From Candidatus Giovannonibacteria bacterium RIFCSPHIGHO2_01_FULL_45_24 (GTDB taxonomy: Bacteria > Patescibacteriota > Minisyncoccia > UBA11713 > 2-01-FULL-45-33): a stretch of 64,000 nucleotides of DNA. The translations under genes were made by a program, and so were the position numbers. The stretch is from NCBI GenBank assembly GCA_001778495.1, contig MFHE01000002.1, positions 17,995 through 81,994 of the forward strand. The letters are read 5' to 3'. Positions 1 through 64,000 of the stretch are shown piece by piece. Position 1 is the first letter of the stretch. Each line of letters starts with the position of its first letter. The notes beneath the pieces were generated by a model. That model did not search any database. It saw only the letters and a program-made list of their open reading frames with translations, and had not been told where the DNA came from.

Positions 1-2
1 TG

Positions 3-1193
3 GTGCTTGACCCCAACAGCCCTGCTTACAAGATTGTGGGCGCCGGGCAGACGGGAGTTGAGCTTGTCAAGATTAAGTTCAGCGCTTCAAACGAAGACAT
101 TGACCTTAAACAGGTCGCTCTTCTAATCTCCAGCATCGCTACCAACACCCCGGTTGATTTGATAGGCAGGCAGGTAACCTTGTGGGACGGCAATCTCCAA
201 GTGGGAACGGCTGTCTTCCCGACGGACGACAATGCCACCTCCAGCGCGATTGGCACCGGCTCCTTCAGAATTCCCAGAGACGGAGCCAGAGTGCTCACCG
301 TCAAAGGCGACATTGCCGCAATCAGCGTATCCGGTCCTCGGACCGCTTCAGGCGATTTGCTCATTGTTGACTACGACGGAGCGAACGTCGGCCTCAACGG
401 CAACTACGGCACCGGAGTCGCTTCGGGCAGCACGATTAACGGCCCAACAGGAGTCAACGGCTCTTCGGCCGGGTCTTCGCAGGGAGTGAGAATTATGAAG
501 GCCTACCCGACAGTGGCTTACATAGCATTGCCGAGCACGGTTTTGCAGGCGGGAACGACTGCTAACCAAAAGCTGTATCGCTTTGCCGTAACTGCAAATA
601 ATGGCGACATCGCGCTTTACAAAGTGACCTTCCGCATCGGATCGTCCACCTTGTTCGCGACGACTTCGCTCTACAGCTTGTATGTTTACACCGACACGGG
701 CTTCAGCAACACCGACACAAACTTCTCGTCAACCGGTCTCATCAACGGCAGCCAATGTTTCAGCAATCGCGGAAGCACGGCAGCCGGGCCAAGAGATGTC
801 AGAATATATCCTGACAAGACCGGCTGCAACACCGCTACGACCACCTACATTATCTCCAGCGGCGTGGGCAACACCAGGTACTTTGAACTGCAGGCGACTG
901 TTGCCAATGTTGAATCCGGCACAACCAACACCGATTCAATCTCGGTTCAGCTGATGGGCGACACGGCTTACCCGACAGTGACCAATGTTCCTGCGGCGAA
1001 TGTCGCTATGGCTAACGCGGCCAGGATTGACAGCTACGACGGAACGGCGGGAGACGTCAACGACAACTTCATCTGGTCGCCGATTTCAACGACAACCAAC
1101 AACACCAGGTTTGACCAGGACTACACCAATAGTTACCAGGTTACGGGGTTGCCGGCATCAGGCGCTACGCAGGTGAACATGCAGTCGCAATAA
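3..1193 (+). CDS. C-terminal part of a large secreted/surface protein (5' end outside window)
   Basis: ORF is open from the window edge. Thr/Gly/Asn/Ser-rich, beta-rich composition like the surface proteins at 46.7-53.3 kb. A strong terminator follows. Confidence 0.5.
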   Translation: MLDPNSPAYKIVGAGQTGVELVKIKFSASNEDIDLKQVALLISSIATNTPVDLIGRQVTLWDGNLQVGTAVFPTDDNATSSAIGTGSFRIPRDGARVLTVKGDIAAISVSGPRTASGDLLIVDYDGANVGLNGNYGTGVASGSTINGPTGVNGSSAGSSQGVRIMKAYPTVAYIALPSTVLQAGTTANQKLYRFAVTANNGDIALYKVTFRIGSSTLFATTSLYSLYVYTDTGFSNTDTNFSSTGLINGSQCFSNRGSTAAGPRDVRIYPDKTGCNTATTTYIISSGVGNTRYFELQATVANVESGTTNTDSISVQLMGDTAYPTVTNVPAANVAMANAARIDSYDGTAGDVNDNFIWSPISTTTNNTRFDQDYTNSYQVTGLPASGATQVNMQSQ

Positions 1194-1217
1194 ATCCTAA
1201 TCTTGTGAGTTAGGTTC

Positions 1218-1242
1218 AAAAGCCCCCTTTACGGGGGTTTTT
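1218..1242 (+). terminator. Rho-independent terminator
   Basis: AAAAGCCCCC-tttac-GGGGGTTTTT hairpin plus T-tract, 25 nt after the stop codon. Confidence 0.8.
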
Positions 1243-1262
1243 GAATTGGGTATTATATCGTC

Positions 1263-1916
1263 ATGTCAAAGAGAAATATTGTAGTAGTCGCGGTTCTCGC
1301 GGCAGCCGCTCTAGGAACGGCAGGCTTTTTTATTTGGAGGAATATTAACTCGCCCGGGGGAATGCCTCGCTCCTCAACATCCGATGTTGAATCTCCAAAA
1401 ACATCGGATGTTTTCCCGCGAGACGTCAAAGAGAGCGATGAGCTTGAAACGTTAGCCAGGCAAGCTTTGGCCAGAAAAATCCCCTCCGGGAACGAGGCGG
1501 CGACAAAAGAATTAAAAGATATGTCTTTGCAGCTGGAGCGCGAGCCGAATTATCTTCAAGGATGGCTGCAGGTTGGGATTTTGCGCAAGTTTTTGGGCGA
1601 TTACGACGGCGCGTCTTTGGCTTGGCAGTACGCGTCTTTGATCCGCCCCCAAGAATATATCGCTTTTTCTAATCTCGGCGATCTTTACCATTATTACCTG
1701 AAGGATTTCCCCAAAGCCGAGAAATACCTGCGAAGGGCCGTGGATGTAAAACCGGATTATGTCGCCGGATACAAAAATTTATTTGACCTTTACACGCTCT
1801 CTTATAAGGAAAAGAAAAATTTAGCTGAATCTGTTTTGCTTGAAGGCATCAAAAAAAATCCAGGAGATAATTATCTGCAGGGGATTCTTACTTCTTATCG
1901 CGCGGGGGATCTTTAG
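1263..1916 (+). CDS. membrane-anchored TPR-repeat protein
   Basis: N-terminal TM helix (VVVAVLAAAALGTAGFFIW). C-terminal TPR-like repeats (GDYDGASLAWQYASLIRP, LGDLYHYYLKDFPKAEKYLRRAVDVKPDY). Confidence 0.7.
   Translation: MSKRNIVVVAVLAAAALGTAGFFIWRNINSPGGMPRSSTSDVESPKTSDVFPRDVKESDELETLARQALARKIPSGNEAATKELKDMSLQLEREPNYLQGWLQVGILRKFLGDYDGASLAWQYASLIRPQEYIAFSNLGDLYHYYLKDFPKAEKYLRRAVDVKPDYVAGYKNLFDLYTLSYKEKKNLAESVLLEGIKKNPGDNYLQGILTSYRAGDL
1371..1418 (+). repeat. 48-bp double-hairpin element, copy A, in frame in the TPR gene
   Basis: TCAACAT-CCG-ATGTTGA (1374-1390) plus AAAACAT-CGG-ATGTTTT (1398-1414). 46/48 nt identical to 53360-53407. Confidence 0.9.
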
Positions 1917-1918
1917 CT

Positions 1919-2782
1919 ATGCGCATTATTGATGCGAGAAAAATAAGCTACGCGTTTTCCGGGATATTGGTGCTGGCGAGCTTTTTGGCGGTGGCGGTTT
2001 GGGGGCTGAAGTTGGGGATAGATTTCACCGGCGGAACTTTGATGGAGGTGGAATACAAAACATCAAGGCCGGCTGTAAATTTGCCGGAAATTACAATACA
2101 GCCCGTTGGCGAGAGAGGGCTGATTTTGAGAATGCCGGCAATCGGCGAGCAGGAGCACCAGGCCCTGCTTGACGAGCTTAGAAGCTACGGCGATTTGGAC
2201 GAAAAACAATTTACTTCCATCGGGCCGACAATCGGGCAGGAATTAAAAAGAAATTCGCTTTACGCGATTATTCTGGTGATGCTGATGATCGCTCTCTACA
2301 TCGCCTGGGCTTTCCGCGAGGTTTCAAAGCCAATATCTTCCTGGAAATACGGCTTGGCCGCGCTCGTTGCTTTGGTGCACGATGTCTCCATCCCTATCGG
2401 CCTTTTTGCGGTTTTAGGGCGTTTTTACGGCGTCGCCGCGGATACGCTTTTTGTTACGGCGCTTTTAACTATTTTGGGTTTTTCCGTGCATGACACAATC
2501 GTGGTCTTTGACCGCATTAGGGAAAACTTAAAAAAGTCCGGAGCTAGGGAAGAATTTGAAAATATTGTTGAGCAAAGTTTGCGCCAAACAATCGGCCGCT
2601 CCATAAACACCTCGCTTACCGTGATGCTGGTGATGCTGGCGCTTTATTTTCTGGGAGGTGCCTCAACCAAACTTTTCGCGCTAGCCATACTCGTGGGCGT
2701 CTTTTTCGGAACGTATTCGTCAATTTTCATCGCCAGTTTCCTCTTGGTGAGCTGGCACAAGTGGGGTTTGAAACGCGCTTGA
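1919..2782 (+). CDS. secF: protein-export membrane protein SecF
   Basis: IDFTGGTLMEVEY motif, six TM segments, FSVHDTIVVFDRIRE motif typical of SecF. Confidence 0.85.
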   Translation: MRIIDARKISYAFSGILVLASFLAVAVWGLKLGIDFTGGTLMEVEYKTSRPAVNLPEITIQPVGERGLILRMPAIGEQEHQALLDELRSYGDLDEKQFTSIGPTIGQELKRNSLYAIILVMLMIALYIAWAFREVSKPISSWKYGLAALVALVHDVSIPIGLFAVLGRFYGVAADTLFVTALLTILGFSVHDTIVVFDRIRENLKKSGAREEFENIVEQSLRQTIGRSINTSLTVMLVMLALYFLGGASTKLFALAILVGVFFGTYSSIFIASFLLVSWHKWGLKRA

Positions 2783-2839
2783 ATAAAACCCCAAAATCAG
2801 CTAAGATTTAGGAGATTTATAAGAGCAAAAACTTAGTTT

Positions 2840-3460
2840 TTGAAAAATGACAAAACGATAATGAGATTCATTAATTTTTTAAAACAGTATCATAATCAAA
2901 TAATTTCTATAGCTGCGATAGGCGGTTTATTTTTTGGGGGATATCAGACATGGCAGTTTAGAGAAGATAAATACTTTCAGTACCGACCCTATGTGAATTT
3001 GGCAACAATCAATTTTTTATCATCGGATGGAATAGAAATAGAAATTAAAAATGATGGCTTGAGTACGGCTCAAGATATAATTTTGGGTTTATTTAGATTG
3101 GATAAAAGTGGGGAAAAGGAAGAAAGATTGACATATAGATTAACAAGTGGGGCGAATATGGAAGTGGTGGATGACGGAAAAGAATATGAGGTGACGATTA
3201 TAGGGTTAGTTGGAGATTTAAACCCAAATGCCATCAAAAAAATCAAAATTCAATTTTTAAGAGAGGAAGAAACAAGGACGATTAGAAACGAAAATTTTAT
3301 ATTAGTTATCAAAATTATATACGACGACTATTTACATAGAGGAAACGAGCATAATTATTATCTCCAATTTAATAGAGAGAATGAATCCTTTTATATTAGT
3401 GATGAATTTGAAGAAAGGGCTGGAAACGAAAGAACGCTGTTTATACATAAATTTTTATGA
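2840..3460 (+). CDS. hypothetical membrane-anchored protein (AT-rich orphan)
   Basis: Long ORF, visibly AT-richer than its flanks, with one N-terminal TM segment. No recognisable motif. Start uncertain (TTG 2840 or ATG 2861). Confidence 0.5.
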   Translation: MKNDKTIMRFINFLKQYHNQIISIAAIGGLFFGGYQTWQFREDKYFQYRPYVNLATINFLSSDGIEIEIKNDGLSTAQDIILGLFRLDKSGEKEERLTYRLTSGANMEVVDDGKEYEVTIIGLVGDLNPNAIKKIKIQFLREEETRTIRNENFILVIKIIYDDYLHRGNEHNYYLQFNRENESFYISDEFEERAGNERTLFIHKFL

Positions 3461-3684
3461 GTGTGTATTGAATAATCTAAAGACTACAACTTGAAAGTGC
3501 GCGTTTTAATCAATAAAAATTAAGTAAAATGCTAAACTAACTCATGACGCGGATTTTGATGATATTTATTTTTGGGTTCGCGGCGGGTAGAAAACAACTA
3601 AAAGAATTTTAGTTACTTTTGCTATCGCAAAAGTAATGCAAATCAATGATGGGGACACCTTTTCAGGAGAGGGTGAAGGCGGGC

Positions 3685-3761
3685 TTGACCCCGTTAGAGG
3701 TCGCGCCCGCGCTGCGCGCCCAAAGGGCCTCAAGGGCGGGCTACCTCTAACGGGGTTGACT
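3685..3761. repeat. long imperfect hairpin module TTGACCCCG...CGGGGTTGAC
   Basis: CCCCGTTAGAGGT (3689-3701) pairs with ACCTCTAACGGGG (3743-3755). Inner GCCCGC/GCGGGC adds pairing. Same terminal motifs as the GIY-YIG cassette at 30248-30571. Confidence 0.8.
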
Positions 3762-3784
3762 TATTTTTGGGGGTTTGCTAGAAT
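3756..3784 (+). promoter_or_regulatory. sigma70-type promoter of rpoBC
   Basis: TTGACT (3756-3761), 17-nt spacer, TAGAAT (3779-3784). The leader is about 165 nt and has hairpins at 3803-3817 and 3891-3919. Confidence 0.6.
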
Positions 3785-3954
3785 AGGCATTGTCTTATCC
3801 ACAGGCAAAATTTGCCTTATTTTATAAGAAACGCTAAAATAGCTCCTGTCGCTTTGAATACAAAAATCCGCACCTAAAGAGAATCTAAAAAGTCCTCGTT
3901 TTTAAGTTAAAAGAGGGCTGTTTTGCGTTTATTCGGGCTAATAAACAGAGCAAA

Positions 3955-6900
3955 ATGCCGATACAAAAAAAATACTTCTCCCGTTACCGGGAGCCGCTGG
4001 CCAATCTGCCCAATTTAGCTGAAATGCAGCTGAAGTCTTTTAACTGGCTGCTCAAAACGGGGATTCGCGAGATTTTGGACGAGTTTTCGCCGATTGTGGA
4101 TTACACCGGGGAGGAATTGGTCCTGGAATTTTTGGATTATTCTTTTGACGAGCCGAAGTACGACGAAAATTACGCCAGAGTAAACAACCTGTCTTTCGAA
4201 TCTTCTTTTAGAATCCGCATCCGGCTTACCAATAAACGCACGGGAGAAAAAAAAGAGCAGGAAATTTTTCTGGCCGACATGCCGATGATGACCCCACGCG
4301 GAACTTTTTTAATAAACGGCGTTGAGCGCGTGATTGTCTCGCAGTTGGCCAGGTCTTTCGGCGCTTACTTTACTCTGGTCAATGTTTTCAAAGGCAGAAA
4401 GCTTTTCGGCGCCAAAGTCATTCCTTCGCGCGGCGCCTGGCTGGAGTTTGAAACGGAAAGCGACGGGGCGATTTACGCTAAAGTTGACCGCAAAAGAAAA
4501 ATCGCCGCTACTGCCCTTATGCGAATTTTCGGGCTGGAGAAAAATGACGAGATAATAAACGCTTTTTCAGCGGTGGACAACGGAGAAGTTTCTTTCATCA
4601 AAAAAACTCTGGAAAAAGACCCGACTAAAACCGCCGACGACTCTTACGTGGAAATTTTCAAAAGAATCCGCCAGGGTGAGCTGGCAACTCCCGACAACGC
4701 CCGCGAGCTCATAGGCACCATGTTCGGGCCGGAGAGGTATGACCTGTCCGCCGTCGGCAGATACAAGCTCGGCCAGCGTTTGCTTTCTTTGGCCGGCGTT
4801 AAGGTCAAAAACCCGCGAATTTTAAACAAGGAAGATCTGGTAGCCATACTTTCGGAGGTGATTTCTTTAAATAATAACCCATTGTCCCTGCCGGACGACA
4901 TTGATAACCTTGGCAACCGCCGCGTGCGCTCGGTTGGCGAGATGCTCCAGCAAAGATTGCGAATCGGGCTCGCGCGCATGGAGCGGACGATAAAAGACCG
5001 CATGTCCACCTCCGACCTTGCCACGATTACTCCCGCCCAGCTTTTAAACGCCCGGCCGTTCGCCGCCGTTATCTCCGAATTTTTTATGACCAACCAGCTT
5101 TCCCAATTTATGGACCAAACAAATATTCTTTCCGAGCTTGAGCACAAGCGCAGGGTTTCGGCCTTGGGCCCCGGGGGGCTCACGCGCGAGCGCTCCGGCT
5201 TTGAAGTTCGGGATGTCCACCCCTCTTATTACGGGCGGCTCTGCCCGATTATGACCCCCGAGGGGCCGAATATCGGGCTTATCAACTATCTTGCGGGATA
5301 CGCGCTGGTAAACGATTTCGGCATTTTGGAGACTCCTTACAGAAAAGTCATAAACGGCAAGGTGACGAATGAAATCAATTACCTCACGGCTTTTGAAGAA
5401 GCCCGGCATAAAATTGCCCAAGCCGGAGTCGCCATAGACACGGAAGGGAATATTTTGGACGAAGAAACAGAGGGTCGCTCCAATGGCCAGCCGGCGCTGA
5501 TAGCGAAATCGGAGATTGACTACATAGACGTTTCTCCCCAGCAAGCGTTTTCTATAGCCACTTCCTTGGTGCCGTTTTTGGAGCACGACGATTCAACCCG
5601 CGCCATGATGGGTTCAAACATGCAGCGCCAGGCCGTGCCCTGCGTGCGCCCCCAGGCGCCATTGGTCGCCACCGGCATGGAAGAAAAAGCCGCCCGGGAT
5701 TCCGGCCGGCTGATAATATCGGATATGGACGGCGCGGTAAGCGCCGTTGACGCGAAGTCTGTCACGGTGAAATTCGGCCGCAAAGAAAAAACATATGAAT
5801 TGGTGAATTTTGTCCGCTCTAACCAGTCAACAGTCATACACCAGCGCCCCTCTGTGAAGTTGGGCGACAAAATAAAAAAAGGCGACGTGCTTGCCGATAC
5901 TTCGCTTACCGACCGCGGACATTTGGCGCTAGGCCAAAATCTCCTCGTGGCTTTTCTTTCCTGGGGCGGGGCGAATTTTGAGGATGCGATTATTCTTTCC
6001 GACCGTTTGGTAAAAAATGACACCTTTACCTCTGTTTTGGCGGAGGACTACACGGTGGATGTCCGGGACACGAAGCTCGGGTCCGAGATCACTACGCACG
6101 ACATCCCCAACGTCGGCGAGGAGAAACTCAAAGATTTGGACGAAGACGGCATCATCTGCGTCGGCGCGGAAGTAAGAGCCGGCGACATACTTGTGGGGAA
6201 AATTTCCCCGAAAGGCGAATCCGACCTTACGCCCGAGGAGCGGCTTCTGCGCGCGATTTTCGGGGAAAAAGCAAGAGACGTAAAAGACACTTCTTTCCGC
6301 CTCCAGCACGGCAGGCACGGCCGCGTGGTCGGCATTAAAGTTTTCTCAAGGGAAAAAGGCGACAAATTAGAAACCGGAGTAATCAAAGAAATCCGCGTGG
6401 AGGTGGCGGAGATGCGGAAGGTTTCTCCCGGCGACAAGCTCGCCGGCCGCCATGGCAACAAAGGCGTGATTTCCCGCATTCTTCCGCAAGAAGATATGCC
6501 TTACCTCGCGGACGGCACTCCGGTTGACGTTATTTTAAATCCTTTGGGCGTCGCCTCGCGCATGAACATAGGCCAGATTTTGGAAACCCATCTGGGATGG
6601 GCGGCGGAGAAGCAGGGCTATATGGCAATAACGCCAACTCTGCTCGGAGCGACGGAGACCGAAATCAAATCGGAGCTTAAAAAAGCAGGCCTTCCCGAAG
6701 ACGGCAAGGTCCGGCTTTTTGACGGCCGCACCGGGAAAGAATTTGACCAGAAAGTCACTGTCGGAATGGTTTATTTAATGAAGCTCTCGCACATGGTAGA
6801 AGACAAGCTCCACATGCGCTCAATCGGGCCGTATTCTTTGATAACCCAGCAGCCGCTTGGAGGAAAAGCGCAGGGCGGAGGGCAAAGATTCGGCGAAATG

Positions 6901-7233
6901 GAAGTCTGGGCCTTGGAAGGATACGGCGCCGCGCACACTCTGCAGGAGATGCTGACTATAAAATCGGACGACGTTTTGGGCCGCGCGTCCGCTTACGACG
7001 CGATCGTGCGGGGCGAGCCGTTCCGCACTCCGAACGTGCCGGCATCCTTCCATGTTTTAGTGAACGAGCTTAAGGGGCTGGCGCTGGACGTTGAGCTTAG
7101 GGGGGTGAAGGAAGCGCCCGAAGATTCTGAAGAGTATGCCGAAAAAGCGCAGAAAAGCAAAGGGCGGCAAAAAGAGCGCTTTGAAGAATATATTTTAGAA
7201 GAGGAGGAAAAAACATGGAGTCGCAAAAAATAG
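3955..7233 (+). CDS. rpoB: DNA-directed RNA polymerase subunit beta
   Basis: Full-length RpoB motifs (MMTPRGTFLINGVERVIVSQL, GRHGNKGVISRI, GGQRFGEMEVWALEGYGAA). Confidence 0.98.
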   Translation: MPIQKKYFSRYREPLANLPNLAEMQLKSFNWLLKTGIREILDEFSPIVDYTGEELVLEFLDYSFDEPKYDENYARVNNLSFESSFRIRIRLTNKRTGEKKEQEIFLADMPMMTPRGTFLINGVERVIVSQLARSFGAYFTLVNVFKGRKLFGAKVIPSRGAWLEFETESDGAIYAKVDRKRKIAATALMRIFGLEKNDEIINAFSAVDNGEVSFIKKTLEKDPTKTADDSYVEIFKRIRQGELATPDNARELIGTMFGPERYDLSAVGRYKLGQRLLSLAGVKVKNPRILNKEDLVAILSEVISLNNNPLSLPDDIDNLGNRRVRSVGEMLQQRLRIGLARMERTIKDRMSTSDLATITPAQLLNARPFAAVISEFFMTNQLSQFMDQTNILSELEHKRRVSALGPGGLTRERSGFEVRDVHPSYYGRLCPIMTPEGPNIGLINYLAGYALVNDFGILETPYRKVINGKVTNEINYLTAFEEARHKIAQAGVAIDTEGNILDEETEGRSNGQPALIAKSEIDYIDVSPQQAFSIATSLVPFLEHDDSTRAMMGSNMQRQAVPCVRPQAPLVATGMEEKAARDSGRLIISDMDGAVSAVDAKSVTVKFGRKEKTYELVNFVRSNQSTVIHQRPSVKLGDKIKKGDVLADTSLTDRGHLALGQNLLVAFLSWGGANFEDAIILSDRLVKNDTFTSVLAEDYTVDVRDTKLGSEITTHDIPNVGEEKLKDLDEDGIICVGAEVRAGDILVGKISPKGESDLTPEERLLRAIFGEKARDVKDTSFRLQHGRHGRVVGIKVFSREKGDKLETGVIKEIRVEVAEMRKVSPGDKLAGRHGNKGVISRILPQEDMPYLADGTPVDVILNPLGVASRMNIGQILETHLGWAAEKQGYMAITPTLLGATETEIKSELKKAGLPEDGKVRLFDGRTGKEFDQKVTVGMVYLMKLSHMVEDKLHMRSIGPYSLITQQPLGGKAQGGGQRFGEMEVWALEGYGAAHTLQEMLTIKSDDVLGRASAYDAIVRGEPFRTPNVPASFHVLVNELKGLALDVELRGVKEAPEDSEEYAEKAQKSKGRQKERFEEYILEEEEKTWSRKK

Positions 7234-10200
7234 CAGATTTTAAATCGTTGGTTATCCGCCTCGCTCCGCGCGAGAAGGTTTTAGCATGGTCTAGGGGGGA
7301 GATTACGAAGCCGGAAACCATTAATTATAGAACGCAGCGCCCGGAAAAAGACGGCCTCTTTGACGAGCGCATCTTCGGCCCGGAAAAAGATTACGAATGC
7401 TATTGCGGTAAGTACAAGCGCGTCCGGTACAAAGGCATCATCTGCGACAAATGCGGAGTGGAGGTGACCAGGTCAATCGTCCGCAGGGAAAGAATGGGGC
7501 ACATTGAACTTGCTTCCCCAGTTTCGCACATATGGTTTTTAAGGGGAGTGCCTTCAAGAATCGGCTTGGTTTTGGATATGTCCGTGCCGGATTTGGAAAA
7601 AGTAATTTATTTCGGAGGGTACATTATCACTAAAGTTGACGAAAGGTCGCGGAAAGAAGTTTTGGCCGCGGTTGAGAAAGAGTTTAAATCCAAGTTGAAA
7701 TCCGCCGCCCCGGCCGAAGCGGAAGCGCTGAAATCCGTTTACGACACCACACTCGGCGAAATCAAGGGGCTCTGTGAGAAGGCGGTTATCTCAGAGGTGG
7801 AATATCACCGCTTCAGCTTAAAGTACGCGCATATTTTTGAGGCGGGCATCGGCTCGGAAGCATTGAGAAAACTTGCGTCCGAAATTAATTTAAATCAGCT
7901 TGTTTCCCGGCTTTCCGCGGAATCAGAGAGCGCCTCGCCTCTTCAGAAAAAAAAGATTTTGCGGAGATTGCGTCTTATGCAGTCCATGTTGAGGTCCGGC
8001 GTCCGGCCGGAATGGATGTTTCTTACTGTGATACCAGTAATCCCGCCTGCTTTGCGCCCGATGGTGCAGTTGGAGGGCGGCAGGCATGCGACTTCTGACA
8101 TCAACGACCTTTACCGCCGCGTGATAAACAGAAATAATCGCCTAAAAAAACTTTTGGAGATAAAAGCGCCGGAAGTGATTGTCCGCAACGAAAAAAGAAT
8201 GCTTCAGGAATCTGTTGACGCTTTGATTGACAATTCCATCAAGCGCACGCAGGGTCCCGCGGCCACCTCGCAAGCCCAAAAAAGGCCGTTGCGCTCTTTG
8301 GCGGACATGTTGAAGGGCAAGCAGGGAAGGTTCAGGCAGAATCTTTTGGGCAAGCGCGTGGACTACTCCGGCAGATCGGTCATAGTGGTAGGGCCGGAGT
8401 TAAAGCTTCACCAATGCGGCCTTCCGAAACACATGGCGCTTGAGCTTTTCAGGCCGTTTGTCATACACGATTTGATAAACCGCGGCTTGGCGCACACGAT
8501 AAAAGGCGCGGGGCGGCTCATTGACGATCTCAAAGCGGAGATATGGGAGAGTTTGGAAAACGTCATTAAAGACAAATACGTGCTTTTAAACCGCGCGCCG
8601 ACCCTGCACCGCTTGGGCATACAGGCGTTCCAGCCAATACTTATTGAGGGCAGCGCCATACAGCTCCATCCTTTGGTTTGCGAAGCTTTTAACGCGGATT
8701 TTGACGGCGACCAGATGGCCGTGCACGTTCCACTGACGGATGAAGCGCAAAAAGAGGCGCGCGACATCATAGCATCCGTCAGAAATCTGCTCAAGCCCGG
8801 CAACGGCGAACCGGTGGCGACTCCGAGGCAGGACATAGTAATGGGCATCGCGTATCTCACCAGAATCAGGCCGGGCGCCAAGGGCGAGGGCAAATATTTC
8901 GCTTCGCCAAACGAGGCAATCTTGGCGCATGATTTTGAATGGGTGGACATCCACGCGAAAATCTTTGTTAAGATTACCAAAACGCCGAAATACCAGAGCG
9001 CCGGCAAGGAGATACTGGAAACTTCCGTCGGGAGATTGCTTTTCAACAGCGTCCTGCCAAGGGATTTTGCGTTTTTGAACCAGGAGATGAAAAAGAAAGA
9101 TTTGGACCGGCTGGTTTCTAATCTGATACAAAGATACGGAATTGACGAGACGCCCGGCATTTTAGACCGCATCAAATCCTTGGGCTTTAAGCACTCCACG
9201 GAATCCGGCATCAGCTGGGGGATGGATGACATACAAGTGCCTCAAGAAAAGCAGGCGTTTATTAAAAGAGCAAAAGAAGAAGCGCGCGTTATAGAAAAAC
9301 AATACGACCAGGGGCTGCTCACCGACCGCGAGCGCTACGAAAAAATAATAGAGGTTTGGACAAACGTTAAAACGGAAGTGGACAAGCTCGCCCAGGGCGC
9401 TATGGATCCTTTTGGCCCCGTTCAATACATGGTTTCTTCCGGTGCGAGAGGCAACTGGGCGCAGATAAACCAGCTGGCTTCAATGAAGGGCTTGGTGGTT
9501 AATCCTTCCGGGCGCACAATTGAGCTCCCAATACTCGCGAGCTTTAAAGAGGGGCTGGCGGTTTTGGAGTATTTCATATCCACCCACGCTTCCAGAAAAG
9601 GCACTGCAGATACGGCGCTTAAAACCGCAGCGGCGGGATATCTAACGCGCCGCTTGGTGGATGTTGTGCAGGACATCATAATAAGCGAGCCGGATTGCAA
9701 AGACGAAGTTGGTTTTGAGGTTAGAAGGGTTGATTACGAGCGGCTTGGCAAAGGATTTGCGACGCGCGTGTTCGGCAGGGTTTTGGCGGCAGATATCGCC
9801 GACCCGGAGTCCAAAAAGCCGCTATTTAAGCGCGGGCATCTGCTTACCATGGCCGACGCCGAGAAAATCGGCTCTTTGGAAATTCCGAGCGTGCTTTTGC
9901 GGTCTCCAATTTCGTGCCGAGCCGTGCGCGGCATCTGCCAGCTTTGCTACGGATACGATCTTGGCTCCAACGCCCCGGTTAAGCTTGGGGAAGCCGTAGG
10001 GATAGTCGCCGCGCAGGCCATCGGTGAGCCGGGCACGCAGCTGACAATGAGGACTTTCCATGTGGGAGGCATAGCCGGAGCGGCGGACATCACTATGGGT
10101 CTTCCGAGAGTGGAGGAAATCTTTGAGCTCCGCATGCCCCGGTCGCTGGCGATTATTTCCAACGTGTCCGGCACGGCGCTTTCGGTTGCGGACGCGGGAG

Positions 10201-10856
10201 ATACCAATGGCGGCGGCAGGGATAAAATAGTAAAAATTTTGGGAGATGCCGGAGGAGAATTTGAATTCATCGTTCCGTTCGGCAAGACGATACTTGTTTC
10301 CCCGGGCGAAAAAGTTGAACAGGGTTCGCGCATCACGGAGGGCTCCGTTGACATCAAAGAACTTTTGAGCGTGGCGGGCGCGAAAGCTGCGCAAAACTAT
10401 ATTTTGTCGGAAATCCAGCAGCTCTACACTTTTCAAGGCGCCTCAATAAACGATAAGCACATTGAGGCCATAGTCAGGCAGATGTTTTCCCGTGTAAGAG
10501 TCAAAGAGCCGGGGTCAACAAAACTTGCCGTCGGGGAAATTATTGAAAAATCAAAACTTCGCGAAGAAAACATGAAAGCCAGAAAAGAAAGCGGTGCCGG
10601 AGCCCTGCCGGCGAAAGCCGTGCAGCTTATGATGGGCATAACCAACGTGGCGCTGACCACCGAGAGCTTCCTTTCGGCCGCTTCATTTATGCAGACAATG
10701 CGCGTTTTGACCAACGCTTCCATTGAGGGCAAGGAAGACAAGCTACGCGGGCTTAAGGAAAACGTAATCATTGGCCGGCTCATCCCAGCCGGCACTGGCT
10801 ACCGAAAAGAATATCTCAAAAAACTGGAAGCTGCGGCGAAAGAAGAGGAGGAATAA
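7215..10856 (+). CDS. rpoC: DNA-directed RNA polymerase subunit beta'
   Basis: Zn finger [23 protein letters not shown] and catalytic [20 protein letters not shown] Shine-Dalgarno upstream. Overlaps rpoB by 19 nt. Confidence 0.98.
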
Positions 10857-10931
10857 TTTGGGCTTGACTTACCATCAATGCCAAATTTTGCCACAATTGC
10901 GGAGAGAAATGCGAGATAAAGAGCTTTATTT

Positions 10932-10940
10932 TGCTATAAT
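10932..10940 (+). promoter_or_regulatory. extended -10 (TGcTATAAT) 7 nt upstream of the ftsK ATG
   Basis: TATAAT 10935-10940, ATG at 10947, no Shine-Dalgarno. Predicts a leaderless mRNA. Confidence 0.5.
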
Positions 10941-10946
10941 AAGTAA

Positions 10947-13139
10947 ATGGCCAGAAAGAAACGGAATAACGGGAAAAGCGGAGCGGGGATTGGGGCTTGG
11001 CATCAGAATCTCCGGCCGGAGACGAAGCATTCGCTTTGGGCTGTCTTGTCGTTTGCGGTTTCGGCCATTTTGGCCATGGCTTATTTCGGCGGGGCGGGGA
11101 TGATAGGCAACGTCGTCCGCCGGTCGCTTTTTTTTGTTTTCGGCAAAGGGTTTTTCCTCGCGCCTTTGGCGTTTTTTTTGTCCGGTATTTCTTTTTTGCT
11201 CGCTTTGGGCAGCCATTTTGTAGCGACCACGGCCGTCGGCGGGACTTTGTTTTTAATAAGCTCGCTGGGGCTTGCGGACATCGTCTTCGGCGAATACACC
11301 GGAGGATACGTCGGTTTTTTGGTTTCTTACCCGTTTCTCCGGCTTTTTGATTTTTGGGCTTCGCTTCTTATTTTCTCCGCATTTCTTCTAGCGTCTTTTG
11401 TAATTGCCCTCAATGTTTCTTTAAAACCGAAAAGAAAAGAAAGTGTAGAAAAAGATGAAAAAAGGGCGGAAGAAAAAATTTTCACGCCGCTGCCGGCGCC
11501 TCTCGCGTACACCTTGCCTCCCGCGAAAATCGAAGAAAAAAAGGATGAAGAAGAAAATACTTTCTCCGCCTTTGGCGGAAAAAAATCTTATAAACAGCAG
11601 CGTTTGGACATAGGCAAGCCGTTTGAATACAATGCTCCGCCTCCGGATCTTTTGGAAGACGATAAGGGAACGCCCTCGTCCGGCGACATAAAAGCAAATG
11701 CAAACATCATAAAAAGGACATTGCAGAATTTCGGCATTGACGTGGAAATGTCGGAAGTGAACATCGGCCCCTCGGTTACGCAGTATACCTTAAAGCCGGC
11801 GGAGGGAGTAAAACTCTCCCGCATCACTGCCCTTCATAACGATTTGGCGCTGGCTTTGGCTGCGCATCCTTTGAGGATTGAGGCGCCGATTCCCGGAAAA
11901 TCTCTGGTCGGCATAGAAGTCCCTAACAGGTCAATCGCTCTCGTGGGGCTCCGCAGTCTGCTTTCTTTGGATGAATTTAAAAACGCGGCCCCTCTGACTT
12001 TTTCTTTAGGCCGCGATGTTTCCGGGCGGGCGATATTTGCCGACGTTGCCAGAATGCCGCACCTTTTAATCGCCGGCGCGACGGGTTCGGGCAAGTCAAT
12101 TGCTATTCACACTTTAATTGTCAGCATGCTTTATAAAAATTCTCCGGAGTTCCTCCGTTTTTTGATGGTTGACCCAAAAAGGGTTGAGCTCACGATTTAC
12201 AATTCCGCTCCTCACCTTCTCGCCCCGGTTATAACCGACGCGAAAAAGGCCATTATTTCACTGCGCTGGGCGGCGAGAGAGATGGAAAGAAGATATGAAC
12301 GACTTTCGGAAACCGGCGCGCGCGACATAAATTCTTATAACGCAGAGATGGTTAGAGAGAAAAATCGCGAGGAGATTTTGCCGAACATCGTAATCATTAT
12401 AGACGAGTTGGCTGACCTTATGGCCACATATCCGCGCGAGATGGAAGCATCAATCGTGCGCTTGGCGCAGATGTCCAGGGCGGTGGGGATTCATTTGGTT
12501 GTCTCTACCCAGCGCCCGTCGGTGGAGGTAATTACAGGGCTTATAAAAGCGAACATTACCTTCAGAATCGCCTTACAGGTTGCTTCCGGCGTGGATTCGC
12601 GGACAATTTTGGACATGTCAGGAGCGGAGAAGCTTTTGGGCAACGGAGACATGCTTTATCTGGCCGGCGATACTTCAAAACCAAAAAGAATCCAGGGAGC
12701 GTTTATTTCGGAGCGCGAAGTGAAAAAAGTGGCGAGTTATGTCGCCGAAGCTGGAGATAAATTTGAGGCGGAGAAGATTAACTTGGATATAAAATTGCCT
12801 GAAGTTGGAAATGGGAAGTGGGATGTTGGAGATGAGACGGAAATAGACGACGAGCTTTACGAGAAGGCGAAAAAACTGGTGGTTGAGGCGCAAAAAGCGT
12901 CGGCGTCCTACCTCCAGCGCCGGCTTCGCGTGGGCTACGCCCGCGCCGCGCGCCTTTTGGATATGCTGGAGGAGCGCGGCGTCATCGGCCCCGGCGATGG
13001 CGCCAAGCCGAGAGAGGTTTTGATTAAGCCGGAAAGTTTTGGCGGGAAAGATTTTGCGGATGAGGAAGAAGAAATTGAAGAAATAAAATCGGAACCGAAA
13101 AAGGATAGCGACGTGCCATACACTAACTTTGATTTTTGA
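10947..13139 (+). CDS. ftsK: DNA translocase FtsK/SpoIIIE
   Basis: N-terminal TM segments, Walker A GATGSGKS, DELADL Walker B, C-terminal gamma domain (SYLQRRLRVGYARAARLLDMLE). Confidence 0.95.
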   Translation: MARKKRNNGKSGAGIGAWHQNLRPETKHSLWAVLSFAVSAILAMAYFGGAGMIGNVVRRSLFFVFGKGFFLAPLAFFLSGISFLLALGSHFVATTAVGGTLFLISSLGLADIVFGEYTGGYVGFLVSYPFLRLFDFWASLLIFSAFLLASFVIALNVSLKPKRKESVEKDEKRAEEKIFTPLPAPLAYTLPPAKIEEKKDEEENTFSAFGGKKSYKQQRLDIGKPFEYNAPPPDLLEDDKGTPSSGDIKANANIIKRTLQNFGIDVEMSEVNIGPSVTQYTLKPAEGVKLSRITALHNDLALALAAHPLRIEAPIPGKSLVGIEVPNRSIALVGLRSLLSLDEFKNAAPLTFSLGRDVSGRAIFADVARMPHLLIAGATGSGKSIAIHTLIVSMLYKNSPEFLRFLMVDPKRVELTIYNSAPHLLAPVITDAKKAIISLRWAAREMERRYERLSETGARDINSYNAEMVREKNREEILPNIVIIIDELADLMATYPREMEASIVRLAQMSRAVGIHLVVSTQRPSVEVITGLIKANITFRIALQVASGVDSRTILDMSGAEKLLGNGDMLYLAGDTSKPKRIQGAFISEREVKKVASYVAEAGDKFEAEKINLDIKLPEVGNGKWDVGDETEIDDELYEKAKKLVVEAQKASASYLQRRLRVGYARAARLLDMLEERGVIGPGDGAKPREVLIKPESFGGKDFADEEEEIEEIKSEPKKDSDVPYTNFDF

Positions 13140-13142
13140 TTT

Positions 13143-13472
13143 ATGCACATTCGTCGTTGGATATTTTTGGGGATAATAATTTTGGCAGGGGGATATTTTT
13201 TTTATGAAGCAAGGGGGGTGCTTTTCGCGCCGAAGCTTGAAATCTTTGAGCCCCGGGATGGCGCGACGGTTTCCGGGGGGCGGATTCACGTCGCCGGGCG
13301 TACGGCCCCGATGCTGAAGGTCTGGATTTCCGGCCGCGAGGCGCAAGCTGACGAGCGTGGTATTTTTGAAGACGATTTGCCGGTTTGGCCGGGATACAAC
13401 GCAATCGGCGTTTCGGCTCGCGACCGTTTCGGCAACGAAACTCGCAAAGTTTTGAGGGTTGTAGTAAAATAG
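13143..13472 (+). CDS. small membrane-anchored protein with Ig-like/beta-sandwich domain
   Basis: N-terminal TM segment, then [25 protein letters not shown]...[14 protein letters not shown], a Big-like pattern. Confidence 0.5.
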
Positions 13473-13479
13473 TTTTATT

Positions 13480-14502
13480 ATGGCAAAACAAATAAAAGAC
13501 AAAGATTCGCGGTCGGATAAGTGGCATGATGTGGAGGTGGCGGTAAAGGATTTGCAGTCCAAATACGGCGAGGGGATTTTGATGAAATTGGGAGACGTGC
13601 CCAAGGTGGATGTGGATGTTATTCCCACTGGCGCCCTCTCCTTGGATATGGCTTTGGGGGTCGGCGGGATGCCGCGGGGAAGAATTATTGAGATTTTCGG
13701 CCCGGAGTCATCGGGGAAAACCACCCTGGCTCTTCACGTGGTTGCGGAGGCCCAAAAAAAAGGCGGCATCTGCGCTTTCGTTGACGCCGAGCATGCGCTG
13801 GACCCTGATTACGCCAAGAAAATAGGAGTAAAAATCGAAGACCTTCTGATTTCCCAGCCGGATACCGGCGAGCAGGCGCTGGAAATCATTGAATCTCTGG
13901 TGCGTTCCGGAAAAGTTGATGTTATCGTCGTTGACTCGGTTGCTGCGCTTACCCCTAAAGCGGAAATAGAAGGGGATATGGGCCAGCAACACGTGGGGCT
14001 TCAGGCGCGACTTATGTCGCACGCGCTCCGGAAGCTTACTGCCATAGTCGGCAAGTCCGACACTGCCGTGATTTTTCTAAACCAGATTCGCATGAAAATC
14101 GGGATTATGTTCGGCAATCCCGAAACCACCCCCGGCGGCAACGCGCTGAAATTTTATTCTTCGGTTAGAATTGATTTGCGCCGCCTTGCCCAGATTAAAA
14201 AGGGCGAGGACATCATAGGCAACCGCGTAAAAGCTAAAGTTGTTAAAAATAAAGTTGCCCCGCCGTTTAAAATCGCGGAGTTTGACATTTTATACAATGA
14301 AGGGATTTCCTATGAGGGCGACCTTTTGGGGCTCGGCGAAAAATACGGCGTGGTCACGAAATCCGGCGCCTCTTATAGTTTCGCCGACAACCCATTGGGC
14401 AGGGGGTATGACGCTGCCCGGCAGCATCTCCGTGAAAACAAAAAAATCGCACAAGAACTGGTGAAGACAATAAAAGAGAAAGTTAAAGCCGAGAGGCAAT
14501 AA
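13480..14502 (+). CDS. recA: recombinase RecA
   Basis: [13 protein letters not shown] Walker [32 protein letters not shown]. Confidence 0.98.
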
Positions 14503-14506
14503 TAAT

Positions 14507-14749
14507 CTATCGTGAGATAAACGGCGCGAAGCCCATTTGGCGGGCGCGCTTGATGGCTTTGGAGAGCTTCCGCTGGTGGAGCGAGCAGGCCCTCGTTTTT
14601 TTGCGCCTTTGAATCTGCGCTTGCGGGGTCATGAATTTCCGGAGCATCTGCGAGTCCTTAAAATCAACCACCTTGATGTTGGCCGCGCAAAAATAACACT
14701 GTTTAGAAAGGGATTTCATCTGGTTTAATTTCGTCTTCCGGGTATTCAA
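14507..14749 (-). CDS. rpsR: 30S ribosomal protein S18
   Basis: CYFC...DFKD...LRKFMT...RRKKTRACSLHQRKLSKAIKRARQMGF. The start may be the internal Met at 14719. Confidence 0.9.
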   Translation of the reverse strand: MNTRKTKLNQMKSLSKQCYFCAANIKVVDFKDSQMLRKFMTPQAQIQRRKKTRACSLHQRKLSKAIKRARQMGFAPFISR

Positions 14750-15149
14750 CGGTTGCTAAAATTTCCGGAGTTTCCTCCTCATGCTTAACAGGATTTTCAG
14801 CAAGAGGCTTACCCGCGCCGCCGCTTCTCGGGCCCATTTGCATGGCCTCGGCGACAATTTCTGTACGGTATTTTTTCTGGCCGTCCTGTCCTTCCCAGGA
14901 CCTGTTTTGAATTCTGCCTTCTATCATTGCCATGGCTCCTTTCTGCAGATATTGCTTGGCGATTTCCGCAAGGCGCCCGAACATTACGATGTTATGAAAT
15001 TCCGTCTGTTTTTGTTGCGAGCCGTCTTTTCCTTTCCACATCCTGTTGGTGGCAAGCCCGAAGCTTGCAACGGCGTTGCCGTTGGGCATAGTGCGGAGCT
15101 CCGGGTCCCGGGTAAGGTTTCCTATTAAAAATACTTTATTTAAATTCAT
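14703..15149 (-). CDS. ssb: single-stranded DNA-binding protein
   Basis: MNLNKVFLIGNLTRDPELR OB-fold N-terminus and acidic C-terminal tip DEIPF. Confidence 0.95.
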   Translation of the reverse strand: MNLNKVFLIGNLTRDPELRTMPNGNAVASFGLATNRMWKGKDGSQQKQTEFHNIVMFGRLAEIAKQYLQKGAMAMIEGRIQNRSWEGQDGQKKYRTEIVAEAMQMGPRSGGAGKPLAENPVKHEEETPEILATVEYPEDEIKPDEIPF

Positions 15150-15152
15150 AAA

Positions 15153-15632
15153 CTATTTTCCTAAAATTTCTTCTAATTTTTTATCAATTTCCTCAATATT
15201 GGCGGCCGCCTGCCCGTCCGGTAGGCGTGGTTCAATCTTGGGCCGCTCCGGTTTCAGCGCGGCGACAGTTTGTTCAAATTTTGGTTTTTCCGCGCCGGAA
15301 ACTTTTTCTATCCTCGGCCTGAAAGTTCTCGCGGGCTGCCTTTTGGTATGAACTATCATTGACCTTAGCACTTGCGGATTCTTGAGGCGCGATTCCAATT
15401 CGGCGATTTTTTCCGAGCCAAGAGTAAAACGAAACCCAGCCGCATGCGCCTCCGCCATTTTTTTTATCGGGTAAAACAGCCTGCGCTTTATAAGCTCTCC
15501 TTCGTGGTCAATGAACCCGCCTAACGCCTGAACCTGGTTTTTAACGTCCTGCTGGAAATTTTGGGCATCTTCCGCAGAATAGGCCGGGCTCACCAGATAG
15601 GCGATTTCATATAAATTTTGGTTTTTGTCCAT
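15153..15632 (-). CDS. rpsF: 30S ribosomal protein S6 with C-terminal extension
   Basis: YEIAYLVSP...RRLFYPIKK...LRSMIVHTK. I prefer the Met at 15632. The track start at 15668 would overlap ychF. Confidence 0.85.
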   Translation of the reverse strand: MDKNQNLYEIAYLVSPAYSAEDAQNFQQDVKNQVQALGGFIDHEGELIKRRLFYPIKKMAEAHAAGFRFTLGSEKIAELESRLKNPQVLRSMIVHTKRQPARTFRPRIEKVSGAEKPKFEQTVAALKPERPKIEPRLPDGQAAANIEEIDKKLEEILGK

Positions 15633-15651
15633 AGGGTTTATGGTAGCATGG

Positions 15652-16638
15652 TTATATTTTAAATTCAATCACATCCCCGTCTTTCACAGCATATTCTTTG
15701 CCTTCGGAGCGTAGCCGGCCCAGTTCCCGGGCTTTTGCCCACGAGCCCGCCTCCGTAAGCTTTTCCCAAAAAATGATGTCGGCGCGAATAAATTTTTCTT
15801 CAAAATCAGAGTGGATCGCGCGCCCGGCGCGTTTGGCCGTTGAGCCCGAGGGGATTGTCCAGGCGCGCGTTTCGTCTTCTCCGGTGGTGAAAAAAGTTAT
15901 AAGCCCCAGAAGCTCGTAAGCGGCTTTTATCAGCTTTGGCAGTTCCGATTCAACGCCCAATTCTTTTTTCTCATTTTCAGACATCGCCGAAATGTCATTT
16001 TCCTGGCCGATGTCCAGCGAAATGGCGTTCGGCAAATCCGGCAGAGGCAGATTGGCTTTTGAAGAAATATTGAAGGCATAAAGTGTTGGTTTGAAAGACA
16101 GGAGCTGATATTGCTCCGCCACGTTTTTTGGTATTTTTTCGAAATTCTCCAGCGCGCTAAGCATCTCTACTGCCTCTTTTTTACCAGCTTTAGCCTCTCG
16201 CGAAATTTTTTCTTTTATTTTATTTATTGTTTCCATATCTTTCAGCGCGAGCTCGGTTTTTATGGTTTCAATGTCGGAAAGGGGATTGGGCTTGCCTGAA
16301 ACATGGACAATATTTTCATTTTCAAACGCGCGCACAATGTGGCAGATAGCATCTACCTCGTGGATATGCGAAAGAAACTTATTTCCTAGCCCCTCGCCTT
16401 CGGCAGCTCCCCTTACAAGTCCAGCGATATCAACAAACTCAATTATTGCAGGAACTATCTTTTTAGAATGCGAAAGCGCTGCCAGTTTCTCTAGCCGGTC
16501 GTCGGGCACCTGAACCACGCCCACATTGGGGTCAATGGTCGCAAAAGGATAATTGGAAGTATCCACTTGTTTTTTTGTAAGCGCCTGAAAAAGCGTAGAT
16601 TTTCCCACATTCGGCAGACCAATAATTCCAATTTTCAT
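15652..16638 (-). CDS. ychF: ribosome-binding ATPase YchF (short form)
   Basis: MKIGIIGLPNVGKSTLFQALT and a C-terminal TGS-like region (RAWTIPSGSTAKRAGRAIHSDFEKFIRADII). Confidence 0.9.
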   Translation of the reverse strand: MKIGIIGLPNVGKSTLFQALTKKQVDTSNYPFATIDPNVGVVQVPDDRLEKLAALSHSKKIVPAIIEFVDIAGLVRGAAEGEGLGNKFLSHIHEVDAICHIVRAFENENIVHVSGKPNPLSDIETIKTELALKDMETINKIKEKISREAKAGKKEAVEMLSALENFEKIPKNVAEQYQLLSFKPTLYAFNISSKANLPLPDLPNAISLDIGQENDISAMSENEKKELGVESELPKLIKAAYELLGLITFFTTGEDETRAWTIPSGSTAKRAGRAIHSDFEEKFIRADIIFWEKLTEAGSWAKARELGRLRSEGKEYAVKDGDVIEFKI

Positions 16639-16644
16639 GGAGCC

Positions 16645-16653
16645 ATTTTAGCA
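16645..16653 (-). promoter_or_regulatory. extended -10 (TGcTAAAAT) 7 nt upstream of the ychF ATG
   Basis: Minus-strand TAAAAT = 16650..16645. Start A at 16638. No Shine-Dalgarno. Confidence 0.45.
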
Positions 16654-16671
16654 TTGCCACATTAAAAACTG

Positions 16672-16706
16672 AAGTGCAAATCTGACAGCTATAGCGTTGA
16701 AACTTG
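16672..16706. repeat. 35-bp direct repeat, copy 1 (upstream of ychF)
   Basis: AAGTGCAAATCTGACAGCTATAGC is identical to 17328-17351. 31/35 overall. Confidence 0.9.
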
Positions 16707-16732
16707 TAATTGGATTTTATAAACAATAATCG

Positions 16733-17335
16733 TTATAAATTAAACCGATTTTTCATATGAAGTTCATTATCAATTTCGGCAGCTGTAATAAATCGGACGT
16801 GAGGTCTTACATTAAAAAATTCTATTATAAAATCAACTTCATTTCTGCATTCAAATGGATGAATAAATACGCTTTTTTGGAATTTTATGAATCCTGCATT
16901 TTTTAATACTCTGGCTAAAGCGTCTCTGGCTCTTTTCATGTTTTCCGGTATATCAAAAAGGACTATACGCCATTTGTGGTCCCATCTTTTCATCGGCGGT
17001 ATTTTTAATTCATCAATTTGATAAGTCAGGGCTTTCTTTTTGCCGCGCTCGGTTAAGACAAGTGTGGTTGTGCCGTTTGCATTATCTTTGGCATCTATGA
17101 GACGAGAGCGGTATAAACTTTTTATGGCGTTGTAAAGCGCCCGTCGTTCAATATTGAGCCATTCTTTTCCAATCATTTTTATAATTTTAAAGTATCGCTG
17201 CGGGGAATGCGTAAGCCCAAGAGCCAAGCCACCCAAGAGCAAAAGTACCACTTTTTGAGCCGTCGGGCCTATGCGCGGTTCCGAATAACGTTTTCGCATA
17301 ATTGCCATGATAGCGCGCATCAGATGTAAGTGCAA
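16733..17335 (-). CDS. PaaX-like / Cas2-fold winged-helix regulator-like protein
   Basis: C-terminal KWRIVLFDIPENMKRARDALARVLKNAGFIKFQKSVFIHPFEC pattern (PaaX_C/Cas2-like). AT-rich. True start probably Met at 17308 or 17299. Confidence 0.6.
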   Translation of the reverse strand: MHLHLMRAIMAIMRKRYSEPRIGPTAQKVVLLLLGGLALGLTHSPQRYFKIIKMIGKEWLNIERRALYNAIKSLYRSRLIDAKDNANGTTTLVLTERGKKKALTYQIDELKIPPMKRWDHKWRIVLFDIPENMKRARDALARVLKNAGFIKFQKSVFIHPFECRNEVDFIIEFFNVRPHVRFITAAEIDNELHMKNRFNL

Positions 17336-17365
17336 ATCTGACAGCTATAGCTGTGAAGTTTGCAC
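17328..17365. promoter_or_regulatory. 35-bp direct repeat, copy 2 = nested palindrome (candidate operator)
   Basis: GTGCAAA-tctg-ACAGCTATAGCTGT-gaag-TTTGCAC, with a perfect 14-bp palindrome at 17341-17354. Sits at the 5' end of the regulator gene. Confidence 0.55.
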
Positions 17366-17407
17366 TACGGGTTTATTGTAGCTTTAACGTGCGTTTGATG
17401 TAAAAAT

Positions 17408-17509
17408 AAAAAAACCGCCGAGGCGTATTACTTTCGGCGGAGGCGGAGACGGTGATATTCGCGAAGCTCTGTTTCTTCTTCAAGCTCTCCATCGGCAAAG
17501 GCAATGTTA
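17408..17509 (-). ncRNA. candidate ~100-nt small RNA or 5' attenuator upstream of the regulator gene
   Basis: Minus-strand TTGACA (17544-17539), 17 nt, TAACAT (17521-17516). Then terminator CCGCCGA/TCGGCGG (17415-17440) followed by a run of seven U residues (plus-strand A-run 17408-17414). Confidence 0.2.
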
Positions 17510-17580
17510 TTATAAATGTTATTATATAAGTAATCTTTTGTCAAGTATCTTAAAATGAGGCTAAATCGTAGAATGTGGTA

Positions 17581-18816
17581 ATGCACAAGATTGCGCAAAA
17601 GAGTTGGAGCGAGGGGATTTTTAGGGCGTATGATATTCGGGGAAGATATCCGGAGGAGATTAATGAGGATTCGGCGTATAAAATCGCGCGAGCGTTCGCG
17701 CGGTATTTAAAGCTTAGCAACATGGAAGGAAGAATTCTGAAAGTAGTGATTAGCGCCGACGCGCGCGAATCGTCGCCAGCACTTAAAGAAGCGTTTTTGG
17801 AAGGGCTTTCGGATGAGGGCGCGGAGATTATTGACGCGGGGATTACGACGACGCCGATGCATTATTTTATCGTAAATAAAATGGATGCCGATGGCGGGGC
17901 GATGATTACAGCTTCGCACAATCCACCGGAGTTTAACGGAATCAAACTCTCAAAAAAAGGCGCGGTGTCAATCGGGTCGGGCGCGGGGTTGGAAGAGATC
18001 AAAAATGACGCCATAAGGGGCATTTTTCAGAATTCGGATGGCAAAACCAAGGGTAAAGTAACCAAAAAAGATTTTTTTGGCGAATATATTGAGTTTCTAA
18101 ACGGGTGTTTTCCGCATTTGAAATCTTATATCGCAAAACTTGTTGCGGGGAAGAAAGTCCCCGGTCTGTCTTTTGATTTTGACGGCGACAGGGTTTTGTT
18201 CCGGGACGAAAGCGGGAAGGCGGTTCCAGGCGACATTATTACCGCGCTTCTGGCGCAGAAATACGCCGAGCCGGGCGAAAAAATAGTTTGCGATTTGCGT
18301 TCAAGCCGCGCAGTCAAAGAGGAAGTAGAGGCGAAGGGAGGCGTTGCCATAGAAAGCAGAGTAGGGCATTCGTTTATTAAAGCGCTGATGAAAAAAGAGA
18401 ACGCGGTTTTCGGCGGCGAGCTCTCCGGACATTATTATTTCCGTGATTTTTTTTATTCAGATTCTGGGATTTTTGCCGCTTTGGCAGTATTGGATTTAAT
18501 AAAGACCGCTCAAAAATCTTTAAGCGAGCTTGTAAGGCCGCTGATGCGCCACTTTAAGTCCGAAGAAATAAATTTTGAGGTAAAAGATAAAGAAAAAATA
18601 CTAGACAAAGTCGCGGCATACTTTACGGACCTGCCTGCCGGCAGGCAGGCGCCAAAAATCTCTTATCTGGACGGAATTAAAGTTGAATACCCTGACTGGT
18701 GGTTTAATTTGCGCCCGTCCAATACAGAAGACTTTTTGCGTTTAAATATTGAGGCGTCCACTCCGGAGCTTCTGGAAGAAAAAAGAAGAATTCTCTCTGA
18801 TTTAATAATGAAGTAG
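17581..18816 (+). CDS. phosphomannomutase/phosphoglucomutase family protein
   Basis: Active-site ITASHNPPEFNGIK and metal site FDFDGDR. TAGAAT (17569-17574) is 7 nt before ATG 17581. The track GTG at 17575 is the alternative start. Confidence 0.85.
   Translation: MHKIAQKSWSEGIFRAYDIRGRYPEEINEDSAYKIARAFARYLKLSNMEGRILKVVISADARESSPALKEAFLEGLSDEGAEIIDAGITTTPMHYFIVNKMDADGGAMITASHNPPEFNGIKLSKKGAVSIGSGAGLEEIKNDAIRGIFQNSDGKTKGKVTKKDFFGEYIEFLNGCFPHLKSYIAKLVAGKKVPGLSFDFDGDRVLFRDESGKAVPGDIITALLAQKYAEPGEKIVCDLRSSRAVKEEVEAKGGVAIESRVGHSFIKALMKKENAVFGGELSGHYYFRDFFYSDSGIFAALAVLDLIKTAQKSLSELVRPLMRHFKSEEINFEVKDKEKILDKVAAYFTDLPAGRQAPKISYLDGIKVEYPDWWFNLRPSNTEDFLRLNIEASTPELLEEKRRILSDLIMK
18630..18649. repeat. 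perfect 20-bp palindrome, in frame in the phosphomutase gene
   Basis: CCTGCCTGCC|GGCAGGCAGG encodes LPAGRQA. Confidence 0.8.
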
Positions 18817-19797
18817 CCCAACCCTTTGGCGCACCTCGTGCATTTTTAGCTCGGCCGCGTCTTTTGCCGCATCCGCCCCGTTTTTTAGGATTTTAAGAAC
18901 ACTTTCTTTGCTCTTGGCCAGCGCTTTGTATTTTTTTTGAACGGGGGAGAGGGTTTTAACCAGCGCATCCGCCAAATCCGATTTAAATTCAGAGTAAGTC
19001 TTCCCTGCGTATTTTTTTTCAAGCTCTGAAATAGATATGGCCGCCGTATTGCTGTAAATAGCAAGCAAATTGGAAATGGCCGGCTTCATTTGGGGATTGA
19101 ATCTTATTTCTCTGCCGGAATCCGTCACGGCGATTTTAATTTTGCGCCGGATTTCGGCCTCCCCGTCCAAAAGCTCAATCCGGCTGGCCGCCGCGGCCGA
19201 CTTGGACATTTTTTTTGTTGGATCGTCCAAGCCCATAATCCTCGCGCCTTCTTTTTGGATGAGCGCTTTTGGCTCTTTGAATGTTTGGCCGAATTTTGCG
19301 TTAAACTTTCTTGCCAGCGTTCTGGCCAGTTCTACATGCTGAAGCTGGTCTTCCCCGACAGGCACCGCGTCCGGCTGGTAAAGTAAGATATCCGCTGCCA
19401 TCAAAGTCGGGTAATTTAAAAGCCCGGCCAAGACATTTTGCCCCGCCTTTTTTTCTTTAAATTGAGTCATTCTTTCAAGCTCGCCGAGCGGGGTTATTGT
19501 ATTTAAAATCCAGCCGAGTTCGGCGTGCTGGGGGACATGCGATTGTACAAAAATCGTAGTTTTTTCGGGGTCAAGCCCGCATGCGAGGTAAGTATAAACC
19601 GCGTCCAGCGCCTGCGCCTCCAGTTTTTTGGGGTCTTGGGGGACAGTTATGGCGTGGAGATCAGCCACAAAAACAAACATTTTATATTTGTTTTGCAGTT
19701 CAATAAATTGTTTTATCGCGCCGATATAATTTCCGATGTGTAGATTCCCGGACGCCTGTATCCCGCTTACCGCAACCTGTTTTCTTGCTTCTGGCAT
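18802..19797 (-). CDS. trpS: tryptophan--tRNA ligase
   Basis: GNLHIGNYIGA (HIGH) and KMSKS motifs. The 3' end overlaps the convergent phosphomutase gene by 15 nt. Confidence 0.95.
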   Translation of the reverse strand: MPEARKQVAVSGIQASGNLHIGNYIGAIKQFIELQNKYKMFVFVADLHAITVPQDPKKLEAQALDAVYTYLACGLDPEKTTIFVQSHVPQHAELGWILNTITPLGELERMTQFKEKKAGQNVLAGLLNYPTLMAADILLYQPDAVPVGEDQLQHVELARTLARKFNAKFGQTFKEPKALIQKEGARIMGLDDPTKKMSKSAAAASRIELLDGEAEIRRKIKIAVTDSGREIRFNPQMKPAISNLLAIYSNTAAISISELEKKYAGKTYSEFKSDLADALVKTLSPVQKKYKALAKSKESVLKILKNGADAAKDAAELKMHEVRQRVGLLHY

Positions 19798-19799
19798 TT

Positions 19800-19837
19800 T
19801 TTAATTATACCTCAATAATCACCGGCAAAACCATGGG
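19800..19837. repeat. 38-bp direct repeat, copy A
   Basis: TTTAATTATACCTCAATAATCAC(C/A)GGCAAAACCATGGG, 37/38 identical to 20520-20557, exactly 720 bp away. Confidence 0.95.
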
Positions 19838-20516
19838 GCTCTTTCATGATTAATTCCACAAAAAACATTGCCCAGAGCGCGGTAAAGCCAAGAAACATTA
19901 TGCCGAAACTGGCAGCCAGCAATATTGTGTTAGTGGTAAGAATCATGGACCATCCACCTATTCCACCAAGAAGAAAAGTTATGGAGAATAAGGTTTTTTT
20001 CACAGCCGTCTTTGCGTTCTTGGCCGGCATAGTAAAAAGAAAATATCCGGAGACCAAAGCCGCTGACATCCCAAGCGCGGCCACTACTATGTTAAAAGGA
20101 TACGACACGTTCCAGTGTATAATTCCATAAACATCAACGCTTGGCGCAGGGATGTGTACTGTGTGAACTGCGCCTAAAATCAATATAAACAAAGGCATGG
20201 CTATTTTGAAAAATTTAGTAAGCGCTATTTTATTCCACGATGTTAGCGTAACGAGTAATGGATTGTATATCGCGACAAAAAAAGCCAGCGTGCCTAATAT
20301 ATAAAATACGCCGTTTGCCCTTACCGTCTCGGCATTTATGAATATGGGTATTCCGTAAAAGCCGAGAGACAACGACTCTATCATGCCAAGCCGGAAGAAC
20401 ATTTTAGTATACTCGTTCCCAGTTTTTTTATACGCGCTCCGAAACCACAACCCGTACGAGAAAGTCGCCGCCATAGAATAAAAATACACCGCCGACGAAA
20501 CAGGAAAAGGATTCAT
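19812..20516 (-). CDS. polytopic membrane protein, unknown function
   Basis: About 7 hydrophobic segments. Bracketed by the 38-bp direct repeats. Confidence 0.6.
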   Translation of the reverse strand: MNPFPVSSAVYFYSMAATFSYGLWFRSAYKKTGNEYTKMFFRLGMIESLSLGFYGIPIFINAETVRANGVFYILGTLAFFVAIYNPLLVTLTSWNKIALTKFFKIAMPLFILILGAVHTVHIPAPSVDVYGIIHWNVSYPFNIVVAALGMSAALVSGYFLFTMPAKNAKTAVKKTLFSITFLLGGIGGWSMILTTNTILLAASFGIMFLGFTALWAMFFVELIMKEPHGFAGDY

Positions 20517-20519
20517 TGC

Positions 20520-20557
20520 TTTAATTATACCTCAATAATCACAGGCAAAACCATGGG
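20520..20557. repeat. 38-bp direct repeat, copy B (covers the RNase J 3' end)
   Basis: See 19800-19837. Confidence 0.95.
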
Positions 20558-22309
20558 CCGCCTTTTAGTTTTTTGGAAAAGGTAGGAGCCCAGCCGCTCG
20601 CGGACGTTGTCGCGGACGTGGGTATAATTTATGGGATGCATTTTATTCGTGGATTCTTCTACCACGCGCTTTACGAGATGCCGCGTGTGCGCAAGAAGCT
20701 CGTGGGATTCTTTGAGATAAATAAACCCTCGCGAGATTATGTCCGGTGAACCTTTTACCTGCCCGGTTTTTGAATCAACCGCCGCAATCACCACGAAAAT
20801 GCCGTCCTGTGAGAGCATCCGGCGGTCGCGCAGAACCACCTCTTGCACGTCTCCGATGCCGAGGCCGTCCACCATAACGTAAAAAGCGTCAACGGTTTTG
20901 TCGGTGATGACCACGCTGTTTTTGCCGAACTCCGCGACTTGGCCGTTGTCCATCAAAATGATACGTTCTTTGCCGATGCCTATTGGTTTCAAATTCTGAA
21001 TGTTAGCTGCGCGTTTGAAATAGAAGCCGTGGATGGGAATAATAAATTTCGGCTTGCAGATTTTAGCGACTATCGTCAGGTCGTCGCCGGGGGCGTGGCC
21101 GGATGAATGGATGTCCAGGTCGTCATTTGTGATGACAATCGCTCCTTGGCGGGTAAAGTTGTCTTTGAGGGTCTGTACGGCGCGCTCATTGCCGGGGATT
21201 ACCGAGGAAGAAAACATAATCGTGTCGCCCGGCTTAGCATGGATGTGTTTATGCTCGCGGTTCGCGATTCGCATGAGCCCGGAGTTTTCCTGCCCCTGCG
21301 CGCCGGTTGAGAGAATAAGTATTTCATTGTCTTTGTGTCTGCCTAACTCCTCAACTTGGATGAGCGTACCCGGTTTGTATTTTATGTAGCCGAGCTGTTT
21401 GGCGATTTCAAGATTGTCTTTCATGCTCCGCCCGTTGATTACGACTTTGCGCCCGATTTTTTCCGCGATTTTCACGATTTCGGCCATGCGGGTAATCATG
21501 GATGAAAATGTTGAGAGAATAATACGGCCCTTGGCTTCCAAAAAAGTTTTTTCAAGATTGGCCTCAACCAATTTTTCCGAAACAGAATGCCCCTCTATGT
21601 CCGCGTTGGTGCTGTCTAAAAACAGCGTATGGACGCCGAGCTTGGACAGCCGCTCAAATTCATGGATATTTTGAACCGTGTCTTCTTGGTCGTAATCAAG
21701 CCGGAAGTCGGCGAAATGCACCATAATGCCCGCGGGAGTATGGAACGCCACTCCGGTTGTGTCCGGCACGGTGTGGCTTACGCCGAAAAACTCGGCGGTC
21801 AAATGCTCGGAGAGCTTAACTTTGTCGCGGTTTTTTATTTCTACAAAGCGCATTTTCGGAACGTTCGGCATTTCGCTTAAGCGTTTTTGGAGGATTTCTC
21901 TGATGAGCCGCGTGCCGTAGATCGGCGGATTTCCGAGCCGCTCCAACACGTAGTGGACTGCGCCGAAATGGTCGTAGTGCCCGTGGGTTATGAGAAGCGC
22001 CCTGATGTTTTTCTTTTTTTTCTCAAGATAGCTCGTGTTAGGTATAATCCAATCCACGCCCGGGGTTTCTTCCTCGGGAAACTGTATGCCCATGTCAATG
22101 ATTACAATTTCATCATTGTATTCAAAAAACGAGCAGTTGCGACCGACTTCCTCCAGCCCGCCCAAGGGGACATAGTAAAGCGTGTCGCGCTTTAGAGCCG
22201 CGGCGTGGCCGCGAACTTCGCGGCCGGTCAGCGAGCCCTCTTTATAAAATTTGCGGTCGGAAGTTACATTTAATGTTCTGATTCTTGTTCTTGGTTGTCT
22301 TGGCGGCAT
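20525..22309 (-). CDS. rnj: ribonuclease J
   Basis: Metallo-beta-lactamase LITHGHYDHFGAV and beta-CASP/RMMBL layout. About 590 aa. Confidence 0.9.
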   Translation of the reverse strand: MPPRQPRTRIRTLNVTSDRKFYKEGSLTGREVRGHAAALKRDTLYYVPLGGLEEVGRNCSFFEYNDEIVIIDMGIQFPEEETPGVDWIIPNTSYLEKKKKNIRALLITHGHYDHFGAVHYVLERLGNPPIYGTRLIREILQKRLSEMPNVPKMRFVEIKNRDKVKLSEHLTAEFFGVSHTVPDTTGVAFHTPAGIMVHFADFRLDYDQEDTVQNIHEFERLSKLGVHTLFLDSTNADIEGHSVSEKLVEANLEKTFLEAKGRIILSTFSSMITRMAEIVKIAEKIGRKVVINGRSMKDNLEIAKQLGYIKYKPGTLIQVEELGRHKDNEILILSTGAQGQENSGLMRIANREHKHIHAKPGDTIMFSSSVIPGNERAVQTLKDNFTRQGAIVITNDDLDIHSSGHAPGDDLTIVAKICKPKFIIPIHGFYFKRAANIQNLKPIGIGKERIILMDNGQVAEFGKNSVVITDKTVDAFYVMVDGLGIGDVQEVVLRDRRMLSQDGIFVVIAAVDSKTGQVKGSPDIISRGFIYLKESHELLAHTRHLVKRVVEESTNKMHPINYTHVRDNVRERLGSYLFQKTKRRPMVLPVIIEV

Positions 22310-22358
22310 AATTTTTTATTTAATTTTTTTAATTATAATGTTAATTGATAATATTTTA

Positions 22359-22442
22359 TGGGCGAGAGAGGATTTGAACCTCCACGGGATTACTCCCACA
22401 CGGCCCTGAACCGTGTGCGTCTGCCAATTTCGCCACTCGCCC
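22359..22442 (-). tRNA. tRNA-Leu (anticodon CAG)
   Basis: Manual fold. Acceptor GGGCGAG/CTCGCCC. Anticodon arm CACGG-TTCAGGG-CCGTG. Long variable arm. T-loop TTCAAAT. No encoded CCA. Confidence 0.9.
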
Positions 22443-22446
22443 GCAT

Positions 22447-23211
22447 TTATATTTCCTGATATAAATTTTTAATTGTTAATAGCTCCTGATATTTTTCCGG
22501 ATGCGCGAGCCAATCTAGTTTTTCCGGAGAATTTTTTAAATTCAAAATCGGATATTGCGCGCCATTCTTAATCCCCAGTTCCGGAACATCCTTTAACTTT
22601 AGTTTTTTAAGTTCGGGAACGGATTTGTAATTTGGATTTTTTTCAAATTCTATCGCCTCGCCGGCCTGCCTCGCCGTCAGCCTCGTCGAGTCTAGACGGG
22701 AGTCAAGGCGGGCATCTATGACATAATAGCATCCTCCGCGCAGTTTTTTTATCGTCTCGTAATCGTATTCAACAAGACTCACCCAGTTCGCCAGAACTAA
22801 ATCTTTTTCCCCAACATTGACGGCTAGGTGGCCGAAGTTCGGCGGCGTTACGATTTTGTCGCCGGTCATCGCTTCAATAATGTAGGCCTCTTTAATATCG
22901 GCTGGATTATTTTCATATCTTTGAATCAGAAAATAAGCATATCCCTCCAAAACTTCGTAAAGGTCGGACTGCGGTCCGCGGTGGTAATGGCCGAAAGTCT
23001 TGGCGAATTCACCGCCAATTTTTTGCTGCGGTATTTCCGTAATGTCGTATCTGGCTTTTCCACCGACGATTTCAAGGTTTCTATAAACTTCGTAGAAAAC
23101 GCCGTTTTTCCCGACCGCCTCCGGATTTCTAAACACCGGCTTCATGTCAAAAACCATGCGTTTGGAAACATCGGGACTTCTCGCGCTATTTAATAAATAT
23201 TTTCCAGACAT
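22447..23211 (-). CDS. cupin-type glucose-6-phosphate isomerase (archaeal-type PGI)
   Basis: TFGHYH...YEVLEG...PPNFGHLAVNVG matches the cupin PGI metal-site pattern as I recall it from Pyrococcus PGI. Carries a 17-codon repeat insertion. Confidence 0.6.
   Translation of the reverse strand: MSGKYLLNSARSPDVSKRMVFDMKPVFRNPEAVGKNGVFYEVYRNLEIVGGKARYDITEIPQQKIGGEFAKTFGHYHRGPQSDLYEVLEGYAYFLIQRYENNPADIKEAYIIEAMTGDKIVTPPNFGHLAVNVGEKDLVLANWVSLVEYDYETIKKLRGGCYYVIDARLDSRLDSTRLTARQAGEAIEFEKNPNYKSVPELKKLKLKDVPELGIKNGAQYPILNLKNSPEKLDWLAHPEKYQELLTIKNLYQEI
22663..22713 (-). repeat. 51-bp imperfect-palindrome element, in frame in PGI
   Basis: Its reverse complement is 50/51 identical to 37642-37692. Encodes [17 protein letters not shown]. 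Confidence 0.95.
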
Positions 23212-24772
23212 ATATTCTTTCTAAATACCAATTATGAATGGTGTCAAACCGGTCTGAACCGGTGTTCACGCTTTTGATGTCTATGCCCCCCATATCGCGC
23301 GGGACCGCGTAAAGGTAAGAGGGAGAGAAAAGAAACACCGCTGGCTGGTCGCGCTTTATCTCGCGCTGGATGTTTCTGTAGAGCTCGGCGCGCTTTTCTT
23401 CGCTTTGTTCAACACGGACGTCTTCCAAAAGCTTATCCACCCGGGAATTTGCGTAAAGCGCAATGTTGTATCCCGGATGGTTCCTTTGGCTGGAATGCCA
23501 GAAGGCGAAGGGGTCGGGATTGTTGCCGACAAGCTCCTCGCCGTAAAGAAACGCGTCGTATCTTCTGGGCCCGATTACGCTTTGCTCAAGATCGCCTATG
23601 GGGAAATTTTTTACCTCAACTTTAAATCCGGCTTCGTTCCACATGTTTTTTAAAATCTCCGCAATCTCCAGAAGTTCCGCGGTCTTTGCCGTTGTGAGCG
23701 TGAAGCTGATTTCCGTCTTGCTTTTGCTGACAATGCTTTTTGCAGCGTCCGGGTCGTATAAATTATTTTCCGCGGCTTCCGGAAGCGGCCCATCAATTAT
23801 TTTCCCGCGCCCTCCAAGCACCCCGTCCAAAAGCGATTTTTTATCCACCGCGGCATTGAGCGCCTTGCGGACATCTGCGGAGGCGAACTCTTTTTTGGCC
23901 CCTTGGTTCAAAAAAACGGCGATTACGCGCTCCAGCGAAATTTCCTTAATTTCCGTCCGGCTCCCCAGCTTATCTATATTTTTCGGAGATATTGAGCCGT
24001 AAGCGTCTATCGCGCCGCTTTCCAGCCCTTTGAGCGCCGAATCTTCGTCGGGATAAAATTTCAGGAAGACAATTTTAATGTTTGGTCTGCCCAAAACGAA
24101 ATACCTATTTGCGGTAAGCGTTACGGAAACTATTGAGCCGCGCGAGTCCTTATCAATTGATTTTATTTTATAAGGTCCGGCTCCAACGGGGCTTGTGTTG
24201 AGCTCCGCCAGAGATATCTGTGACGCCGGGATTTTTTCCCAGACATGTTTCGGCAAAATGCCCAGCGTTAAATTTTCAAGAAACGGCGCATAGGCCTTGT
24301 TGAGACGGAAGCGGACCGTGCGCTCGTCTATTTTTTCGGCTTCAACGCCTTCCCAGTTGGCGCGGCGGATGCTTTGTACAAGCGGGTTTTTCGCCAGGCC
24401 GATTGTAAAAATTATATCGTCCGAGGTGAGTTTTTCGCCATCCGACCAGTAGAGTTTGTCTTTCAATGTCACTGTGTACTCCAGGCCGTCCGGGGAAGCT
24501 TCGTATTTTTCCGCGAGCGCCGGCCGTGGTTTGCCTTCACCGTCGTGGCGCAGGAGGTCAGCATAGAGCAGGGAAACCAAGTCGCGGTCGGTGTCCGATT
24601 GCGCAAGGAGCGGATTCATAAAACGCGGGCTTCCGACAACTGCTTCGCGCAGCGTCCCCCCGAAAGCCGGAGTTTCCACCCCGAATTTTTTGTTTATTTC
24701 AGTAAGTATGCCCAGAAACGACACCAGCGCTATGAGCGCGAGCACAATTAGCACAAGAATTTCAGCCCGCAT
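23186..24772 (-). CDS. ABC transporter substrate-binding protein, family 5 (peptide/nickel type)
   Basis: N-terminal anchor. Size and motifs (YEASPDGLEYTVTLKDKLYWSDGEKLTSDDIIF) are typical of SBP_bac_5. Confidence 0.75.
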   Translation of the reverse strand: MRAEILVLIVLALIALVSFLGILTEINKKFGVETPAFGGTLREAVVGSPRFMNPLLAQSDTDRDLVSLLYADLLRHDGEGKPRPALAEKYEASPDGLEYTVTLKDKLYWSDGEKLTSDDIIFTIGLAKNPLVQSIRRANWEGVEAEKIDERTVRFRLNKAYAPFLENLTLGILPKHVWEKIPASQISLAELNTSPVGAGPYKIKSIDKDSRGSIVSVTLTANRYFVLGRPNIKIVFLKFYPDEDSALKGLESGAIDAYGSISPKNIDKLGSRTEIKEISLERVIAVFLNQGAKKEFASADVRKALNAAVDKKSLLDGVLGGRGKIIDGPLPEAAENNLYDPDAAKSIVSKSKTEISFTLTTAKTAELLEIAEILKNMWNEAGFKVEVKNFPIGDLEQSVIGPRRYDAFLYGEELVGNNPDPFAFWHSSQRNHPGYNIALYANSRVDKLLEDVRVEQSEEKRAELYRNIQREIKRDQPAVFLFSPSYLYAVPRDMGGIDIKSVNTGSDRFDTIHNWYLERIYVWKIFIK

Positions 24773-24783
24773 GGGGGAGTAAT

Positions 24784-25002
24784 TTATTTGATAATCAGGG
24801 TGATAAAAGCGGTCAAAGTGAATAATACTCCGAGCACAATCGTAGCAATAAACAATCCTTTCTCCAGCCCCCTTTTTGACCTGTAAATCTGGCCGCTTCC
24901 GCCGAAAGCGGAGCCCAGGCCCACGCCTTTTTGCTGGAGCAAAATGGCCGCGACCAAGAGCGCGGAAATCATGATTTGAGCCCAGAGGAGTAAATTACGC
25001 AT
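24784..25002 (-). CDS. secG: preprotein translocase subunit SecG
   Basis: 72 aa, two TM segments, LLQQKGVGLGSAFGGSG motif. Confidence 0.85.
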   Translation of the reverse strand: MRNLLLWAQIMISALLVAAILLQQKGVGLGSAFGGSGQIYRSKRGLEKGLFIATIVLGVLFTLTAFITLIIK

Positions 25003-25031
25003 TATTTATTAAGGTTAGCATGTGGCAAGGG

Positions 25032-26315
25032 CTATGTCAACAAGCGCTTTCTGTGTAATTTTCTATAATGCGAAATCGCGAAGCGGTGGGCTTCGGAGTC
25101 CAGCATTAAAATAAAATTTTTGAGCGGTTCGGGGAGGCGCGGAAGGGGGACGGGAGACGTTTTACCATTTATAAAAATATGGTCACCAATATGTTTTTTG
25201 TTTTTGGTGAGAGCGATTATTTTACTTGGCGGTTTAACCGCCAAGGCCGCGCTAAGCTGTGCCCTGCCGCCGTCAACAATAATCACTTGCGGGTAAGGCC
25301 ATTCTTTATGTCTTAGTCGTCTGAAAATAATTTCGCGGAGCATCGCCGGGTCGTTTGAGGTTTTAATACTTCTGATTTTAAACAGCCGATAGCAATTTTT
25401 TTGAATTTTGCCGTCAGCGAAAACGGCCATAGAGCCGTAGGCGAATTGGCCATGAATATTGGCGATGTCGTAGGACTCTATTCTATTTATTGCGGGAATA
25501 TCCAAAATTGATTCCAAGGCCCTGCTGGCCTTGGCGAATTCGGTCGGAAGGTCCTGTTTAATTACTCCCCTGTGTTCAAAGATTTTTTCCAGCGCGCGGA
25601 TTTGGTCGCGGATTTTGCCGGCCTCTTCGTATTTTCTGGCGTCGGAGAGTTCGCGCATTTCTTTTTTGAGCGCGCGGGCAAGAGTTTTATTGTTGCCGGA
25701 GAGTATTTGCTTGATTGCGCGGATGTTTTTTTGGTATTTCCCCAGCGCAGAAAGATCCTGCTCTAAAAGCAGGGCTTTCTGCGCTACGCAACAATAGCCC
25801 AAACATCTCCCAATGCGCGCATTAAGGCACGGCCGCCTGTGAGGTTTTTTGCATGTGCAGTAGGGAAAAGCGCGGCGCAAGGTCTTGAGCGCCGAGCGTA
25901 AAACCCCGCCTTCAGTGAAGGGGCCGATGTAGTCGGCTTCGCGGTTTTTCTGATGCGTGATAAATATCTTTGAAAAATTTTCTTTAGAGAACCCGACATA
26001 AAAATACTGCTTATCGTCGCGCATCAGCACGTTGTATTTCGGCAGGTGTTTTTTAATGAGCCCCGCTTCGCGGATTAAGGCCTCGGTTTCGGAGTTTAAA
26101 ACCTCCCAATCCAATATTTTGGCTTTTTTTAGCAAGGCAATCAACTTGGCGGTTAAACCGCCAAGTGGCGGTTTAACCGCTTTTCCGAAATATGACCTGA
26201 TCCGCGCGCGCAGATTCGCCGCCTTTCCTATATATAGAATCTCCCCACTTTTGTTTCGGAAAAAATAAATCCCGGGCGCATTTGGCGCTTTTTTAAAGTC
26301 CTTTTTGGTGAGCAT
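25032..26315 (-). CDS. uvrC: excinuclease ABC subunit C (short form; I could not find a C-terminal (HhH)2 domain)
   Basis: GIY-YIG N-terminus (GIYFFRNKSGEILYIGKAANLRARIRSYF), a Cys cluster, a UVR domain and an RNase H-like domain. 427 aa. Confidence 0.9.
   Translation of the reverse strand: MLTKKDFKKAPNAPGIYFFRNKSGEILYIGKAANLRARIRSYFGKAVKPPLGGLTAKLIALLKKAKILDWEVLNSETEALIREAGLIKKHLPKYNVLMRDDKQYFYVGFSKENFSKIFITHQKNREADYIGPFTEGGVLRSALKTLRRAFPYCTCKKPHRRPCLNARIGRCLGYCCVAQKALLLEQDLSALGKYQKNIRAIKQILSGNNKTLARALKKEMRELSDARKYEEAGKIRDQIRALEKIFEHRGVIKQDLPTEFAKASRALESILDIPAINRIESYDIANIHGQFAYGSMAVFADGKIQKNCYRLFKIRSIKTSNDPAMLREIIFRRLRHKEWPYPQVIIVDGGRAQLSAALAVKPPSKIIALTKNKKHIGDHIFINGKTSPVPLPRLPEPLKNFILMLDSEAHRFAISHYRKLHRKRLLT
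25225..25245. repeat. REP-2-like palindrome, in frame in uvrC
   Basis: CTTGGCGGT-TTA-ACCGCCAAG. Confidence 0.8.
26145..26180. repeat. REP-2-like palindrome plus overlapping inverted half-copy, in frame in uvrC
   Basis: CTTGGCGGT-TAA-ACCGCCAAG followed by TGGCGGT-TTA-ACCGC. Confidence 0.8.
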
Positions 26316-26336
26316 GAATGGATAATAACATAACTA

Positions 26337-26387
26337 TAAAAAAGAAAGCCGCAAGCGAGATGGGATGTTTTCATCTTCGCCTGCGGC
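26337..26387 (-). terminator. Rho-independent terminator after the HTH gene
   Basis: Minus strand: GCCGCAGGCGA...TCGCTTGCGGC (10/11 bp) followed by TTTCTTTTTT. Confidence 0.6.
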
Positions 26388-26571
26388 GTTTGGCTAGTGT
26401 GAGATTGGAATGACTCATTAACCATTTCTCCACCATTTCAAGCTTAAAGCGCCATTGGCCGCCGACTTTAAAAGCCGGAATTTTTTTCTTGGCAGCGAGG
26501 CGGTAAATGGTGAATTTGTTCACCTGAAGATAGCGGGCGATTTCTTTTATGCTCTTGAGAGTTTCTTCCAT
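26371..26571 (-). CDS. excisionase-family helix-turn-helix DNA-binding protein
   Basis: IKEIARYLQVNKFTIYRLAAKKKIPAFKVGGQWRFKLEMVEKWL is an HTH_17/MerR-like pattern. Confidence 0.75.
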   Translation of the reverse strand: MEETLKSIKEIARYLQVNKFTIYRLAAKKKIPAFKVGGQWRFKLEMVEKWLMSHSNLTLAKRRRRR

Positions 26572-26576
26572 AAAGA

Positions 26577-26885
26577 TTACCTCGCTGTGCAGGGAACTCC
26601 GGTGCCAGATTTGGAGATACGAAAACCATTATTTCGACTCAAACTCGCCAAGGCGCGAAGTTGCCGTCCATCTTTTGTGCAGATGACAAACCGTCCGAAG
26701 ATCTGATTGACAAAAGGATTTTTCTGGAACTTTTCCGAGACAATCCTCCCATCTATTCCTTCCTCCGTCATCACCCAGCGACGGAGTTCTTCTTCGGACG
26801 GAGGCGTCAGCAAAGCACATCCCGGAAGCGGCAGGACAAGCCATAAAAAAAAGAACAGGAAATAGAACCACCACATTTTATTCAT
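26577..26885 (-). CDS. small putative lipoprotein
   Basis: Signal peptide ending in a lipobox-like LPGC. Confidence 0.45.
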   Translation of the reverse strand: MNKMWWFYFLFFFLWLVLPLPGCALLTPPSEEELRRWVMTEEGIDGRIVSEKFQKNPFVNQIFGRFVICTKDGRQLRALASLSRNNGFRISKSGTGVPCTAR

Positions 26886-26959
26886 TATTGACCCCCCTTT
26901 TCTTGGGCTATCCTATAATACTTGCAAGTTCTTGACAAGAGCCGTATAATTAAAACTTT

Positions 26960-29776
26960 ATGGAAGCGAAAGAGGACGGCAAAAATTTTATAAGGATTAA
27001 GGGAGCCAGGGCGCATAACCTGAAAAATATTGATTTGGATATTCCAAAAAATAAATTGGTGGTAATCACCGGCATCTCCGGTTCGGGAAAATCTTCTCTG
27101 GCTTTTGACACCGTCTACGCCGAGGCGGAGCGGAGGTTCGTTGAATCGCTTTCTTCTTACGCCCGGCAATTTTTAGGCGTGAAGGAAAAGCCAGATGTTG
27201 AATCAATTTCCGGCCTTTCGCCGGCCATCGCCATTGACCAGAAAAGCGTCACAAAAAATCCGCGCTCAACCGTGGGGACGATTACGGAGATTTATGATTA
27301 TTTAAGAATACTTTTTGCGCGCGCCGGAAGCCCGCATTGCTCAAAATGCGGCAAAAAAATAGGCAAGCAGAGCGCGGATGAAATTTTGAAGCACATTTTT
27401 AAATTGAAAAATAGTTCGCAGATAAATATTTTGGCGCCCGTGGTCAGGGGCAAAAAGGGCGAGCACAAAAGCGTTTTGGAAATGGTGCGCCGCGTAGGAT
27501 TTTTGCGGGTGCGCATTGACGGCGAAATTATGCGCTTGGACGAAGCCGAAGATAAATCTTTAGACCCGAAAAAAGCGCACAATGTCGAAGTCGTAGTGGA
27601 CAGGTTAATCATTGACAAGGAATTGGATAGGCCAAGATTAAGAGAATCGTTGGAGACTGCGCTGAAGATAGGGAAAGGGCTGGTGTTGATAAACGAGGCC
27701 ATTTTTTCCGAGCATTTTGCCTGCCCGGATTGCGGGATTTCGCTTCCGGAAATTGAGCCGCGGCTTTTTTCTTTCAATTCTCCCTATGGCGCCTGCCCGC
27801 ATTGCACCGGCTTGGGAAGCACTTTAGAAGTTGAGCCGGATTTAGTTATCCCGAATAAAAATCTGACTTTGGCGGAGGGCGCTATCCGCCCGTGGGCAAC
27901 TGCGTCTCACAAAGTCGGCAGGCAGTCATGGTATTGGTGGATTTTGTCGGACTTGGCGGAGAGGCATAAATTTTCTCTTAACACGCCATTCGGGAAGCTC
28001 CAGCCGAATATTCAAAAAATTGTTTTAAATGGAGATCCCTCTACAAGCTCGGGACAAGTTTTCGAAGGAGTAATCGAAAACTTGAAGCGCCGGTGGAAGG
28101 AAACGGAATCGGAATGGACGCGGGAGGAAATTGAAAAATATATGCGAGTGGAAGTTTGCCCGGTTTGCAAGGGCAGGCGGCTTAAGCCGGAAGCGCTGGC
28201 TGTGACTTACGCTGACAAAAATATTTCCGAGATTTCGGCGTTGACTATTGAAGAGGCAAAGAACTTTTTTACCCCGTCGCTTTCCTCAACGCCGCCCGCA
28301 GGTTTCTTCCCGCCGGGCGGCGCTTTGCGTCCGCTTCTTAAAGAAATTTCGCGCAGGCTGGAATTTCTACTGGAGGTCGGCTTGGATTATCTGACCATAG
28401 ACCGCGAATCCACCACGTTGGCAGGTGGCGAGGCGCAGAGAGTGCGGCTTGCCACCCAAATCGGTTCGTCTCTCACGGGAGTTGTTTATGTTTTGGACGA
28501 GCCCTCAATTGGGCTTCACGCCCGCGACCACGCGCGGCTGATTAAAACATTAAAAAATCTTCGTGATTTGGGGAATACGATTTTAGTTGTGGAGCACGAC
28601 GCTGAAACAATGAAAGAGGCCGATTGGATAATTGATTTGGGCCCTGGCGCGGGCAAGCACGGCGGGAAAGTTATTTTTGAAGGAGAGTACCGCGAGCTAT
28701 TGAAAGCAAAAACTTTGACAGGAGAATATTTGAGCGGGAAGAAAGAAGTTACTTCTATGCGTGTCCTTGCAAAGCCTGCGGCAAAGACCGAGCTTTTCAT
28801 ACGAGGCGCTTCCGAGCATAATCTGAAAAACATTGACGTGAAAATTCCTTTGTGCAAGATGGTTGTGGTTTCCGGCGTCTCCGGCTCCGGAAAATCCTCA
28901 CTTATCTCCGATATTTTAGCGCGCGCGCTTCTTAAATATTTTTACGGCTCAAAAGAAGAGCCAGGCAAACATAAAAAAATTGAGGGATTGGAACATATTG
29001 ATAAGGCGGTTTTAGTTGACCAGTCGCCCATAGGCCGCACGCCGCGCTCAAACCCCGCGACTTACACTGGAGTGTTTTCATTTATGCGCGAAATCTACGC
29101 GCGCACTGTGGAGGCGCGTGCGAGGGGATACAAATCCGGCCGGTTTTCATTCAACGTAAAAGGCGGAAGGTGCGAGGTTTGCGAAGGGCAGGGAGTGAAA
29201 AAAATAGAAATGTATTTTTTGCCGGACATTTACGCGGAGTGCGAGGAGTGCCACGGAAAAAGATACAGTAAAGAAGCGCTTGAGATTTTATACCAGAATA
29301 AAAACATCGCCGATGTTCTGGATTTCTCCATTGAAGAAGCGCATAAATTTTTCAAAGACATTCCGCAGATTGAGCAGCGCTTGAAAACCTTGGTAGACGT
29401 CGGGTTGGGATATATGAAGCTTGGCCAGCCCGCGACGACGCTTTCGGGAGGCGAAGCGCAGAGAGTGAAGCTCGCGTTTGAACTTTCTAAAAAAGCGACG
29501 GGCAGGACCCTTTATATTTTAGATGAACCAACAACCGGCCTCCATTTTGACGATATTCAAAAATTATTAAATATTCTCCGCGCCTTGGTGGACAAGGGCA
29601 ACAGCGTCGTGGTGATTGAGCATAATATGGACGTCTTAAAAAACGCCGATTGGATAATTGACCTCGGTCCGGACGGAGGAGGCAACGGCGGCGAAATTAT
29701 CGCCGAAGGCGCGCCCAAAGAAATCGCGGCGCACAAAAAATCATACACCGGGGCGTGGTTAAGGAAGGTTATTTAG
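26960..29776 (+). CDS. uvrA: excinuclease ABC subunit A
   Basis: Two ABC ATPase modules ([18 protein letters not shown]), zinc-finger cysteines and LSGGEAQR signatures. Confidence 0.98.
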
Positions 29777-29796
29777 CGATTTTGTGGTAATTTACC

Positions 29797-29901
29797 AATT
29801 TGCAGTTTATTTGCTATAGCGCGAATACTGCAAATTCAAGATATGATATATCATAGTGGTTATATGGGCGACACTTTCTTCCGATCGTGCGAAAGTGTCG
29901 C
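29797..29901. other. two long perfect hairpins in the uvrA-downstream spacer
   Basis: AATTTGCAGT/ACTGCAAATT (29797-29836) and GCGACACTTTC/GAAAGTGTCGC (29868-29901). Confidence 0.7.
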
Positions 29902-29963
29902 ATAATAAATCAAGCAAAAACAGAGCTATTGATTGTTGGGATAAACAGCAGTACCATAAACTT

Positions 29964-30197
29964 ATGAAAAAATTTATCCAAGAAAATTGGTTTAAAATTG
30001 GATTATTGGTTATTTTTGTTATCTCTATTGTTGGCGCTTTTTATTGGTTCCAATTAAGACCAGCCCGGATTAGAAATGAATGCTCACAGTATTTAAGAGA
30101 ACCCATAAAAGCTTCGTCGTCCGGACGTCTACCAGAACAAACGTCAGGTGAAGTGATTTATAAAAAATGTTTGTTAGAATACGGTTTAGAAAAATAA
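29964..30197 (+). CDS. small membrane-anchored hypothetical protein (AT-rich)
   Basis: MKKFIQENWFKIGLLVIFVISIVGAFYWF. The track start at 29856 would read through the hairpin region. Confidence 0.5.
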   Translation: MKKFIQENWFKIGLLVIFVISIVGAFYWFQLRPARIRNECSQYLREPIKASSSGRLPEQTSGEVIYKKCLLEYGLEK

Positions 30198-30247
30198 ATC
30201 TACGAAAGTAACGGATTTATTTTTAAATCCACAGCGGGGGAGAAACC

Positions 30248-30571
30248 TTGACCCCGCACCTTTTGTTTTGTAACAATTGCTTTGTGTACTGGGTTTATAT
30301 TATCAAGAGCAAAAAGAATGATTCGTTGTACATAGGCAGCACATCAAATTTAGTGCGAAGACTATCTGAACATAACACTGGCAAATCACCGTCCACCGCG
30401 CGTTATATGCCGTGGAAATTTGTTTATGTAGAAGGCTATTTTTTGAAAGAAGACGCTCTTTATCGTGAGCATAATCTTAAACATTTTGGCAAAGTTTATG
30501 CTCAACTTAAGCGTAAAATAAAAAATAGCCTTAGTGCTGCCTAACTAGACTCAAAAGGTGCGGGGTTGACC
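30248..30571 (+). mobile_element. GIY-YIG gene cassette bounded by TTGACCCCG...CGGGGTTGAC and 14-bp perfect inverted repeats
   Basis: CCCCGCACCTTTTG (30252-30265) and CAAAAGGTGCGGGG (30552-30565). Confidence 0.6.
30284..30544 (+). CDS. GIY-YIG nuclease family protein (small, UPF0213-like)
   Basis: WVYIIKSKKNDSLYIGSTSNLVRRLSEHN. GTG 30284 is preferred because the track TTG 30248 lies inside the left inverted repeat. Confidence 0.75.
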   Translation: MYWVYIIKSKKNDSLYIGSTSNLVRRLSEHNTGKSPSTARYMPWKFVYVEGYFLKEDALYREHNLKHFGKVYAQLKRKIKNSLSAA

Positions 30572-30594
30572 CCGAAAGGGCGTTCTGATAGTAT
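30566..30594 (+). promoter_or_regulatory. sigma70-type promoter of groES-groEL
   Basis: TTGACC (30566-30571), 17 nt, TAGTAT (30589-30594). Confidence 0.65.
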
Positions 30595-30598
30595 CTCA

Positions 30599-30625
30599 TT
30601 AGCACTCGGAGGTCAGGAGTGCTAA
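30599..30625 (+). promoter_or_regulatory. CIRCE operator (HrcA binding site)
   Basis: TTAGCACTC-N9-GAGTGCTAA is an exact match to the CIRCE consensus, placed at the predicted TSS. Confidence 0.9.
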
Positions 30626-30666
30626 CACTATTCGTAGCATTCGGATGAAATTAGTAGATTAGCATT

Positions 30667-30972
30667 ATGCTTATGAACATAAAACCATTGGGCGACAGGG
30701 TTTTGATTGAGCCGCTTTCTGATGAGGAAAAGGCAAAGCAGTCAAAGGGCGGGATTTTAATACCGGACACCGCGGACAAGGAAAAGCCGCAGGAAGGGAA
30801 GATTATTGCTGTGGGAGAAGGGAAAAGAATGGAGAACGGAACATTGCAGCCGCTTTCCGTGAAAGCCGGAGACAGAGTTTTATTTTCCAAATACGGGCCG
30901 ACGGAGATAAAAATTGACGACAAAGAATATTTAATAGCGAAGGAGGAGGATATTTTAGGAATAATTGAATAA
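30667..30972 (+). CDS. groES: co-chaperonin GroES
   Basis: [13 protein letters not shown]...GGILIPD. Start is ATG 30667 or 30673. Confidence 0.95.
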
Positions 30973-30973
30973 C

Positions 30974-32647
30974 ATGGCAAAACAAATTTTATTTAATGAA
31001 TCGGCGCGAAGCGCCATCAAAAAGGGCATAGACAAGCTGGCGGAAGCTGTGCGGATGACTTTGGGCCCGCGGGGCCGGGCGGTGGTTATTGAAAAAGGAT
31101 ATGGCGCCCCGCAGGTGACTTTTGACGGCGTGACCGTGGCCAAAGAAATTGAACTTTCGGACAAATGGGAAAATTTGGGCGCGGAGTTTATCAAGCAGGC
31201 AGCCGACAAAACCAACGACCGCGTGGGCGACGGAACGACCACGGCGGTTGTTTTGGCGCACGCGATTATTGAAGAAGGCGAGCGGGCGATTCATGAAAAG
31301 GGCTTTAACGTAATCCAGCTCGCTGAGGAACTTAGAAAAGGGAGCGAGGCGGTGGTGAAGGAATTGGAGCAGCAAAAAGAAGACGTTTCCGACAATAAAA
31401 AATTGCAGGAGGTGGCGACGCTTGCGGCGAAAGACGCCGAGATAGGGAAACTTCTTGCAGAAGTGATGTCCAAAGTCGGGAGGGACGGCGTTGTGACGAT
31501 TGAGGATTCCAACACCGTCGGCAGTTCGCATGAAATGGTTGAAGGTCTGCAGTTTGACCGCGGCTACGTCTCTCCTTACATGATTTCAAATCAGGAGAAG
31601 ATGGCGGCGGAGCTGGAGGACCCTTATATTTTGGTGACCGACAAAAAAATATCGTCCATTCAGGATATTTTGAAATTGTTGGAAAAAATCTTGGCGACGG
31701 GCAAAAAAGAGCTGGTTTTGATCGCCGATGAAATTGAGGGCGAGGCGCTGGCAGCCCTTTTGGTTAACAAACTCCGAGGCGTGCTTAATGTTTTAGGAGT
31801 AAAAGCGCCAGGCTTCGGCGACAGGAGAAAAGAGATGCTGCAGGATATCGCCGTTGTGACCGGCGCGGAATTTATCTCCGAGGACTTGGGAAGAAAGCCG
31901 GAAAACACGGAGGTGAGCCATTTAGGCCACGCGCACAGAGTCGTCGCCGATAAGGACAATACCACAATTGTTGGCGGAAAGGGAGACAAAAAAGCGATTG
32001 AGGAAAGGGTTGCCCAAATCCGCGCGCAAATCAAAAAGACGGACTCGGAATACGAAAAGAAAAATTTGCAGGAGCGTGTGGGCAAGCTCTCCGGCGGGGT
32101 TGCGGTAATCAAAGTCGGCGCTCCGACCGAATCCGCACAAAAAGAATTAAAACAAAGAGTGGAAGATGCTGTGGCCGCAACCCGCGCCGCGATGGAGGAA
32201 GGAATTGTCCCCGGCGGAGGCATCGCGCTTTTTAATTTGGTTGTTTCGGCTCAAGGAGAAATTATTGAGCATGCCGTTTCTGCTACCCTGGCCGCTACTG
32301 GAATTTTGAATAAAGCGCTAAGAGCACCCGTAGAAGCCATCATTCAAAATAGCGGAGAATCCGTAAATAAAATTATTGATGAATTGGTAAAGCAAAAAAA
32401 GGCAAACAAGGGAGAGAATAACAAAGCGCAATGGCTGGGGTTTAACGCCGTAACCAATAAAATCGGCGACCTCAAAGAAGCCGGCATCATTGACCCGCTT
32501 AAGGTCGTAAAAACCGCTTTTGCGAACGCCGTTTCCGTCGCCGCGAACTATCTTACCGTCGGCGCGGCCGTCACCGAAATTCCGGAGAAAAACCCATCAA
32601 CAAGCTCGGGGCAGGGAGGCATGGGCGGCGGCCATATGGACTATTGA
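30974..32647 (+). CDS. groEL: chaperonin GroEL
   Basis: MAKQILFNE...DGTTTA...C-terminal GGMGGG tail. The track TTG at 30965 is the alternative start. Confidence 0.98.
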   Translation: MAKQILFNESARSAIKKGIDKLAEAVRMTLGPRGRAVVIEKGYGAPQVTFDGVTVAKEIELSDKWENLGAEFIKQAADKTNDRVGDGTTTAVVLAHAIIEEGERAIHEKGFNVIQLAEELRKGSEAVVKELEQQKEDVSDNKKLQEVATLAAKDAEIGKLLAEVMSKVGRDGVVTIEDSNTVGSSHEMVEGLQFDRGYVSPYMISNQEKMAAELEDPYILVTDKKISSIQDILKLLEKILATGKKELVLIADEIEGEALAALLVNKLRGVLNVLGVKAPGFGDRRKEMLQDIAVVTGAEFISEDLGRKPENTEVSHLGHAHRVVADKDNTTIVGGKGDKKAIEERVAQIRAQIKKTDSEYEKKNLQERVGKLSGGVAVIKVGAPTESAQKELKQRVEDAVAATRAAMEEGIVPGGGIALFNLVVSAQGEIIEHAVSATLAATGILNKALRAPVEAIIQNSGESVNKIIDELVKQKKANKGENNKAQWLGFNAVTNKIGDLKEAGIIDPLKVVKTAFANAVSVAANYLTVGAAVTEIPEKNPSTSSGQGGMGGGHMDY

Positions 32648-32658
32648 TTTGATATGGC

Positions 32659-32692
32659 TTTTGCGCTAGTGTGTGCCTAGACGCAAAATTTT
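32659..32692 (+). terminator. Rho-independent terminator after groEL
   Basis: TTTTGCGCTAG...CTAGACGCAAAA followed by TTTT. Confidence 0.6.
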
Positions 32693-32716
32693 GATTTCGG
32701 AAGGAGGCGGGCAAAA

Positions 32717-33037
32717 ATGATTGATGAAAAGCAGTTTTTGAAGGGCTTACGCGAAGCCGTCAGGAAGCTTCGTTGTAAATCGGTTTTAGAAAGAGACAGC
32801 CGGCTAAGATTTCGCCTTGGCGATGGGGACGGGGGCAGATATTGTCCTATAACGCTCCTCTGTGTTCATCGGCGTCAGATTTTTTACAACCCATCGTTTG
32901 AAGTGCGTAAGGCGGCGAGGCTTGTAAAAATCCGCGCAGCGCTGCGAGAAAAAATCAACCATGCCGCGGACAGATACCCGGGCGGCTACGACAGGCGACT
33001 GCGGCGCAGGATTATGCGTGCCGCCGGACGCTGGTGA
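32717..33037 (+). CDS. hypothetical basic protein
   Basis: ORF with GGAGG upstream. Arg-rich. No recognisable motif. Confidence 0.45.
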   Translation: MIDEKQFLKGLREAVRKLRCKSVLERDSRLRFRLGDGDGGRYCPITLLCVHRRQIFYNPSFEVRKAARLVKIRAALREKINHAADRYPGGYDRRLRRRIMRAAGRW

Positions 33038-33049
33038 GTTTATTCGCTT

Positions 33050-33071
33050 GAGGGCCTAAAAGCCCTCTTTT
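33050..33071 (+). terminator. Rho-independent terminator
   Basis: GAGGGC-ctaaaa-GCCCTC followed by TTTT. Confidence 0.7.
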
Positions 33072-33086
33072 AATTTTTTACCTTTT

Positions 33087-33095
33087 TGCTATAAT
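33087..33095 (+). promoter_or_regulatory. extended -10 (TGcTATAAT) 7 nt upstream of the lemA ATG
   Basis: TATAAT 33090-33095. ATG at 33102. Confidence 0.5.
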
Positions 33096-33101
33096 TAAGC
33101 C

Positions 33102-33671
33102 ATGAACATTTTATATTGGATTTTGGGAATAGCGGTTTTAATCACGCTTTGGGTCATTTGGGCTTATAACCGGCTGGTGACTTTGAGTTATCGGGCGAAG
33201 GAAGCGCTTTCGGATATTGACGTGCAGCTCAAGCGCCGGTATGATTTAATCCCGAATGTCGTGGAAACCGTAAAAGGTTATATGCAGCACGAGAGACAGG
33301 TTTTTGAAAATGTGACAATGGCGCGCGCTAAAGCAATTTCCTTGGGCGATCCGCCAGCCGGCGGACTTAACGAAAAAGCTAAAGCGGAGGACGTCTTATC
33401 TTTAAATTTAAAAACCCTTTTTGCCGTGGCCGAAAATTATCCGGATTTGAAAGCCAACGCTAATTTTTTGGATTTGCAAAGAGAGCTTGCCGACACGGAA
33501 AATAAAATTCAGGCGGCGCGCAGGTTCTACAACGGCAATATTATGGAGCTGAATACCAAAATCGACGCTTTCCCGGCGAACCTCGTCGCCGGCCGGTTTG
33601 GATTTTCAAAAATGGAATTTTTCGGCGTAGAATCACAAACCGAAAAAGAACCCGTGAAGGTTAAGTTTTAA
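33102..33671 (+). CDS. lemA: LemA family protein
   Basis: N-terminal TM segment plus YNRLV...DVQLKRRYDLIPN...ENYPDLKAN...ENKI..ARRFYN. Confidence 0.9.
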   Translation: MNILYWILGIAVLITLWVIWAYNRLVTLSYRAKEALSDIDVQLKRRYDLIPNVVETVKGYMQHERQVFENVTMARAKAISLGDPPAGGLNEKAKAEDVLSLNLKTLFAVAENYPDLKANANFLDLQRELADTENKIQAARRFYNGNIMELNTKIDAFPANLVAGRFGFSKMEFFGVESQTEKEPVKVKF

Positions 33672-33673
33672 AC

Positions 33674-34564
33674 GTGACCATTTACTCGCACCGCGATTCA
33701 AATATCAGAAAGACCTTCGCGCTATTCGGAGTTTTTTTGCTCGTGGTTATAGGTTTAGGATGGATATTTTCGCAAATTTACGGCAACGCCTCCATTTTAC
33801 TTTTTGCGGTTATTTTCAGCTCTTTTATGAGCATAATTTCTTATTGGTATTCGGACAAAATCGTGCTTATGATGACGCGCGCGCGAGCGCTTCAAAAAAA
33901 AGACGCGCCGGAACTTTATAACATCGTGGAAAATCTTACTATCACGGCCGGGCTCCCCATGCCGCGGCTTTATTTGGTTGAGGACGGGTCTCCGAACGCT
34001 TTTGCCACGGGGAGAGATCCCAAGCACGCCGTCGTCGCGGTGACGTCCGGCATTTTGGATATTTTAGACCGCTCGGAGCTGGAGGGGGTATTGGCGCATG
34101 AACTTTCGCATATCGGAAACCGCGATATGCTTTTAAACACGGCTGCGGTGATTTTGGCCGGTTTTATTTCTCTGCTCGCGGATTTTTTTATGAGAAGCAT
34201 TTGGTTCGGCGGTTTCCGCCAGAGGGATAATGACAGGGGTGGCAACGCTCTGATTTTAATCGGCGTCGCGCTTTCAATCCTCGCGCCGATTGCGGCGACT
34301 TTGATGCAGCTTGCGATTTCCCGGAAACGCGAGTTTTTAGCTGACGCTTCCGGCGCACTTTTAACAAGGTACCCGGAGGGGCTGGCGCGGGCGCTTGAGA
34401 AAATTTCAAAATCGCCTATGCCGGTTAGCAACGCAATTCCTACCATGGCGCATCTCTGGATTGCGGACCCTCTCAAAAAAAAGCGCTACGGCATAACCAG
34501 ATTTTTTATGACCCACCCGCCGGTTGAAGAAAGAATCAGGGCATTAAGGGCTATGAGCGTATAA
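33674..34564 (+). CDS. htpX: zinc metalloprotease HtpX
   Basis: HELSHIGNRD (HExxH), four TM segments, C-terminal THPPVEERI. Confidence 0.92.
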   Translation: MTIYSHRDSNIRKTFALFGVFLLVVIGLGWIFSQIYGNASILLFAVIFSSFMSIISYWYSDKIVLMMTRARALQKKDAPELYNIVENLTITAGLPMPRLYLVEDGSPNAFATGRDPKHAVVAVTSGILDILDRSELEGVLAHELSHIGNRDMLLNTAAVILAGFISLLADFFMRSIWFGGFRQRDNDRGGNALILIGVALSILAPIAATLMQLAISRKREFLADASGALLTRYPEGLARALEKISKSPMPVSNAIPTMAHLWIADPLKKKRYGITRFFMTHPPVEERIRALRAMSV

Positions 34565-34570
34565 AGAATC

Positions 34571-35284
34571 GTGAATATTTTTGTTTCTTCGCTCTTTGAT
34601 GTATTTAATACGGCCGCCTGTTTGGTTGCCGCTTTGCGCCTGCGGCGGTCGCATAAACAAAAACCCAACGTCTTAGTCAGGGATTTTTTCTATTTTTATC
34701 TGCTTTTTACCGTATTTTTTGCTTTTTTGGCGGCTCCGGTTGTTTTCCACGGCGATTTGAAAATAGTGCAGCTCTTTTTTGTTTTCGGGCATCTCGTCCT
34801 TTATCTCGCGCTTTCTTATTTTATAAGAATTTTATTCGCCCTGATCGGCTGGAAGAAATTTTTGCTCCCGCTGCAATTGCTTCTTGCCGCGACGGGGGTC
34901 GTTGTGTTTTTGGTCAGTTTGCTGTCCGGAGACGCGGCCAGAATTTGGGAAATTGGTTTGGCGGGCCAGCGGCTGATTGCTTTTAGTCACGGCGGCGCTC
35001 CGTGGGCCCGCCTGCTCGTCGGGCTTGTCGGCGGGTTCTCCGGCATGTTTTTTGCCTTGGTTATGTTTATTCAAAGTTTGCGCCTGGAAGATAAATTTTT
35101 GCGCCGGCGTTCCAGATGGCTTTCCTACGGGACTTTTGTGCTGGGCTTTGCGGCTGTCTTCGCCTTTGAATTTTCAGTTTTTCCGTTTTATTCTTTTGGT
35201 ATTGCGGCGGCCGCCGAGGTGCTGGCGATTTCCGGGCTTCTTTTGATGTTGAAAGGAATTTTTTACAGCCGTGATAAAGTTTAA
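34571..35284 (+). CDS. polytopic membrane protein, unknown function
   Basis: GTG start and about 6 hydrophobic segments. Confidence 0.5.
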   Translation: MNIFVSSLFDVFNTAACLVAALRLRRSHKQKPNVLVRDFFYFYLLFTVFFAFLAAPVVFHGDLKIVQLFFVFGHLVLYLALSYFIRILFALIGWKKFLLPLQLLLAATGVVVFLVSLLSGDAARIWEIGLAGQRLIAFSHGGAPWARLLVGLVGGFSGMFFALVMFIQSLRLEDKFLRRRSRWLSYGTFVLGFAAVFAFEFSVFPFYSFGIAAAAEVLAISGLLLMLKGIFYSRDKV

Positions 35285-35301
35285 AAAATTATTGGGATTA
35301 T

Positions 35302-35388
35302 GGAAGGGTGGCTGAGCGGTCTAAGGCACTCGCTTGGAGAGCGAGCATCCCGGAAACGGGATCGCGAGTTCGAATCTCGCTCCTTCCG
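35302..35388 (+). tRNA. tRNA-Ser (anticodon GGA)
   Basis: Manual fold. Acceptor GGAAGGG/TCCTTCC. Anticodon arm CTCGC-TTGGAGA-GCGAG. Long variable arm. T-loop TTCGAAT. Confidence 0.9.
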
Positions 35389-35396
35389 AAAAACAA

Positions 35397-35912
35397 ATGA
35401 TGACTGTTGTGAAGTGTCTTAAAAAAATATTTTTTTATGGCTCGCTTGCGGCGCTTTTTGCCGCGCACGCGGCGCGGTATTTGGCGCGGCGCGTGTTTGG
35501 ACAGGAGCGCACTTCGCACGGCGCGCGAGTTATTCTTGTCCGCGAGGGGCGCGTTGTTTTGGTGCGGCATTGGTACGCTCCCGGAGTTTGGACGTTGCCG
35601 GGCGGGGGAGTGGGCGCGAATGAAACGTTGGAAGAAGCCGCCAAGAGGGAAGTTCTGGAAGAAACGGGGCTTGCGGTCAATTCATTCGGCGGGGAGCTGG
35701 GCACTTATCACGGACTTATGGGCAAGCGGGACACGGTCACGGTTCTTTTTACGGAAGATTTCGGCGGCAATCTTAAATTTTCCCCAAGTTTTGAAATTAT
35801 GGAGCGGGGATTTTTTGAATTTGATAATTTGCCAAAAACGCTCTCGCCGGCAAACCGCAGGCGGATTGAAGCGTATCTTAATGGAATCAGGAAGGAAAAG
35901 GGTATATGGTAA
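35397..35912 (+). CDS. NUDIX hydrolase
   Basis: Nudix box GGGVGANETLEEAAKREVLEETG. Start moved to ATG 35397 because the track start overlaps tRNA-Ser. Confidence 0.85.
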   Translation: MMTVVKCLKKIFFYGSLAALFAAHAARYLARRVFGQERTSHGARVILVREGRVVLVRHWYAPGVWTLPGGGVGANETLEEAAKREVLEETGLAVNSFGGELGTYHGLMGKRDTVTVLFTEDFGGNLKFSPSFEIMERGFFEFDNLPKTLSPANRRRIEAYLNGIRKEKGIW

Positions 35913-35944
35913 AAAATGAAAGCGTGTTATAATAATCGCACCTT

Positions 35945-37603
35945 ATGCCCTCTCAAATTGAAGAAATAAAAAGCCGCGTAAATGTCGTGGATTTGGTGGG
36001 CTCGTATGTCCGGCTTGCCAAAGCCGGCGCCAATTTCAGGGCGCTTTGCCCGTTCCACAGCGAGCGGACGCCGTCTTTTAACGTTTCTCCGGCCAGGCAG
36101 ATCTGGCATTGCTTCGGCTGCGGCAAGGGCGGGGACATTTTTGAATTTATCCAGCAGATTGAAGGGGTGGAGTTCGCGGACGCTCTGCGGACTTTGGCCG
36201 ACCGCGCCGGAGTGGAGCTCAAGCACGAAGACCCGCGATTTCGCACGGAGCGCGCGCGGCAGTTCGCGCTTCTGGAAGAAGCCGCGAAATTTTTTGAATC
36301 TAACTTAGCAATCGGATTGCTAAGTCCACTTAGCAATCCGATTGCTAAGTATCTTCATGCGCGTGGCCTGACTGATGACACCATCCGCGAATTCCGCTTG
36401 GGTTACGCGCAGGATGAATGGCGCTCTCTCTCCGCTCATTTAAAAAACAAGGATTTTTCCGCGGCGGAGATAGAAAAATCGGGGCTTGTTGTCAAAAATC
36501 AGCGCGATTTTTACGACCGCTTTCGCGGGCGGATAATGTTCCCGATTTTTGATTACAACGGCAGGGTAGCAGCTTTCGGCGGGAGAATTTTTCCGGAAAA
36601 AGATAACGAGTCAAAATATGTAAATTCGCCGGAAACTATTCTTTACCAAAAAAGCAAAACTTTGTATGCGCTCAACAAATCAAAAACGGAAATTATGCGC
36701 CAAAAAGAGTGCGTTGTGGTTGAGGGCTATATGGATGCGATTATGTCCTGGCAGGGCGGGGTAAAAAATGTCGCGGCATCTTCCGGAACGGCTTTCACTG
36801 AAGACCAGCTAAAGACAATCAAACGGCTTGCCGATAGGATGATTTTCTCTTTTGACGCCGACTCGGCCGGCGAGTCGGCGTCAAAACGCGGCATTGCTTT
36901 GGCCTTGGAGCGCGGATTTGAGGTGAGAGTGGCCGGAGGGTTGGGCGTTAAGGACCCGGCCGAAGCAGTCGCGAAAAATCCGGAGATTTGGCAAAAAGCC
37001 GTTTCCGCTTCGCGCCATATTGTTGAATTTTATCTGGATTCGGCCGTGAAAAAATTCCACCCTGCCTCCCCGGAAGCCAAACGTGAAATTCAAAAAACGG
37101 TTTTGCCGGTGGTTGCGTCCTTGGGCGAGCTTGAGCGCGCGCATTGGGCGAGGGAATTGAGCAATATTTTAAATATAAAAGAAGAAGCCGTCTGGGCGGC
37201 TTTGAAAAAAGCGAATACCGCCCTTTCACAGGAAGGAGAAAATGTTTTCGGAGATGAGCAAGGATCCGCGCGCAATAATAACAGAAAATCATTGCTTGAG
37301 GGCAGGATTTTAGCCATCGCCGCGGAATATCCGGCGCTTTCCCAAAAACTTGACCCGGCCTTTCAAAATCTGCTCGCCCAGAGCAACAAAACAGCCATCT
37401 TCGCGGAAATTTTACTCAACAATCTCGCTGACGCCGAAGTGGAATTCATAAAATGCCAGCGGGAGCTTAAAAAAGAGTATTTAAAAGAGCGTCTGGTTGC
37501 GCTTTCCGGAGAGATAAGCGGCGCGGAGCGCAAAGGCGCGGGAAATCTAAAAACGCTCCTGGGGGAATTTCATAAAATTTCCAAAGAATTAAATCAAATA
37601 TGA
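35945..37603 (+). CDS. dnaG: DNA primase
   Basis: Zn ribbon [30 protein letters not shown] and [14 protein letters not shown]...DADSAG. Confidence 0.95.
36304..36349. repeat. REPIN-like doublet, in frame in dnaG
   Basis: CTTAGCAAT-CGG-ATTGCTAAG, tcca, CTTAGCAAT-CCG-ATTGCTAAG. Confidence 0.95.
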
Positions 37604-38856
37604 CGAAAAAGGAAAAGAAAAAAAGTAAGCCGAAAAAATCGGCCCGCCTTGACTCCCGTCTAGACTTGACGAGGCTGACGGCGAGGCAGGCCAAGAGGAT
37701 TAAAGCGCTCGCAAAAAAGCCCAAACGCGCGCCGTCGGGGTTAAGCAAGGCGGAGCTGAAAAAAGAATTCAGCGAGGAAAGGGTTGAGGCGCTCTTTAAA
37801 AAAGGCAAAGAACGCGGTTTTTTGACTTACGCGGAGATTCTTTCGGCTTTCCCGCACGTTGAGTACAATGTGATTTTTTTGGAAGACCTTTATTCTCGGC
37901 TGGAGGTGGCTGGCGTGGACGTGCTTGAAGGGATGGAGCTTTTGGAAGTTCCCATAGAAAAAAAAGCGGAAGGAAAACCGGGGCGCAAGAAATCGCGCCA
38001 AAGCGTTTTGGCCACCGAAGACATCCCCGCCGCCGACTCTGTGCAGATGTATTTGAAAGAAATCGGGCGCATACCCTTGATTTCGGGCGAAGAGGAAAAA
38101 GAGCTCGCTAAAAAAATTGAAGCCGGCGAGGAGGACGCCAAGAACCAGCTGGCGCAGGCAAATCTGCGGCTGGTGGTTTCCATCGCCAAAAAATACGTTG
38201 GGCGGACGCCGAACCTCACCATGCTGGATTTGATTCAGGAGGGGAATCTGGGGCTTTTCAGAGCCGTGGAGAAATTTGACTGGCGGAAGGGCTATAAGTT
38301 CTCAACCTACGCCACCTGGTGGATAAGGCAGGCGGTTACCCGCGCGATTGCCGACCAAGGGAAAACCATCCGCATACCAGTGCACATGGTTGAAACTATC
38401 TCAAAATATCAGCAGGTGAGACGGCGCCTTACGCAGGATTTGGGCCGGGAGCCGCTGGCGGAGGAATTGGCGGCCGAGATGAATGTTGAGGTGGAAAAAA
38501 TTCACCATATCCAAAAAATTTCGCAGGACACGGTTTCTTTGGAGGCGCCGGTAGGGGAAGACGACGAGGATTCAACGCTTGGCGACTTTCTTCCGGACGA
38601 AAAAATGCTCACGCCAGCGCAGGAGGCGGCGCGGAAACTGCTTAAAGACCACCTTCGGGAAATTATGGTTGACCTTATGCCCCGGGAGCAGAAGATTTTG
38701 CGCATGCGCTTCGGCTTGGACGACGGCATCACCCACACCTTGGAGGAAGTCGGGAAAGAATTCGGCGTGACCCGCGAGCGAATCCGCCAGATTGAAGCGA
38801 AAGCGATAGAAAAAATCCGCCAGCACCACAAAGTCATAAAATTGCATGAGTATTAA
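37600..38856 (+). CDS. rpoD: RNA polymerase sigma factor RpoD/SigA
   Basis: Region 2 ([14 protein letters not shown]) and region 4.2 ([20 protein letters not shown]). Confidence 0.95.
37642..37692 (+). repeat. 51-bp imperfect-palindrome element, in frame in the rpoD N-terminus
   Basis: GCCCGCCTTGACTCCCGTCTAGACTTGACGAGGCTGACGGCGAGGCAGGCC. Encodes [17 protein letters not shown]. Confidence 0.95.
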
Positions 38857-40333
38857 AGCGTTTTTTTGTTTTTTTCTGGCGGCTGCGCTCTTTGCCGCGT
38901 TTTTGCACTTCGACTATCCATTAAGGCCGGAGGGGGACCAGCTTTATCATTTTGCCCACGCCGAGATATATAGAGATAATGGAATTTTTAACTCCGGTTT
39001 TCCGTGGCTGCCGTATTCCGTAATCGGCAAATACGGCGCGGACATATGGTACGGCTTCCATATTTTGCTGATTCCGTTCACTTTGTTTTCCGACCCGATT
39101 TTCGGCTTGCGCCTTGCTGGAGTTTTTGTAACCTCGCTCCTGCTTATAAATTTTTACTTCTCATCGGTGCGCCTGGGGGCCGCGGCAAAATACATCTGGC
39201 CGTTTTTATTTTTACTTTCTGGATTTTTCGCGCTTTTTCATATGACCACGGCGCGCCCGCACTCGCTTTCGCTCGCGTTTGATGTTCTGGCTTTTTCTTT
39301 CGCGGTTACGGGAAGCGTCTGGGGAGTTTTTTGGGCGTCTTTTGCCGTCGCGTTTTTCCACTTGAGCTTATTTTGGTCAACCCTCCTGATTTTGGGGATT
39401 TTTGCTATCGCAAAACTTCTTTCAAAAAAGTTTTTTGATTTCCGCATTATTTTATATTCAATCGGCGGGCTTATTTTGGGTTGGCTCGCGCGCCCCAATC
39501 CATTGGGCGCCGCGAAACTCGCTTATATCCAGATAGTTGAGCTTATGCTCGCAAAAAGCAGGGGCATCCCGCTAAATTTCGGGCTTGAGCTTTATCCTTT
39601 GGGCTGGCAGACACTTTACTTGTTTTTGCCGTTTACGCTTTTGTGGCTTTTGGCAATTTATATTTTTTTTAAACAACCGCAAAAAAGTTTGATTTTGTGG
39701 AGCAGTTTTTCTCTTTCCGCCATTTTCTTTTTAATGACCGTTTTTATCGCCCAGCGCTCGTTTGATTTTTGGGCGGCCTTCGGAGTTATTTTTATCGCTT
39801 TCATTTATCCGCGCGCCAAAAAGTTTGGCATTTGGGCCTTGAGCGCGGCCGTTATAATCGCGCTTTTTATGGCGGGCCAGAGTTTGTACCAAAATGACAA
39901 ATTTTTAAAAACGGCGGATTGGAGCCCGGAGCGCTTCCGGGGCGCTGGGGAGTGGCTAAAAAACAATTCCCGCGCCGGCGACATTGTTTTTAACGCAGGA
40001 TGGGATTATTTTCCGGAATTATTTTTCTGGGACCGGAAAAATTATTATGTCAGCGGCATGGACCCGATTTTCCAATATGCTTATGACCCGAAGCTTTATT
40101 GGGAAGCGTATTACTTGGAAACCGGCAAAACCGCAGAGTGGACCTGCCCCGCGACATCGTGCGACGAGAAAGCAATAGAAGACACTTACGCCGTTTTAAA
40201 AAATAATTTCAAAGCGCGCTACGTTGTTTTGCCCAAAAGCGAAACGCAGGTCTTTTATAATTACCTTTTGGCAAGCAAAAACTACTCATTAAAAAATGAA
40301 GATAAAAACACGGCCCTATTTGAGCTCCGCTAG
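38846..40333 (+). CDS. large polytopic membrane protein (possible GT-C-type glycosyltransferase)
   Basis: About 11 TM segments and a C-terminal soluble domain. The assignment is tentative. Confidence 0.4.
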
Positions 40334-40551
40334 GCCATCGGGCTTGGTCCGCCGCACGCCCTGCAGTTGGATTTGTGCGAGACGATTTCGGAAATCGCCG
40401 CAAGCCCAACCAGCACGTAGATGGCGCGGGAAACCAAGGCGCCCTGGCCGCCGAATATCGCCCCTATATCCCAGCCGAAAAGCCCGACCAAAAGCCAGTT
40501 GAGCCCGCCGGCCAAAAGGAGCGTAAAAGCGACTATATGCAGACCTTTCAT
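40330..40551 (-). CDS. DUF378-like small membrane protein
   Basis: LLLAGGLNWLLVGLFGWDIGAIFGG...RAIYVLVGLAA pattern. Confidence 0.7.
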   Translation of the reverse strand: MKGLHIVAFTLLLAGGLNWLLVGLFGWDIGAIFGGQGALVSRAIYVLVGLAAISEIVSHKSNCRACGGPSPMA

Positions 40552-40598
40552 AATGCTTTAATTATAGCAAATTGCGATACAACGGGCTACTCCTTATA

Positions 40599-40627
40599 TT
40601 GATGAAAACGAAATAAATTAGTATATT
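40599..40627 (+). promoter_or_regulatory. candidate promoter of tRNA-Asn
   Basis: TTGATG, 17 nt, TATATT. A leader hairpin GAGGAGC-ttt-GCTCCTC lies at 40631-40647. Confidence 0.4.
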
Positions 40628-40664
40628 TAAGAGGAGCTTTGCTCCTCTATTTAAAAATCAGCCC

Positions 40665-40736
40665 TCCGGCGTAGCTCAAAGGTAGAGCGACTCCCTGTTA
40701 AGGAGTGGGTTGCAGGTTCGAGTCCTGCCGCCGGAG
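40665..40736 (+). tRNA. tRNA-Asn (anticodon GUU)
   Basis: Manual fold. Acceptor TCCGGCG/CGCCGGA. Anticodon arm ACTCC-CTGTTAA-GGAGT. T-loop TTCGAGT. Confidence 0.9.
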
Positions 40737-40822
40737 GATTGGTTTTTATTCAGCGCGTTTTAATCAATAGAAAGCTTTAATCCGGTTATTCCGGGTTTTT
40801 ATTTTATGCTATAATTTCAATA

Positions 40823-42025
40823 ATGATTTTTGACCGGCAGCATTTCTATTTTTTCGGTAGCCGCGAGGTGACATCGCTCCATTTTACCCTTGCGCTGCTT
40901 TATTTCGCGGAGGGGCTTATCAGCGTGTTCGTGCCGATTTATTTTTGGAAGCTGGGGATACCGCTTTGGAAAATTTTGTTTTTTTATTTTTTAAACTCGC
41001 TTTATTTTTTGGTTCTGCTTTTCTTGTTTTTGCCGGCGCTTCGCAGATTAAGCGACAAAATGATGATGTTTCTTTCGCTGCCATTTTTGATACTTTATTA
41101 TTTCGGTTTGGGCTTTTTGGGCGATTTCCCGCGCATATTTTATGTCCTGCCCGCGGGGCTCGCGGCAAATATGCTGTTTTTTAACACCGGCTACCACGTT
41201 GATTTTTTGGGCGCTTCCGACAAAGGGCGTTTCGGCCAGGAGATGGGCCTCCGGCACATGCTGGCCTCTTTGGCGCAGTTTTCTTCGCCTTTTTTGGGCG
41301 CCGCGCTGATTGTTTCTTTCGGCTTCGCTTGGACTTTTTACGCCGGGTCGGCATTTTTGTTTTTAGCCGTTTTGCCGCTCTTTTTCTTCCCAAAGAGGAC
41401 GCTTTCGCCGAATCTCACCGCGAGCGCCGTGCTCGGATTTTTAAAAGAAAAAAAGCTCGTTCCGTTTACTTTGTCGGGAGTCGGGATGGCAACGGAAAAA
41501 ATGATCGGGCTTATTTTTTGGCCGCTTTTTATGTACTTCGCGTTCAGCGGCAGCATTGAGAATTTGGGCGGGGTTGTTTCTTTGGGAATTTTGGCGGGGT
41601 CGGTCGCGGCGTATCTTATAGGTTTTGTTTCTGACCACGGCAAAAGGCGGCGGATGCTTTTTTGGTCCGCGATAATATTCGCGGCAATTTGGGCAGACCG
41701 CCCGTTTTTGGAGTCCGCTTACCTTATCGCGGCGAGCAGCGTACTGGGGCACGCGGCTTATTCATCGCTCACGGTTGCCTGGTCCAGCCAGTACTACAAA
41801 ATCGCGGGAGCGGTTTCGGACGCCAGCGCTTTTATTTTGAGCCGCGAAGCGCTTTACCATATTGCCCGGGTGCCGTTTACGGCGGCGCTTGTTTTGGGGG
41901 CTTTTTACGTCCCGCAAGAAAAGCTTTTTGTTATCGGCTTTGTCGCGGCGGCGTGCGCGGCGCTATTTTTCCTTTTTGCCAATCGCATGCCGCACACCAA
42001 CCAGCTTTTTCATGGTGAAAGATAA
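40823..42025 (+). CDS. MFS-like transporter
   Basis: About 12 TM segments in two halves. TGcTATAAT lies 8 nt upstream of the ATG. Confidence 0.5.
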   Translation: MIFDRQHFYFFGSREVTSLHFTLALLYFAEGLISVFVPIYFWKLGIPLWKILFFYFLNSLYFLVLLFLFLPALRRLSDKMMMFLSLPFLILYYFGLGFLGDFPRIFYVLPAGLAANMLFFNTGYHVDFLGASDKGRFGQEMGLRHMLASLAQFSSPFLGAALIVSFGFAWTFYAGSAFLFLAVLPLFFFPKRTLSPNLTASAVLGFLKEKKLVPFTLSGVGMATEKMIGLIFWPLFMYFAFSGSIENLGGVVSLGILAGSVAAYLIGFVSDHGKRRRMLFWSAIIFAAIWADRPFLESAYLIAASSVLGHAAYSSLTVAWSSQYYKIAGAVSDASAFILSREALYHIARVPFTAALVLGAFYVPQEKLFVIGFVAAACAALFFLFANRMPHTNQLFHGER

Positions 42026-42728
42026 AAACGGGAGAATAGTTTTATCGCCGTCCGCCCTCAATCTTTTTTTGGAGTGCGCGAAATGCTTTTGGCTGGAAAA
42101 AAATCGCGGGATCCACCGGCCCTCGGGCGCCTTTCCGTCTTTGCCGGGGGGAATGGACGCTGTGCTCAAAAAATATTTTGACAAGTTTCGCGCGCAAGGC
42201 ACACTCCCGCCGGAGATTGAGGGAAAAGTAGAAGGTAAGCTTTTAGACGACCCGAGATTTTTGCGCGAGTGGCGGCTCAATATGAAAGGAATCAGATGGC
42301 GCGACGAAAAATTGGACGCGGAGCTGATGGGCGCTTTAGATGACTGCTTGGTTTCTAATAATTCTTACATCCCCGTTGATTATAAAACTAGAGGCTGGGC
42401 GGCGAAAGATGATTCACATTCTTATTATGTGAACCAATTAAATTGCTACACATTTTTGCTGCAAAAAAACGGATACAAAACTAAAAATTTCGCTTACTTG
42501 CTTTTTTATTCGCCTGAAGAGGTTTTGGACTTGGACGCCGGACGTCCAAGCGGACGTCCGGCGTCCTTAGTCGCATTCAACGTTGAGCCGCGCAAGGTTG
42601 AAGTGGAACCCGAAGCCGCCTACAAAGTTTTCAAATCTGCCGTCCAGCTTTTGCGCGGCCCCAAGCCCGCTTCGCACAGCGACTGCAAGTTTTGCAGCTG
42701 GGGAAACAATTTCTTGACTTTTGAATAA
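42012..42728 (+). CDS. PD-(D/E)XK (Cas4/RecB-like) nuclease family protein
   Basis: N-terminal SPSALNLFLECAKCFW, core IPVDYKT, C-terminal CKFCSW cysteines. The track start at 41862 is rejected because it overlaps the MFS gene. Confidence 0.65.
   Translation: MVKDKNGRIVLSPSALNLFLECAKCFWLEKNRGIHRPSGAFPSLPGGMDAVLKKYFDKFRAQGTLPPEIEGKVEGKLLDDPRFLREWRLNMKGIRWRDEKLDAELMGALDDCLVSNNSYIPVDYKTRGWAAKDDSHSYYVNQLNCYTFLLQKNGYKTKNFAYLLFYSPEEVLDLDAGRPSGRPASLVAFNVEPRKVEVEPEAAYKVFKSAVQLLRGPKPASHSDCKFCSWGNNFLTFE
42530..42566. repeat. REP-2-like double hairpin, in frame in the nuclease gene
   Basis: GGACGCCGGACGTCC-aagc-GGACGTCCGGCGTCC (15-bp arms). The first half reads CTTGGACG-ccgga-CGTCCAAG. Confidence 0.9.
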
Positions 42729-42808
42729 TATGGGCGTACACTTGTCTTATTGTCTTTAGTAGGTTGGTCTTCCTACGAAGCAGTAGTTTATTAGGTTAGT
42801 TTATTTAG

Positions 42809-43108
42809 ATGGCAAAAAAGCTATACGTAGGAAGTCTTTCCTACAACACCACCGACGACAGCTTGAGGTCTGCTTTTGAGCAGGCGGGCGCCGTCACTTC
42901 TGCCAGCGTGGTCATGGATCGCATGACCGGCAGAAGCAGAGGATTCGGCTTCATAGAGATGTCTTCCGATGAAGAGGCCGAGAAAGCCATTGAGATGTGG
43001 AACGGCAAAGAGCTGGACGGCAGAAGGGTGACAGTGAATGAAGCCCGCCCGATGACCGAGCGGCCTCCGCGCGAATCTCGAGGAGGCGGTTTCCGAAGCA
43101 GGTACTAA
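42809..43108 (+). CDS. RNA-binding protein (RRM domain)
   Basis: RNP2 KLYVGSL and RNP1 RGFGFIEM. Confidence 0.9.
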   Translation: MAKKLYVGSLSYNTTDDSLRSAFEQAGAVTSASVVMDRMTGRSRGFGFIEMSSDEEAEKAIEMWNGKELDGRRVTVNEARPMTERPPRESRGGGFRSRY

Positions 43109-43132
43109 TTATTTGGTATCTAGAGAGTCAGT

Positions 43133-43165
43133 CCAGCCCCGACGCATGTCGGGGCTGGGTTTTTT
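43133..43165 (+). terminator. Rho-independent terminator
   Basis: CCAGCCCCGAC-gcat-GTCGGGGCTGG followed by GTTTTTT. Confidence 0.85.
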
Positions 43166-43189
43166 GCGCTTTTGTGTTATTATAAAGCC

Positions 43190-43354
43190 ATGTGGAAACA
43201 ATGGACAGCGGGCATATTGGGGCTTCTGATTATGCTTTTGCCTTATTTGAGTTTTCCTTGGGGGGCGCATAAAATATCGCTGTTTGTTTTGGGCATAGGG
43301 GTGGCTGTCCTTTCTTTTTGGTCGGCATCGGAAAAAGAGGAAAAGCAATTATGA
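43190..43354 (+). CDS. small two-TM membrane protein
   Basis: MWKQWTAGILGLLIMLLPYL... TGtTATTAT ends 7 nt before ATG 43190. Confidence 0.45.
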   Translation: MWKQWTAGILGLLIMLLPYLSFPWGAHKISLFVLGIGVAVLSFWSASEKEEKQL

Positions 43355-43364
43355 TTTATTTTTT

Positions 43365-44507
43365 GTGGAAAAGGCAGACTATTTAATTTTAGGCGGCGGG
43401 ATTGCCGGGACCGCCGCCGCGGAAACTTTGCGCGAGGCTGACCAGCGCGCCAAGATAGTCATTTTGGAAGACGAGCCGCATGTTTTGTATTCGCGCGTTA
43501 TGATCCCTAAATACCTCAAGGGGCTTATCCCGCGCGAAAATCTTTTTTTGAGGAATATCGGCGACTACGAAAAGCGCGCTTTGGATTTTTATCCTTCTAC
43601 CAAGGCGGTAAAAATAGATTTCGCGCGCAGGGAAGTGCGCGCGGAGACCGGACTCGCCGTGTCTTATAAAAAACTTCTGATTGCATCCGGCGGGCGGCCT
43701 CGGCCCCCGCCGGAGCCGTTTTTGTCGGCCGCTGCGTCTGCAAAAATTTTGAGAATGCACACATTGGAAGACGCGGATTTGATAAAAAAAGAATTGGCAA
43801 GCGGTGCGCACCAAAGCGCACTGGTCGCCGGTGAGAGCTTCATCGCGCTTGAGTTTATAGAAATTCTAAGCTTGGCCGGCGTCGGCGTCCATATTGCGGC
43901 GAAGGGAGACGTTTGGGGCGAGGAAAGATTTGGAAAGGCGTGCGGCGAGCTTCTGGAGGAAAATTTTAAAAAGCACGGAATCGTAATTCACAAAAATACA
44001 GAGGACTTTCTTTTTAAAACCTCTCTGGTGTGCTTGGGAATAGGCCTTTCCAGCGGCTTGAATATTTTCCCTGGCCTTGAGGTCGGCAGTGGCGTGCTTA
44101 CGGATGAGTTTTTAAAAACTTCCGACAGCAATACTTTCGCGGCGGGAGACGTAGCGGAGTTTTTTGACGTTGTTTTGGGCAAGAAAAGAATCGTCGGCAA
44201 TTGGACGAACGCCTTTTTGCAGGGCAAAACCGCGGCTTTGAATATGGCGGGCGGCGGCAAGATTTTCCGGGCCGTGTCCGCTTACAACATATCCAATTTG
44301 GGCCTCCGGCTGACTGCTTTGGGCGACACGGCGGGTTTTGACGAAGAAAAAATAATTTCCGGCGAAAATAATTGCGCGCGGCTTCTCTTCGTAGCGGGCA
44401 GGTTGGTTGGCGCTACTTTAATCAACCGGTTTAATGATAAAATAATATTGTCGGAGCTTATAGAAAAAGGCGCGAACCGCGATGAAACGTCAAAAATATT
44501 TTCATAA
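43365..44507 (+). CDS. FAD-dependent pyridine nucleotide-disulfide oxidoreductase
   Basis: DYLILGGGIAGTAAA dinucleotide fold, a second GESFIALE fold, and AAGDVAE. Confidence 0.75.
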   Translation: MEKADYLILGGGIAGTAAAETLREADQRAKIVILEDEPHVLYSRVMIPKYLKGLIPRENLFLRNIGDYEKRALDFYPSTKAVKIDFARREVRAETGLAVSYKKLLIASGGRPRPPPEPFLSAAASAKILRMHTLEDADLIKKELASGAHQSALVAGESFIALEFIEILSLAGVGVHIAAKGDVWGEERFGKACGELLEENFKKHGIVIHKNTEDFLFKTSLVCLGIGLSSGLNIFPGLEVGSGVLTDEFLKTSDSNTFAAGDVAEFFDVVLGKKRIVGNWTNAFLQGKTAALNMAGGGKIFRAVSAYNISNLGLRLTALGDTAGFDEEKIISGENNCARLLFVAGRLVGATLINRFNDKIILSELIEKGANRDETSKIFS

Positions 44508-45648
44508 ACTGACATTCGGCCGCCACAACGCGACTTTCGCGGTGCTTGGGGTGGCGCTTGTGGCGACGGCATCGTGGTCTTTCGTGAAAACTTACGGGGC
44601 GGGAGACGGGGGCGCGTTTCAGACGACTCCGGCTGTCATTTCCGAACCCGAAAAGCCAAAACACATAAAAACCCCTGAACCGGTGAAGGCGATTTATATG
44701 ACCAGCTGGGTTGCCGGCACGAAAGATTGGCGTAGAGAACTGGTTGAGTTCGTTAAAAAATCCGAAATCAATAGCATTGTCATTGACGTAAAAGATTACA
44801 CTGGCAGAGTTTCTTTTAACACAGGGAATCAGAAAGTAAAAGAATTCGGTTCGGAGGAAATGCGCGTGGGAGACATGAAAGATTTTATTGAAACGCTACA
44901 CGACGCCGGCATCTACGCCATTGCCCGCATTGCCGTGTTTCAGGACCCGTTTTACGCAAAAAAACATCCGGAGATCGCCGTGCAGAAAAAAAATGGAGCG
45001 GTATGGAAAGACAAAAAGGGGCTTTCATATCTAGACCCGGGCGCGCGCGAATTTTGGGACTATATAATAGAAGTCGCCAAAGCGTCGGAGGCAGCCGGGT
45101 TTGACGAGCTGAATTTTGACTATATCCGCTATCCATCGGACGGCAATATGTCCGACATAATGTTTCCGGTATCAGGCAAAAGAAATAAAGTTGAAGTCAT
45201 GTCAGAATTTTTTGCCTATTTAAGTAATGCGCTAAGCGATCTGCCAGTCCCAATCTCTGCGGATGTTTTCGGAATGGTTGCCACCAATCCCGACGATTTG
45301 AACATCGGGCAGGTTTTGGAAAGCATCGCCCCGCATTTTGATTATGTTTCTCCAATGGTTTATCCGTCGCACTACCCGCCGGGATTTCAAAATTATAAAA
45401 ATCCCGCGGCGCATCCTTACGAGGTAGTGCGTTTTTCAATGAACAAGGCGGTGGAACGACTTTCAGCGCCGACTTCAACTCCTTCCAAACTCCGCCCTTG
45501 GATTCAGGATTTTGATTTGGGAGCAAATTACGATGCCTCGAAAGTCCGTGCGCAGATTCAGGCGGTTTACGACTCCGGCCTTACGTCTTGGATGAGCTGG
45601 GATGCCGGGAATAAATACACAAGGGATGCTTACACCTCTGATCCTTGA
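44482..45648 (+). CDS. putative glycoside-hydrolase-like TIM-barrel protein (DUF4015-like)
   Basis: N-terminal anchor, then VKAIYMTSWVAG...INSIVIDVKDYTG...DELNFDYIRYP pattern. Confidence 0.55.
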   Translation: MKRQKYFHKLTFGRHNATFAVLGVALVATASWSFVKTYGAGDGGAFQTTPAVISEPEKPKHIKTPEPVKAIYMTSWVAGTKDWRRELVEFVKKSEINSIVIDVKDYTGRVSFNTGNQKVKEFGSEEMRVGDMKDFIETLHDAGIYAIARIAVFQDPFYAKKHPEIAVQKKNGAVWKDKKGLSYLDPGAREFWDYIIEVAKASEAAGFDELNFDYIRYPSDGNMSDIMFPVSGKRNKVEVMSEFFAYLSNALSDLPVPISADVFGMVATNPDDLNIGQVLESIAPHFDYVSPMVYPSHYPPGFQNYKNPAAHPYEVVRFSMNKAVERLSAPTSTPSKLRPWIQDFDLGANYDASKVRAQIQAVYDSGLTSWMSWDAGNKYTRDAYTSDP

Positions 45649-46372
45649 CCCAAATCCGATTTAGGGCAATCATATAATAATCATAGCATTGATATATGCG
45701 AAAAAACCCTTTTATCACTGGCAGTTTTTATCATGTTTACGCGCACACAATAAGTGATTTAGCGCTTTTTCGTAACGAGTGGGACTATAAAAGATTTTTA
45801 TGCACGTTTTTCGCTGCTAATGGAGATGGCGCTGTTCTTCGTTTGGATCGCCAGAATGACCTAAATCCGATTTGGGGCATACGGGATGGGACAGTAGATA
45901 TCGGAAAGCCGCTTGTAGATATAGTTTGTTTTTGTCTCATGAACACCCATTTCCACTTGCTTTTGGGAGAGCGTGGAGATGGAAATATTTCTAAATTTAT
46001 GCAAAAGCTTATGATCAGCTATGCCAAATATCTAAATCTAAAGTACGAACGCCGAGGGCACGTGTTTGAAAGCAGATTTCATTCCAAGCTTTTGGATGAT
46101 AATGAATATTTTTTGCGGGCTTCGTGCTATATTCACTTGAATCCAAAAGATGCACGCGGATGGAAAAATATTGAGTATAAATATCCTTGGTCAAGCTACC
46201 AAGACTACCTCGGCGATTCTCGCTGGGGCAGACTTTTGAAAGACGAGACTATACTTTCACAATTTAAAACCAAACTGGCGTATAGGGAATTTGTGAGAGA
46301 AGCGCGCCCGGAATTATCCGATTATGCAGAGCATGTTGTTTTTCTAAACTGACCCAAATCGGATTTGGGGCA
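45646..46372 (+). mobile_element. RAYT-1 unit: Y1/HUH transposase gene bracketed by 23-nt REP-1 hairpin copies
   Basis: TGACCCAAATC(C/G)GATTT(A/G)GGGCA at 45646-45668 and 46350-46372. A third copy lies at 45857-45879 inside the ORF. Confidence 0.75.
45696..46352 (+). CDS. REP-associated tyrosine transposase-like protein (IS200/Y1_Tnp family)
   Basis: FYHVY..., HUH motif in CLMNTHFHLLL, C-terminal Tyr motif ASCYIHLNP. Confidence 0.8.
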   Translation: MRKNPFITGSFYHVYAHTISDLALFRNEWDYKRFLCTFFAANGDGAVLRLDRQNDLNPIWGIRDGTVDIGKPLVDIVCFCLMNTHFHLLLGERGDGNISKFMQKLMISYAKYLNLKYERRGHVFESRFHSKLLDDNEYFLRASCYIHLNPKDARGWKNIEYKYPWSSYQDYLGDSRWGRLLKDETILSQFKTKLAYREFVREARPELSDYAEHVVFLN

Positions 46373-46432
46373 GGTGTGGATATCTTTTGTTTGCGCTAGA
46401 TGCCGCAATGAGTTTAAAATCAAAGTGATACT

Positions 46433-46705
46433 ATGAACGATGATTCTGTCAGCATAGTTAATTTTAACCTCGCGCTTTATGTTGTTATTTCCGTCATCAT
46501 CGGGTTTGTTTTCGGGTTTTATTTTAATTGGAGTCGGATCAGGGGCCTTGAGAGCAGGCTTGAACCATATTTGCAAAGAGACTCTGAAATTAAAAGGGCC
46601 GAGGAAGATGTTATTAAAAGTTTGGAACAAAGCAAGCTCGCGCCCGCTCAAATTAAAAAAGCCGAGCAAGATGTTATTAAAAGTTTAACTGCTCCCTCGC
46701 GATAA
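46433..46705 (+). CDS. small single-pass membrane protein with repeated tail (module 1, gene a)
   Basis: TM segment LALYVVISVIIGFVFGFYF. Internal 66-nt periodic repeat (AE(E/Q)DVIKSL). The stop is 1 nt before the next start. Confidence 0.55.
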   Translation: MNDDSVSIVNFNLALYVVISVIIGFVFGFYFNWSRIRGLESRLEPYLQRDSEIKRAEEDVIKSLEQSKLAPAQIKKAEQDVIKSLTAPSR

Positions 46706-46706
46706 T

Positions 46707-47471
46707 ATGAAAAACTTTTTAAAAGAGTCTTTAAAAGTAATTGTTCTTGGCGGAGCGCTTTTGGCATTCCAGGCGCTCGCGATTACCGGACCTTCCGCGG
46801 TGTTCCCTGGCGGAAATGTTCCGGCGCCCCTGAATGTTGGATCTGTATCGCAAGATAAAGTTGGAGGGCTTACAGCGGGCAGTCTTGGATCTAGGGGCGG
46901 CGCTTATTTTGCGACCAATCCGGGGAGCATGGTTGGCATTGGGACCGCCAATCCTTCTCCTTCGCAGAAACTGGATGTGGCCGGTACCTTACAGACCTTG
47001 GGCTTTAAGATGCCAACCGGAGCTACCGGAGGTAAGGTTCTGACATCTTCCGATTCTTCGGGTCTCGCCGCCTGGAGGTCCGCTACGAAGTTAATACAAA
47101 TAGAGTTTGCCCAGGGGTTCCGGCGAGAGCAGTCGAAACGTGGAGGGGCCATTGTGGCTATCAGCGGGCCGTCGAGCGCTTTTGTGCCTCTGGATGGTGT
47201 CAGTGCCTATGCGGGCTCAATGTTTGTTGATAAATGGAAGCAGATGGACGGGGTAAGATGCTATCAGGAGGAGGGTTGGGTATTAAGCGGTTGCTGGGAA
47301 GCCCGATCCGCTAGCGCCAATATAGATCTTGTAGCTTATCCAAACGGCTGCATTACACCCAACTATCGCGGCGAGGGCAAGGTGGAGCTTAGCATTGCCT
47401 GCATTAGAATTATTAATGTTGATTTGCCGGAGGACCCTGCTCCCTACGTTCAGGTTAAAGTGCAGCAATGA
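46707..47471 (+). CDS. secreted fibre-like protein (module 1, gene b)
   Basis: Signal peptide ...FQALA|ITGPS, then GGNVPAPLNVGS..Q.K.GGL and VGIGTANPSPSQKLDVAG motifs (tail-fibre-like). Cys-rich C-terminus. Confidence 0.7.
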   Translation: MKNFLKESLKVIVLGGALLAFQALAITGPSAVFPGGNVPAPLNVGSVSQDKVGGLTAGSLGSRGGAYFATNPGSMVGIGTANPSPSQKLDVAGTLQTLGFKMPTGATGGKVLTSSDSSGLAAWRSATKLIQIEFAQGFRREQSKRGGAIVAISGPSSAFVPLDGVSAYAGSMFVDKWKQMDGVRCYQEEGWVLSGCWEARSASANIDLVAYPNGCITPNYRGEGKVELSIACIRIINVDLPEDPAPYVQVKVQQ

Positions 47472-47481
47472 ACCAGCGGCG

Positions 47482-47508
47482 CCGGGCTGGCAAATAGCCC
47501 GGTTTTTT
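47482..47508 (+). terminator. Rho-independent terminator
   Basis: CCGGGCT-ggcaaat-AGCCCGG followed by TTTTTT. Confidence 0.85.
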
Positions 47509-47563
47509 CATTGTGAATATCAATGGATTGCCTCATTTTTCAAAGTCTTTTAAAATTAAGTTA

Positions 47564-49915
47564 ATGAAGTTTTTAGCCAAGCCGCTTTTAGCTTTTGCTT
47601 TTCTCTTTCTTTTTGCCGCGCCCGCCTTTGCCGGCCCCAACGATAATCTCTCCGGCGGGGCATGGGCCGATAATATCGGCGCGATCAGTTTTAATTCCAC
47701 AAATCATGATGGCGACGTAGATTACGGCGTTAGCGTTGATCAAGCTGGAAATCTCTCCGGAGAAGCATGGTCCGACAATGCAGGATGGATAAGTTTTAAC
47801 GCAGGGGACGTTGCGGGGTGTCCGCAGGACCCGCCGGCGGTTCCGTGCGCGCCGAAATTGAATCGCGAAACGGGAGTTGTTTCCGGTTGGGCAAGGGCTT
47901 ATCGCGCCATAGAGCCGGAAGGTCAGACACTCGGCGGCTGGGATGGATGGATTCATCTTAGGGGAAAGGTCCAAAGCGATAATTCAGATTTTGGTGTTTT
48001 GGCAAGCGGCTGTGATTGGGGCGGGCTTGCCTGGGGCGGCACTGATTATAGTCTGGGTTTTACCGGCTGGGTTCAATTTGACGCCGAAGGCACCGGCTTT
48101 GCCTGCGTTGAAGTTGTTCAACCCGGACTGCGCGTCGTTCCACATTCCGCCGATCTTGAAGTCGGAGGGCAAATGCCTTTCCAAGCTCTTTACGACCCGG
48201 ATGGTTCCAGCCCACAGCCGGAAACAGACGTTACTGAATCGGCTTCCTGGTCTTCTTCAGGCCCCGCAGTAGCCGTCGTAACAAATATTTCTCCCAAGGG
48301 CATAGTAACGGGTGTATCGCCCGGGGATGCCAATATCACCGCGACTTATCTCGGAACAAACGACTCGGCTTTGGTTAATGTTACTCAATCACCGCCATCT
48401 GTTCCCAAATGCGAACCAACTTCTCAATCAGGGAAAGTCGGCGATCCATTCGGTTTCACCGCCAAGGACGGCTCATCTCCATACAGCTGGTCCGCTCCTT
48501 CGGGGACTCCATCTTCCGGCGCGGGATCTTCTTTCATCACAAGATACTCTTCCCCCGGCAACTACGTTGTTACTCTCACTGACTCCGCAAGTAGGTCCGA
48601 CACTTGCTCCGTGAGCGCAGAGAGGGTTGAGGACCCTGAAAACCGCGTTCCGGTTGCCGAAGCCGGCATTTCAACGGACGGCTCAACTTACTCAAGCAAA
48701 ATCATTGTTACAAAAGGGGTCCCGACCAGAATTTACTTTTCTGCCGATGAAGATGTAACCGGAGATGGAGCCGCGAGCCGCGACCCGGACGGCTGGACTC
48801 ACCCGACTCTGGGAGTTTCCAACGGAGGAAGTTGCGCGTGGAACGCCGACCTCAATCAAGGAACTCCGACTTTTGAAAAAACTTTTGGCAGTCCGCCATC
48901 GCCGTCCGGCTGCAATTTCAATCAAGAATACACTTTTAACGATGACCTTGAGGGGCAGCAATCCAAAACCTTCACTTACGAGGTGCTTAAAATCACAGAC
49001 GCAAGAGGGGCGGTTTCAAACATAGGATTCGTGCAAGTGGAGGTGAGAGCCGAGGGCGGATTTACCTGCAACTCATTGAAGCAGTGCGTCTTTGGCGGCG
49101 GGGGAGAAAGTTGTAGGATTACTCCGGAGTGCGAAAGCGTTATTGTAGACCCGCCTGTCTGCACAAGCAACTGCGGAGGAGGCGGAGGAGGCGGAGGAGG
49201 CTGCACTGATCCGGTAACATGCCCTGTTGTTACAGATCCCAACGCTTTAGAGCTTGGCTCCGACACCAGTTTTTTCTGCCCGTCTCATCAGGTTGAACTT
49301 AAATGGAATTACTCCGATCCAAACGGCGACCAGCAAGCGTCTTTTAGATTACAGGTTGATAACAATTCAGATTTTTCATCAATGATTGTTGACGTTTACC
49401 AAGACTCTTCAAATAAACTTTTTATTGTCCCGCCGAATGTGCTTTCTTTCAGCACAACGTATTATTTCAGAGTCGCGGTAAAAGATTCAACCGGCGCGTG
49501 GTCAAACTGGTCTTCTTCCGCCAATTTCACGACGCCGGCAAGTTGTCCTCCGGCGGCGAGCTTTAAACTCCGCAGAACGAAAGACATCTCTGTGAATGTC
49601 ACTGGCGTAGGCGCTGGAACAAGCGATTCAACGACGATTTGGGTTGAGAAGATCGGAGCGTTTTCCGGCACGGTAATACTCGTTCCGCAATCCATCTCGC
49701 CGAATATTCCCGGCGCGTCTTTCAGTTTCGCAACCGCTTCGCTGGATCAAGATCATTATTCGTCCGGTTTTAGCTTCAAGGTCACGGTTCCGGGGTCTAC
49801 CGCGCCTGGCAATTACACTATTAAAATTAAAGGGACGAGCGGCGGCGTGCCGGACGCTTTTGTTGACGTCCTGCTTAGAGTAAATTTTACCAGCCCGGAT
49901 TTTAGGGAAATATAA
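47564..49915 (+). CDS. large secreted multi-domain surface protein (module 1, gene c)
   Basis: Signal peptide MKFLAKPLLAFAFLFLFAAPAFA. Repeated G.AW...GWISFN motifs, a Big_2-like segment and many Cys pairs. The C-terminal domain is shared with 52021-53265. Confidence 0.75.
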   Translation: MKFLAKPLLAFAFLFLFAAPAFAGPNDNLSGGAWADNIGAISFNSTNHDGDVDYGVSVDQAGNLSGEAWSDNAGWISFNAGDVAGCPQDPPAVPCAPKLNRETGVVSGWARAYRAIEPEGQTLGGWDGWIHLRGKVQSDNSDFGVLASGCDWGGLAWGGTDYSLGFTGWVQFDAEGTGFACVEVVQPGLRVVPHSADLEVGGQMPFQALYDPDGSSPQPETDVTESASWSSSGPAVAVVTNISPKGIVTGVSPGDANITATYLGTNDSALVNVTQSPPSVPKCEPTSQSGKVGDPFGFTAKDGSSPYSWSAPSGTPSSGAGSSFITRYSSPGNYVVTLTDSASRSDTCSVSAERVEDPENRVPVAEAGISTDGSTYSSKIIVTKGVPTRIYFSADEDVTGDGAASRDPDGWTHPTLGVSNGGSCAWNADLNQGTPTFEKTFGSPPSPSGCNFNQEYTFNDDLEGQQSKTFTYEVLKITDARGAVSNIGFVQVEVRAEGGFTCNSLKQCVFGGGGESCRITPECESVIVDPPVCTSNCGGGGGGGGGCTDPVTCPVVTDPNALELGSDTSFFCPSHQVELKWNYSDPNGDQQASFRLQVDNNSDFSSMIVDVYQDSSNKLFIVPPNVLSFSTTYYFRVAVKDSTGAWSNWSSSANFTTPASCPPAASFKLRRTKDISVNVTGVGAGTSDSTTIWVEKIGAFSGTVILVPQSISPNIPGASFSFATASLDQDHYSSGFSFKVTVPGSTAPGNYTIKIKGTSGGVPDAFVDVLLRVNFTSPDFREI
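49175..49201 (+). repeat. tandem (GGAGGAGGC)x3 encoding Gly9 between two Cys codons
   Basis: A perfect 9-nt unit repeated three times, in frame. Confidence 0.9.
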
Positions 49916-49925
49916 TAAAATTGGG

Positions 49926-50261
49926 ATGGAAGAGCAATTTTCAAAAACAATAAGAACGACCACCCTGATTTTAATCGCGGCTTTGGCCATTGCGGCAATT
50001 TATTATTATTGGACTCAATTGTCCGGAATTGAACCCGCAAAAGAAGAAAGGCCGTTTTATGTGCCCGCGCCAACTAACGCCCCGCCATTGCCGGAAACGA
50101 AAGAGTTTATCCCGGAGCCCACTAAAGCCCCGCCTCTTCCAGCAAGCAAGGCGCCGGAGCCGACTAATGCACCCACTCTTGAAGAATTAGGAACACCACC
50201 ATCTTCCACACCGCTTCCGGAGGGCTCCGCTCCTCCTCCCACCGGCGCACCTGCTTTATAA
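49926..50261 (+). CDS. small single-pass membrane protein with Pro-rich repeated tail (module 2, gene a)
   Basis: TM segment [17 protein letters not shown], then (A/E)PT(N/K)APPLP repeats. The stop overlaps the next start (TAATG). Confidence 0.55.
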
Positions 50262-51937
50262 TGAATCTTATGAAGAACCAAACTAACAATTTATTAAAAG
50301 ATGTGGCTAAAGTGGCGGTTTTCGGAGTTGCGTTTTTGGTGTTGCAGGCGCTTGCGTTTACAGAGCCCTCGCAATCTCCTCCCTGGGGCAATACTCCTGC
50401 TCCGTTAAATGTTTCCGGCTCAACGCAAGCTAAAAGCGGAGAGCTTCAGATTCCAATTCTCCGCGACTACAACAATCCCGGCTATTACGTTGACCCCGAT
50501 GCCAATTCGTGGCTCTACCGGCTTTATTCTTTTGAATTAAGATCGGAGGATAAAATCTGTTTTAAAGGGGACTGCAGGACATCATGGCCCTCCAGCGGTA
50601 CCGACAGCCAAACCCTTTCCATCAGTGGGCAAACTCTTTCTATTTCCGGCGGAAATAGCGTCGCTTTGCCGGCGGGGGGAGATATTACCGCGGTTAATGC
50701 GGGAGCTGGTCTTTCTGGGGGAGGAGCTTCCGGCGATGTCGCGCTTTTCGCAGACACCGGCTATCTGCAAAGAAGAATAAGTGACACGTGCGGCGCCGGT
50801 TCGTCCATTCGGGCAATAAATTCTGACGGCTCTGTTGTTTGCGAAGCGGATGACGCCGGTACTGGAGGTATTGGAGCAGAATCCGACACTTTACAAAGCG
50901 TAACCGACCGCGGCAATTCAACCTCTCAAAATTTGACCTCTCCGATAGTCTATGACTACAACAATGCTGGCTACTACGTTGACCCCGCAGCCAACTCGTG
51001 GCTTTACAGATTATATTCTTACGAACTTTGTCTTCGCAACGATTGCGTCACTTCTTGGCCTCCCGGTCCGCCGGGACCGCAAGGTCCGGCAGGCCCGACT
51101 GGACCCACTGGCGCAACCGGAGCAACGGGAGCTGCCGGACCACAGGGCCTCAAAGGGGATACTGGAGCAGCTGGTTCAAAAGGCGACACAGGGGCGACTG
51201 GCACGACGGGCCTCCAAGGTCCGCAAGGTCCTGCAGGACCAGCTGGCGACATTACGGGTTCAAATCCCAACTGGTTGCGCGCTCTTTGGCTGGAGGCGAC
51301 CAATTATCTTAAGGCTCCGATTCTTTACGATCGCGACAATGAGGGATATTATGTTGATCCCGCTTCCAACTCAATATTTTTTAGGTTATATTCCTATGAT
51401 TTAAAGTCGCTAGACCGGATTTGCCTTCGCGGCGATTGCCGCACCTCGTGGCCATCCGGCGGCGGCTCTGACAGCCAGACGCTTTCCATAAGCGGTCACA
51501 CTTTATCTATTTTCGGCGGCAACAGCGTCTCATTACCCGATAATGACAGCCAGACTTTATCTCTAAGCGGCCAGACGCTTTCCATCTCCGGCGGCAACAG
51601 CGTTAGTTTGCCATCCGGCGGCGGCTCTGACAGTCAGACGCTTTCTTTTAATCCAGATACCTATAATCTTAATATTTCTGGCGGAAACAGCGTGACATTG
51701 CCCGGGCAAAAAGTTTGCATCGGTTATCATACCGAAGGAGATAATTGGCACGACATTTTGCAAGTGCCGACTGGCTGGACGATATCAACATGCCGCAACG
51801 GGTTAAAAACATTCAGTAGTTCCATAAAGAAGTTTATGTTGGGGTGCATTTTTACAAATTCCTTCTCAAAATCGCCGGGCGACTTTGTGGGCATTAACAA
51901 TAATCCAAGTTTGCCTTCACCAAATTGCGGCTGGTAA
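50261..51937 (+). CDS. secreted collagen-like fibre protein (module 2, gene b)
   Basis: Signal ...LQALA|FTEPS and [20 protein letters not shown]. 20 G-X-Y triplets (about 51065-51247). Repeated [14 protein letters not shown] and [19 protein letters not shown] units. Confidence 0.8.
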
Positions 51938-51956
51938 ATTATTAATCCTTAGGAAG

Positions 51957-51977
51957 TTAGGAAGTCCGACTTCCTAA
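51957..51977. repeat. intergenic REP-like hairpin
   Basis: TTAGGAAGT-CCG-ACTTCCTAA, preceded by a partial duplication of the left arm. Confidence 0.8.
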
Positions 51978-52020
51978 TGATTTTGCTTGCTTGATAGATT
52001 GAATTTGATAGAATTAAAAT

Positions 52021-53265
52021 ATGGTTAAAAATTTCAGAGTTGGCGCGGTTTTGGCGACTTTGGTTTTCGGGGCGGCTTTTTATTTTCTTCCGACTTTTCA
52101 CTCTCCAGAAGTCCAAGCGGGCTCCGAGCATAATCTTTCCGGGTGGGCGTGGTCGGAAAATATCGGCTGGATAAGTTTTAACTCAACCAATCAGGGTGGT
52201 GGGGCGAACTACGGCGTGACGGTTGACAGTGGCGGCAATCTTTCCGGCTACGCCTGGTCGGAAAACATCGGCTGGATTGATTTTAATGAGAATACCGGAT
52301 GCCCATCTTCTCCCTGCCGGCCGAAACTGAACCGTTCCAGCGGGCAAGTTTCCGGATGGGTTAAGGCCTTGGCGGCGGGCGGCAGCGGTTGGGACGGCTG
52401 GATTCGCCTTCGTGGATCTAATTACGGAGTTGGTGTTAACGGCTGTGACTGGGATGGGTATGCTTGGGGGTCTGATGTTGTGGGATGGATTCATTTTAAG
52501 GGATCAAATTACGGCGTTTCGGGAACTGGATCCGGCTGCGGCGTTCAGCCCGATTTGCTCGTTTCAAGCGGCCCGCTGCTTAATTTCGGCGTTTTGGTCG
52601 GAGGGACGACGGTCAATTTCAAGGGCACCGTGCGCAATCAGGGCGACGCAGAAGCCGTAGGCGCTTTTTCTAATCGCTTTCAGGTTGACATTGATAATAA
52701 CGGCTCGGTTGATTTAACGCTTACTCCAAATCCAACATTGAGCGGCCTCGCCGCCGGAAGATTTTCTGAAGTGGTTTCCGGAAACTGGAGCAATATCCCC
52801 GTCGGCACGCACCGCGTTGTTCTTTGCGCCGACCAGCCCGGCCCGACTATTGCCGAATCCAACGAAAATAACAACTGCTCGGAAAGCTTATTCACCGTCT
52901 CCGTGCCGGAGTTTTACCTATTAAGCTCAAACGAGCTTGATATTGATGTCACCGGCGTGGGAGATTCTTCAAGCGGCACTACCAAAATAACCGTGATTCC
53001 GGTCGGAGCTTTTACCGATGACGTCGCATTGTCTGTACAGTCCGTTTCGCCGTCTTTGCCTGCTGGGACAATTTATAATTTCGTGCCGCAAACCCTGAAG
53101 AAAAATCAGTATTCTTCCGGTTCAAATTTTAAAGTGACGGTTCCCGGAGACACCGCGGAGGACGAGTATATTATTACCATTGTAGGCCAAAGCCCTGGAC
53201 TCAACCGGACAATCAATGTTACACTTCATGTTAATTTAAAGATTCCGGAATTTAAAGAAATTTAA
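52021..53265 (+). CDS. secreted surface protein, paralogue of 47564-49915 (module 2, gene c)
   Basis: Same N-terminal GWAWSENIGWISFN repeat domain and same C-terminal domain, ending PEFKEI versus PDFREI. Confidence 0.75.
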   Translation: MVKNFRVGAVLATLVFGAAFYFLPTFHSPEVQAGSEHNLSGWAWSENIGWISFNSTNQGGGANYGVTVDSGGNLSGYAWSENIGWIDFNENTGCPSSPCRPKLNRSSGQVSGWVKALAAGGSGWDGWIRLRGSNYGVGVNGCDWDGYAWGSDVVGWIHFKGSNYGVSGTGSGCGVQPDLLVSSGPLLNFGVLVGGTTVNFKGTVRNQGDAEAVGAFSNRFQVDIDNNGSVDLTLTPNPTLSGLAAGRFSEVVSGNWSNIPVGTHRVVLCADQPGPTIAESNENNNCSESLFTVSVPEFYLLSSNELDIDVTGVGDSSSGTTKITVIPVGAFTDDVALSVQSVSPSLPAGTIYNFVPQTLKKNQYSSGSNFKVTVPGDTAEDEYIITIVGQSPGLNRTINVTLHVNLKIPEFKEI

Positions 53266-53266
53266 C

Positions 53267-53950
53267 ATGGATCAAAAATTTTTAATTCCGTCTTCTATTA
53301 TTTTGGCTGGTGTAGTAATTGCCTTGGCGGTTTTGTATAGCAAAATCCCGTCCGCGCCCTCCTCAACATCCGATGTTAAATCTGCAAAAACATCGGATGT
53401 TTTCCCGGGCGCGGAAGCTCTACGTATCCGCCGAGACGATTTTGTTTTGGGAAGTCCCGCCGCGAAAGTCGCCATTATTGAATATGGAGATTTTCAGTGC
53501 CCGTTTTGCGGAAGATTTTTTCAAACTACCGAAAAGGAGATTATAGAAAAGTACGTGAAGACCGGCAAAGCCGCGTTTTTGTGGCGCGACTTCGCGTTTT
53601 TGGGAGAAGAGTCTTTCCGCGCCGCCGAGGCGGCGCGTTGCGCCGGAGAGCAGGGGAAGTTTTGGGAATATCACGACTATCTTTTTAATGGTCAGCGGGG
53701 GGAAAATGAGGGCGCGTTTTCCGACCAAAATTTGAAACGTTTCGCGAAAGAGCTGAAACTGGACGAATCTAAATTTAATTCCTGTTTTGATTCCGGAAAA
53801 TACAGAAAAGCGGTTGAGGAAACGTCAAATACGGGGAGAGCGGTTGGGGTGAACGGCACCCCGGCCACTTTCGTAAACGGGCAGTTAATTTCCGGAGCGC
53901 AGCCGTTTGCCGTGTTTCAGAAAATTATAGATGAAGAGCTCAAAAAATAA
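53267..53950 (+). CDS. DsbA-family thiol:disulfide oxidoreductase (membrane-anchored)
   Basis: Thioredoxin-fold CPFC active site and an N-terminal TM segment. Confidence 0.85.
   Translation: MDQKFLIPSSIILAGVVIALAVLYSKIPSAPSSTSDVKSAKTSDVFPGAEALRIRRDDFVLGSPAAKVAIIEYGDFQCPFCGRFFQTTEKEIIEKYVKTGKAAFLWRDFAFLGEESFRAAEAARCAGEQGKFWEYHDYLFNGQRGENEGAFSDQNLKRFAKELKLDESKFNSCFDSGKYRKAVEETSNTGRAVGVNGTPATFVNGQLISGAQPFAVFQKIIDEELKK
53360..53407 (+). repeat. 48-bp double-hairpin element, copy B, in frame in the DsbA-like gene
   Basis: 46/48 identical to 1371-1418. Encodes SSTSDVKSAKTSDVFP. Confidence 0.9.
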
Positions 53951-54446
53951 TTTTTTTGTCTTGGCAGCGATTATTTTGATTCTGGCCGCGGCCGGATATT
54001 TTGTTTTTAATTATTTTTCCAAGCTTGCCTCTGTGCCGGAAATGGGGGAGAGTTATCCGATAGAGGGCGCGGCGCATGTCGCCGATGGCGTAAAAGTTGA
54101 CTACCGCACAAACCCGCCGTCTTCCGGAGCGCACTACCGGAGCTCGGCGCGCTGGGGTGTTTATGACAAAGCGCTTCCGGACGAAACTTTAGTGCATAAT
54201 CTTGAGCACGGCGGAGTCTGGATTTCTTACAAGCCCTCAATTCCCCGGGACGAAATAAAAAAACTTGAGGATTCGGCGCGAAGCTACAAAAGCAAAGTCA
54301 TTTTGACGCCCAGAGAAAAAAACGACTCGCCAATAGCCATTGTAAGCTGGGGCAGAATTTATAAAATGGATTCTTTTAGTGAAGAAATGATTAAAAATTT
54401 TGTATTAAAATATAAAAATACCGGCCCGGAATTGGTGCCGGACTAA
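53931..54446 (+). CDS. DUF3105-like membrane-anchored protein
   Basis: PPSSGAHY...HNLEHGGVWISY pattern. Confidence 0.65.
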   Translation: MKSSKNNFFVLAAIILILAAAGYFVFNYFSKLASVPEMGESYPIEGAAHVADGVKVDYRTNPPSSGAHYRSSARWGVYDKALPDETLVHNLEHGGVWISYKPSIPRDEIKKLEDSARSYKSKVILTPREKNDSPIAIVSWGRIYKMDSFSEEMIKNFVLKYKNTGPELVPD

Positions 54447-54447
54447 C

Positions 54448-55416
54448 ATGCTTTATGATGTTATAATTATCGGCGGGGGCCCTGCCGGAGCGGCGGCGGC
54501 AGTGTATGCTGCCAGAAAAAAACTAAAAACGCTTTTAATTACCGATTCTTTCGGCGGGCAATCGCTTGTTTCCAGCGATATCCAAAACTGGATAGGCGAG
54601 CCGCATATTTCCGGATTTGACCTTGCGCAAAAACTTGAAGCGCACGTGCGCTCCTTTCCGGACGCTGTTGAGATAAAGACATCGGAGAGGGCGACGGCAA
54701 TTCGCAGCATCAAGTGCAGTGAAGAGAGGATTTGTGATTTTGAGGTCAAAACCGACCAAAATAATGTTTATGAAGCTAAAACGCTGATTTTAACAATCGG
54801 CGCAAGAAGAAAAAAACTCGGCGTGCCAGGAGAAGAGAAATTTGAAGGCAAGGGCGTGGCTTATTGCTCAACCTGCGACGCGCCGCTTTTTTCCGGGAAG
54901 CGAGTCGCGGTTGTGGGCGGCGGCAATGCCGGATTGGAAGCAGTAGTTGACCTTTTCCCTTATGCTTCGGAAATTTATTTAATCCATCGCGGAGACGCTC
55001 TAAAAGGGGACCCGGCGGAGCAAGAAAAAATCAAGAAAAATCCTAAACTTAAAGAGATAATCTTGAATGCGGAGACATTGGAAATTTTGGGGGACAGGTT
55101 TGTTGCCGGATTGAAATATAAAAATTCAAAGACCGGAGAAGAAAAAGCGTTGAGCGTTGAGGGGGTTTTTGTGGAAATTGGCTCCCAGCCCAATTCTGAA
55201 ATAGTTAAAGATTTGGTTCTTTTAGACCAATGGGGGCAGATAAAAATTGACCCGCGGCACGGTTCAACCTCGCACCCGGGAATTTTCGCGGCCGGAGACG
55301 TCACCGACGACCCGTACAAACAAAACAATATTTCGGTAGGCGACGCCGTAAAAGCGGCTTTGGCGGCATATAATTATTTACTCAAGCGCGAAAAACAACC
55401 CCCCGCGGCCGGTTAG
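54448..55416 (+). CDS. trxB: thioredoxin-disulfide reductase
   Basis: DVIIIGGGPAGAAAA, redox CSTC, second GGGNAGLE fold, and AAGDVTD. Confidence 0.88.
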   Translation: MLYDVIIIGGGPAGAAAAVYAARKKLKTLLITDSFGGQSLVSSDIQNWIGEPHISGFDLAQKLEAHVRSFPDAVEIKTSERATAIRSIKCSEERICDFEVKTDQNNVYEAKTLILTIGARRKKLGVPGEEKFEGKGVAYCSTCDAPLFSGKRVAVVGGGNAGLEAVVDLFPYASEIYLIHRGDALKGDPAEQEKIKKNPKLKEIILNAETLEILGDRFVAGLKYKNSKTGEEKALSVEGVFVEIGSQPNSEIVKDLVLLDQWGQIKIDPRHGSTSHPGIFAAGDVTDDPYKQNNISVGDAVKAALAAYNYLLKREKQPPAAG

Positions 55417-55420
55417 TTCC

Positions 55421-56128
55421 CACTTGGCTGTCCGACAGCCAAGTGTTATATTTTATTTATGAGAAAAACTCGTTTTGGTAACGGAGAATTTTATCATATT
55501 TATAATCGCGGTACCGATAAGCGTCGGGTATTTTTAGACCAAGAAGATTTTAAGCGTTTTTTGCAGAGCATGAACGAATTTAACAGCCAAATACCTATCG
55601 GCAGTTTATTTGAGAACTCTTTTAGGGGCGAAACTAAACTTGGCAGTCGGACTGTTAAGTTGGTTGATATCGTTTGCTATTGTCTTAATCCTAACCACTA
55701 TCATTTAATGCTTCGTCAGCGCATTGAAAATGGAGTTAGTGAGTTTATGAAACGATTGAGTGGTGGTTATACTCAATATTTCAATATTAAATATAAAAGA
55801 AGCGGCGTGCTTTTTCAAGGTAAATTTAAGGCGACGCACATAGATTCTAATGAATATCTTTTACATGCCAGCGCATATGTTAATTTGAATAACCGCGTTC
55901 ATCATATTAATGACAGATCATCACGATCAAGTTGGGGAGAATGTCTCGATGACAATAGCGGTATGTGCGCTAAAGATATTATATTGAAGCAATTTAAGAA
56001 GCCCGTCGAGTATAAAGAATTTGCTGAAAGTTCGCTAAGAGATATTTTAGAGCGGAAACAACTGCATAAAGAACTGGAAAAAATATTACTAGAAAATTAG
56101 CCACTTAGCTGTCGGACAGCTAAGTGGC
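55421..56128 (+). mobile_element. RAYT-2 unit: Y1/HUH transposase gene bracketed by REP-2 hairpins
   Basis: CACTTGGCTGT-CCG-ACAGCCAAGTG (55421-55445) and CCACTTAGCTGT-CGG-ACAGCTAAGTGG (56101-56127). Internal copy at 55638-55660. Confidence 0.8.
55459..56100 (+). CDS. REP-associated tyrosine transposase-like protein (IS200/Y1_Tnp family)
   Basis: FYHIYNRG..., HUH motif in CLNPNHYHLML, Tyr motif ASAYVNLN. TGtTATATT ends 7 nt before the ATG. Confidence 0.8.
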   Translation: MRKTRFGNGEFYHIYNRGTDKRRVFLDQEDFKRFLQSMNEFNSQIPIGSLFENSFRGETKLGSRTVKLVDIVCYCLNPNHYHLMLRQRIENGVSEFMKRLSGGYTQYFNIKYKRSGVLFQGKFKATHIDSNEYLLHASAYVNLNNRVHHINDRSSRSSWGECLDDNSGMCAKDIILKQFKKPVEYKEFAESSLRDILERKQLHKELEKILLEN

Positions 56129-56285
56129 ATGTGGTCACGAAAAATGCCCCCTATGCTGCAGGATGACCTCCTGATGCTCTAGAAGTGTTAATTGGACTTT
56201 TTAGTAAACTTTATTATGATATAAATATGTAGGTGTGGCAATTTCTTTATACATCAAGAGTTTTATTGGTAAAATGTAATTACAT

Positions 56286-57257
56286 ATGGCGAAAATCGCG
56301 ATAAATGGATTTGGGAGGATTGGGAGGTCGTTTTTTAGAGTTGCGTTCGGCAATCAAGACATTGATATTGTTGCTGTAAATGACCTGGCGGACGAGAAAA
56401 CGCTTCGCTATTTGCTCAAATACGATTCGGCTTACGGGCGTTTTCTAAAAGAGCCAAAAGGCGTTAAATTTCTGGCGGAAAAAGACCCAGCAAAACTTCC
56501 GTGGAAAAAATTGGGCGTTGACGTTGTAGTAGAATCCACTGGCCTTTTTACGGACGGAGGAAAAGCGAAAGTCCATTTGGATGCTGGAGCTAAACGTGTG
56601 GTAATAACTGCTCCGGCGACTGGAGATGTGGTGACAGCGCTGGTTGGCGTAAATGACGAACTTTTTGCGAAGGGACATCATTTGACCTGCAACGCTTCCT
56701 GCACGACAAATTCCGTAGCTCCGATTTTGAAAATTCTTCTGGAAAATTTCGGGATTAAAAAAGCGGTAATGACGACTATCCACGGATATACTGCCACGCA
56801 AAAGCTGGTGGATGGGCCGGATATGAAAGATCCGCGAAGTGGAAGGGCTGCCGCTTTGAACATTGTGCCTTCAACAACCGGCGCGGCGGAAGCGGTGATT
56901 CAATCCATTCCGGAGCTTGAAGGAAAATTCCAGGCGGAATCTATCCGCGTTCCCGTGATTACGGGATCAATCAGCGTAACCACCGCGATAGTTGAGAAAA
57001 AAACCATGCGCGAAGAGGTAAATGAACTTTTCAAAAAAGAAGCCGCGAAGCCCCGCTGGGCGCATGTTTTGAAAGTCACCGAAGACCCGATTGTCGTCAC
57101 CGACATAGTCGGCGAGCCATACGGCGCGATTGTGGATTTGTCTCTCACGCAGGTTTTAGATGGCGACCTTGCCAAAGTTTTCTCTTGGTACGACAACGAA
57201 GCCGGATACACAGCGACATTGGTGGAGCATGTGAGGAGAGTGGCAGAGAGCATATGA
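56286..57257 (+). CDS. gap: type I glyceraldehyde-3-phosphate dehydrogenase
   Basis: INGFGRIGR, catalytic SCTTNS, and WYDNE. Confidence 0.95.
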   Translation: MAKIAINGFGRIGRSFFRVAFGNQDIDIVAVNDLADEKTLRYLLKYDSAYGRFLKEPKGVKFLAEKDPAKLPWKKLGVDVVVESTGLFTDGGKAKVHLDAGAKRVVITAPATGDVVTALVGVNDELFAKGHHLTCNASCTTNSVAPILKILLENFGIKKAVMTTIHGYTATQKLVDGPDMKDPRSGRAAALNIVPSTTGAAEAVIQSIPELEGKFQAESIRVPVITGSISVTTAIVEKKTMREEVNELFKKEAAKPRWAHVLKVTEDPIVVTDIVGEPYGAIVDLSLTQVLDGDLAKVFSWYDNEAGYTATLVEHVRRVAESI

Positions 57258-57697
57258 AAATCTATATCGGGGCGGATCACGCGGGGTATGAATTGAAAGA
57301 AACTTTAAAAAAGTTCCTTTCGGGTTTGGGTTACGAGATTGAGGATAAAGGCGCGTTTAAATACGAGCCGGAGGATGATTATCCGGATTTTATATTCCTG
57401 GTGGCAAGAGCCGTTGCCGCTGACCCTGAAAGTTGGGGGATTATCATTGGAGGATCCGGGCATGGTGAGGCAATGTGCGCGAATCGTGTCAGAGGCGCGC
57501 GGGCCGCGGTATACTACGGAGGACTTCTGGAAATCGTGGGACTGTCGCGCAAACATAATAACGCCAATATTTTGGCGTTGGGCGCGCGGTTTATTGATGA
57601 CGAGCTTGCCAAGAAAGCGGTGAAATTATGGCTGGAGACTGGCTTTGAAGGTGGACGGCACGAAAGAAGAATTGCTAAAATTGACAATAATGGTTGA
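57254..57697 (+). CDS. rpiB: ribose-5-phosphate isomerase B
   Basis: MKIYIGADHAGYELKE...GSGHGEAMCANR. ATGA overlap with the gap stop. The track start at 57185 is rejected. Confidence 0.9.
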   Translation: MKIYIGADHAGYELKETLKKFLSGLGYEIEDKGAFKYEPEDDYPDFIFLVARAVAADPESWGIIIGGSGHGEAMCANRVRGARAAVYYGGLLEIVGLSRKHNNANILALGARFIDDELAKKAVKLWLETGFEGGRHERRIAKIDNNG

Positions 57698-58334
57698 AAT
57701 AATACCATCAATCAATGTTTCTGATTTTGAAGAGCTAAAAAAGCGGATTAAAAAAATTGAACCATACGCCAAATGGGCGCATTTGGACGTGTCGGACGGA
57801 GTTTTTACAAAACATGTCAGCTGGCATGAGCCGAAAGGTTTGGTGGGGTTTAAAACCAAACTTAAATTAGAGGTTCATTTGATGATTGATAAACCAGAAA
57901 AAGAAATTGAAGAGTGGCTGATAAAACCAATCTCTCGGGTTATTTTTCATCAGGAGGCGACCAGAGAACACGCTTTCTTAATAGATAAAATTCACGGCGT
58001 AAAAAAAGAAGCAGGGATTGCGATTCGCCCGGAGACTTCATGGCTTAAACTTTTCCCGTATTTGGACAAGGTTGAAATTTTACAGCTTTTGGCGGTTTCC
58101 CCCGGGATGTCAGGGCAACCGTTTGATGAGGGGGAATTCAACGAAGGTATTCTCCACAAACTCGGCCACATCCGATCGCTTTGCAAAAGTTGTATAATAG
58201 AAATTGACGGCGGAGTAAATAAAAGAGTCGCCGCCAGATGCGTTCGCGAAGGCGCGAATCTGCTCGTCGCCGGAAAGTATTTATTTGAGTCAAAAAATAT
58301 TAAAAAAGCTGTTACAGAATTAAAAAATGAATAA
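57690..58334 (+). CDS. rpe: ribulose-phosphate 3-epimerase
   Basis: IIPSIN...HLDVSDGVFT...SPGMSGQ...IDGG. Confidence 0.88.
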   Translation: MVEIIPSINVSDFEELKKRIKKIEPYAKWAHLDVSDGVFTKHVSWHEPKGLVGFKTKLKLEVHLMIDKPEKEIEEWLIKPISRVIFHQEATREHAFLIDKIHGVKKEAGIAIRPETSWLKLFPYLDKVEILQLLAVSPGMSGQPFDEGEFNEGILHKLGHIRSLCKSCIIEIDGGVNKRVAARCVREGANLLVAGKYLFESKNIKKAVTELKNE

Positions 58335-58677
58335 CATTATTATGGCAGAATTAAATAGTGAACAAAAGCAATATATCGAACACTGGTCTCCAGAAGTTGC
58401 TCTAGGAACAATAATTTGGACTATAGGTCACAAACAATGGCTCTATACTTTACTTCTTTTGGTGCCAGGAGTGAATTTTTTCCTTTGGCTTTTCTTAATT
58501 TTTAAGGGGCGAAAGAAAGTTTGGGAATCTGGTAGATACTTAACATTCGAAGCATTCAAAACATTCGAAGCATTCAAAGATCGCGAGGATAAGCTACGAA
58601 TCGTTGTTATAACCATTGTCATAATTTTGATTTTGTTAGGAATATTAGAGGTTGTAGTTGATTTTTGGATAGTATAG
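58327..58677 (+). CDS. hypothetical membrane protein with tandem TFEAFK repeat (AT-rich)
   Basis: Hydrophobic segments. An exact 18-bp tandem duplication lies at 58543-58578. Confidence 0.5.
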   Translation: MNNIIMAELNSEQKQYIEHWSPEVALGTIIWTIGHKQWLYTLLLLVPGVNFFLWLFLIFKGRKKVWESGRYLTFEAFKTFEAFKDREDKLRIVVITIVIILILLGILEVVVDFWIV

Positions 58678-58692
58678 CTGTATTATAAATAT

Positions 58693-58902
58693 ATGACCAC
58701 ACAAGCTATTTCAAAAGCGATAAAAAGCAGTAAACCGGCCGTGATTAAAGAACACGGTAATCCGCGATATGTTGTTTTAGATTGGAAAACCTATCAAGCA
58801 TGGGCAGAATTGCGCGATGAAATGGAGGACTCCGTGCGGTTAAATGAGGCATTGCGCGATCCAAAAAACCAGCGGCGTGTAAAATATAACGGCAAATTCT
58901 AA
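58693..58902 (+). CDS. type II antitoxin (Phd/YefM-like)
   Basis: 69 aa. KPAVIKEHGNPRYVVLDWKTYQAW. Sits upstream of a RelE-like ORF with a 9-nt gap. Confidence 0.65.
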   Translation: MTTQAISKAIKSSKPAVIKEHGNPRYVVLDWKTYQAWAELRDEMEDSVRLNEALRDPKNQRRVKYNGKF

Positions 58903-58911
58903 AATATCTTC

Positions 58912-59184
58912 ATGGCCGAGATATTTATTAGGCCGCGGGCTACTGACGGGTTTAAATCGGCAGGCAAAGAAGAACAACAAAAAATTAAAGCCGCTATAGA
59001 AGTTTTAAGAAACGGAAAATTGCCAGCGCATACTAAAAAATTAAGTGGCACAACTTCCGGCTACAGAATCCGCGTTGGCAAATGGCGGATTTTATTTGTT
59101 TTATGGAGAGGAGAAATTGATATCGTAGATATTTTTATTAAAAAAGCAAAGATGATTACAAAAAATTATAGTATAATTAAATAA
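58912..59184 (+). CDS. type II toxin (RelE/ParE family)
   Basis: 90 aa. SGYRIRVGKWRILFVLWRGEIDIVDIFIKK pattern. Confidence 0.7.
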   Translation: MAEIFIRPRATDGFKSAGKEEQQKIKAAIEVLRNGKLPAHTKKLSGTTSGYRIRVGKWRILFVLWRGEIDIVDIFIKKAKMITKNYSIIK

Positions 59185-60044
59185 TGCCGCATCTACATGA
59201 AGATAAAATTAAATTTTTAGAAGAAAAAGCGAATGCCGTAAGGCAGTCCATTATTGAAATGCTTGTTGAGGCGGGGAGCGGGCATACGGCCGGGCCTTTG
59301 GGAATGACGGATGTTTTTACCGCTTTTTATTTTCATATTTTAAACCACGACCCGAAAAACCCGGAGTGGGAGGAGCGCGATCGTTTGATACTTTCCAACG
59401 GCCACATCTGCCCGGTGAGATACGCCGCGATGGCTCACGCGGGATATTTTCCGCTGGAAGAACTTAAAACCTTAAGAAAATTTGGGACACGCCTTCAGGG
59501 GCATCCGCATCGCACCGCTTTGCCGGGCGTTGAGACGACCTCGGGTCCGTTGGGGAGCGGGTTGGGGCAGGCGGCCGGGTACGCTTACGCCGCGAAAATG
59601 GACAAGCGCAAGTTTAAAGTGTACTGTTTTATGTCTGACGGCGAGCAGGATGCTGGAAACACTTGGGAGTCGGCAATGTTTGCCGGGAAATATAAATTAA
59701 ATAATCTTATCGGGCTTATTGACCGCAATAATATTCAGATTGATGGGATGACCGAAGATATAATGCCGCTGGAGCCGCTGCGAGACAAATACGAATCCTT
59801 TGGCTGGCACGTTCTGGAAATCAACGGGCATGATTTTGAGGAAATTGTGAACGCAGTTGAGGAAGCGAAGGCGATTTATGAAAAGCCGACAGTTATTGTT
59901 TCGCACAATATTCCCGGAAAAGGAATAAAAGAAATAGAGTTTGATTATGAGTGGCACGGCGTCCCGCCAAATAAAGAACAGGCCGCGAAGTTTTTAGCGG
60001 AGCTCCGTACGCTGGGCGGTAAAATAAAGAGCGAACATGAATAA
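59184..60044 (+). CDS. transketolase, N-terminal (TPP-binding) subunit
   Basis: GHTAGPLGMTDV...SNGH...GHPH...SGPLGSGLGQAAG...DGEQDAGNTWE. Confidence 0.92.
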   Translation: MPHLHEDKIKFLEEKANAVRQSIIEMLVEAGSGHTAGPLGMTDVFTAFYFHILNHDPKNPEWEERDRLILSNGHICPVRYAAMAHAGYFPLEELKTLRKFGTRLQGHPHRTALPGVETTSGPLGSGLGQAAGYAYAAKMDKRKFKVYCFMSDGEQDAGNTWESAMFAGKYKLNNLIGLIDRNNIQIDGMTEDIMPLEPLRDKYESFGWHVLEINGHDFEEIVNAVEEAKAIYEKPTVIVSHNIPGKGIKEIEFDYEWHGVPPNKEQAAKFLAELRTLGGKIKSEHE

Positions 60045-60087
60045 GGGTATTTCAGTAGTTTGGCTGATTGTTGATAGAAATTACTTT

Positions 60088-60711
60088 ATGACGAGTAAAA
60101 TCCAAAAAATCTTCCCAGTGATCATCGTAGTGTTTTTGAGTTTGTATTCGCTAGGGCGACCGTTGTCGGCCTTCGCCTATCAATGCGAACAATCGAAGTC
60201 TTTTGTTGAGGACTTTGAACAATCCTCTGCTGTTTTCGTTGGCGAGATAACTCAAATTGTTAAAATAGAGCCCGTTGGAACACCGGAAGGCGGACCTTCG
60301 GTAAGATTCGAAGTAAACAGGACATACAAGGGGAATTTGGAAAAAACAGTTGATATAAGGGTAGATGGTATCGGTGGTCTTGGCTATGGCTTTTGTGACG
60401 TTCATCTTAAAGAGGGTGAAACTTATTTAGTATATGCCTCCGGAAATCCGTTAAGCACGAATATTTGCACACGCGGAATCGGTAGTTGTAATAGGACTAG
60501 ACTTTTGAAATATGCTTCAGAGGATTTAGCTATCCTTACTGGGGAAGCAACAACTCCCATGCCGGTGGAGGATAGAGAAGAAGTCGGGTCACCAGAACCA
60601 AAAACAAGTTTGCTTTCCACAGAGGCGCTTATCATAGGATCTGCTATGTTGATAATCGGAATTTTTATAGGGAGGACTTTTGGTGGCAAAATTAAGAGCG
60701 AACACCAGTGA
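60088..60711 (+). CDS. secreted, C-terminally anchored protein (possible TIMP/NTR-like OB module)
   Basis: Signal peptide ...SAFA|YQC. Cys pattern and VFVGEI... resemble NTR/TIMP-like modules (weak). C-terminal TM segment plus tail RTFGGKIKSEHQ. Confidence 0.5.
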   Translation: MTSKIQKIFPVIIVVFLSLYSLGRPLSAFAYQCEQSKSFVEDFEQSSAVFVGEITQIVKIEPVGTPEGGPSVRFEVNRTYKGNLEKTVDIRVDGIGGLGYGFCDVHLKEGETYLVYASGNPLSTNICTRGIGSCNRTRLLKYASEDLAILTGEATTPMPVEDREEVGSPEPKTSLLSTEALIIGSAMLIIGIFIGRTFGGKIKSEHQ

Positions 60712-60758
60712 AAATTCAAAAATCAAAGGTCAAATTATTGGATTAAATTTCTAAGTTT

Positions 60759-60938
60759 ATGGACGCGATGAAAAAATTGAGCATGGTGCTGTGGATAGTT
60801 GCCGTGCTCATGTATCTCGGCGGACTTCTTGCCTACTGGCAGGGCGGGGAATTTTGGAGCGTCTCGGGGATGACTTGGTATTGGAATGCGCTCATTGTAG
60901 GCGTCTTGGTGCTCGGCGCTAAAAAGGCCTTGGCGTAA
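60759..60938 (+). CDS. 59-aa two-TM membrane protein (below the ORF-track cutoff)
   Basis: Manual translation MDAMKKLSMVLWIVAVLMYLGGLLAYW...LIVGVLVLGAKKALA. The stop overlaps the next ATG (TAATG). Confidence 0.4.
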   Translation: MDAMKKLSMVLWIVAVLMYLGGLLAYWQGGEFWSVSGMTWYWNALIVGVLVLGAKKALA

Positions 60939-61171
60939 TGTTCTTAAATCCCAAAGCGCAAGGGCTGGTCATTTTATGGTTGATTATTGCGGGCGTGATT
61001 TTAATCGCCGGAAGCGCCTATTGGTATTACAAGGATGAAATAAAACCGAACGCGCAGTGTCCAGAGGACCAGTCCTATGTTAGACAGGTAATCGGAGGAT
61101 GGAGAGAAGTCGTTCCTTCTGACCCCGAAGGTCGATGCGTGTCCAACCAAATTATTGAACGGACTTTTTGA
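60938..61171 (+). CDS. small membrane-anchored protein, N-terminal paralogue of 61183
   Basis: MFLNPKAQGLVILWLIIAGVILIAGSAYWYY. Confidence 0.55.
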   Translation: MFLNPKAQGLVILWLIIAGVILIAGSAYWYYKDEIKPNAQCPEDQSYVRQVIGGWREVVPSDPEGRCVSNQIIERTF

Positions 61172-61182
61172 TTTTTTAGAAT

Positions 61183-62100
61183 ATGCCTTTAAATTCGAAA
61201 GCACAAGGAATATCGGTTATCTGGTTAATCATTGCTGGCATAATTTTGTTTTCTGGCAGCGCTTATTGGTATTACGCGGGTGATATCAAGCCGTATCTTG
61301 GAAATATTGATGGCGATGGTAAGAATGGCGTCGCTTGTACTCAAGAGGCCAAGCAATGCCCCGACGGCTCCTACGTAGGCCGCATAGGTCCTAATTGTGA
61401 ATTTGCGGAATGCTCCGGAGAAAATTCCGCAAGCCTGGGCCAATCTCTGTGGAATCCTTATCTGGTGCGGGGCTCCGAGTCGCCCACAGTTGAGGTGCCA
61501 GCGGGAGTCGCGAGAAGCATCGGCTGGCCAGCGAAAAGCGAAGACATAGTAAAGATACCGTTAAGGGAGCTCGCGCCGCTTCAACTTGCAAAATTAGGCG
61601 CGTATTTTGCCTATCCTGCGGGCGTTCCAGTGAGCCTTCAGCAGGCGCTGACTAAAAATGAAATTCCTCCGTCACTTAAATTTTGGCTTTTGTTGCCATC
61701 TATTGATCAGGATATTTCAAAACAGAGCGAACGTGACGCAGATATTGAGAAGGCTAGAGTAGTAAGTCGTGATGCCAGGCGAGTAGCTGATCTTAAACAG
61801 CTCCAGCTGGCGCTTGAACTTTATTTTGACACAAACGGCAGCTATCCTAAACAGCTTGGACCTCTTGCAACGGAATTTATACCTTTTATACCAAAAGATC
61901 CGGAAACCCAATCTCAATATTATTATTTTCTATGCCCCAATGATCTTTATCATCTAGGCGCAGATTTGGAAAATTATGATAATGTTGCTTTAACCAACGA
62001 TTCCGATAAAAGTCAGTGCGGCGCAGACAATATAAAGTTTAATGATCGTCTTTCTTGCAAGGGTCTCGCGGGGCGTTATTGTTATGATTTAACACGATAA
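61183..62100 (+). CDS. membrane-anchored protein with pilin-like globular domain
   Basis: MPLNSKAQGISVIWLIIAGIILFSGSAYWYY, then DARRVADLKQLQLALELYFDTNGSYP (a pseudopilin-type motif) at residue ~195. Confidence 0.6.
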   Translation: MPLNSKAQGISVIWLIIAGIILFSGSAYWYYAGDIKPYLGNIDGDGKNGVACTQEAKQCPDGSYVGRIGPNCEFAECSGENSASLGQSLWNPYLVRGSESPTVEVPAGVARSIGWPAKSEDIVKIPLRELAPLQLAKLGAYFAYPAGVPVSLQQALTKNEIPPSLKFWLLLPSIDQDISKQSERDADIEKARVVSRDARRVADLKQLQLALELYFDTNGSYPKQLGPLATEFIPFIPKDPETQSQYYYFLCPNDLYHLGADLENYDNVALTNDSDKSQCGADNIKFNDRLSCKGLAGRYCYDLTR

Positions 62101-62101
62101 T

Positions 62102-63100
62102 ATGCCCATAAATCCGAAAGTAAAATTAGTCCCCAATGCGCTGGATATAAAATCCATTGAACAAGCGCCGACCAGAAAGGGTTACGGCGAAGGACTTTTG
62201 GCCGCCGGCGAAGCAAATGAAAAAATCGTCGCGCTCTGCGCCGACCTTACCGAATCAACCCAGATGCACTTGTTCGCAAAGAAATTCCCGCAAAGATTTA
62301 TTGAAATGGGCGTAGCCGAGCAGAACATGGCGACGGTCGCCGCCGGACTGGCGAACTATGGCAAGATTCCGTTTATGTCTTCTTATGCGATGTTTTCTCC
62401 AGGAAGAAACTGGGAGCAGATTCGGACTACGATTTGCTATAATGATGTTCCTGTGAAAATTGCCGGATCCCATGCCGGTGTTTCCGTGGGTCCTGACGGC
62501 GCCACGCACCAGGCCATTGAAGACATCGCTCTCATGCGGCCGATTCCGAATATGGCGGTTATTAATCCGTGCGACGCGCACGAAGCAAAAAAAGCTACAA
62601 TGGCCGCTGTTAGCGTCAACGGGCCGGTTTATCTCCGTTTCGCGCGTGAAAAGACGCCGGTTTTTACTACACCAGATACGCCGTTTGAGGTGGGTCGGGC
62701 TGAAACGTTCTTCGATTCCGGCGGGAAGTTGGACGTGAGTATTATCGCTTGCGGCCCGCTTGTTCACAATGCTATTTTAGCTGCGGCGGAGTTGGAAAAA
62801 GAAGGGATTAGGGTCAGAGTAATAAATAACCACACCATAAAGCCGATGGACGAAAAAACAATTATTCAAGCCGCCAGAGACGCGGGCGCGGTGGTGACAG
62901 TTGAGGAGCATCAAGTGGCGGGTGGAATGGGCTCTGCGGTCGCCGAAGTTTTGGCGAAAAATTATCCCGTGCCGATGGAGTTCGTCGGCGTCCAAAACCG
63001 CTTCGGAGAGTCCGGCGAGCCGAACGAACTCATAGAGCATTTCGGCATGGGGGTTTTACACATTAAAGAGGCGGTTAAAAAAGTTTTAAAAAGAAAATAA
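62102..63100 (+). CDS. transketolase, C-terminal (pyrimidine-binding) subunit
   Basis: GVAEQNM...GPDGATHQAIEDIA... Confidence 0.92.
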   Translation: MPINPKVKLVPNALDIKSIEQAPTRKGYGEGLLAAGEANEKIVALCADLTESTQMHLFAKKFPQRFIEMGVAEQNMATVAAGLANYGKIPFMSSYAMFSPGRNWEQIRTTICYNDVPVKIAGSHAGVSVGPDGATHQAIEDIALMRPIPNMAVINPCDAHEAKKATMAAVSVNGPVYLRFAREKTPVFTTPDTPFEVGRAETFFDSGGKLDVSIIACGPLVHNAILAAAELEKEGIRVRVINNHTIKPMDEKTIIQAARDAGAVVTVEEHQVAGGMGSAVAEVLAKNYPVPMEFVGVQNRFGESGEPNELIEHFGMGVLHIKEAVKKVLKRK

Positions 63101-63111
63101 GAATAAAAATT

Positions 63112-63144
63112 CCCCATGGCCGGTGATATTCACCAGCCATGGGG
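63112..63144. terminator. bidirectional terminator hairpin between convergent genes
   Basis: CCCCATGGCCGGTG-atatt-CACCAGCCATGGGG, with an A-run before it. No T-run follows on the plus strand. Confidence 0.6.
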
Positions 63145-63158
63145 GTTAAGAACAAACA

Positions 63159-63881
63159 CTATTCCTTCAGCGCGCAAAATCCGTTTTGGGCATATACCCG
63201 GAAAGGGTTTCCTCTCTCTCTGACCGCGATGCTTACACAGAAAGAGTATCCGTCAGGCAGAGGATCGGGTATCTTAAATTTTCCAGCCCATGCGCTGGTC
63301 TGACCGGATTTCAGGTTCGCCTTCACGGTTTTCAGGGGGAAGTTCACCCAAGAAATGGTCTCGCCAGGAGCGCTGATCTCCGACAAGACTTCCAGCTTCA
63401 AGGCCTTTTCGCTAAGATTTGTCAGATGGTAGGACCACTCGAAAGTGTCGGAAAATGCTGTAGGTAAATCCTCGAATTCAATCCGGACAGGCTGCGGATC
63501 TAGCTGGACCACCCCCAGATAGATGTCAAAGCCAAATAAGTCGAACTCCTTTCTCTTGAGCAGATAGTCGTTTGCCCAGAGCTCGCCGATGTATTGTCCG
63601 TTCTCGAACCCCTTTCCGTCATATTTGGCGGAGAATTCGAACCGGCCGTTTTTATCAACGCAGCCCTGGCCAGTCCCCCAGCAATCCGTGCTGGAGACGT
63701 ATTCAAGCTGCGCGGAAAGCGGGTTTTTACGCAATAGATATAGCGAGGAGTAGGGCCACTCCGCAGATGGGAGCGGCTTTCCCTCATCATCCAGCAGAAA
63801 GCCCGAAATTGTTTGGGCTTCTGCTGTGCCCCAGATTGATAAAACTAGCGCCAGCAAAAGAACCATTAATTTCATAACCAT
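63159..63881 (-). CDS. secreted hypothetical protein
   Basis: Signal peptide MVMKLMVLLLALVLSIWGTAEA|Q and a beta-rich sequence. Confidence 0.6.
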   Translation of the reverse strand: MVMKLMVLLLALVLSIWGTAEAQTISGFLLDDEGKPLPSAEWPYSSLYLLRKNPLSAQLEYVSSTDCWGTGQGCVDKNGRFEFSAKYDGKGFENGQYIGELWANDYLLKRKEFDLFGFDIYLGVVQLDPQPVRIEFEDLPTAFSDTFEWSYHLTNLSEKALKLEVLSEISAPGETISWVNFPLKTVKANLKSGQTSAWAGKFKIPDPLPDGYSFCVSIAVRERGNPFRVYAQNGFCALKE

Positions 63882-64000
63882 AGCCCTCCTTTGAAATTTT
63901 CAAACTTCCCTCCCGAATACGTTCGGGATATCCGTGCCGCTTACTTAAAGTTCAGCGGTTAATTCAAAAGGGAGCATAGCATATAGGTGGTTATCTTGTC

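Follow-up and report, generated by a model that had tools for sequence, protein, structure and literature searches.

The repeated hairpins scattered through this part of a Candidatus Giovannonibacteria metagenome-assembled genome are genuine, and they are probably REP-type elements of two RAYT-like Y1 HUH transposase genes, whose products would copy the units. The host is a tiny groundwater bacterium (Patescibacteria/CPR). REPs within genes, and within RAYT genes themselves, have already been published for other phyla; what is new here is the host group and the sequence form of a known kind of element. All palindromes listed in a first-pass annotation of the window (the whole 64,000-nt stretch analyzed) were located, and independent assemblies from NCBI, ENA, JGI and Logan carry identical or near-identical sequence, so the palindromes are not an assembly artefact.

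Each of the two Y1 HUH genes in the window has its own palindrome upstream, downstream, and in frame within the ORF:

45646-45668: REP-1 upstream copy, TGACCCAAATCCGATTTAGGGCA; the TGA in the unit is the stop codon of the preceding DUF4015 gene
45696-46352, + strand: RAYT-1, Y1 HUH transposase-like gene, 218 aa, with HFH and YIHLNP motifs
45857-45879: REP-1 internal copy within the RAYT-1 ORF, encoding DLNPIWG and preceding the HUH motif
46350-46372: REP-1 downstream copy, TGACCCAAATCGGATTTGGGGCA; the TGA in the unit is the RAYT-1 stop codon
55422-55444: REP-2 upstream copy, ACTTGGCTGTCCGACAGCCAAGT, between the trxB stop and the RAYT-2 start
55459-56100, + strand: RAYT-2, Y1 HUH transposase-like gene, 213 aa, with HYH and YVNLNN motifs
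55638-55660: REP-2 internal copy, ACTTGGCAGTCGGACTGTTAAGT, within the RAYT-2 ORF, encoding KLGSRTVKL
56103-56125: REP-2 downstream copy, ACTTAGCTGTCGGACAGCTAAGT, immediately 3' of the RAYT-2 stop; the palindrome reaches 56100-56128

The three REP-1 copies have 0-1 mismatch relative to TGACCCAAATCSGATTTGGGGCA, and no dispersed REP-1 copy occurs in the available sequence. The internal REP-2 copy has three mismatches, two of them G.T, and falls in a low-confidence loop preceding the HUH strand in the AlphaFold model of RAYT-2 (pLDDT 81). Both proteins match Pfam PF01797 (25.6 bits for RAYT-1 and 32.3 bits for RAYT-2). The best PDB fold match of the RAYT-2 model is 4ER8, the E. coli TnpAREP bound to a REP hairpin (E 2.7e-6), followed by the TnpA proteins of IS608 and ISDra2; a profile search gave no PDB sequence match. 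Matches to curated RAYT models are weak (NCBIfam 24 and 38 bits, the latter RAYT-1 to REP_Tyr_transpos, under a cut-off of 80), and some homologues carry the JGI name ‘REP element-mobilizing transposase RayT’. The HUH and Y motifs are invariant in the alignments; RAYT-2 has more than 3000 homologues.

The same layout is repeated in 79 GTDB and 80 metagenome loci, roughly 160 related Patescibacteria loci, with REPs at recurrent positions: upstream (-20 to -50), inside the gene (~ +175-195, and again at ~ +450-480 or +620-710) and downstream (+5 to +30). The relative orientation of the flanking copies is not fixed. With two PF01797 genes accompanied by cognate copies and the arrangement recurring in related loci, the first-pass proposal that REP-like hairpins are linked to RAYT-type genes is supported.

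Each unit is palindromic over 23 nt, and its fold is a 10-11 bp stem closed by a 3-nt loop. In the perfect palindrome the T-A and C-G of the centre also pair, leaving one unpaired C/G at the midpoint; the single-stranded unit forms a 10-11 bp stem capped by a CSG triloop. The foot of the stem is lineage-specific and present on both arms: ACTTRG...CYAAGT in the RAYT-2 lineage, TGACCYAAA...TTTRGGTCA in the RAYT-1 lineage, and ...AACA...TGTT... in a third, whose gene lies outside the window. Inward of the foot is a 3-bp stem, free in sequence but complementary, and then a 5-nt centre, Y-NNN-R. Folding energies are -7 to -11.5 kcal/mol for units and -12.6 to -24 kcal/mol for doublets, with z-scores of -4.5 to -12.

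The window holds 10 perfect TC(C/G)GA-centred palindromes with arms of at least 7, among 24 odd palindromes with such arms, whereas 200 dinucleotide shuffles gave a mean of 0.195 and a maximum of 3; the TCCGA/TCGGA enrichment expected in the first-pass annotation is therefore present in the window. These 10 come from 163 TCSGA sites, and each of the 31 other symmetric 5-mer classes yields 0-3. In all, 13 of 16 units in the window have the TCSGA centre, the others being the uvrC and PD-(D/E)XK units. No further palindrome copy was found in 17 kb of additional flank.

Away from the RAYT genes there are seven sites, six of which are in frame within genes (dnaG, uvrC twice, and genes for a PD-(D/E)XK nuclease, DsbA and a TPR protein):

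1372-1416: doublet CCTCAACATCCGATGTTGAAT...CAAAAACATCGGATGTTTTCC, in frame in a membrane-anchored TPR protein gene (ORF 1263-1916; TPR by Pfam), encoding SSTSDVESPKTSDVF in the linker following the TM helix
25224-25246: one ACTTGG-foot unit ACTTGGCGGTTTAACCGCCAAGG with TTTAA at its centre, in frame at aa 357-364 of uvrC (minus strand)
26144-26180: overlapping doublet ACTT-GGCGGTTAAACCGCC-AAGT-GGCGGTTTAACCGC, in frame in uvrC, aa 46-58, AVKPPLGGLTAKL
36303-36350: inverted doublet of 23+2+23 nt, ACTTAGCAATCGGATTGCTAAGT cc ACTTAGCAATCCGATTGCTAAGT, in frame in the dnaG linker, aa 120-136
42529-42566: overlapping doublet ACTT-GGACGCCGGACGTCC-AAGC-GGACGTCCGGCGTCC, centre CCGGA, in frame in the PD-(D/E)XK nuclease gene, aa 223-235
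51956-51978: single unit GTTAGGAAGTCCGACTTCCTAAT (TTAGGAAGTCCGACTTCCTAA), intergenic, right after the stop of a collagen-repeat protein gene
53361-53405: another copy of the doublet at 1372-1416, in frame at aa 33-46 (SSTSDVKSAKTSDVF) of a DsbA-like gene, also in the linker following a TM helix

The doublets at 1372-1416 and 53361-53405 lie in two unrelated genes and have 2 differences across ~ 49 nt; the window contains no cognate RAYT for these class C (AACA...TGTT) doublets or for the 51956 unit. Both uvrC copies have the centre TTWAA, and an AVKPPSGGLTA-coding doublet that occurs in uvrC here occupies the DnaG linker in other genomes. That linker is polymorphic for insertions: many orthologues have no unit there, one (P0278) has a single unit, and in others doublets occur, representing at least two REP types. 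Similarly, the PD-(D/E)XK orthologue in CP066687 has another REP doublet at the matching codon position, and the linker of the DsbA orthologue there contains a different palindrome. Dispersed sites number ~ 7 in 81 kb here, and around RAYT genes elsewhere the ACTTRG type amounts to ~ 1 copy per 56 kb; copy number is far below that of classical REP families. The suggested REPIN architecture stands in part: inverted doublets exist and each folds into a single long hairpin, but with lengths of 42-48 nt, spacers of 0-7 nt and mainly coding locations the resemblance is only approximate.

Anchoring on the foot makes the test for inner-stem covariation non-circular. A search of 1.24 Mb gives 203 ACTTRG-N11-CYAAGT sites, with no spacing other than 11, and 184 of them have all three inner pairs Watson-Crick, using 21 different triplets. 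By tool count the inner stem is 95% paired, with a covariation score of 0.68 versus 0.19 for shuffled and ≤ 0.17 for slid alignments. The covariation of the arms noted earlier is thus real, but alone it does not prove selection, because inter-site copying or hairpin-templated correction yields the same pattern. The ACTT(A/G)G...C(T/C)AAGT outer arms do tie the dnaG, uvrC and PD-(D/E)XK copies to REP-2, as had been proposed. REPs that flank RAYT-2-lineage genes in 79 other genomes conserve this foot as their signature. The copies evolve in concert: those in and around one RAYT gene are alike and those of different genomes differ, with inner triplets identical in 80% of within-locus pairs versus 8.6% of between-locus pairs, and internal and flanking copies concordant in 120 of 147 pairs.

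The idea of an invariant, recognized centre was not supported by the wider comparison. No part of the unit varies more across the family than the 5-nt centre, for which TCSGA is simply the commonest among more than 30 types. Within a locus, centres are reverse-complemented as often as not (97 versus 85 pairs), and centre type tracks RAYT protein similarity weakly. Relatives of RAYT-1 keep the TGACCYAAA arms with centres CTWAG, CAAGG or CCGGG, and co-resident REP classes in other genomes share a centre in 1 of 19 pairs. What is conserved is the foot of the stem, specific to each lineage, together with the constant 23-nt geometry. The TCSGA centre is probably not a loop-specific recognition code; its sharing here most likely reflects common descent or recent homogenization of active variants, together with its being the commonest centre of the family.

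By analogy with what biochemistry has established for IS200/IS605 TnpA and E. coli TnpAREP, we infer that the palindrome would extrude as a hairpin from single-stranded DNA and that the RAYT would bind the stem foot and hairpin geometry, then cleave and rejoin the DNA beside the hairpin. Units or inverted doublets might in this way be copied to new sites or overwrite older copies. Such copying would make the copies at one RAYT gene identical and those of different genomes different, would place 42-48 nt doublets in frame in tolerant gene linkers, and would leave different REP types in one linker across genomes.

An unlikely alternative is that the palindromes formed and were kept perfect in place at permissive sites, through hairpin-templated replication errors in which template switching corrects quasi-palindromes, with RAYT genes that merely adjoin such hairpins, or inserted beside them, and do not move them. 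A 37-nt palindrome encoding the conserved DnaG Toprim motif (36850-36886) fits this, as it differs from the closest relative's quasi-palindrome by 4 changes, all palindrome-extending and 3 synonymous. So do the different palindromes in orthologous linkers and the lack of strand asymmetry between G.T and A.C mismatches. An in-place origin does not explain the near-identical 49-nt doublet in unrelated genes, the doublet shared between uvrC here and dnaG elsewhere, the strict 23-nt geometry and lineage-specific foot at hundreds of sites, or the 80% inner-stem identity among copies of one RAYT locus. Hairpin-templated correction may nevertheless contribute to arm complementarity.

Slightly less probable still is that each RAYT gene and its two flanking hairpins form an autonomous, ordinary selfish IS200/IS605-like insertion sequence rather than a domesticated REP/RAYT system, the hairpins being left and right ends and the dispersed units MITE-like remnants. 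The protein superfamily is the same, subterminal hairpins lie on either side, and genomes carry several RAYT paralogues. CP066687 lacks RAYT-1 at the syntenic site, where it retains a solo REP-1-type hairpin, and the nearest GTDB homologue of RAYT-2 (L011) is not syntenic, so there may be some gene-level mobility. Against an autonomous element, RAYT-1 and RAYT-2 are only 34% identical and no near-identical copies were seen, no tnpB partner is present, the family is absent from IMG/VR viral contigs, and one perfect palindrome, randomly oriented, forms both ends, without distinct left and right versions. Moreover, trxB and gap bracket a RAYT in CP066687 and in at least 7 loci with TrxB proteins that are only 35-59% identical, which argues for long residence.

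It is very improbable that the hairpins act mainly as RNA (terminators, mRNA stabilizers or translational pause sites) or as protein-level modules selected for their peptide: copies at 46350, 51956 and 56103 do immediately follow stop codons, and classical REPs frequently act in 3' UTRs (Di Nocera 2013, PMC3733652), but no T-run follows the hairpins, the sole terminator-like hairpin nearby (43133-43158) is unrelated, most dispersed copies are within ORFs, sense-strand G.T mismatches are not favoured over A.C (52 versus 63), loop orientation is random, and one unit read in different frames and strands gives different peptides.

Among the nearest known counterparts are the REP/BIME and TnpAREP system of E. 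coli and the REPIN-RAYT systems of Pseudomonas (Nunvar 2010, PMC2817692; Bertels and Rainey 2011, PMC3116915; Bertels 2017, PMC5581495; 4ER8). As there, copies of a short palindrome lie on both sides of the gene for a single-domain Y1 HUH protein, and others are found at further genomic sites, often in inverted pairs; RAYT and REP sequences co-vary between genomes; divergent paralogues coexist in one genome; and 4ER8 is the best fold match. In contrast to the classical systems, the elements lack the canonical 5' GTAG/GTGG guide tetranucleotide and carry their conserved tag within the stem, once in each arm (ACTT...AAGT). No bulge interrupts the perfect 23-nt palindromes, copies are few, doublets are much tighter and mostly coding, flanking copies are randomly oriented rather than inverted, and the proteins score far below the curated RAYT model. 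IS200/IS605 elements (IS608, ISDra2) share the HUH Y1 fold, and their TnpA recognizes subterminal hairpins on single-stranded DNA, but the differing, imperfect hairpins at their left and right ends, their guide and cleavage tetranucleotides, frequent tnpB and multiple identical copies were not seen here.

TnpAREP subclass 2.4 (Quentin et al. 2018, PMC6006769) features ‘double foot’ REPs as well as REPs that lie in frame within tnpAREP. The Patescibacteria elements likewise place cognate REPs in peripheral loops of the RAYT ORF without disrupting the frame, and are tagged at both ends; they differ in host and in foot (ACTT...AAGT or TGAC...GTCA), and their in-ORF sites fall before HUH (~ aa 60) and after Y (~ aa 150 or the C-terminus). 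Intragenic REPs (Di Nocera et al. 2013, PMC3733652) are in-frame palindromic repeats in functional genes, mainly dimers, and a striking proportion of them occupy genes for replication and repair. The dispersed copies resemble these and the Rickettsia palindromic elements (RPE) in being in-frame palindromic repeats, mostly dimers, within functional genes, and dnaG, uvrC and the PD-(D/E)XK nuclease gene are the replication and repair genes occupied here. Whereas those elements are GTAG- or CGTC-tagged REPs, or longer RPEs without a known transposase, the elements described here have a different tag and a CPR host, and a single linker holds different REP types across orthologues.

The window sequence forms part of contig MFIF01000006.1 (GCA_001780675.1, a Candidatus Giovannonibacteria MAG of the Patescibacteria/CPR from the Rifle aquifer), has a G+C content of 48%, and was also found in independent ENA, JGI and Logan assemblies. 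The first-pass annotation described dispersed hairpins with covarying arms and an invariant, recognised T-C(C/G)G-A centre. All of its palindromes occur in the window. The centre is there too, but it is not a five-base loop: the T pairs with the A and the C with the G, and the TCSGA units are perfect palindromes about one C or G. As single strands, the units are predicted by folding to form a 10-11 bp stem with a CSG triloop (-6.8 to -11.5 kcal/mol).

TCSGA is the centre of 10 of the 24 odd palindromes in the window with arms of at least 7. Counted by pentamer, 10 of the 163 TCSGA sites are palindromic at this arm length, and the other 31 symmetric pentamer classes contribute 0-3 each. The 10 observed compare with a mean of 0.195 and a maximum of 3 in 200 dinucleotide-preserving shuffles of the window; with the palindromes in place and TCSGA enriched over shuffles, the dispersed-hairpin observation is confirmed. 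With mismatches tolerated, the remaining two copies each of REP-1 and REP-2 (the palindromes cognate to RAYT-1 and RAYT-2) and the second class C doublet (the class at 1372-1416 in a TPR gene and 53361-53405 in a DsbA-like gene) are also recovered, which brings the total to 16 units in 11 places. TCSGA is the centre of 13; the unit in the PD-(D/E)XK gene has CCGGA, a single substitution away from TCGGA, and those in uvrC have TTWAA. An unfiltered search of the window with a covariance model of 107 units recovered the known copies and nothing else above noise, and no further TCSGA palindromes occur in the fetched flanks (8.1 kb left, 9.1 kb right). An Rfam scan of the window returned three tRNAs only, the hairpins matching no known RNA family. 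No polymorphism was seen at REPs among ten assemblies of the same population. Between assemblies of that population, there is an 18-nt indel in a gene for a collagen-triple-helix-repeat protein (50261-51937).

Two genes in the window encode Y1 HUH transposase-like proteins.

RAYT open reading frames in the window
45696-46352: RAYT-1, Y1_Tnp domain (PF01797), Y motif YIHLNP
55459-56100: RAYT-2, Y1_Tnp domain (PF01797), lineage Y motif YVNLN(N/D), a variant of NP

Their PF01797 scores are 25.6 and 32.3 bits (Pfam cut-off 23), and the HFH/HYH motif and a single Tyr are invariant in the homologue alignments. Neither reaches the 80 bits of the curated NCBIfam equivalog NF047646, REP_Tyr_transpos (38.2 bits for RAYT-1, 24.1 for RAYT-2), a profile search against PDB sequences gave no match, and the two proteins are 34% identical to each other. 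The AlphaFold model of RAYT-2 (pLDDT 81, pTM 0.79) has as its top Foldseek match in the PDB 4ER8_A (E 2.7e-6, TM 0.66 on target), the E. coli TnpAREP bound to a REP hairpin; the next fold matches are the TnpA proteins of IS608 and ISDra2. Judged by sequence, the window proteins are a distant branch of RAYT/TnpAREP.

Each RAYT gene has a cognate palindrome ~30-40 nt before its start, another directly after its stop, and a third in frame within the ORF. The in-ORF copies lie ahead of the HUH motif and encode DLNPIWG in RAYT-1 and KLGSRTVKL in RAYT-2, where the segment is a low-confidence loop in the AlphaFold model. The TGA that starts REP-1 at 45646-45648 terminates the DUF4015 gene, and the one at 46350-46352 terminates RAYT-1. 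Some RAYT-1 relatives translate the downstream REP as their C-terminus, with tails such as DPNQVWDI that echo the internal DLNLVWDI motif. The window holds two RAYT genes only, and no third one for the class C doublets.

Homologues of both RAYTs number in the thousands, nearly all in Giovannonibacteria and other Parcubacteria, and some are labelled RayT by JGI. No RAYT relatives were found on IMG/VR viral contigs. The comparison covered 79 GTDB loci and 80 metagenome loci. In most, palindromes occur upstream, downstream and inside the gene at ~+175-195, often also at ~+450-480 or near the C-terminus. Among the 79 GTDB loci, a cognate copy is upstream in 63 and downstream in 54, and most of the 80 metagenome loci repeat the layout. 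The combination of Y1_Tnp genes with cognate palindromes, repeated across loci, supports the REP/RAYT interpretation. By homology only, we infer that the mechanism, including binding and cleavage of single-stranded REPs, would be that of REP/RAYT systems.

For the RAYT-2 lineage, a position-frequency table gives the consensus ACTTGG-NNR-Y(NNN)R-YNN-CCAAGT, in which the foot is conserved at 75-99%, a pyrimidine stands at position -2 and a purine at +2 in every case, and the remainder is variable. The RAYT-1 lineage keeps the arms TGACCYAAA...TTTRGGTCA, and a third RAYT lineage elsewhere has ...TGTYNAACA...TGTTNRACA... arms, like the class C doublets of the window. trxB and/or gap adjoin RAYT in at least 7 further loci, where TrxB has diverged much more; L011, the nearest GTDB homologue, has a different genomic position.

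So, do the arms covary about a fixed centre? To avoid circularity, covariation was anchored on the foot alone (ACTTRG-N11-CYAAGT). This pattern has 203 matches in 1.24 Mb, vs 0-1 at the other spacings from N7 to N15, and at 184 of the 203 sites all three inner pairs are Watson-Crick, with 21 different triplets. The 107-unit alignment has a covariation score of 0.68 (shuffles 0.19, slid partners ≤ 0.17), 230 double-sided changes and a paired share of 95%, although these units were picked for palindromy, which makes the percentage circular and the foot-anchored test the unbiased one.

The idea of an invariant recognised loop is not supported. Across loci, the centre is the least conserved part. 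TCSGA is the commonest centre (~16-25%), and others include CTWAG, TTSAA, CCSGG, TGAAA, CGAAG, CAAGG and more. Relatives of RAYT-1 with unchanged arms have CTWAG, CAAGG or CCGGG, and one with a differing centre is in a genome whose RAYT-2 REP is the REP-2 of the window. Copy pairs within a locus have the same centre in 97 cases and the reverse complement in 85. The relation of centre or inner stem to the RAYT protein is a weak signal (mean identity 54.7% vs 52.6%), and the centre matches that of the nearest neighbour by RAYT protein in 12 of 62 cases. A genome-level constraint on the centre was rejected: of 19 pairs of co-resident REP classes, 1 has a common centre, vs 8% between loci, and because sharing is this rare, a common TCSGA is no general rule. 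Given a centre that varies across loci, among the copies of a locus and between co-resident classes, the uniformity in the window is therefore a property of this genome and not a rule of the family. Chance and recent homogenisation are both adequate to account for it, since there are about three independent arm lineages and a 19% TCSGA background (P about 0.04).

In the window, ACTTRG-foot units are dispersed at dnaG, uvrC (twice) and the PD-(D/E)XK gene, and 6 of the 7 dispersed sites are in frame within ORFs; there is no dispersed REP-1 copy in 81 kb, which is part of one contig. Elsewhere in the family, dispersed copies occur at ~1 per 56 kb. In other family genomes, 5 of 21 dispersed ACTTRG units are in ORFs, far below the 86% of bases in ORFs of at least 150 aa. 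The family is therefore mostly extragenic, as are classical REPs, and the genome of the window, whose dispersed copies are not, is unusual. Selection at the RNA level or on the sense strand is countered by mismatch counts, in which G.T is no commoner than A.C; as the units are also read in different frames, selection acts on neither an RNA hairpin nor a particular peptide. A terminator reading fails on the absence of T-runs and the placement of most copies within ORFs. Unrelated to the REP family, a GC-rich hairpin at 43133-43158 (CCAGCCCCGAC-GCAT-GTCGGGGCTGG) is followed by a T-run and resembles an ordinary intrinsic terminator.

The inner triplet is the same in 80% of within-locus copy pairs vs 8.6% between loci; pairing an internal with a flanking copy gives agreement in 120 of 147 cases. 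Beyond the RAYT loci, the post-TM linkers of two unrelated proteins (TPR and DsbA) share a ~49-nt doublet, apart from two differences, and the dnaG doublet of the window lies between the zinc-finger and polymerase domains of DnaG. This linker is short in many DnaG orthologues. It contains one unit, LSNPIAKYL, in the orthologue P0278, the window type AIGLPS..NPIA in several orthologues, and in others AVKPPSGGLTAL, the peptide of the window’s uvrC doublet. In Giovannonibacteria RIFCSPLOWO2_02_FULL_45_28, the same linker holds an unrelated 51-nt palindrome (L014 18292-18340) with 25-bp arms and without the ACTTGG foot that encodes VANQQISEKFVDSRQE.

CP066687, the closest complete genome (DnaG 84% identical), shows synteny with the window. 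Its PD-(D/E)XK gene has a different REP doublet and its DsbA linker a different palindrome, each at the same codon position as in the window (ACTTGGCGGCTAAGCCGCCAAGTGGCGGTTTCACCGCC and TCCCCTCCTTGGTAAGGAGGGGA; ~430-475 and 7890-7915 of L174, the CP066687.1 locus). A RAYT-2 homologue lies between trxB and gap and has the REP ACTTGGCAA-CCSGG. RAYT-1 is absent, and a solo REP-1-type hairpin, TTGACCGAAACTAAGTTTCGGACAA, follows the DUF4015 gene (L174 3533-3557).

A possible, if doubtful, reading is that REP sites in these reduced genomes are long-lived slots, overwritten by whichever variant the resident RAYTs currently propagate. The slots would include two fixed RAYT loops and the linkers of DnaG, UvrC, DsbA and the PD-(D/E)XK nuclease. 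It is conceivable, though on balance improbable, that overwriting proceeds by RAYT-driven gene conversion at hairpins rather than by classical transposition. If true, slot overwriting would explain why in-ORF and flanking copies evolve in concert, why one orthologous codon position carries different REP types, and how several arm classes here came to be homogenised to a single TCSGA centre. It would also be a steady source of new linker peptides in essential proteins.

Other sequence features were noted. In the Toprim region of dnaG (36850-36886), a 37-nt palindrome with 16-bp perfect arms, TTTTGACGCCGACTCG-GCCGG-CGAGTCGGCGTCAAAA, encodes a conserved Toprim motif. CP066687 has only a quasi-palindrome at this site. 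The window differs from it at four nucleotides (three synonymous, one Ala to Ser), each of which lengthens the window palindrome, a pattern suggestive of template-switch ‘quasi-palindrome correction’ or of a selected hairpin. Across the whole window, CTCAG/CTGAG occurs 3 times vs ~51 expected (observed/expected 0.06) and AGCCT/AGGCT 22 times vs 81, a scarcity that looks like restriction-site avoidance. Near the L25 and SLT genes, 8657 nt beyond the window end in the right flank (~20556 of L172), a palindrome with 15-bp arms, ACCCCGTTAGAGG-CATTG-CCTCTAACGGGGT, represents another hairpin class with no RAYT nearby. Its position is kept in CP066687 with small changes (L174 19835).

The origin and movement of REPs and their matching to RAYTs are still debated, even for E. 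coli and Pseudomonas. The Patescibacteria family is a very regular system, with a fixed 23-nt length and a foot, inner stem and loop that evolve at clearly different rates, and each of the thousands of RAYT homologues comes with three or four reference REP copies in or around the gene. The specificity code is therefore testable by sequence comparison and simple oligonucleotide assays. In very small genomes with little intergenic space, REP elements can settle within essential replication and repair genes, which bears on annotation (odd DnaG and UvrC insertions) and on the variability of protein linkers in CPR bacteria.

Earlier work has described REP/RAYT systems, REPINs and RAYT classes in detail (PMC2817692, PMC3116915, PMC5581495). 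In-frame REPs in tnpAREP genes and ‘double foot’ REPs were reported for TnpAREP subclass 2.4 in Cyanobacteria and Bacteroidetes (Quentin et al. 2018, PMC6006769). Di Nocera et al. (2013, PMC3733652) reported REPs within genes, for the most part as dimers and frequently in genes of replication and repair, and pointed to the Rickettsia RPEs. The literature that could be searched yielded no account of REP/RAYT elements in Patescibacteria, which is no proof of absence. Classical REPs have a GTAG/CGTC tag, whereas the present elements have ACTT...AAGT or TGAC...GTCA within the stem; the position-frequency table has no conserved GT[AG]G or CGTC at the 5' foot, with ACTTGG/CCAAGT conserved and the flanks weakly so. 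As in a REPtron, both window genes are flanked by their cognate palindrome; the relative orientation is random. The doublets at 1372, 26144, 36303, 42529 and 53361 each fold as one long hairpin, and the resemblance to a REPIN, in which two inverted REPs form a longer hairpin that replicates as a unit, is approximate; spacers are 0-7 nt, singlets also occur, and one doublet is present twice. IS200/IS605 elements occur as multiple copies that are nearly identical, with hairpins that differ between the left and right ends, a target tetranucleotide and often tnpB, a combination not seen here. Unlike them, the window has two RAYT genes only, paralogues of 34% identity that each have the same palindrome at both ends, and the RAYT position is syntenic across distant relatives. 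Strict 23-nt geometry, low copy number, the positions of the in-ORF copies and the host group further distinguish the present elements from known REPs.

Follow-up and report, generated by a model that had tools for sequence, protein, structure and literature searches.

Short palindromic elements carried in frame by unrelated genes of Patescibacteria

Results

Two unrelated genes of a Giovannonibacteria genome share a palindromic element

The window analysed here, a stretch of 64 kb, belongs to a Candidatus Giovannonibacteria genome from Rifle groundwater; one of its proteins, the TPR host described below, has a 100% identical match in P0121. Two of its genes, one coding for a putative TPR protein and the other for a DsbA-like protein, contain the same short palindromic element (Table 1). 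Positions 1371-1418 and 53360-53407 are identical at 46 of 48 nucleotides, and the common block extends to 49 nt (1370-1418 and 53359-53407, 47/49 identical), beyond which the flanks are unalignable. Both copies are in frame and translate as SSTSDV(E/K)S(P/A)KTSDVFP, the two nucleotide differences being non-synonymous (E/K and P/A). The element corresponds to residues 37-52 of the TPR protein (SSTSDVESPKTSDVFP) and starts 12 residues past the transmembrane (TM) helix; in the DsbA-like protein, which combines a TM helix with a Thioredoxin_4/DSBA match (E = 4.5e-39), it corresponds to residues 32-47 (SSTSDVKSAKTSDVFP) and starts 8 residues past the helix. Sequence, open reading frames and unalignable flanks thereby bear out the initial annotation of this DNA, which had reported a 46/48 match read in the same frame in two unrelated hosts, as do the distances from the TM helix, which it had placed at 8-12 residues. 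Since the N-termini of both host proteins are conserved in homologues, the element region is truly coding.

The repeat is genuine and exceeds by far what chance would produce. Within the 64-kb window, the 13-mer AACATCCGATGTT and its complement are confined to these two sites, and strand-matches to AACATCCGATGTT with at most one mismatch numbered 8, compared to 0.08 expected from shuffles. This shuffle test and the 30 unique copies found elsewhere (see below) rule out chance similarity. An assembly artefact was ruled out as well: the exact host protein occurs on 23 contigs from several sample collections, and an identical copy of the DsbA element is present in an independent ENA assembly.

Table 1. 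Coordinates in the 64-kb window of the two element copies, their host genes and the Y1 genes with their palindromes.
Feature	Position	Strand	Remarks
Host gene 1	1263..1916	+	217 aa, N-terminal TM helix, weak TPR hits
Copy 1, full hairpin	1366..1422	+	From sequence and folding
Copy 1, outer stem	CTCGC 1366-1370 / GCGAG 1418-1422	+	
Copy 1, internal loop	TCCTC 1371-1375 / TTCCC 1413-1417	+	
Copy 1, arm 1 AACATCCGATGTT	1376-1388	+	
Copy 1, loop GAATCTCCAAA	1389-1399	+	
Copy 1, arm 2 AACATCGGATGTT	1400-1412	+	
Second Y1-like gene	45696-46352 (region 45648..46369)	+	phmmer 8.6e-32 to first Y1
AAAT-CSG-ATTT palindromes, second Y1-like gene	Upstream ~45648-45666, inside ~45859-45877, downstream 46353-46369	+	
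Host gene 2	53267..53950	+	227 aa, membrane-anchored DsbA-family thioredoxin-fold protein
Copy 2, full hairpin	53351..53415	+	From sequence and folding
Copy 2, outer stem	TCCGCGCCC 53351-53359 / GGGCGCGGA 53407-53415	+	
Copy 2, internal loop	TCCTC 53360-53364 / TTCCC 53402-53406	+	
Copy 2, arms	Arm 1 53365-53377, arm 2 53389-53401	+	
Copy 2, loop AAATCTGCAAA	53378-53388	+	
Y1 (IS200-like HUH) transposase gene (first Y1 gene)	55459-56100 (region 55421..56128)	+	Context, outside element
Palindrome before first Y1 gene, CACTTGG-CTGT-CCG-ACAG-CCAAGTG	55421-55445	+	
Related in-frame palindrome inside first Y1 gene	~55637-55661	+	
Palindrome after first Y1 gene, GCCACTTAG-CTGT-CGG-ACAG-CTAAGTGGC	56100-56128	+	

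The element folds as a single bipartite hairpin

The arms AACATCCGATGTT and AACATCGGATGTT are exact reverse complements that pair in a single 13-bp stem closed by an 11-nt loop. In the predicted fold, which is one long bipartite hairpin, this inner stem is separated by a 5×5 internal loop (TCCTC/TTCCC) from an outer stem that is specific to each locus: the outer stems differ between the two window copies, yet each is self-complementary within its own copy. The single hairpin has a predicted energy of −27.6 kcal/mol for copy 1 and −38.0 kcal/mol for copy 2 (z = −7.0 and −8.5, respectively), compared to −7.8 and −3.1 kcal/mol for an alternative made of two mini-hairpins, and DNA folding parameters gave the same single-hairpin structure. 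Two independent hairpins were thus ruled out on folding energy. What remains of the double hairpin initially described here is that each arm is itself a 6+1+6 near-palindrome, and the two arms are also 12/13 identical as direct repeats. A search of Rfam gave no match on the element, and terminator and promoter scans made no call at either window copy, so that an intrinsic terminator, a promoter or a known RNA family finds no support.

Copies of the 47-nt core are intragenic and use one reading frame

A scan of species-representative genomes with the pattern ACATCCGATGT-N8-20-ACATCGGATGT returned at least 118 loci, which among the matches listed belong overwhelmingly to Patescibacteria, together with a conserved but unrelated Kribbella locus and a handful of others. 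Another 35 stretches came from a metagenome scan with stricter criteria, and these were pooled with the genome loci and de-duplicated. Among the matches listed, 30 unique copies have the exact 47-nt architecture, that is TCCTC, a 13-nt arm, an 11-nt loop, the complementary arm and TTCCC. All 30 unique copies among these matches lie inside open reading frames, and the longest covering frame is without exception the one that reads TSDV. Nineteen are in sense orientation and read SSTSDV....TSDVFP, while 11 are antisense and read G[K/E]TSDV....TSDVEE. Stop codons alone do not explain the use of a single frame because other frames are stop-free in many copies (the 'HPM' frames in 26/30 copies in sense and in 15/30 in antisense). 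In 7/30 copies, the loop has the opposite orientation with respect to the 5-mers. The outer flanks of the 30 copies are complementary at 8.3 of the first 10 positions, compared to 4.5 in mismatched-flank controls, the innermost pairs being mostly CGC/GCG or CCC/GGG. Several metagenome-assembled genomes (MAGs) have 2-3 copies each in the fragments examined. Spread at the DNA level into unrelated genes, which had been proposed from the two window copies, is therefore supported by the same core in 30 copies, in many unrelated Patescibacteria proteins and in one frame. Broader ACAT pairs, with other spacers and devoid of the 5-mers, are less constrained (41/120 outside open reading frames of at least 100 aa, frames mixed), so that the strict in-frame behaviour is limited to the 47-nt architecture.

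The hosts include polynucleotide phosphorylase (PNPase; L016 and L073, at the same site), a Mur ligase (L047), very large surface proteins (L053 and L072) and several small proteins. The 30 copies are spread over relative positions from 0.15 to 0.98 along the protein, and no more than about 6 of them follow shortly after an N-terminal TM helix. The notion of a common topological position, which the initial annotation had drawn from the window, is not supported by this distribution; the juxtamembrane coincidence reflects a tolerant linker and no rule. As a separate observation, at least 8 of the approximately 64 open reading frames of the window have some in-frame palindromic insert, and the window genes coding for UvrA, UvrC and DnaG contain other hairpins.

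The PNPase site documents an insertion. The loop between GIAMGL and LTDIQG measures 9-10 aa in 50/68 relatives versus 30 aa in L016 and L073. This insertion of about 60 nt exceeds the 47-nt core. The inner part of the outer stem, if not more of it, therefore arrives with the element, which partly rules out that the outer stem was a long palindrome already present in the gene; short chance palindromes are possible targets. The PNPase sequence on either side of the element is 70-74% identical in L016 and L073, whereas the arms match at 26/26 positions; the two copies have their 5-mers swapped, and that of L016 has a decayed outer stem.

Orthologous sites carry different arm flavours and nested copies

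Most close (Giovannonibacteria-level) orthologues of both window proteins have the same architecture at the same linker site, with the 5-mers and the loop kept and the arms and orientation varying. At the DsbA site, orthologues read SSTLGVESSKTPSVFP, GKTPGVFGDSTPGVEE, GEKPGFETAKKPGFEKA and GKTLGVESPKTPSVEE, or have the collapsed forms GKTPGVEE and GKTLE, and the closest relative has an unrelated hairpin there. At the TPR site, the peptides are SSKPGFETSQKPGFFP, SSKSDFESVKKSDFFP and SSTLGV..., plus an antisense form, and the TPR homologues P0123, P0126 and P0133 are devoid of any element. Occurrence in all homologues, which the initial annotation had set against mobile spread, thus applies to most close orthologues but fails for distant homologues and for some close TPR homologues, which lack the element.

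Changes in the arms preserve pairing. L119 retains the loop, the 5-mers and a GCGCCC/GGGCGC outer stem, while its arms are AACACTCGGTGTT/AACACCGAGTGTT, with three changes per arm, all compensated. The arms at the TPR site are ACAT-CSG-ATGT in the window, AAAC-CWG-GTTT in L157, AAGT-CSG-ACTT in L158 and ACAC-TCG-GTGT in L159. A search for the architecture with any stem found arm flavours that are discrete, fully compensated and recurrent across genomes, two of them together on single contigs in L131, L134, L141 and L052, suggesting that different subfamilies make use of one landing site, as opposed to a single copy drifting there.

In L122, L133, L135 and L141, the outer stem is a single-arm element split exactly at its centre. 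These nested forms read SSTS-R[core]R-DVFP or GKTS-P[core]G-DVEE, the inserted piece being 54 nt or 18 codons long, an arrangement suggesting that the insertion took place at the tip or in the centre of a palindrome already present. No uninterrupted single-arm element, the potential target, was found in the DNA examined. Neither a precise empty site nor a recent presence/absence polymorphism was recovered, and for this reason we infer mobility from the distribution of the copies.

Palindromes of the same type bracket Y1 transposase genes

The window contains 24 odd palindromes with arms of at least 7 bp, compared to 3.7 in shuffles, and many of the 24 are of the type NNNN-CSG-NNNN. The first Y1 gene has its cognate palindromes on both sides, in what appears to be a REPtron-like layout (Table 1). 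Its product scores 32.3 bits against the Pfam family Y1_Tnp (cut-off 23) and 24.1 bits against the RAYT family NCBIfam NF047646 (cut-off 80); judged from these profiles, it is a predicted Y1 HUH protein and no curated RAYT equivalog. The second Y1-like open reading frame matches no Pfam family at E ≤ 1e-5. In L120, the syntenic orthologue of the first Y1 gene has CAAC-CSG-GTTG at all three sites, a concerted change of flavour.

The two window Y1 genes carry other flavours (CTGT and AAAT) than the element; a search of the window and of about 9-10 kb on each side of it retrieved no Y1 gene with ACAT palindromes at its flanks. In other Patescibacteria (CPR) loci, Y1 genes are flanked by the exact ACATCSGATGT core in L077, L095 and L003/L079, and the MAG of L077 (CAZJJW01) also has ACAT doublets dispersed in genes. 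A crude estimate is that ACAT pairs would lie near Y1 genes by chance in a few of the at least 118 loci, so the argument rests on the repeated 5′, internal and 3′ arrangement and on the exact 11-nt identity.

Discussion

The two window copies are members of a Patescibacteria family of short non-autonomous palindromic elements. On balance, we favour the explanation that this is a REPIN- and RPE-like element that is probably mobilised by a Y1 transposase and that persists only as in-frame insertions in a genome that is about 94% coding. The 47-nt core, set between a few GC-rich pairs that run into the locus-specific outer stem, would form a long hairpin in single-stranded DNA or RNA. Its arms are NNNN-CSG-NNNN near-palindromes, of the same type as those bracketing the Y1 (HUH, IS200/RAYT-like) genes, and we infer that a Y1-type enzyme recognises them when the DNA is single-stranded and copies or moves the unit. 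Less firmly, insertion may prefer hairpin tips, at the centre of short palindromes that already exist; this would explain the self-complementary flanks, the nested copies and the re-use of sites by different flavours and orientations. In a genome this dense in genes, the copies that persist would be in-frame, stop-free insertions in tolerant loops and linkers. Because the core is symmetric, either orientation reads T-S-D-V...T-S-D-V, a hydrophilic 16-residue peptide, and selection may be the cause of the exclusive use of one frame. A more far-reaching version of this explanation extends to the whole phylum: coding-compatible, orientation-symmetric hairpins would be inserted by Y1/HUH enzymes into the tips of intragenic palindromes, would grow by nesting and re-use their landing pads, and would thus be REPIN-like replicators that, in genomes with almost no intergenic DNA, are obligately intragenic and a steady source of loops and linkers in a noticeable share of proteins. 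We put this version forward tentatively and hold it to be possible rather than probable.

The main rival explanation dispenses with a transposase altogether. The elements would be old, vertically inherited linkers, the arms of which are homogenised by template switching (quasipalindrome correction) and short-patch gene conversion, with slippage and inversion generating the variants. Such palindrome-driven concerted evolution would account for an architecture that most close orthologues of the two window proteins share at the same site, for the flipped loops and the inversion of the whole core between orthologues, and for the lack of any recovered empty-site polymorphism; the collapsed forms of the GKTPGVEE type also fit slippage between arms that are nearly identical as direct repeats. 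It is harder to reconcile with flavours that are discrete and recur in distant genomes with no drift, with the same core in many unrelated proteins, including the lineage-restricted insertion in PNPase, and with the conservation of a non-complementary 5×5 internal loop that template switching should erase. In addition, the shared segments of 5-13 nt are probably too short for ordinary homologous conversion, and identical 11-nt cores flank Y1 genes. We regard vertical inheritance as a rather unlikely explanation of the whole pattern.

Selection acting on the hairpin or on the peptide is unlikely because hosts, positions, orientations and arm flavours are so varied. A functional mRNA or DNA structure, such as a translational pause after the TM helix serving membrane targeting or a processing or regulatory site, would be in keeping with the very stable fold (z of about −7 to −8.5), with the start 8-12 codons past the TM helix in both window genes, with the compensatory stem changes between orthologues and with PNPase arms that are more conserved than the surrounding gene. 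Yet most copies do not follow a TM helix (only about 6/30 do), and the element occurs in either orientation in surface proteins as well as in cytoplasmic enzymes (PNPase and Mur ligase), at positions from 15% to 98% along the protein. Furthermore, it is missing from some close TPR homologues, its outer stem has decayed in L016 while the gene has been kept, and neither Rfam nor the terminator and promoter scans recognise it; we give this explanation little credence. We give still less to a selected peptide, namely an S/T/D-rich linker that would act as a glycosylation, protease or sorting signal, the DNA identity being due to recent copying. The single frame used in 30/30 copies, the hydrophilic, linker-like peptide and the extracytoplasmic location of both window hosts speak for it. 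However, antisense copies end in GK...EE rather than SS...FP, other flavours replace TSDV by KPGF, KSDF or TLGV/TPSV with base pairing preserved, both differences between the window copies change the amino acid, complementarity runs on into flanks coding for unrelated residues, and there are cytoplasmic enzymes among the hosts.

Other classes of sequence were considered and dropped. A DNA-uptake sequence does not fit an element that has only 2 sites in ~83 kb and that always takes the form of a structured doublet within a gene. The template or variable repeat of a diversity-generating retroelement (DGR), an intron or an intein does not fit a sequence that is short, has no adenine-specific variation and is read through in frame in homologues. 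The direct target-site duplication typical of MITE-like elements is absent, the flanks being inverted.

REP and REPIN elements are extragenic by definition, unlike the 30/30 copies among the matches listed here, all of which lie in frame within genes. Palindromic insertions that keep the reading frame are known chiefly from Rickettsia and a small number of other genomes. RPE-1 is approximately 100-150 bp long, much more than the unit of 47-54 nt here; no relation to RPEs is apparent in length or sequence, and we do not count the element among them. REP doublets (REPINs, BIME-like) and their RAYT (TnpA-REP) Y1 transposases constitute 'REPtrons' (Bertels & Rainey 2011, PMC3116915; Ton-Hoang 2012, PMC3333891; Corneloup 2021, PMC8266576). 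The present element resembles a REPIN in its two inverted palindromic units separated by a short spacer and forming one longer hairpin, in its discrete subfamilies and in the persistence of orthologous positions across related genomes, and the Y1/HUH genes bracketed by palindromes of the same type recall REPtrons. It differs from REPs, which have a GTAG or CGTC guide tetranucleotide as a tag at the hairpin foot (PMC3733652), in having neither of these conserved; its conserved flanking 5-mers are TCCTC/TTCCC. Moreover, the window Y1 protein reaches 24 bits where the RAYT cut-off is 80, the Y1 genes contain an internal in-frame palindrome, at least two of them are present in 64 kb, and the host phylum is Patescibacteria. 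The density of 2 copies in ~83 kb of this genome appears low for a REPIN population.

Closer counterparts exist within genes. Intragenic REP dimers coding for 20-30 aa and in-frame RPEs have been documented (Di Nocera et al. 2013, PMC3733652), with a bias toward replication and repair genes. Like RPEs (Ogata et al. 2000), the present palindromes lie in frame, in one frame, in many unrelated and apparently functional genes of a small and gene-dense genome, and replication and repair hosts recur in the hairpin-containing UvrA, UvrC and DnaG genes of the window. The orientation-symmetric core, the locus-specific outer stems, the nested insertions seen in some copies and a different Y1 clade set them apart from both RPEs and intragenic REPs. 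Miniature elements derived from IS200/IS605 (PATEs) and MITEs are likewise small, hairpin-forming, non-coding and presumed to be mobilised in trans, and the presumed chemistry is the same, with a Y1 transposase recognising a single-stranded hairpin. In contrast to these elements, the unit described here is much shorter at 47-54 nt, and in contrast to MITEs it combines no terminal inverted repeats with a direct target-site duplication, its flanks being inverted complements. A full-text literature search retrieved no paper that links REP/RAYT to Patescibacteria or describes such elements in CPR, and CPR lineages are unmentioned in those parts of a Y1 phylogenomics paper (PMC6006769) that a look-up of terms reaches.

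An element of a kind related to REP/REPIN is present across the huge and mostly uncultured Patescibacteria radiation, with every copy found being intragenic, and PNPase and a Mur ligase are among the conserved enzymes reached by insertions. Inserts of 16-18 residues can mislead the annotation, alignment and structure prediction of CPR proteins. If the link to Y1 enzymes and the targeting of hairpin tips are true, the 11-13-nt arm and a small Y1 protein would make a tractable pair of substrate and enzyme, and the family would contribute to explaining some of the odd insertions and linkers of low complexity in CPR proteins and show how selfish DNA persists in extremely compact genomes.

Palindromes inside and between genes of the window

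A palindromic insert of some kind occurs in at least 8 of the approximately 64 ORFs of the window, among them the genes coding for DnaG primase, UvrC and UvrA. The longer of the two DnaG hairpins, a 48-nt doublet, forms a 22-bp stem (−36.9 kcal/mol) and encodes a 17-residue peptide. The uvrA hairpin at 28290-28322, which encodes a 14-residue peptide, looks like a degraded element with the architecture of the main element, the 47-nt core hairpin found in frame in the TPR and DsbA-like genes.

A second in-frame element, unrelated to the main one, is shared by the genes coding for glucose-6-phosphate isomerase and the sigma-70 factor RpoD. Its two 51-nt copies are 98% identical and lie in opposite chromosomal orientation, and both are read in the same sense, giving the peptide ARLDSRLD(S/L)TRLTARQA in both host genes. 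This element also forms a fold (−27.8 kcal/mol). Elsewhere, NLSG-AWS-NIGWISFN modules are repeated in two large secreted proteins (47645-47803 and 52132-52290), and ORF 50261-51937 contains a G-X-Y collagen-like tract with internal repeats; these are ordinary protein repeats bearing no relation to the hairpin element.

Between genes, the doublet at 42533-42566 has a 15-bp stem and reaches −39.9 kcal/mol when its flanks are included. The core of the second intergenic palindrome has the arm flavour (the sequence subtype of the arm core, ACAT-CSG-ATGT in the main element) of in-gene elements at two loci from other genomes, L052 (at 1306) and L158. The spaced motif preceding the GroEL gene matches the CIRCE/HrcA operator consensus.

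Palindromes and associated loci
Feature	Position	Host or gap	Sequence or type
DnaG, doublet	36303-36350	ORF 35945-37603	ACTTAGCAATCGGATTGCTAAG-tcca-CTTAGCAATCCGATTGCTAAGT
DnaG, second hairpin	36850-36886	ORF 35945-37603	16-bp stem
UvrC, strong hairpins	25225-25245, 26144-26180	ORF 25032-26315, minus strand	ACTTGG-GCGGTT type
UvrA, strong hairpins	28055-28084, 28290-28322	ORF 26960-29776	
51-nt element, glucose-6-phosphate isomerase	22663-22713	ORF 22447-23211, minus strand	
51-nt element, RpoD	37642-37692	ORF 37600-38856	
Doublet	42533-42566	Intergenic, flanked by the ORFs at 42025 and 42809	GGACGCCGGACGTCC-aagc-GGACGTCCGGCGTCC
Palindrome	51949-51977	Intergenic	TTAGGAAGTCCGACTTCCTAA; core GAAGT-CSG-ACTTC
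Spaced motif	30599-30625	Gap 5′ of GroEL gene (30965-32647)	TTAGCACTC-N9-GAGTGCTAA
L120 DsbA hairpin	10074-10120	DsbA orthologue, CP066687.1	CTCCCC-aaaaat-CCCCTCCTT-ggt-AAGGAGGGG-aaa-GGGGAG; encodes NPLLGKEGKGEV
Y1 internal palindromes	55637-55661; ~45859-45877; L120 12378-12402	Y1 genes	

Insertion sites in relatives and palindromes internal to Y1 genes

The DsbA orthologue of the patescibacterial locus L120 carries a different hairpin at the same linker site as the window element. This hairpin probably belongs to another element family, since its peptide recurs in several further DsbA orthologues (P0013, P0016 and P0017 among them). The PNPase loop GIAMGL...LTDIQG, where the main element is inserted at two comparison loci, holds other low-complexity inserts of 7-17 aa in the CPR homologues P0160, P0163, P0181, P0230 and P0240, and may be a general insertion hot spot for such sequences.

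Both Y1 transposase-like genes of the window, like the Y1 gene of L120, contain an in-frame palindrome approximately 170-190 nt inside their own coding sequence, of the same flavour as the palindromes flanking them. From genome to genome, the flavour of the internal palindrome changes together with that of the flanking ones. Self-regulation and an internal processing site are both possible roles for this internal copy.

Follow-up and report, generated by a model that had tools for sequence, protein, structure and literature searches.

Five repeat-bracketed genes at core-gene junctions

The window, by which we mean the whole 64-kb stretch of DNA analysed, lies in a small, tightly packed chromosome of the Patescibacteria. 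A reading made from its letters alone (the sequence-only reading) had listed five genes, each enclosed by a pair of repeats, and we recovered all five pairs at their coordinates and far above chance. Scanning the window for pairs with at least 20 of 23 matching nucleotides and a spacing of 500–900 nt yielded seven, namely the five cases and two intragenic protein repeats, compared with none in 30 shuffles; a stricter scan (score 18) gave five matches versus ~0.05 per shuffle. One ORF lies inside every pair, as claimed, and the inserts are indeed AT-richer than their flanks (35.5–42.7% versus 46–50% GC). Empty sites exist in relatives for all five inserts, so the gene gain at these junctions is real. 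Within the species, all 12–16 contigs with identical flanking proteins carry the inserts, with no polymorphic filled versus empty site among them. The reported lack of an integrase also held: among the genes called from 12.8 to 64 kb of the window, we found no Pfam match to an integrase or recombinase, and no transposase domain beyond those of cases 3 and 4 described below.

A single insertion mechanism, as proposed for the whole set, is not supported, since the five cases fall into three kinds. Three of them (cases 1, 3 and 4) are modules with their own palindromes, and the interpretation of the repeats as duplicated junction sequence fails there, the palindromes being element-borne and absent from empty sites; it stands for cases 2 and 5, which are true junction duplications. 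The shared unit size of 0.65–0.72 kb, taken as a sign of a common mechanism, arose by coincidence from similar gene lengths; relatives have bracketed units of about 200 to 1700 nt. A supposed sixth case, a "GIY-YIG cassette" with inverted repeats, turned out to be the full-length core gene uvrC, with two palindromes inside the ORF rather than bracketing it. A free-standing GIY-YIG homing-endonuclease cassette was rejected here: the gene encodes GIY-YIG, UvrC_M, UVR and RNaseH domains and is syntenic in five relatives.

Modules carrying their own palindromes

The repeats of case 1, at 16672 and 17328, match exactly over 24 nt and at 80% over 49 nt. The features are:

16672–16720, no strand: palindrome copy 1, following the PaaX-like gene, 34 nt before the YchF start; right half degenerate, z +1.4
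16733–17335, minus strand: PaaX-like regulator (wHTH plus PaaX_M/Cas2-like domain), 38.8% GC; PF20803 at 2e-20, 73 bits
17328–17376, no strand: palindrome copy 2, ~40 nt, near-perfect, 8 nt upstream of the regulator start; −11.4 kcal/mol, z −5.4

In other assemblies, the start of this gene is called at 17320. Its protein has only partial NCBIfam matches, and since the TIGR02277 score is far below the cutoff, it is not PaaX itself. A homologous palindrome pair is conserved in relative locus L014, and eight further relative loci, at other positions in the chromosome, repeat the layout of regulator and palindrome pair, so that all nine PaaX-like family members examined have the pair. PMM and YchF, the genes on either side, are adjacent in several Patescibacteria loci, and these empty sites lack the palindromes. 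Judged by position and conservation, the palindromes are a likely operator pair of the PaaX-like repressor, and case 1 as a whole appears to be a portable module that relatives carry at different places in the chromosome.

Case 3 (repeats at 45646 and 46350, 23 nt, 91% identity) and case 4 (55420 and 56101, about 25 nt) have the following features:

45646–45668, no strand: RAYT1 5' hairpin, its first three bases being the DUF4015 stop codon; fold z −2.4; missing at empty sites
45696–46352, plus strand: RAYT1, a Y1 HUH protein (HFHLLL and YIHLNP motifs), 40.6% GC; Y1_Tnp 25.6 bits versus a cutoff of 23
46350–46372, no strand: RAYT1 3' hairpin, beginning with the RAYT1 stop codon
55391–55416, plus strand: native TrxR 3' end
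55420–55445, no strand: RAYT2 5' hairpin, −12.1 kcal/mol, z −7.8; missing at empty TrxR/GAPDH sites
55459–56100, plus strand: RAYT2, a Y1 HUH protein (HYHLML), 35.5% GC; Y1_Tnp 32.3 bits
56101–56127, no strand: RAYT2 3' hairpin
56140–56164, plus strand: degenerate copy of a TrxR 3' end with the L095 allele, immediately following the RAYT2 3' hairpin

By domain, motif and layout, both are assigned to RAYT/IS200-like Y1 HUH genes with their own hairpins placed 5' of the gene, in frame at ~+180 nt (45857–45879 in RAYT1, 55638–55660 in RAYT2) and directly after the stop codon. The repeats are thus ends of the IS200/REP type, and the earlier statement that no IS ends are visible is wrong for these two cases, where palindromic hairpins and a third, internal copy are present. 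DUF4015 and LapA, which flank case 3, are adjacent in L095, and TrxR and GAPDH, which flank case 4, in more than 15 loci. In nine loci, the same TrxR/GAPDH gap is occupied by RAYT2 orthologues (61–77%), and other subfamilies are present there in opposite orientation. The TrxR-tail copy scored 15.5 against a null of 6.4 ± 1.2 (0 of 1000; p ~0.01 against a best-of-many-tails null) and is probably the remnant of a junction duplication hidden in case 4.

Duplicated gene ends in cases 2 and 5

In case 2, a membrane-protein gene separates RNase J from TrpRS, with repeats at 19800 and 20520 (45 nt, 91% identity):

19800–19844, minus strand: second, displaced RNase J 3' end immediately preceding the TrpRS start; contains SD (GAGG) and TATAAT
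19812–20516, minus strand: cargo, a 234-aa multi-pass membrane protein; no Pfam family; 42.7% GC
20520–20564, minus strand: native RNase J 3' end (PMVLPVIIEV, then stop), including the SD of the next gene

RNase J and TrpRS are adjacent in several Patescibacteria loci, and the native tail is conserved in L014, L178 and L181. The last nine codons and the stop of the membrane protein are read from the displaced tail copy in a different frame. Homologues of the cargo in L014, L179 and L181 have their own C-terminus and a spacer without the tail copy; compared with them, the cargo is truncated after MKEP and runs into the tail copy at a microhomology of 3 nt (GCC). In L014, the membrane-protein gene is present in two tandem copies.

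Case 5 lies between TktN (transketolase-N) and TktC, with repeats at 60015 and 60682 (20 of 23 nt), and both ORFs end in GGKIKSEHE or GGKIKSEHQ followed by a stop:

60015–60044, plus strand: native TktN 3' end (GGKIKSEHE, stop), containing the start codon of the 224-aa gene
60037–60711, plus strand: cargo, a 224-aa secreted or membrane protein; no family; 41.8% GC
60682–60711, plus strand: displaced TktN tail copy (GGKIKSEHQ, stop), providing the C-terminus and stop of the cargo
60759–62100, plus strand: three more inserted genes, g59 (60759-60938), g77 (60938-71) and g305 (61183-62100)
60938–60956, plus strand: copy of the TktC start region forming the g77 start (MFLNPK versus native MPINPK), 15 of 19 matches, 0 of 500 shuffles
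61180–61206, plus strand: copy of the TktC initiation region forming the g305 start (AATATGCCTTTAAATTCGAAAG; MPLNSK), 23 of 27 matches, 0 of 500 shuffles
62099–62125, plus strand: native TktC initiation region (MPINPKVKL)

The genes g59, g77 and g305 are absent from L094 and L095, where TktN and TktC abut. The two TktN tails are different alleles; the displaced one is contiguous with g59, an arrangement in which L111 has the native tail. The tandem paralogues g77 and g305 are also paralogous to the N-terminus of the 224-aa protein. Paralogues elsewhere have other starts, and an insert in the TktN/TktC gap of L120 starts with MPINPK. Both TktC-start copies had been overlooked in the sequence-only reading.

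Cassette arrays at housekeeping junctions of relatives

Across about 100 relative loci (1.1 Mb), junction duplication is pervasive, and the junction logic read from the window, in which the 3' end of the upstream gene with its stop codon and SD and/or the start of the downstream gene is duplicated, is widespread. Co-oriented arrays of toxin-antitoxin (TA) and small membrane-protein genes occupy GAPDH/RpiB, Rpe/TktN and TktN/TktC. They are punctuated by extra copies of core-gene "tails", which hold the ribosome-binding site of the next gene (AGGAGG or GAGG 10–14 nt before ATG), and "heads". Extra GAPDH tails and RpiB heads were found in 9 of 10 distinct filled GAPDH/RpiB arrays, and Rpe tails or TktN heads in 5 of 11 Rpe/TktN arrays. 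The cargos begin and end on ATGA and include AbiEii, MNT/HepT and Phd/ParE-like TA modules as well as many tiny ORFs (35–100 aa) without family.

The same junctions hold different cargos, or are empty, in different relatives, and the same cargo clusters recur in different order among genomes, behind native or duplicate tails. One TA module occurs at junctions of two types, and in both settings it is fused to the local head and terminates in the local tail. Over its last 23 nt, the GAPDH tail shows 0.79 identity between genomes before the same cargo versus 0.61 within a genome (6 versus 14 pairs). Small as these numbers are, the link between the 3' part of the tail and the cargo, together with the different alleles of the case 5 tails, points to anchor-side sequence imported with the cargo.

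The junctions used have at least five different sequences, whose only common motif is SD and ATG. The repeats of the true junction duplications (cases 2, 5 and the GAPDH tail) are no more stably folded than shuffled sequence (z −0.2 to +1.3) and range from 23 to ~110 nt; being unstructured and of variable length, they argue against a hairpin/HUH or fixed-stagger enzyme. A transposon making target-site duplications fits poorly, given these lengths and cargos without terminal inverted repeats or transposase. In L095, a 40-nt duplication at 100% identity has two complete copies with the cargo exactly between them. Microhomology at the joins amounts to the GCC of case 2 and AT-rich stretches at the two-junction TA module, with none at the L095 duplication. 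Behind four or more different cargo ends, the copied GAPDH tails share a single starting base (TACGACAAC, ± 2 nt). We found no description of this junction-duplication pattern in the searchable literature.

A proposed route: homology anchor and one illegitimate join

The explanation that we favour, with moderate confidence, combines homology-anchored integration and one illegitimate join (A) with RAYT/IS200-like genes carrying their own hairpins (B) and a PaaX-palindrome module (C). Cases 2 and 5 would belong to the first kind, as would the g77 and g305 starts copied from the TktC head and, probably, the remnant TrxR tail that follows RAYT2. Neighbouring core genes in these compact genomes abut or overlap (ATGA), and the last 25–70 nt of the upstream gene hold the SD of the next. 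Accessory DNA would enter by recombination anchored in a conserved core gene, either through homology-facilitated illegitimate recombination (HFIR) of taken-up DNA or through a single crossover of a circularised fragment, and its second end would join illegitimately inside the resident junction copy. The product would read core tail, cargo, old tail, next gene, or be the mirror image with the head of the next gene. With the neighbour's end copied to the far side of the insert, both neighbours keep working. Selection would retain only products with both core genes and the downstream ribosome-binding site, which would explain why the repeat always spans the junction and varies in length. The duplicated tails and heads could then serve as expression adaptors (SD, start or first codons, stop), often forming mini-ORFs that relay translational coupling, and as homology for later gain, loss and reshuffling of cassettes between genomes by homologous recombination, so that integron-like arrays would arise without an integrase. 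Neither an integrase nor an HUH enzyme would be required.

This model builds on the observed anatomy, empty sites, arrays, cargos shared in different orders and linkage of tail 3' part and cargo; RecA acting on DNA taken up, and the selection filter, are what we infer. RecA is encoded nearby. Among Patescibacteria, natural competence is shown for Saccharibacteria only (PMC10633639), and when E. coli integrated partially homologous DNA by a single crossover, duplications of 109–950 bp flanked the insert (PMC3240628). Counting against the model, the species offers no site that is filled in some contigs and empty in others, HFIR as described mostly gives deletions, not duplications, and the joins offer little evidence of microhomology (3 nt in case 2, AT-rich stretches at the TA module, none in L095). 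Random illegitimate joins also do not predict GAPDH tail copies with one start base, for which shared ancestry or a site preference is needed.

Some of these features would suit insertion in a single step that needs no homology anchor and leaves a long target-site duplication of variable length: foreign DNA would be ligated into a long-staggered break that is then filled in, or a replication template switch would copy the cargo and re-enter upstream, with selection keeping junction-spanning events. The complete copies around the cargo in L095 and case 2, the repeat lengths of 23 to ~110 nt and the lack of visible microhomology in L095 agree with such an event. We nevertheless regard it as unlikely, because it leaves unexplained why the 3' part of the tail co-varies with the cargo across genomes and why cargos that recur do so only at the same junctions, in a changed order.

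The uniform left boundary of the GAPDH tail copies after different cargos, the ATGA bounding cassettes on both sides and the co-orientation of the arrays could instead reflect a dedicated site-specific system, in which a recombinase encoded elsewhere would use the ATGA overlap and the tail beside it as an att-like site (cf. integron attC/attI or Xer/dif). This is improbable given that the window and arrays contain no recombinase, that at least five junction sequences share only SD and ATG, and that the repeats lack structure; ATGA boundaries are also expected from selection for translational coupling.

Very improbable is a local origin by small tandem duplications of the junction or its neighbours, decay and de novo ORF birth without horizontal gain. 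Many cargos are tiny and without family, and tandem copies do occur (g77/g305; the membrane-protein gene in L014), but bona fide TA domains are among the cargos, which turn up again in distant genomes and at two kinds of junction, are AT-richer than their flanks and resemble neighbouring core genes only in the short tail and head.

Least credible is a single hairpin/HUH mechanism for all units, for example RAYTs acting in trans as the sequence-only reading envisaged: two Y1 HUH genes in the window and three palindromic pairs out of five are outweighed by the unstructured repeats of cases 2 and 5, which already contradict it, and of the relatives' arrays, by junction repeats that are copies of the local target when Y1 transposition makes no target duplication, by arrays in loci without any RAYT, and by the unrelated sequences of RAYT hairpins and PaaX palindromes.

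A more far-reaching and doubtful proposal is that Patescibacteria possess an integrase-free cassette system in which duplicated core-gene ends are maintained as functional adaptors at many housekeeping operon junctions. If so, ATGA-bounded SD tails and heads would capture, translationally couple and exchange TA modules and small membrane proteins, and a site preference or dedicated activity might take part.

Comparison with known systems

Cases 3 and 4 resemble REP/RAYT and IS200/IS605 elements in their Y1 HUH protein (PF01797 at 25.6 and 32.3 bits versus a cutoff of 23, with HUH and Y..NP motifs visible in the translations), in subterminal hairpins at both ends, which flank the gene as cognate REP hairpins do and co-vary with it between genomes, and in their IS200-like size of ~0.7 kb. 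They differ in falling below the NCBIfam RAYT cutoff (NF047646; 38.2 bits for RAYT1 and 24.1 for RAYT2 versus 80) and in the third, in-frame hairpin. Near-identical copies indicative of recent transposition were not found: RAYT1 and RAYT2 share only about 30–35% identity, and RAYT2 orthologues sit at one locus across species. The hairpin motif has eight matches in 64 kb versus 0.18 expected; unlike extragenic REPs, the five outside the RAYT unit all lie within core-gene ORFs.

Case 1 shares with PaaX-type repressors the wHTH and PaaX_M domains and a palindrome of ~40 nt immediately before its own start. Unlike PaaX, the protein is short (~195 aa), with no PaaX C-terminal domain; downstream of the gene there is always another copy of the palindrome, and the whole unit occurs at different loci in relatives.

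The junction arrays recall integrons in their co-oriented, mostly promoterless single-ORF or TA cassettes, separated by repeats and shared in different orders. They differ in that no IntI was found (Pfam matches among the genes called over 12.8–64 kb), that the repeats are flanking core-gene ends without attC structure (z −0.2 to +1.3), and that each genome has several independent array sites. As in the minimal mobile elements (MMEs) of Neisseria, whose exchange is attributed to transformation and homologous recombination (PMC3787668), different cassettes lie between the same conserved genes across genomes, without mobility genes; MMEs, however, are not defined by junction duplication and have neither gene-end-punctuated arrays nor translational coupling. 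In Rhs/CDI C-terminal displacement arrays (PMC2935791) and additive tRNA-gene islands, the incoming unit likewise brings a new 3' end and displaces the old one downstream, so that arrays build up in which every unit follows a fragment of a gene end. Those systems involve toxin tips or kilobase-size, integrase-borne elements, whereas here 0.2–1.7 kb units occupy housekeeping operon junctions without an integrase. There is a mechanistic likeness to HFIR and single crossovers in Acinetobacter, Streptococcus pneumoniae, Pseudomonas stutzeri and E. coli (PMC3240628): a conserved gene anchors one flank, whereas the second end joins illegitimately, no enzyme is encoded by the element, and single crossovers duplicate the homologous segment directly around the insert. 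Those events come from laboratory selections, usually with deletions, whereas the window and its relatives suggest a recurrent natural route, with short duplications of 23–110 nt exactly across gene junctions that build up arrays.

Repeat-bracketed genes in the window

Recurrent gene gain accompanied by duplicated junction sequence is supported in this region, and it is broader than the sequence-only reading that proposed it had seen. The window is a segment of a Patescibacterium chromosome (48% GC; identical contig in several Rifle aquifer assemblies, including GCA_001780675.1), its TrpRS has its nearest named relatives in Candidatus Giovannonibacteria, and its genes are densely packed with frequent ATGA overlaps. 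Five genes bracketed by repeats are considered here.

Repeat-bracketed genes (window positions)
16733–17335, reverse strand: PaaX-like gene (case 1), repeats at 16672 and 17328
19812–20516, reverse strand: membrane-protein gene between RNase J and TrpRS (case 2), repeats at 19800 and 20520
45696–46352, forward strand: RAYT1 in the DUF4015–LapA gap (case 3)
55459–56100, forward strand: RAYT2 in the TrxR–GAPDH gap (case 4)
60037–60711, forward strand: gene for a 224-aa secreted or membrane protein after TktN (case 5)

All five repeat pairs reported earlier were found at their positions, each enclosing one ORF. A scan for repeats with at least 20/23 matches and a spacing of 500–900 nt returned these five and two further pairs within a collagen-like gene, against 0 in 30 shuffled controls, and a stricter ungapped scan (score ≥18) gave 5 matches in the window versus ~0.05 per shuffle. 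Large surface proteins with internal DNA repeats are encoded at 47513–53265 (Big_2, collagen-like, CARDB) and account for the other significant direct repeats. The enclosed genes are AT-richer than their surroundings, as had been noted (35.5–42.7% GC compared with 46–50% in neighbours), and besides two Y1 genes no integrase or transposase occurs among the genes called between 12.8 and 64 kb. The interpretation of the repeats as duplicated junctions holds for cases 2 and 5, whereas those of cases 1, 3 and 4 are palindromes, with a third, internal copy in each of cases 3 and 4. A proposed sixth case, a "GIY-YIG cassette", turned out to be a complete uvrC, syntenic in five relatives, with both palindromes inside the ORF. 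The unit size of 0.65–0.72 kb loses its value as a mechanistic clue, since units in relatives span ~200–1700 nt, and one unifying HUH/hairpin mechanism for all cases is unsupported.

Empty and differently filled sites in relatives

Window proteins were mapped onto ~100 usable related loci (L-numbers, from other genomes or metagenomes) obtained by two collection scans, one with TrpRS in species genomes and one with TrxR in metagenomes. Empty sites were present in relatives for the gaps of all five inserts: RNase J adjoins TrpRS in at least six of these loci, PMM adjoins YchF in two, TrxR adjoins GAPDH in more than 15, DUF4015 adjoins the LapA-like gene in L095, and TktN adjoins TktC in the two closest relatives, L094 and L095 (..GGKIKSEHE, stop, TA, ATGCCAATAAATCCGAAAG). 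In other genomes the same gaps are filled differently, with toxin-antitoxin pairs, PaaX-like genes or different RAYT subfamilies. Together, the empty sites and the varied contents indicate that gene gain at these junctions is real.

Palindrome-bracketed genes

Cases 3 and 4 are RAYT/IS200-like units, a known kind. Both proteins match Pfam Y1_Tnp over threshold, carry the HUH and Y..NP motifs and score under the NCBIfam RAYT cutoff. Each gene has one hairpin 38–50 nt before the start, one directly after the stop and one in frame inside the gene at +178–181 nt.

Internal in-frame hairpins
45857–45879: RAYT1
55638–55660: RAYT2
Also in RAYT genes of L094, L099, L112, L135 and L143

This three-hairpin layout is kept in three RAYT subfamilies of only ~35% mutual identity. 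Compensatory changes distinguish the stems of different genomes, but within any one genome all three copies match, the internal one co-varying with the flanking ones. Because no hairpin was found at empty TrxR–GAPDH and DUF4015–LapA sites, the hairpins must be part of the element. In nine loci the TrxR–GAPDH gap is occupied by RAYT2 orthologues, and in six by two other subfamilies in opposite orientation. We found no mention of an internal hairpin in the RAYT literature searched. Just past the RAYT2 3' hairpin lies a degenerate TrxR tail, missed by the earlier reading, with the allele seen in L095. A RAYT2 homologue (64%) occupies a different locus in L095 (1299–2111), with two hairpin copies upstream and one downstream, and the TrxR–GAPDH site there is empty. 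A candidate DUF4015-tail remnant after RAYT1 was rejected (best local alignment to the L095 tail, p ~0.2).

REP-like palindromes (ACTTRGC..GCYAAGT; 8 matches in the window vs 0.18 expected) also lie in frame within core-gene ORFs, at 25224–25246, 26144–26180 (uvrC), 36303–36350 (dnaG) and 42529–42551, reminiscent of Rickettsia palindromic elements. One UvrC palindrome corresponds to an insertion of ~8 aa relative to homologues; the DnaG linker is occupied by two copies (48 nt), its length nearly unchanged.

Case 1 encodes a short PaaX-like protein (wHTH plus PaaX_M/Cas2-like domain), and its repeat is a palindrome of ~40 nt. Copy 2, which shows strong folding (z −5.4), lies 8 nt upstream of the start codon that other assemblies call (17320); copy 1, half-degenerate, lies between the stop of the PaaX-like gene and the YchF start. 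An orthologue in L014 has a homologous palindrome pair, and seven further family members at other chromosomal sites each have a lineage-specific pair around the gene.

Further palindrome-flanked PaaX_M/Cas2-like wHTH genes (locus positions)
L020: 5214–5973
L023: 6967–7588
L043: 14185–14831
L044: 288–909
L056: 13482–14146
L161: 10164–10878
L162: 14496–15139

All such genes examined have a lineage-specific palindrome of 32–44 nt on either side, the two copies in direct orientation. Judged from these sequences, the case 1 gene is most likely a repressor with two putative cognate operators, travelling as one module, and the family may represent a portable regulator-operator module or a small mobile unit. 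We found no direct description of such modules in the literature searched.

Junction duplications in the window

Cases 2 and 5 are, on sequence comparison, true junction duplications. The 45-nt repeat of case 2 is the RNase J 3' end (..PMVLPVIIEV, stop), with GAGG and TATAAT immediately before the following start codon; the native tail precedes the membrane-protein gene and the second copy precedes TrpRS. Since L014, L178 and L181 share a conserved RNase J tail, the copy on the TrpRS side is the derived one. A word-indexed search gave two membrane-protein homologues, and the case was traced through TrpRS relatives and their contigs. In L014, L179 and L181 the homologues lack a tail copy and keep C-termini, and a spacer ahead of TrpRS, of their own. 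The window gene breaks off after ..MKEP, where a 3-nt GCC overlap links it to the tail copy, and it terminates within that copy in a different frame. This would most simply reflect import of DNA carrying RNase J joined to the membrane gene into a genome in which RNase J abutted TrpRS.

In case 5, TktN and the 224-aa gene share the C-terminal end GGKIKSEH(E/Q)-stop. The two tails are different alleles (EHE and EHQ), each native in other lineages, and the second is contiguous with g59, a further gene inserted between TktN and TktC, in the same arrangement as the native TktN tail in L111. Two more genes inserted in this gap, g305 and g77, start with copies of the TktC initiation region, also missed earlier (23/27 and 15/19 matches; reached in 0/500 shuffles for either). 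An insert in the same gap of L120 begins with MPINPK as TktC does, and paralogues elsewhere begin otherwise. A 105-nt repeat in the N-terminal part (signal or anchor region; 60944–61048 and 61189–61293) is common to g77 and g305, and a related N-terminus occurs in the 224-aa gene, so that the three form a small paralogous family of secreted proteins. A possible Rpe-tail remnant before TktN (12-nt seed, 58298/59136) did not reach significance in sequence this AT-rich (p 0.16).

Cassette arrays in related genomes

The ungapped repeat scan found many bracketing repeats in 1.1 Mb of related loci, and extra copies were mapped to three junction types.

Junction types with extra copies
GAPDH tail, ~68 nt: YDNEAGYTATLVEHVRRVAENL, to the stop, with ATGA overlap
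RpiB head, ~45 nt: MKIYIGSDHAGFEL
Rpe tail and TktN head

Here a tail is a core-gene 3' end with the Shine-Dalgarno sequence (SD) of the next gene, and a head is a core-gene start. Extra copies punctuate arrays of co-oriented cargo ORFs in 9/10 distinct filled GAPDH–RpiB arrays and 5/11 Rpe–TktN arrays. The cargo comprises AbiEii, MNT/HepT, DUF2204-type nucleotidyltransferase and Phd/ParE-like toxin-antitoxin modules, and many small membrane or coiled-coil proteins. Cargo clusters recur in changed order, behind the native tail in one genome and a duplicate in another, as the maps of L135, tail[C12]HEAD[C14][C4]TAIL[C13]head, and L117, tail[C13]HEAD[C14][C4]TAIL[C3]TAIL[C39]head, illustrate (capitals, extra copies; C, cargo cluster). 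One nucleotidyltransferase toxin-antitoxin module is present at both GAPDH–RpiB and Rpe–TktN; at the latter its first ORF forms an in-frame fusion with a TktN head copy and its second ends within an Rpe tail copy. In L095 an AbiEii module lies between two RpiB-head copies that are identical over 40 nt, which indicates that events have gone on until recently. No attC-like or hairpin structure was found in the junction repeats. In L062 a 142-nt copy of the TrpRS 3' end (1579–1720 and 3230–3371) brackets a reverse-strand phosphomannomutase gene; junction duplication can thus surround a core gene too. Short tandem duplications of tRNA-like sequence occur in L015 (3171–3428) and L027 (3047–3256).

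Expression signals and proposed route of integration

The SD that lies in a tail and serves the following gene is GTGAGGAGG in GAPDH, 14 nt ahead of the ATGA, GAGGAG in Rpe and GAGG in RNase J. Cargos begin on the ATG of an ATGA and often finish on a new one. Many tail copies are mini-ORFs whose own in-frame ATG overlaps the preceding stop, so ribosomes can be relayed to the next gene. Insertion without junction duplication would part an essential downstream gene from its ribosome-binding site or truncate a neighbour; that only duplication spares both would explain why the repeat always lies across the junction, at lengths varying from 23 to ~110 nt.

As molecular route we favour homology-anchored integration, in which incoming DNA would be anchored by homology in a core gene and closed by one illegitimate join. 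Once two tail or head copies are present, ordinary homologous recombination could add, remove and reorder cassettes. Over its last 23 nt, the GAPDH tail is more similar before the same cargo across genomes (identity 0.79) than among tails within one genome (0.61), while the conserved first 45 nt are equally similar everywhere (0.86), a pattern that points to crossovers in the conserved part with the remainder apparently co-transferred with the cargo. The two TktN tail alleles of case 5 and the probable import in case 2 also favour this route. In E. coli, flanking duplications of 109–950 bp arose when a circular molecule with part of the homologous locus integrated by single crossover (PMC3240628). 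Natural competence has been shown in cultivated Saccharibacteria (PMC10633639), and the region has a RecA gene beside it. Several points count against the homology-anchored model. Classical HFIR usually yields deletions (PMC3240628), and microhomology evidence for the illegitimate join is weak. No within-species presence/absence polymorphism was found: every contig whose flanking proteins are identical has the inserts, and L174 and L175 differ only by N-gaps in the NCBI scaffold. Finally, GAPDH tail copies share one left boundary behind different cargos, which needs shared ancestry or site preference.

Implications and relation to known systems

Patescibacteria have tiny genomes, overlapping genes and few classical mobile elements, and the pattern bears on how they acquire accessory genes without breaking essential operons. 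It offers a concrete, checkable route: the duplicated neighbour end would preserve the two core genes as well as the downstream ribosome-binding site and give the newcomer its expression signals, and the repeats would then let cassettes accumulate and pass between species. It also provides a simple genomic signature by which recent gains can be recognised in metagenome-assembled genomes, and it predicts where cultivable Saccharibacteria could be engineered safely. For annotation it carries a warning: at such junctions, short "ORFs" and unusual C- or N-termini are copies of neighbouring genes.

The literature searched contained no account of arrays interspersed with duplicated ends of housekeeping genes in Patescibacteria. 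The arrays do not qualify as transposons, having neither a fixed duplication nor ends. Integron arrays work alike, but their defining features, IntI and attC, are absent. The arrays also resemble the C-terminal displacement of rhs loci and work like the minimal mobile elements of Neisseria, and homology-anchored integration fits them best.
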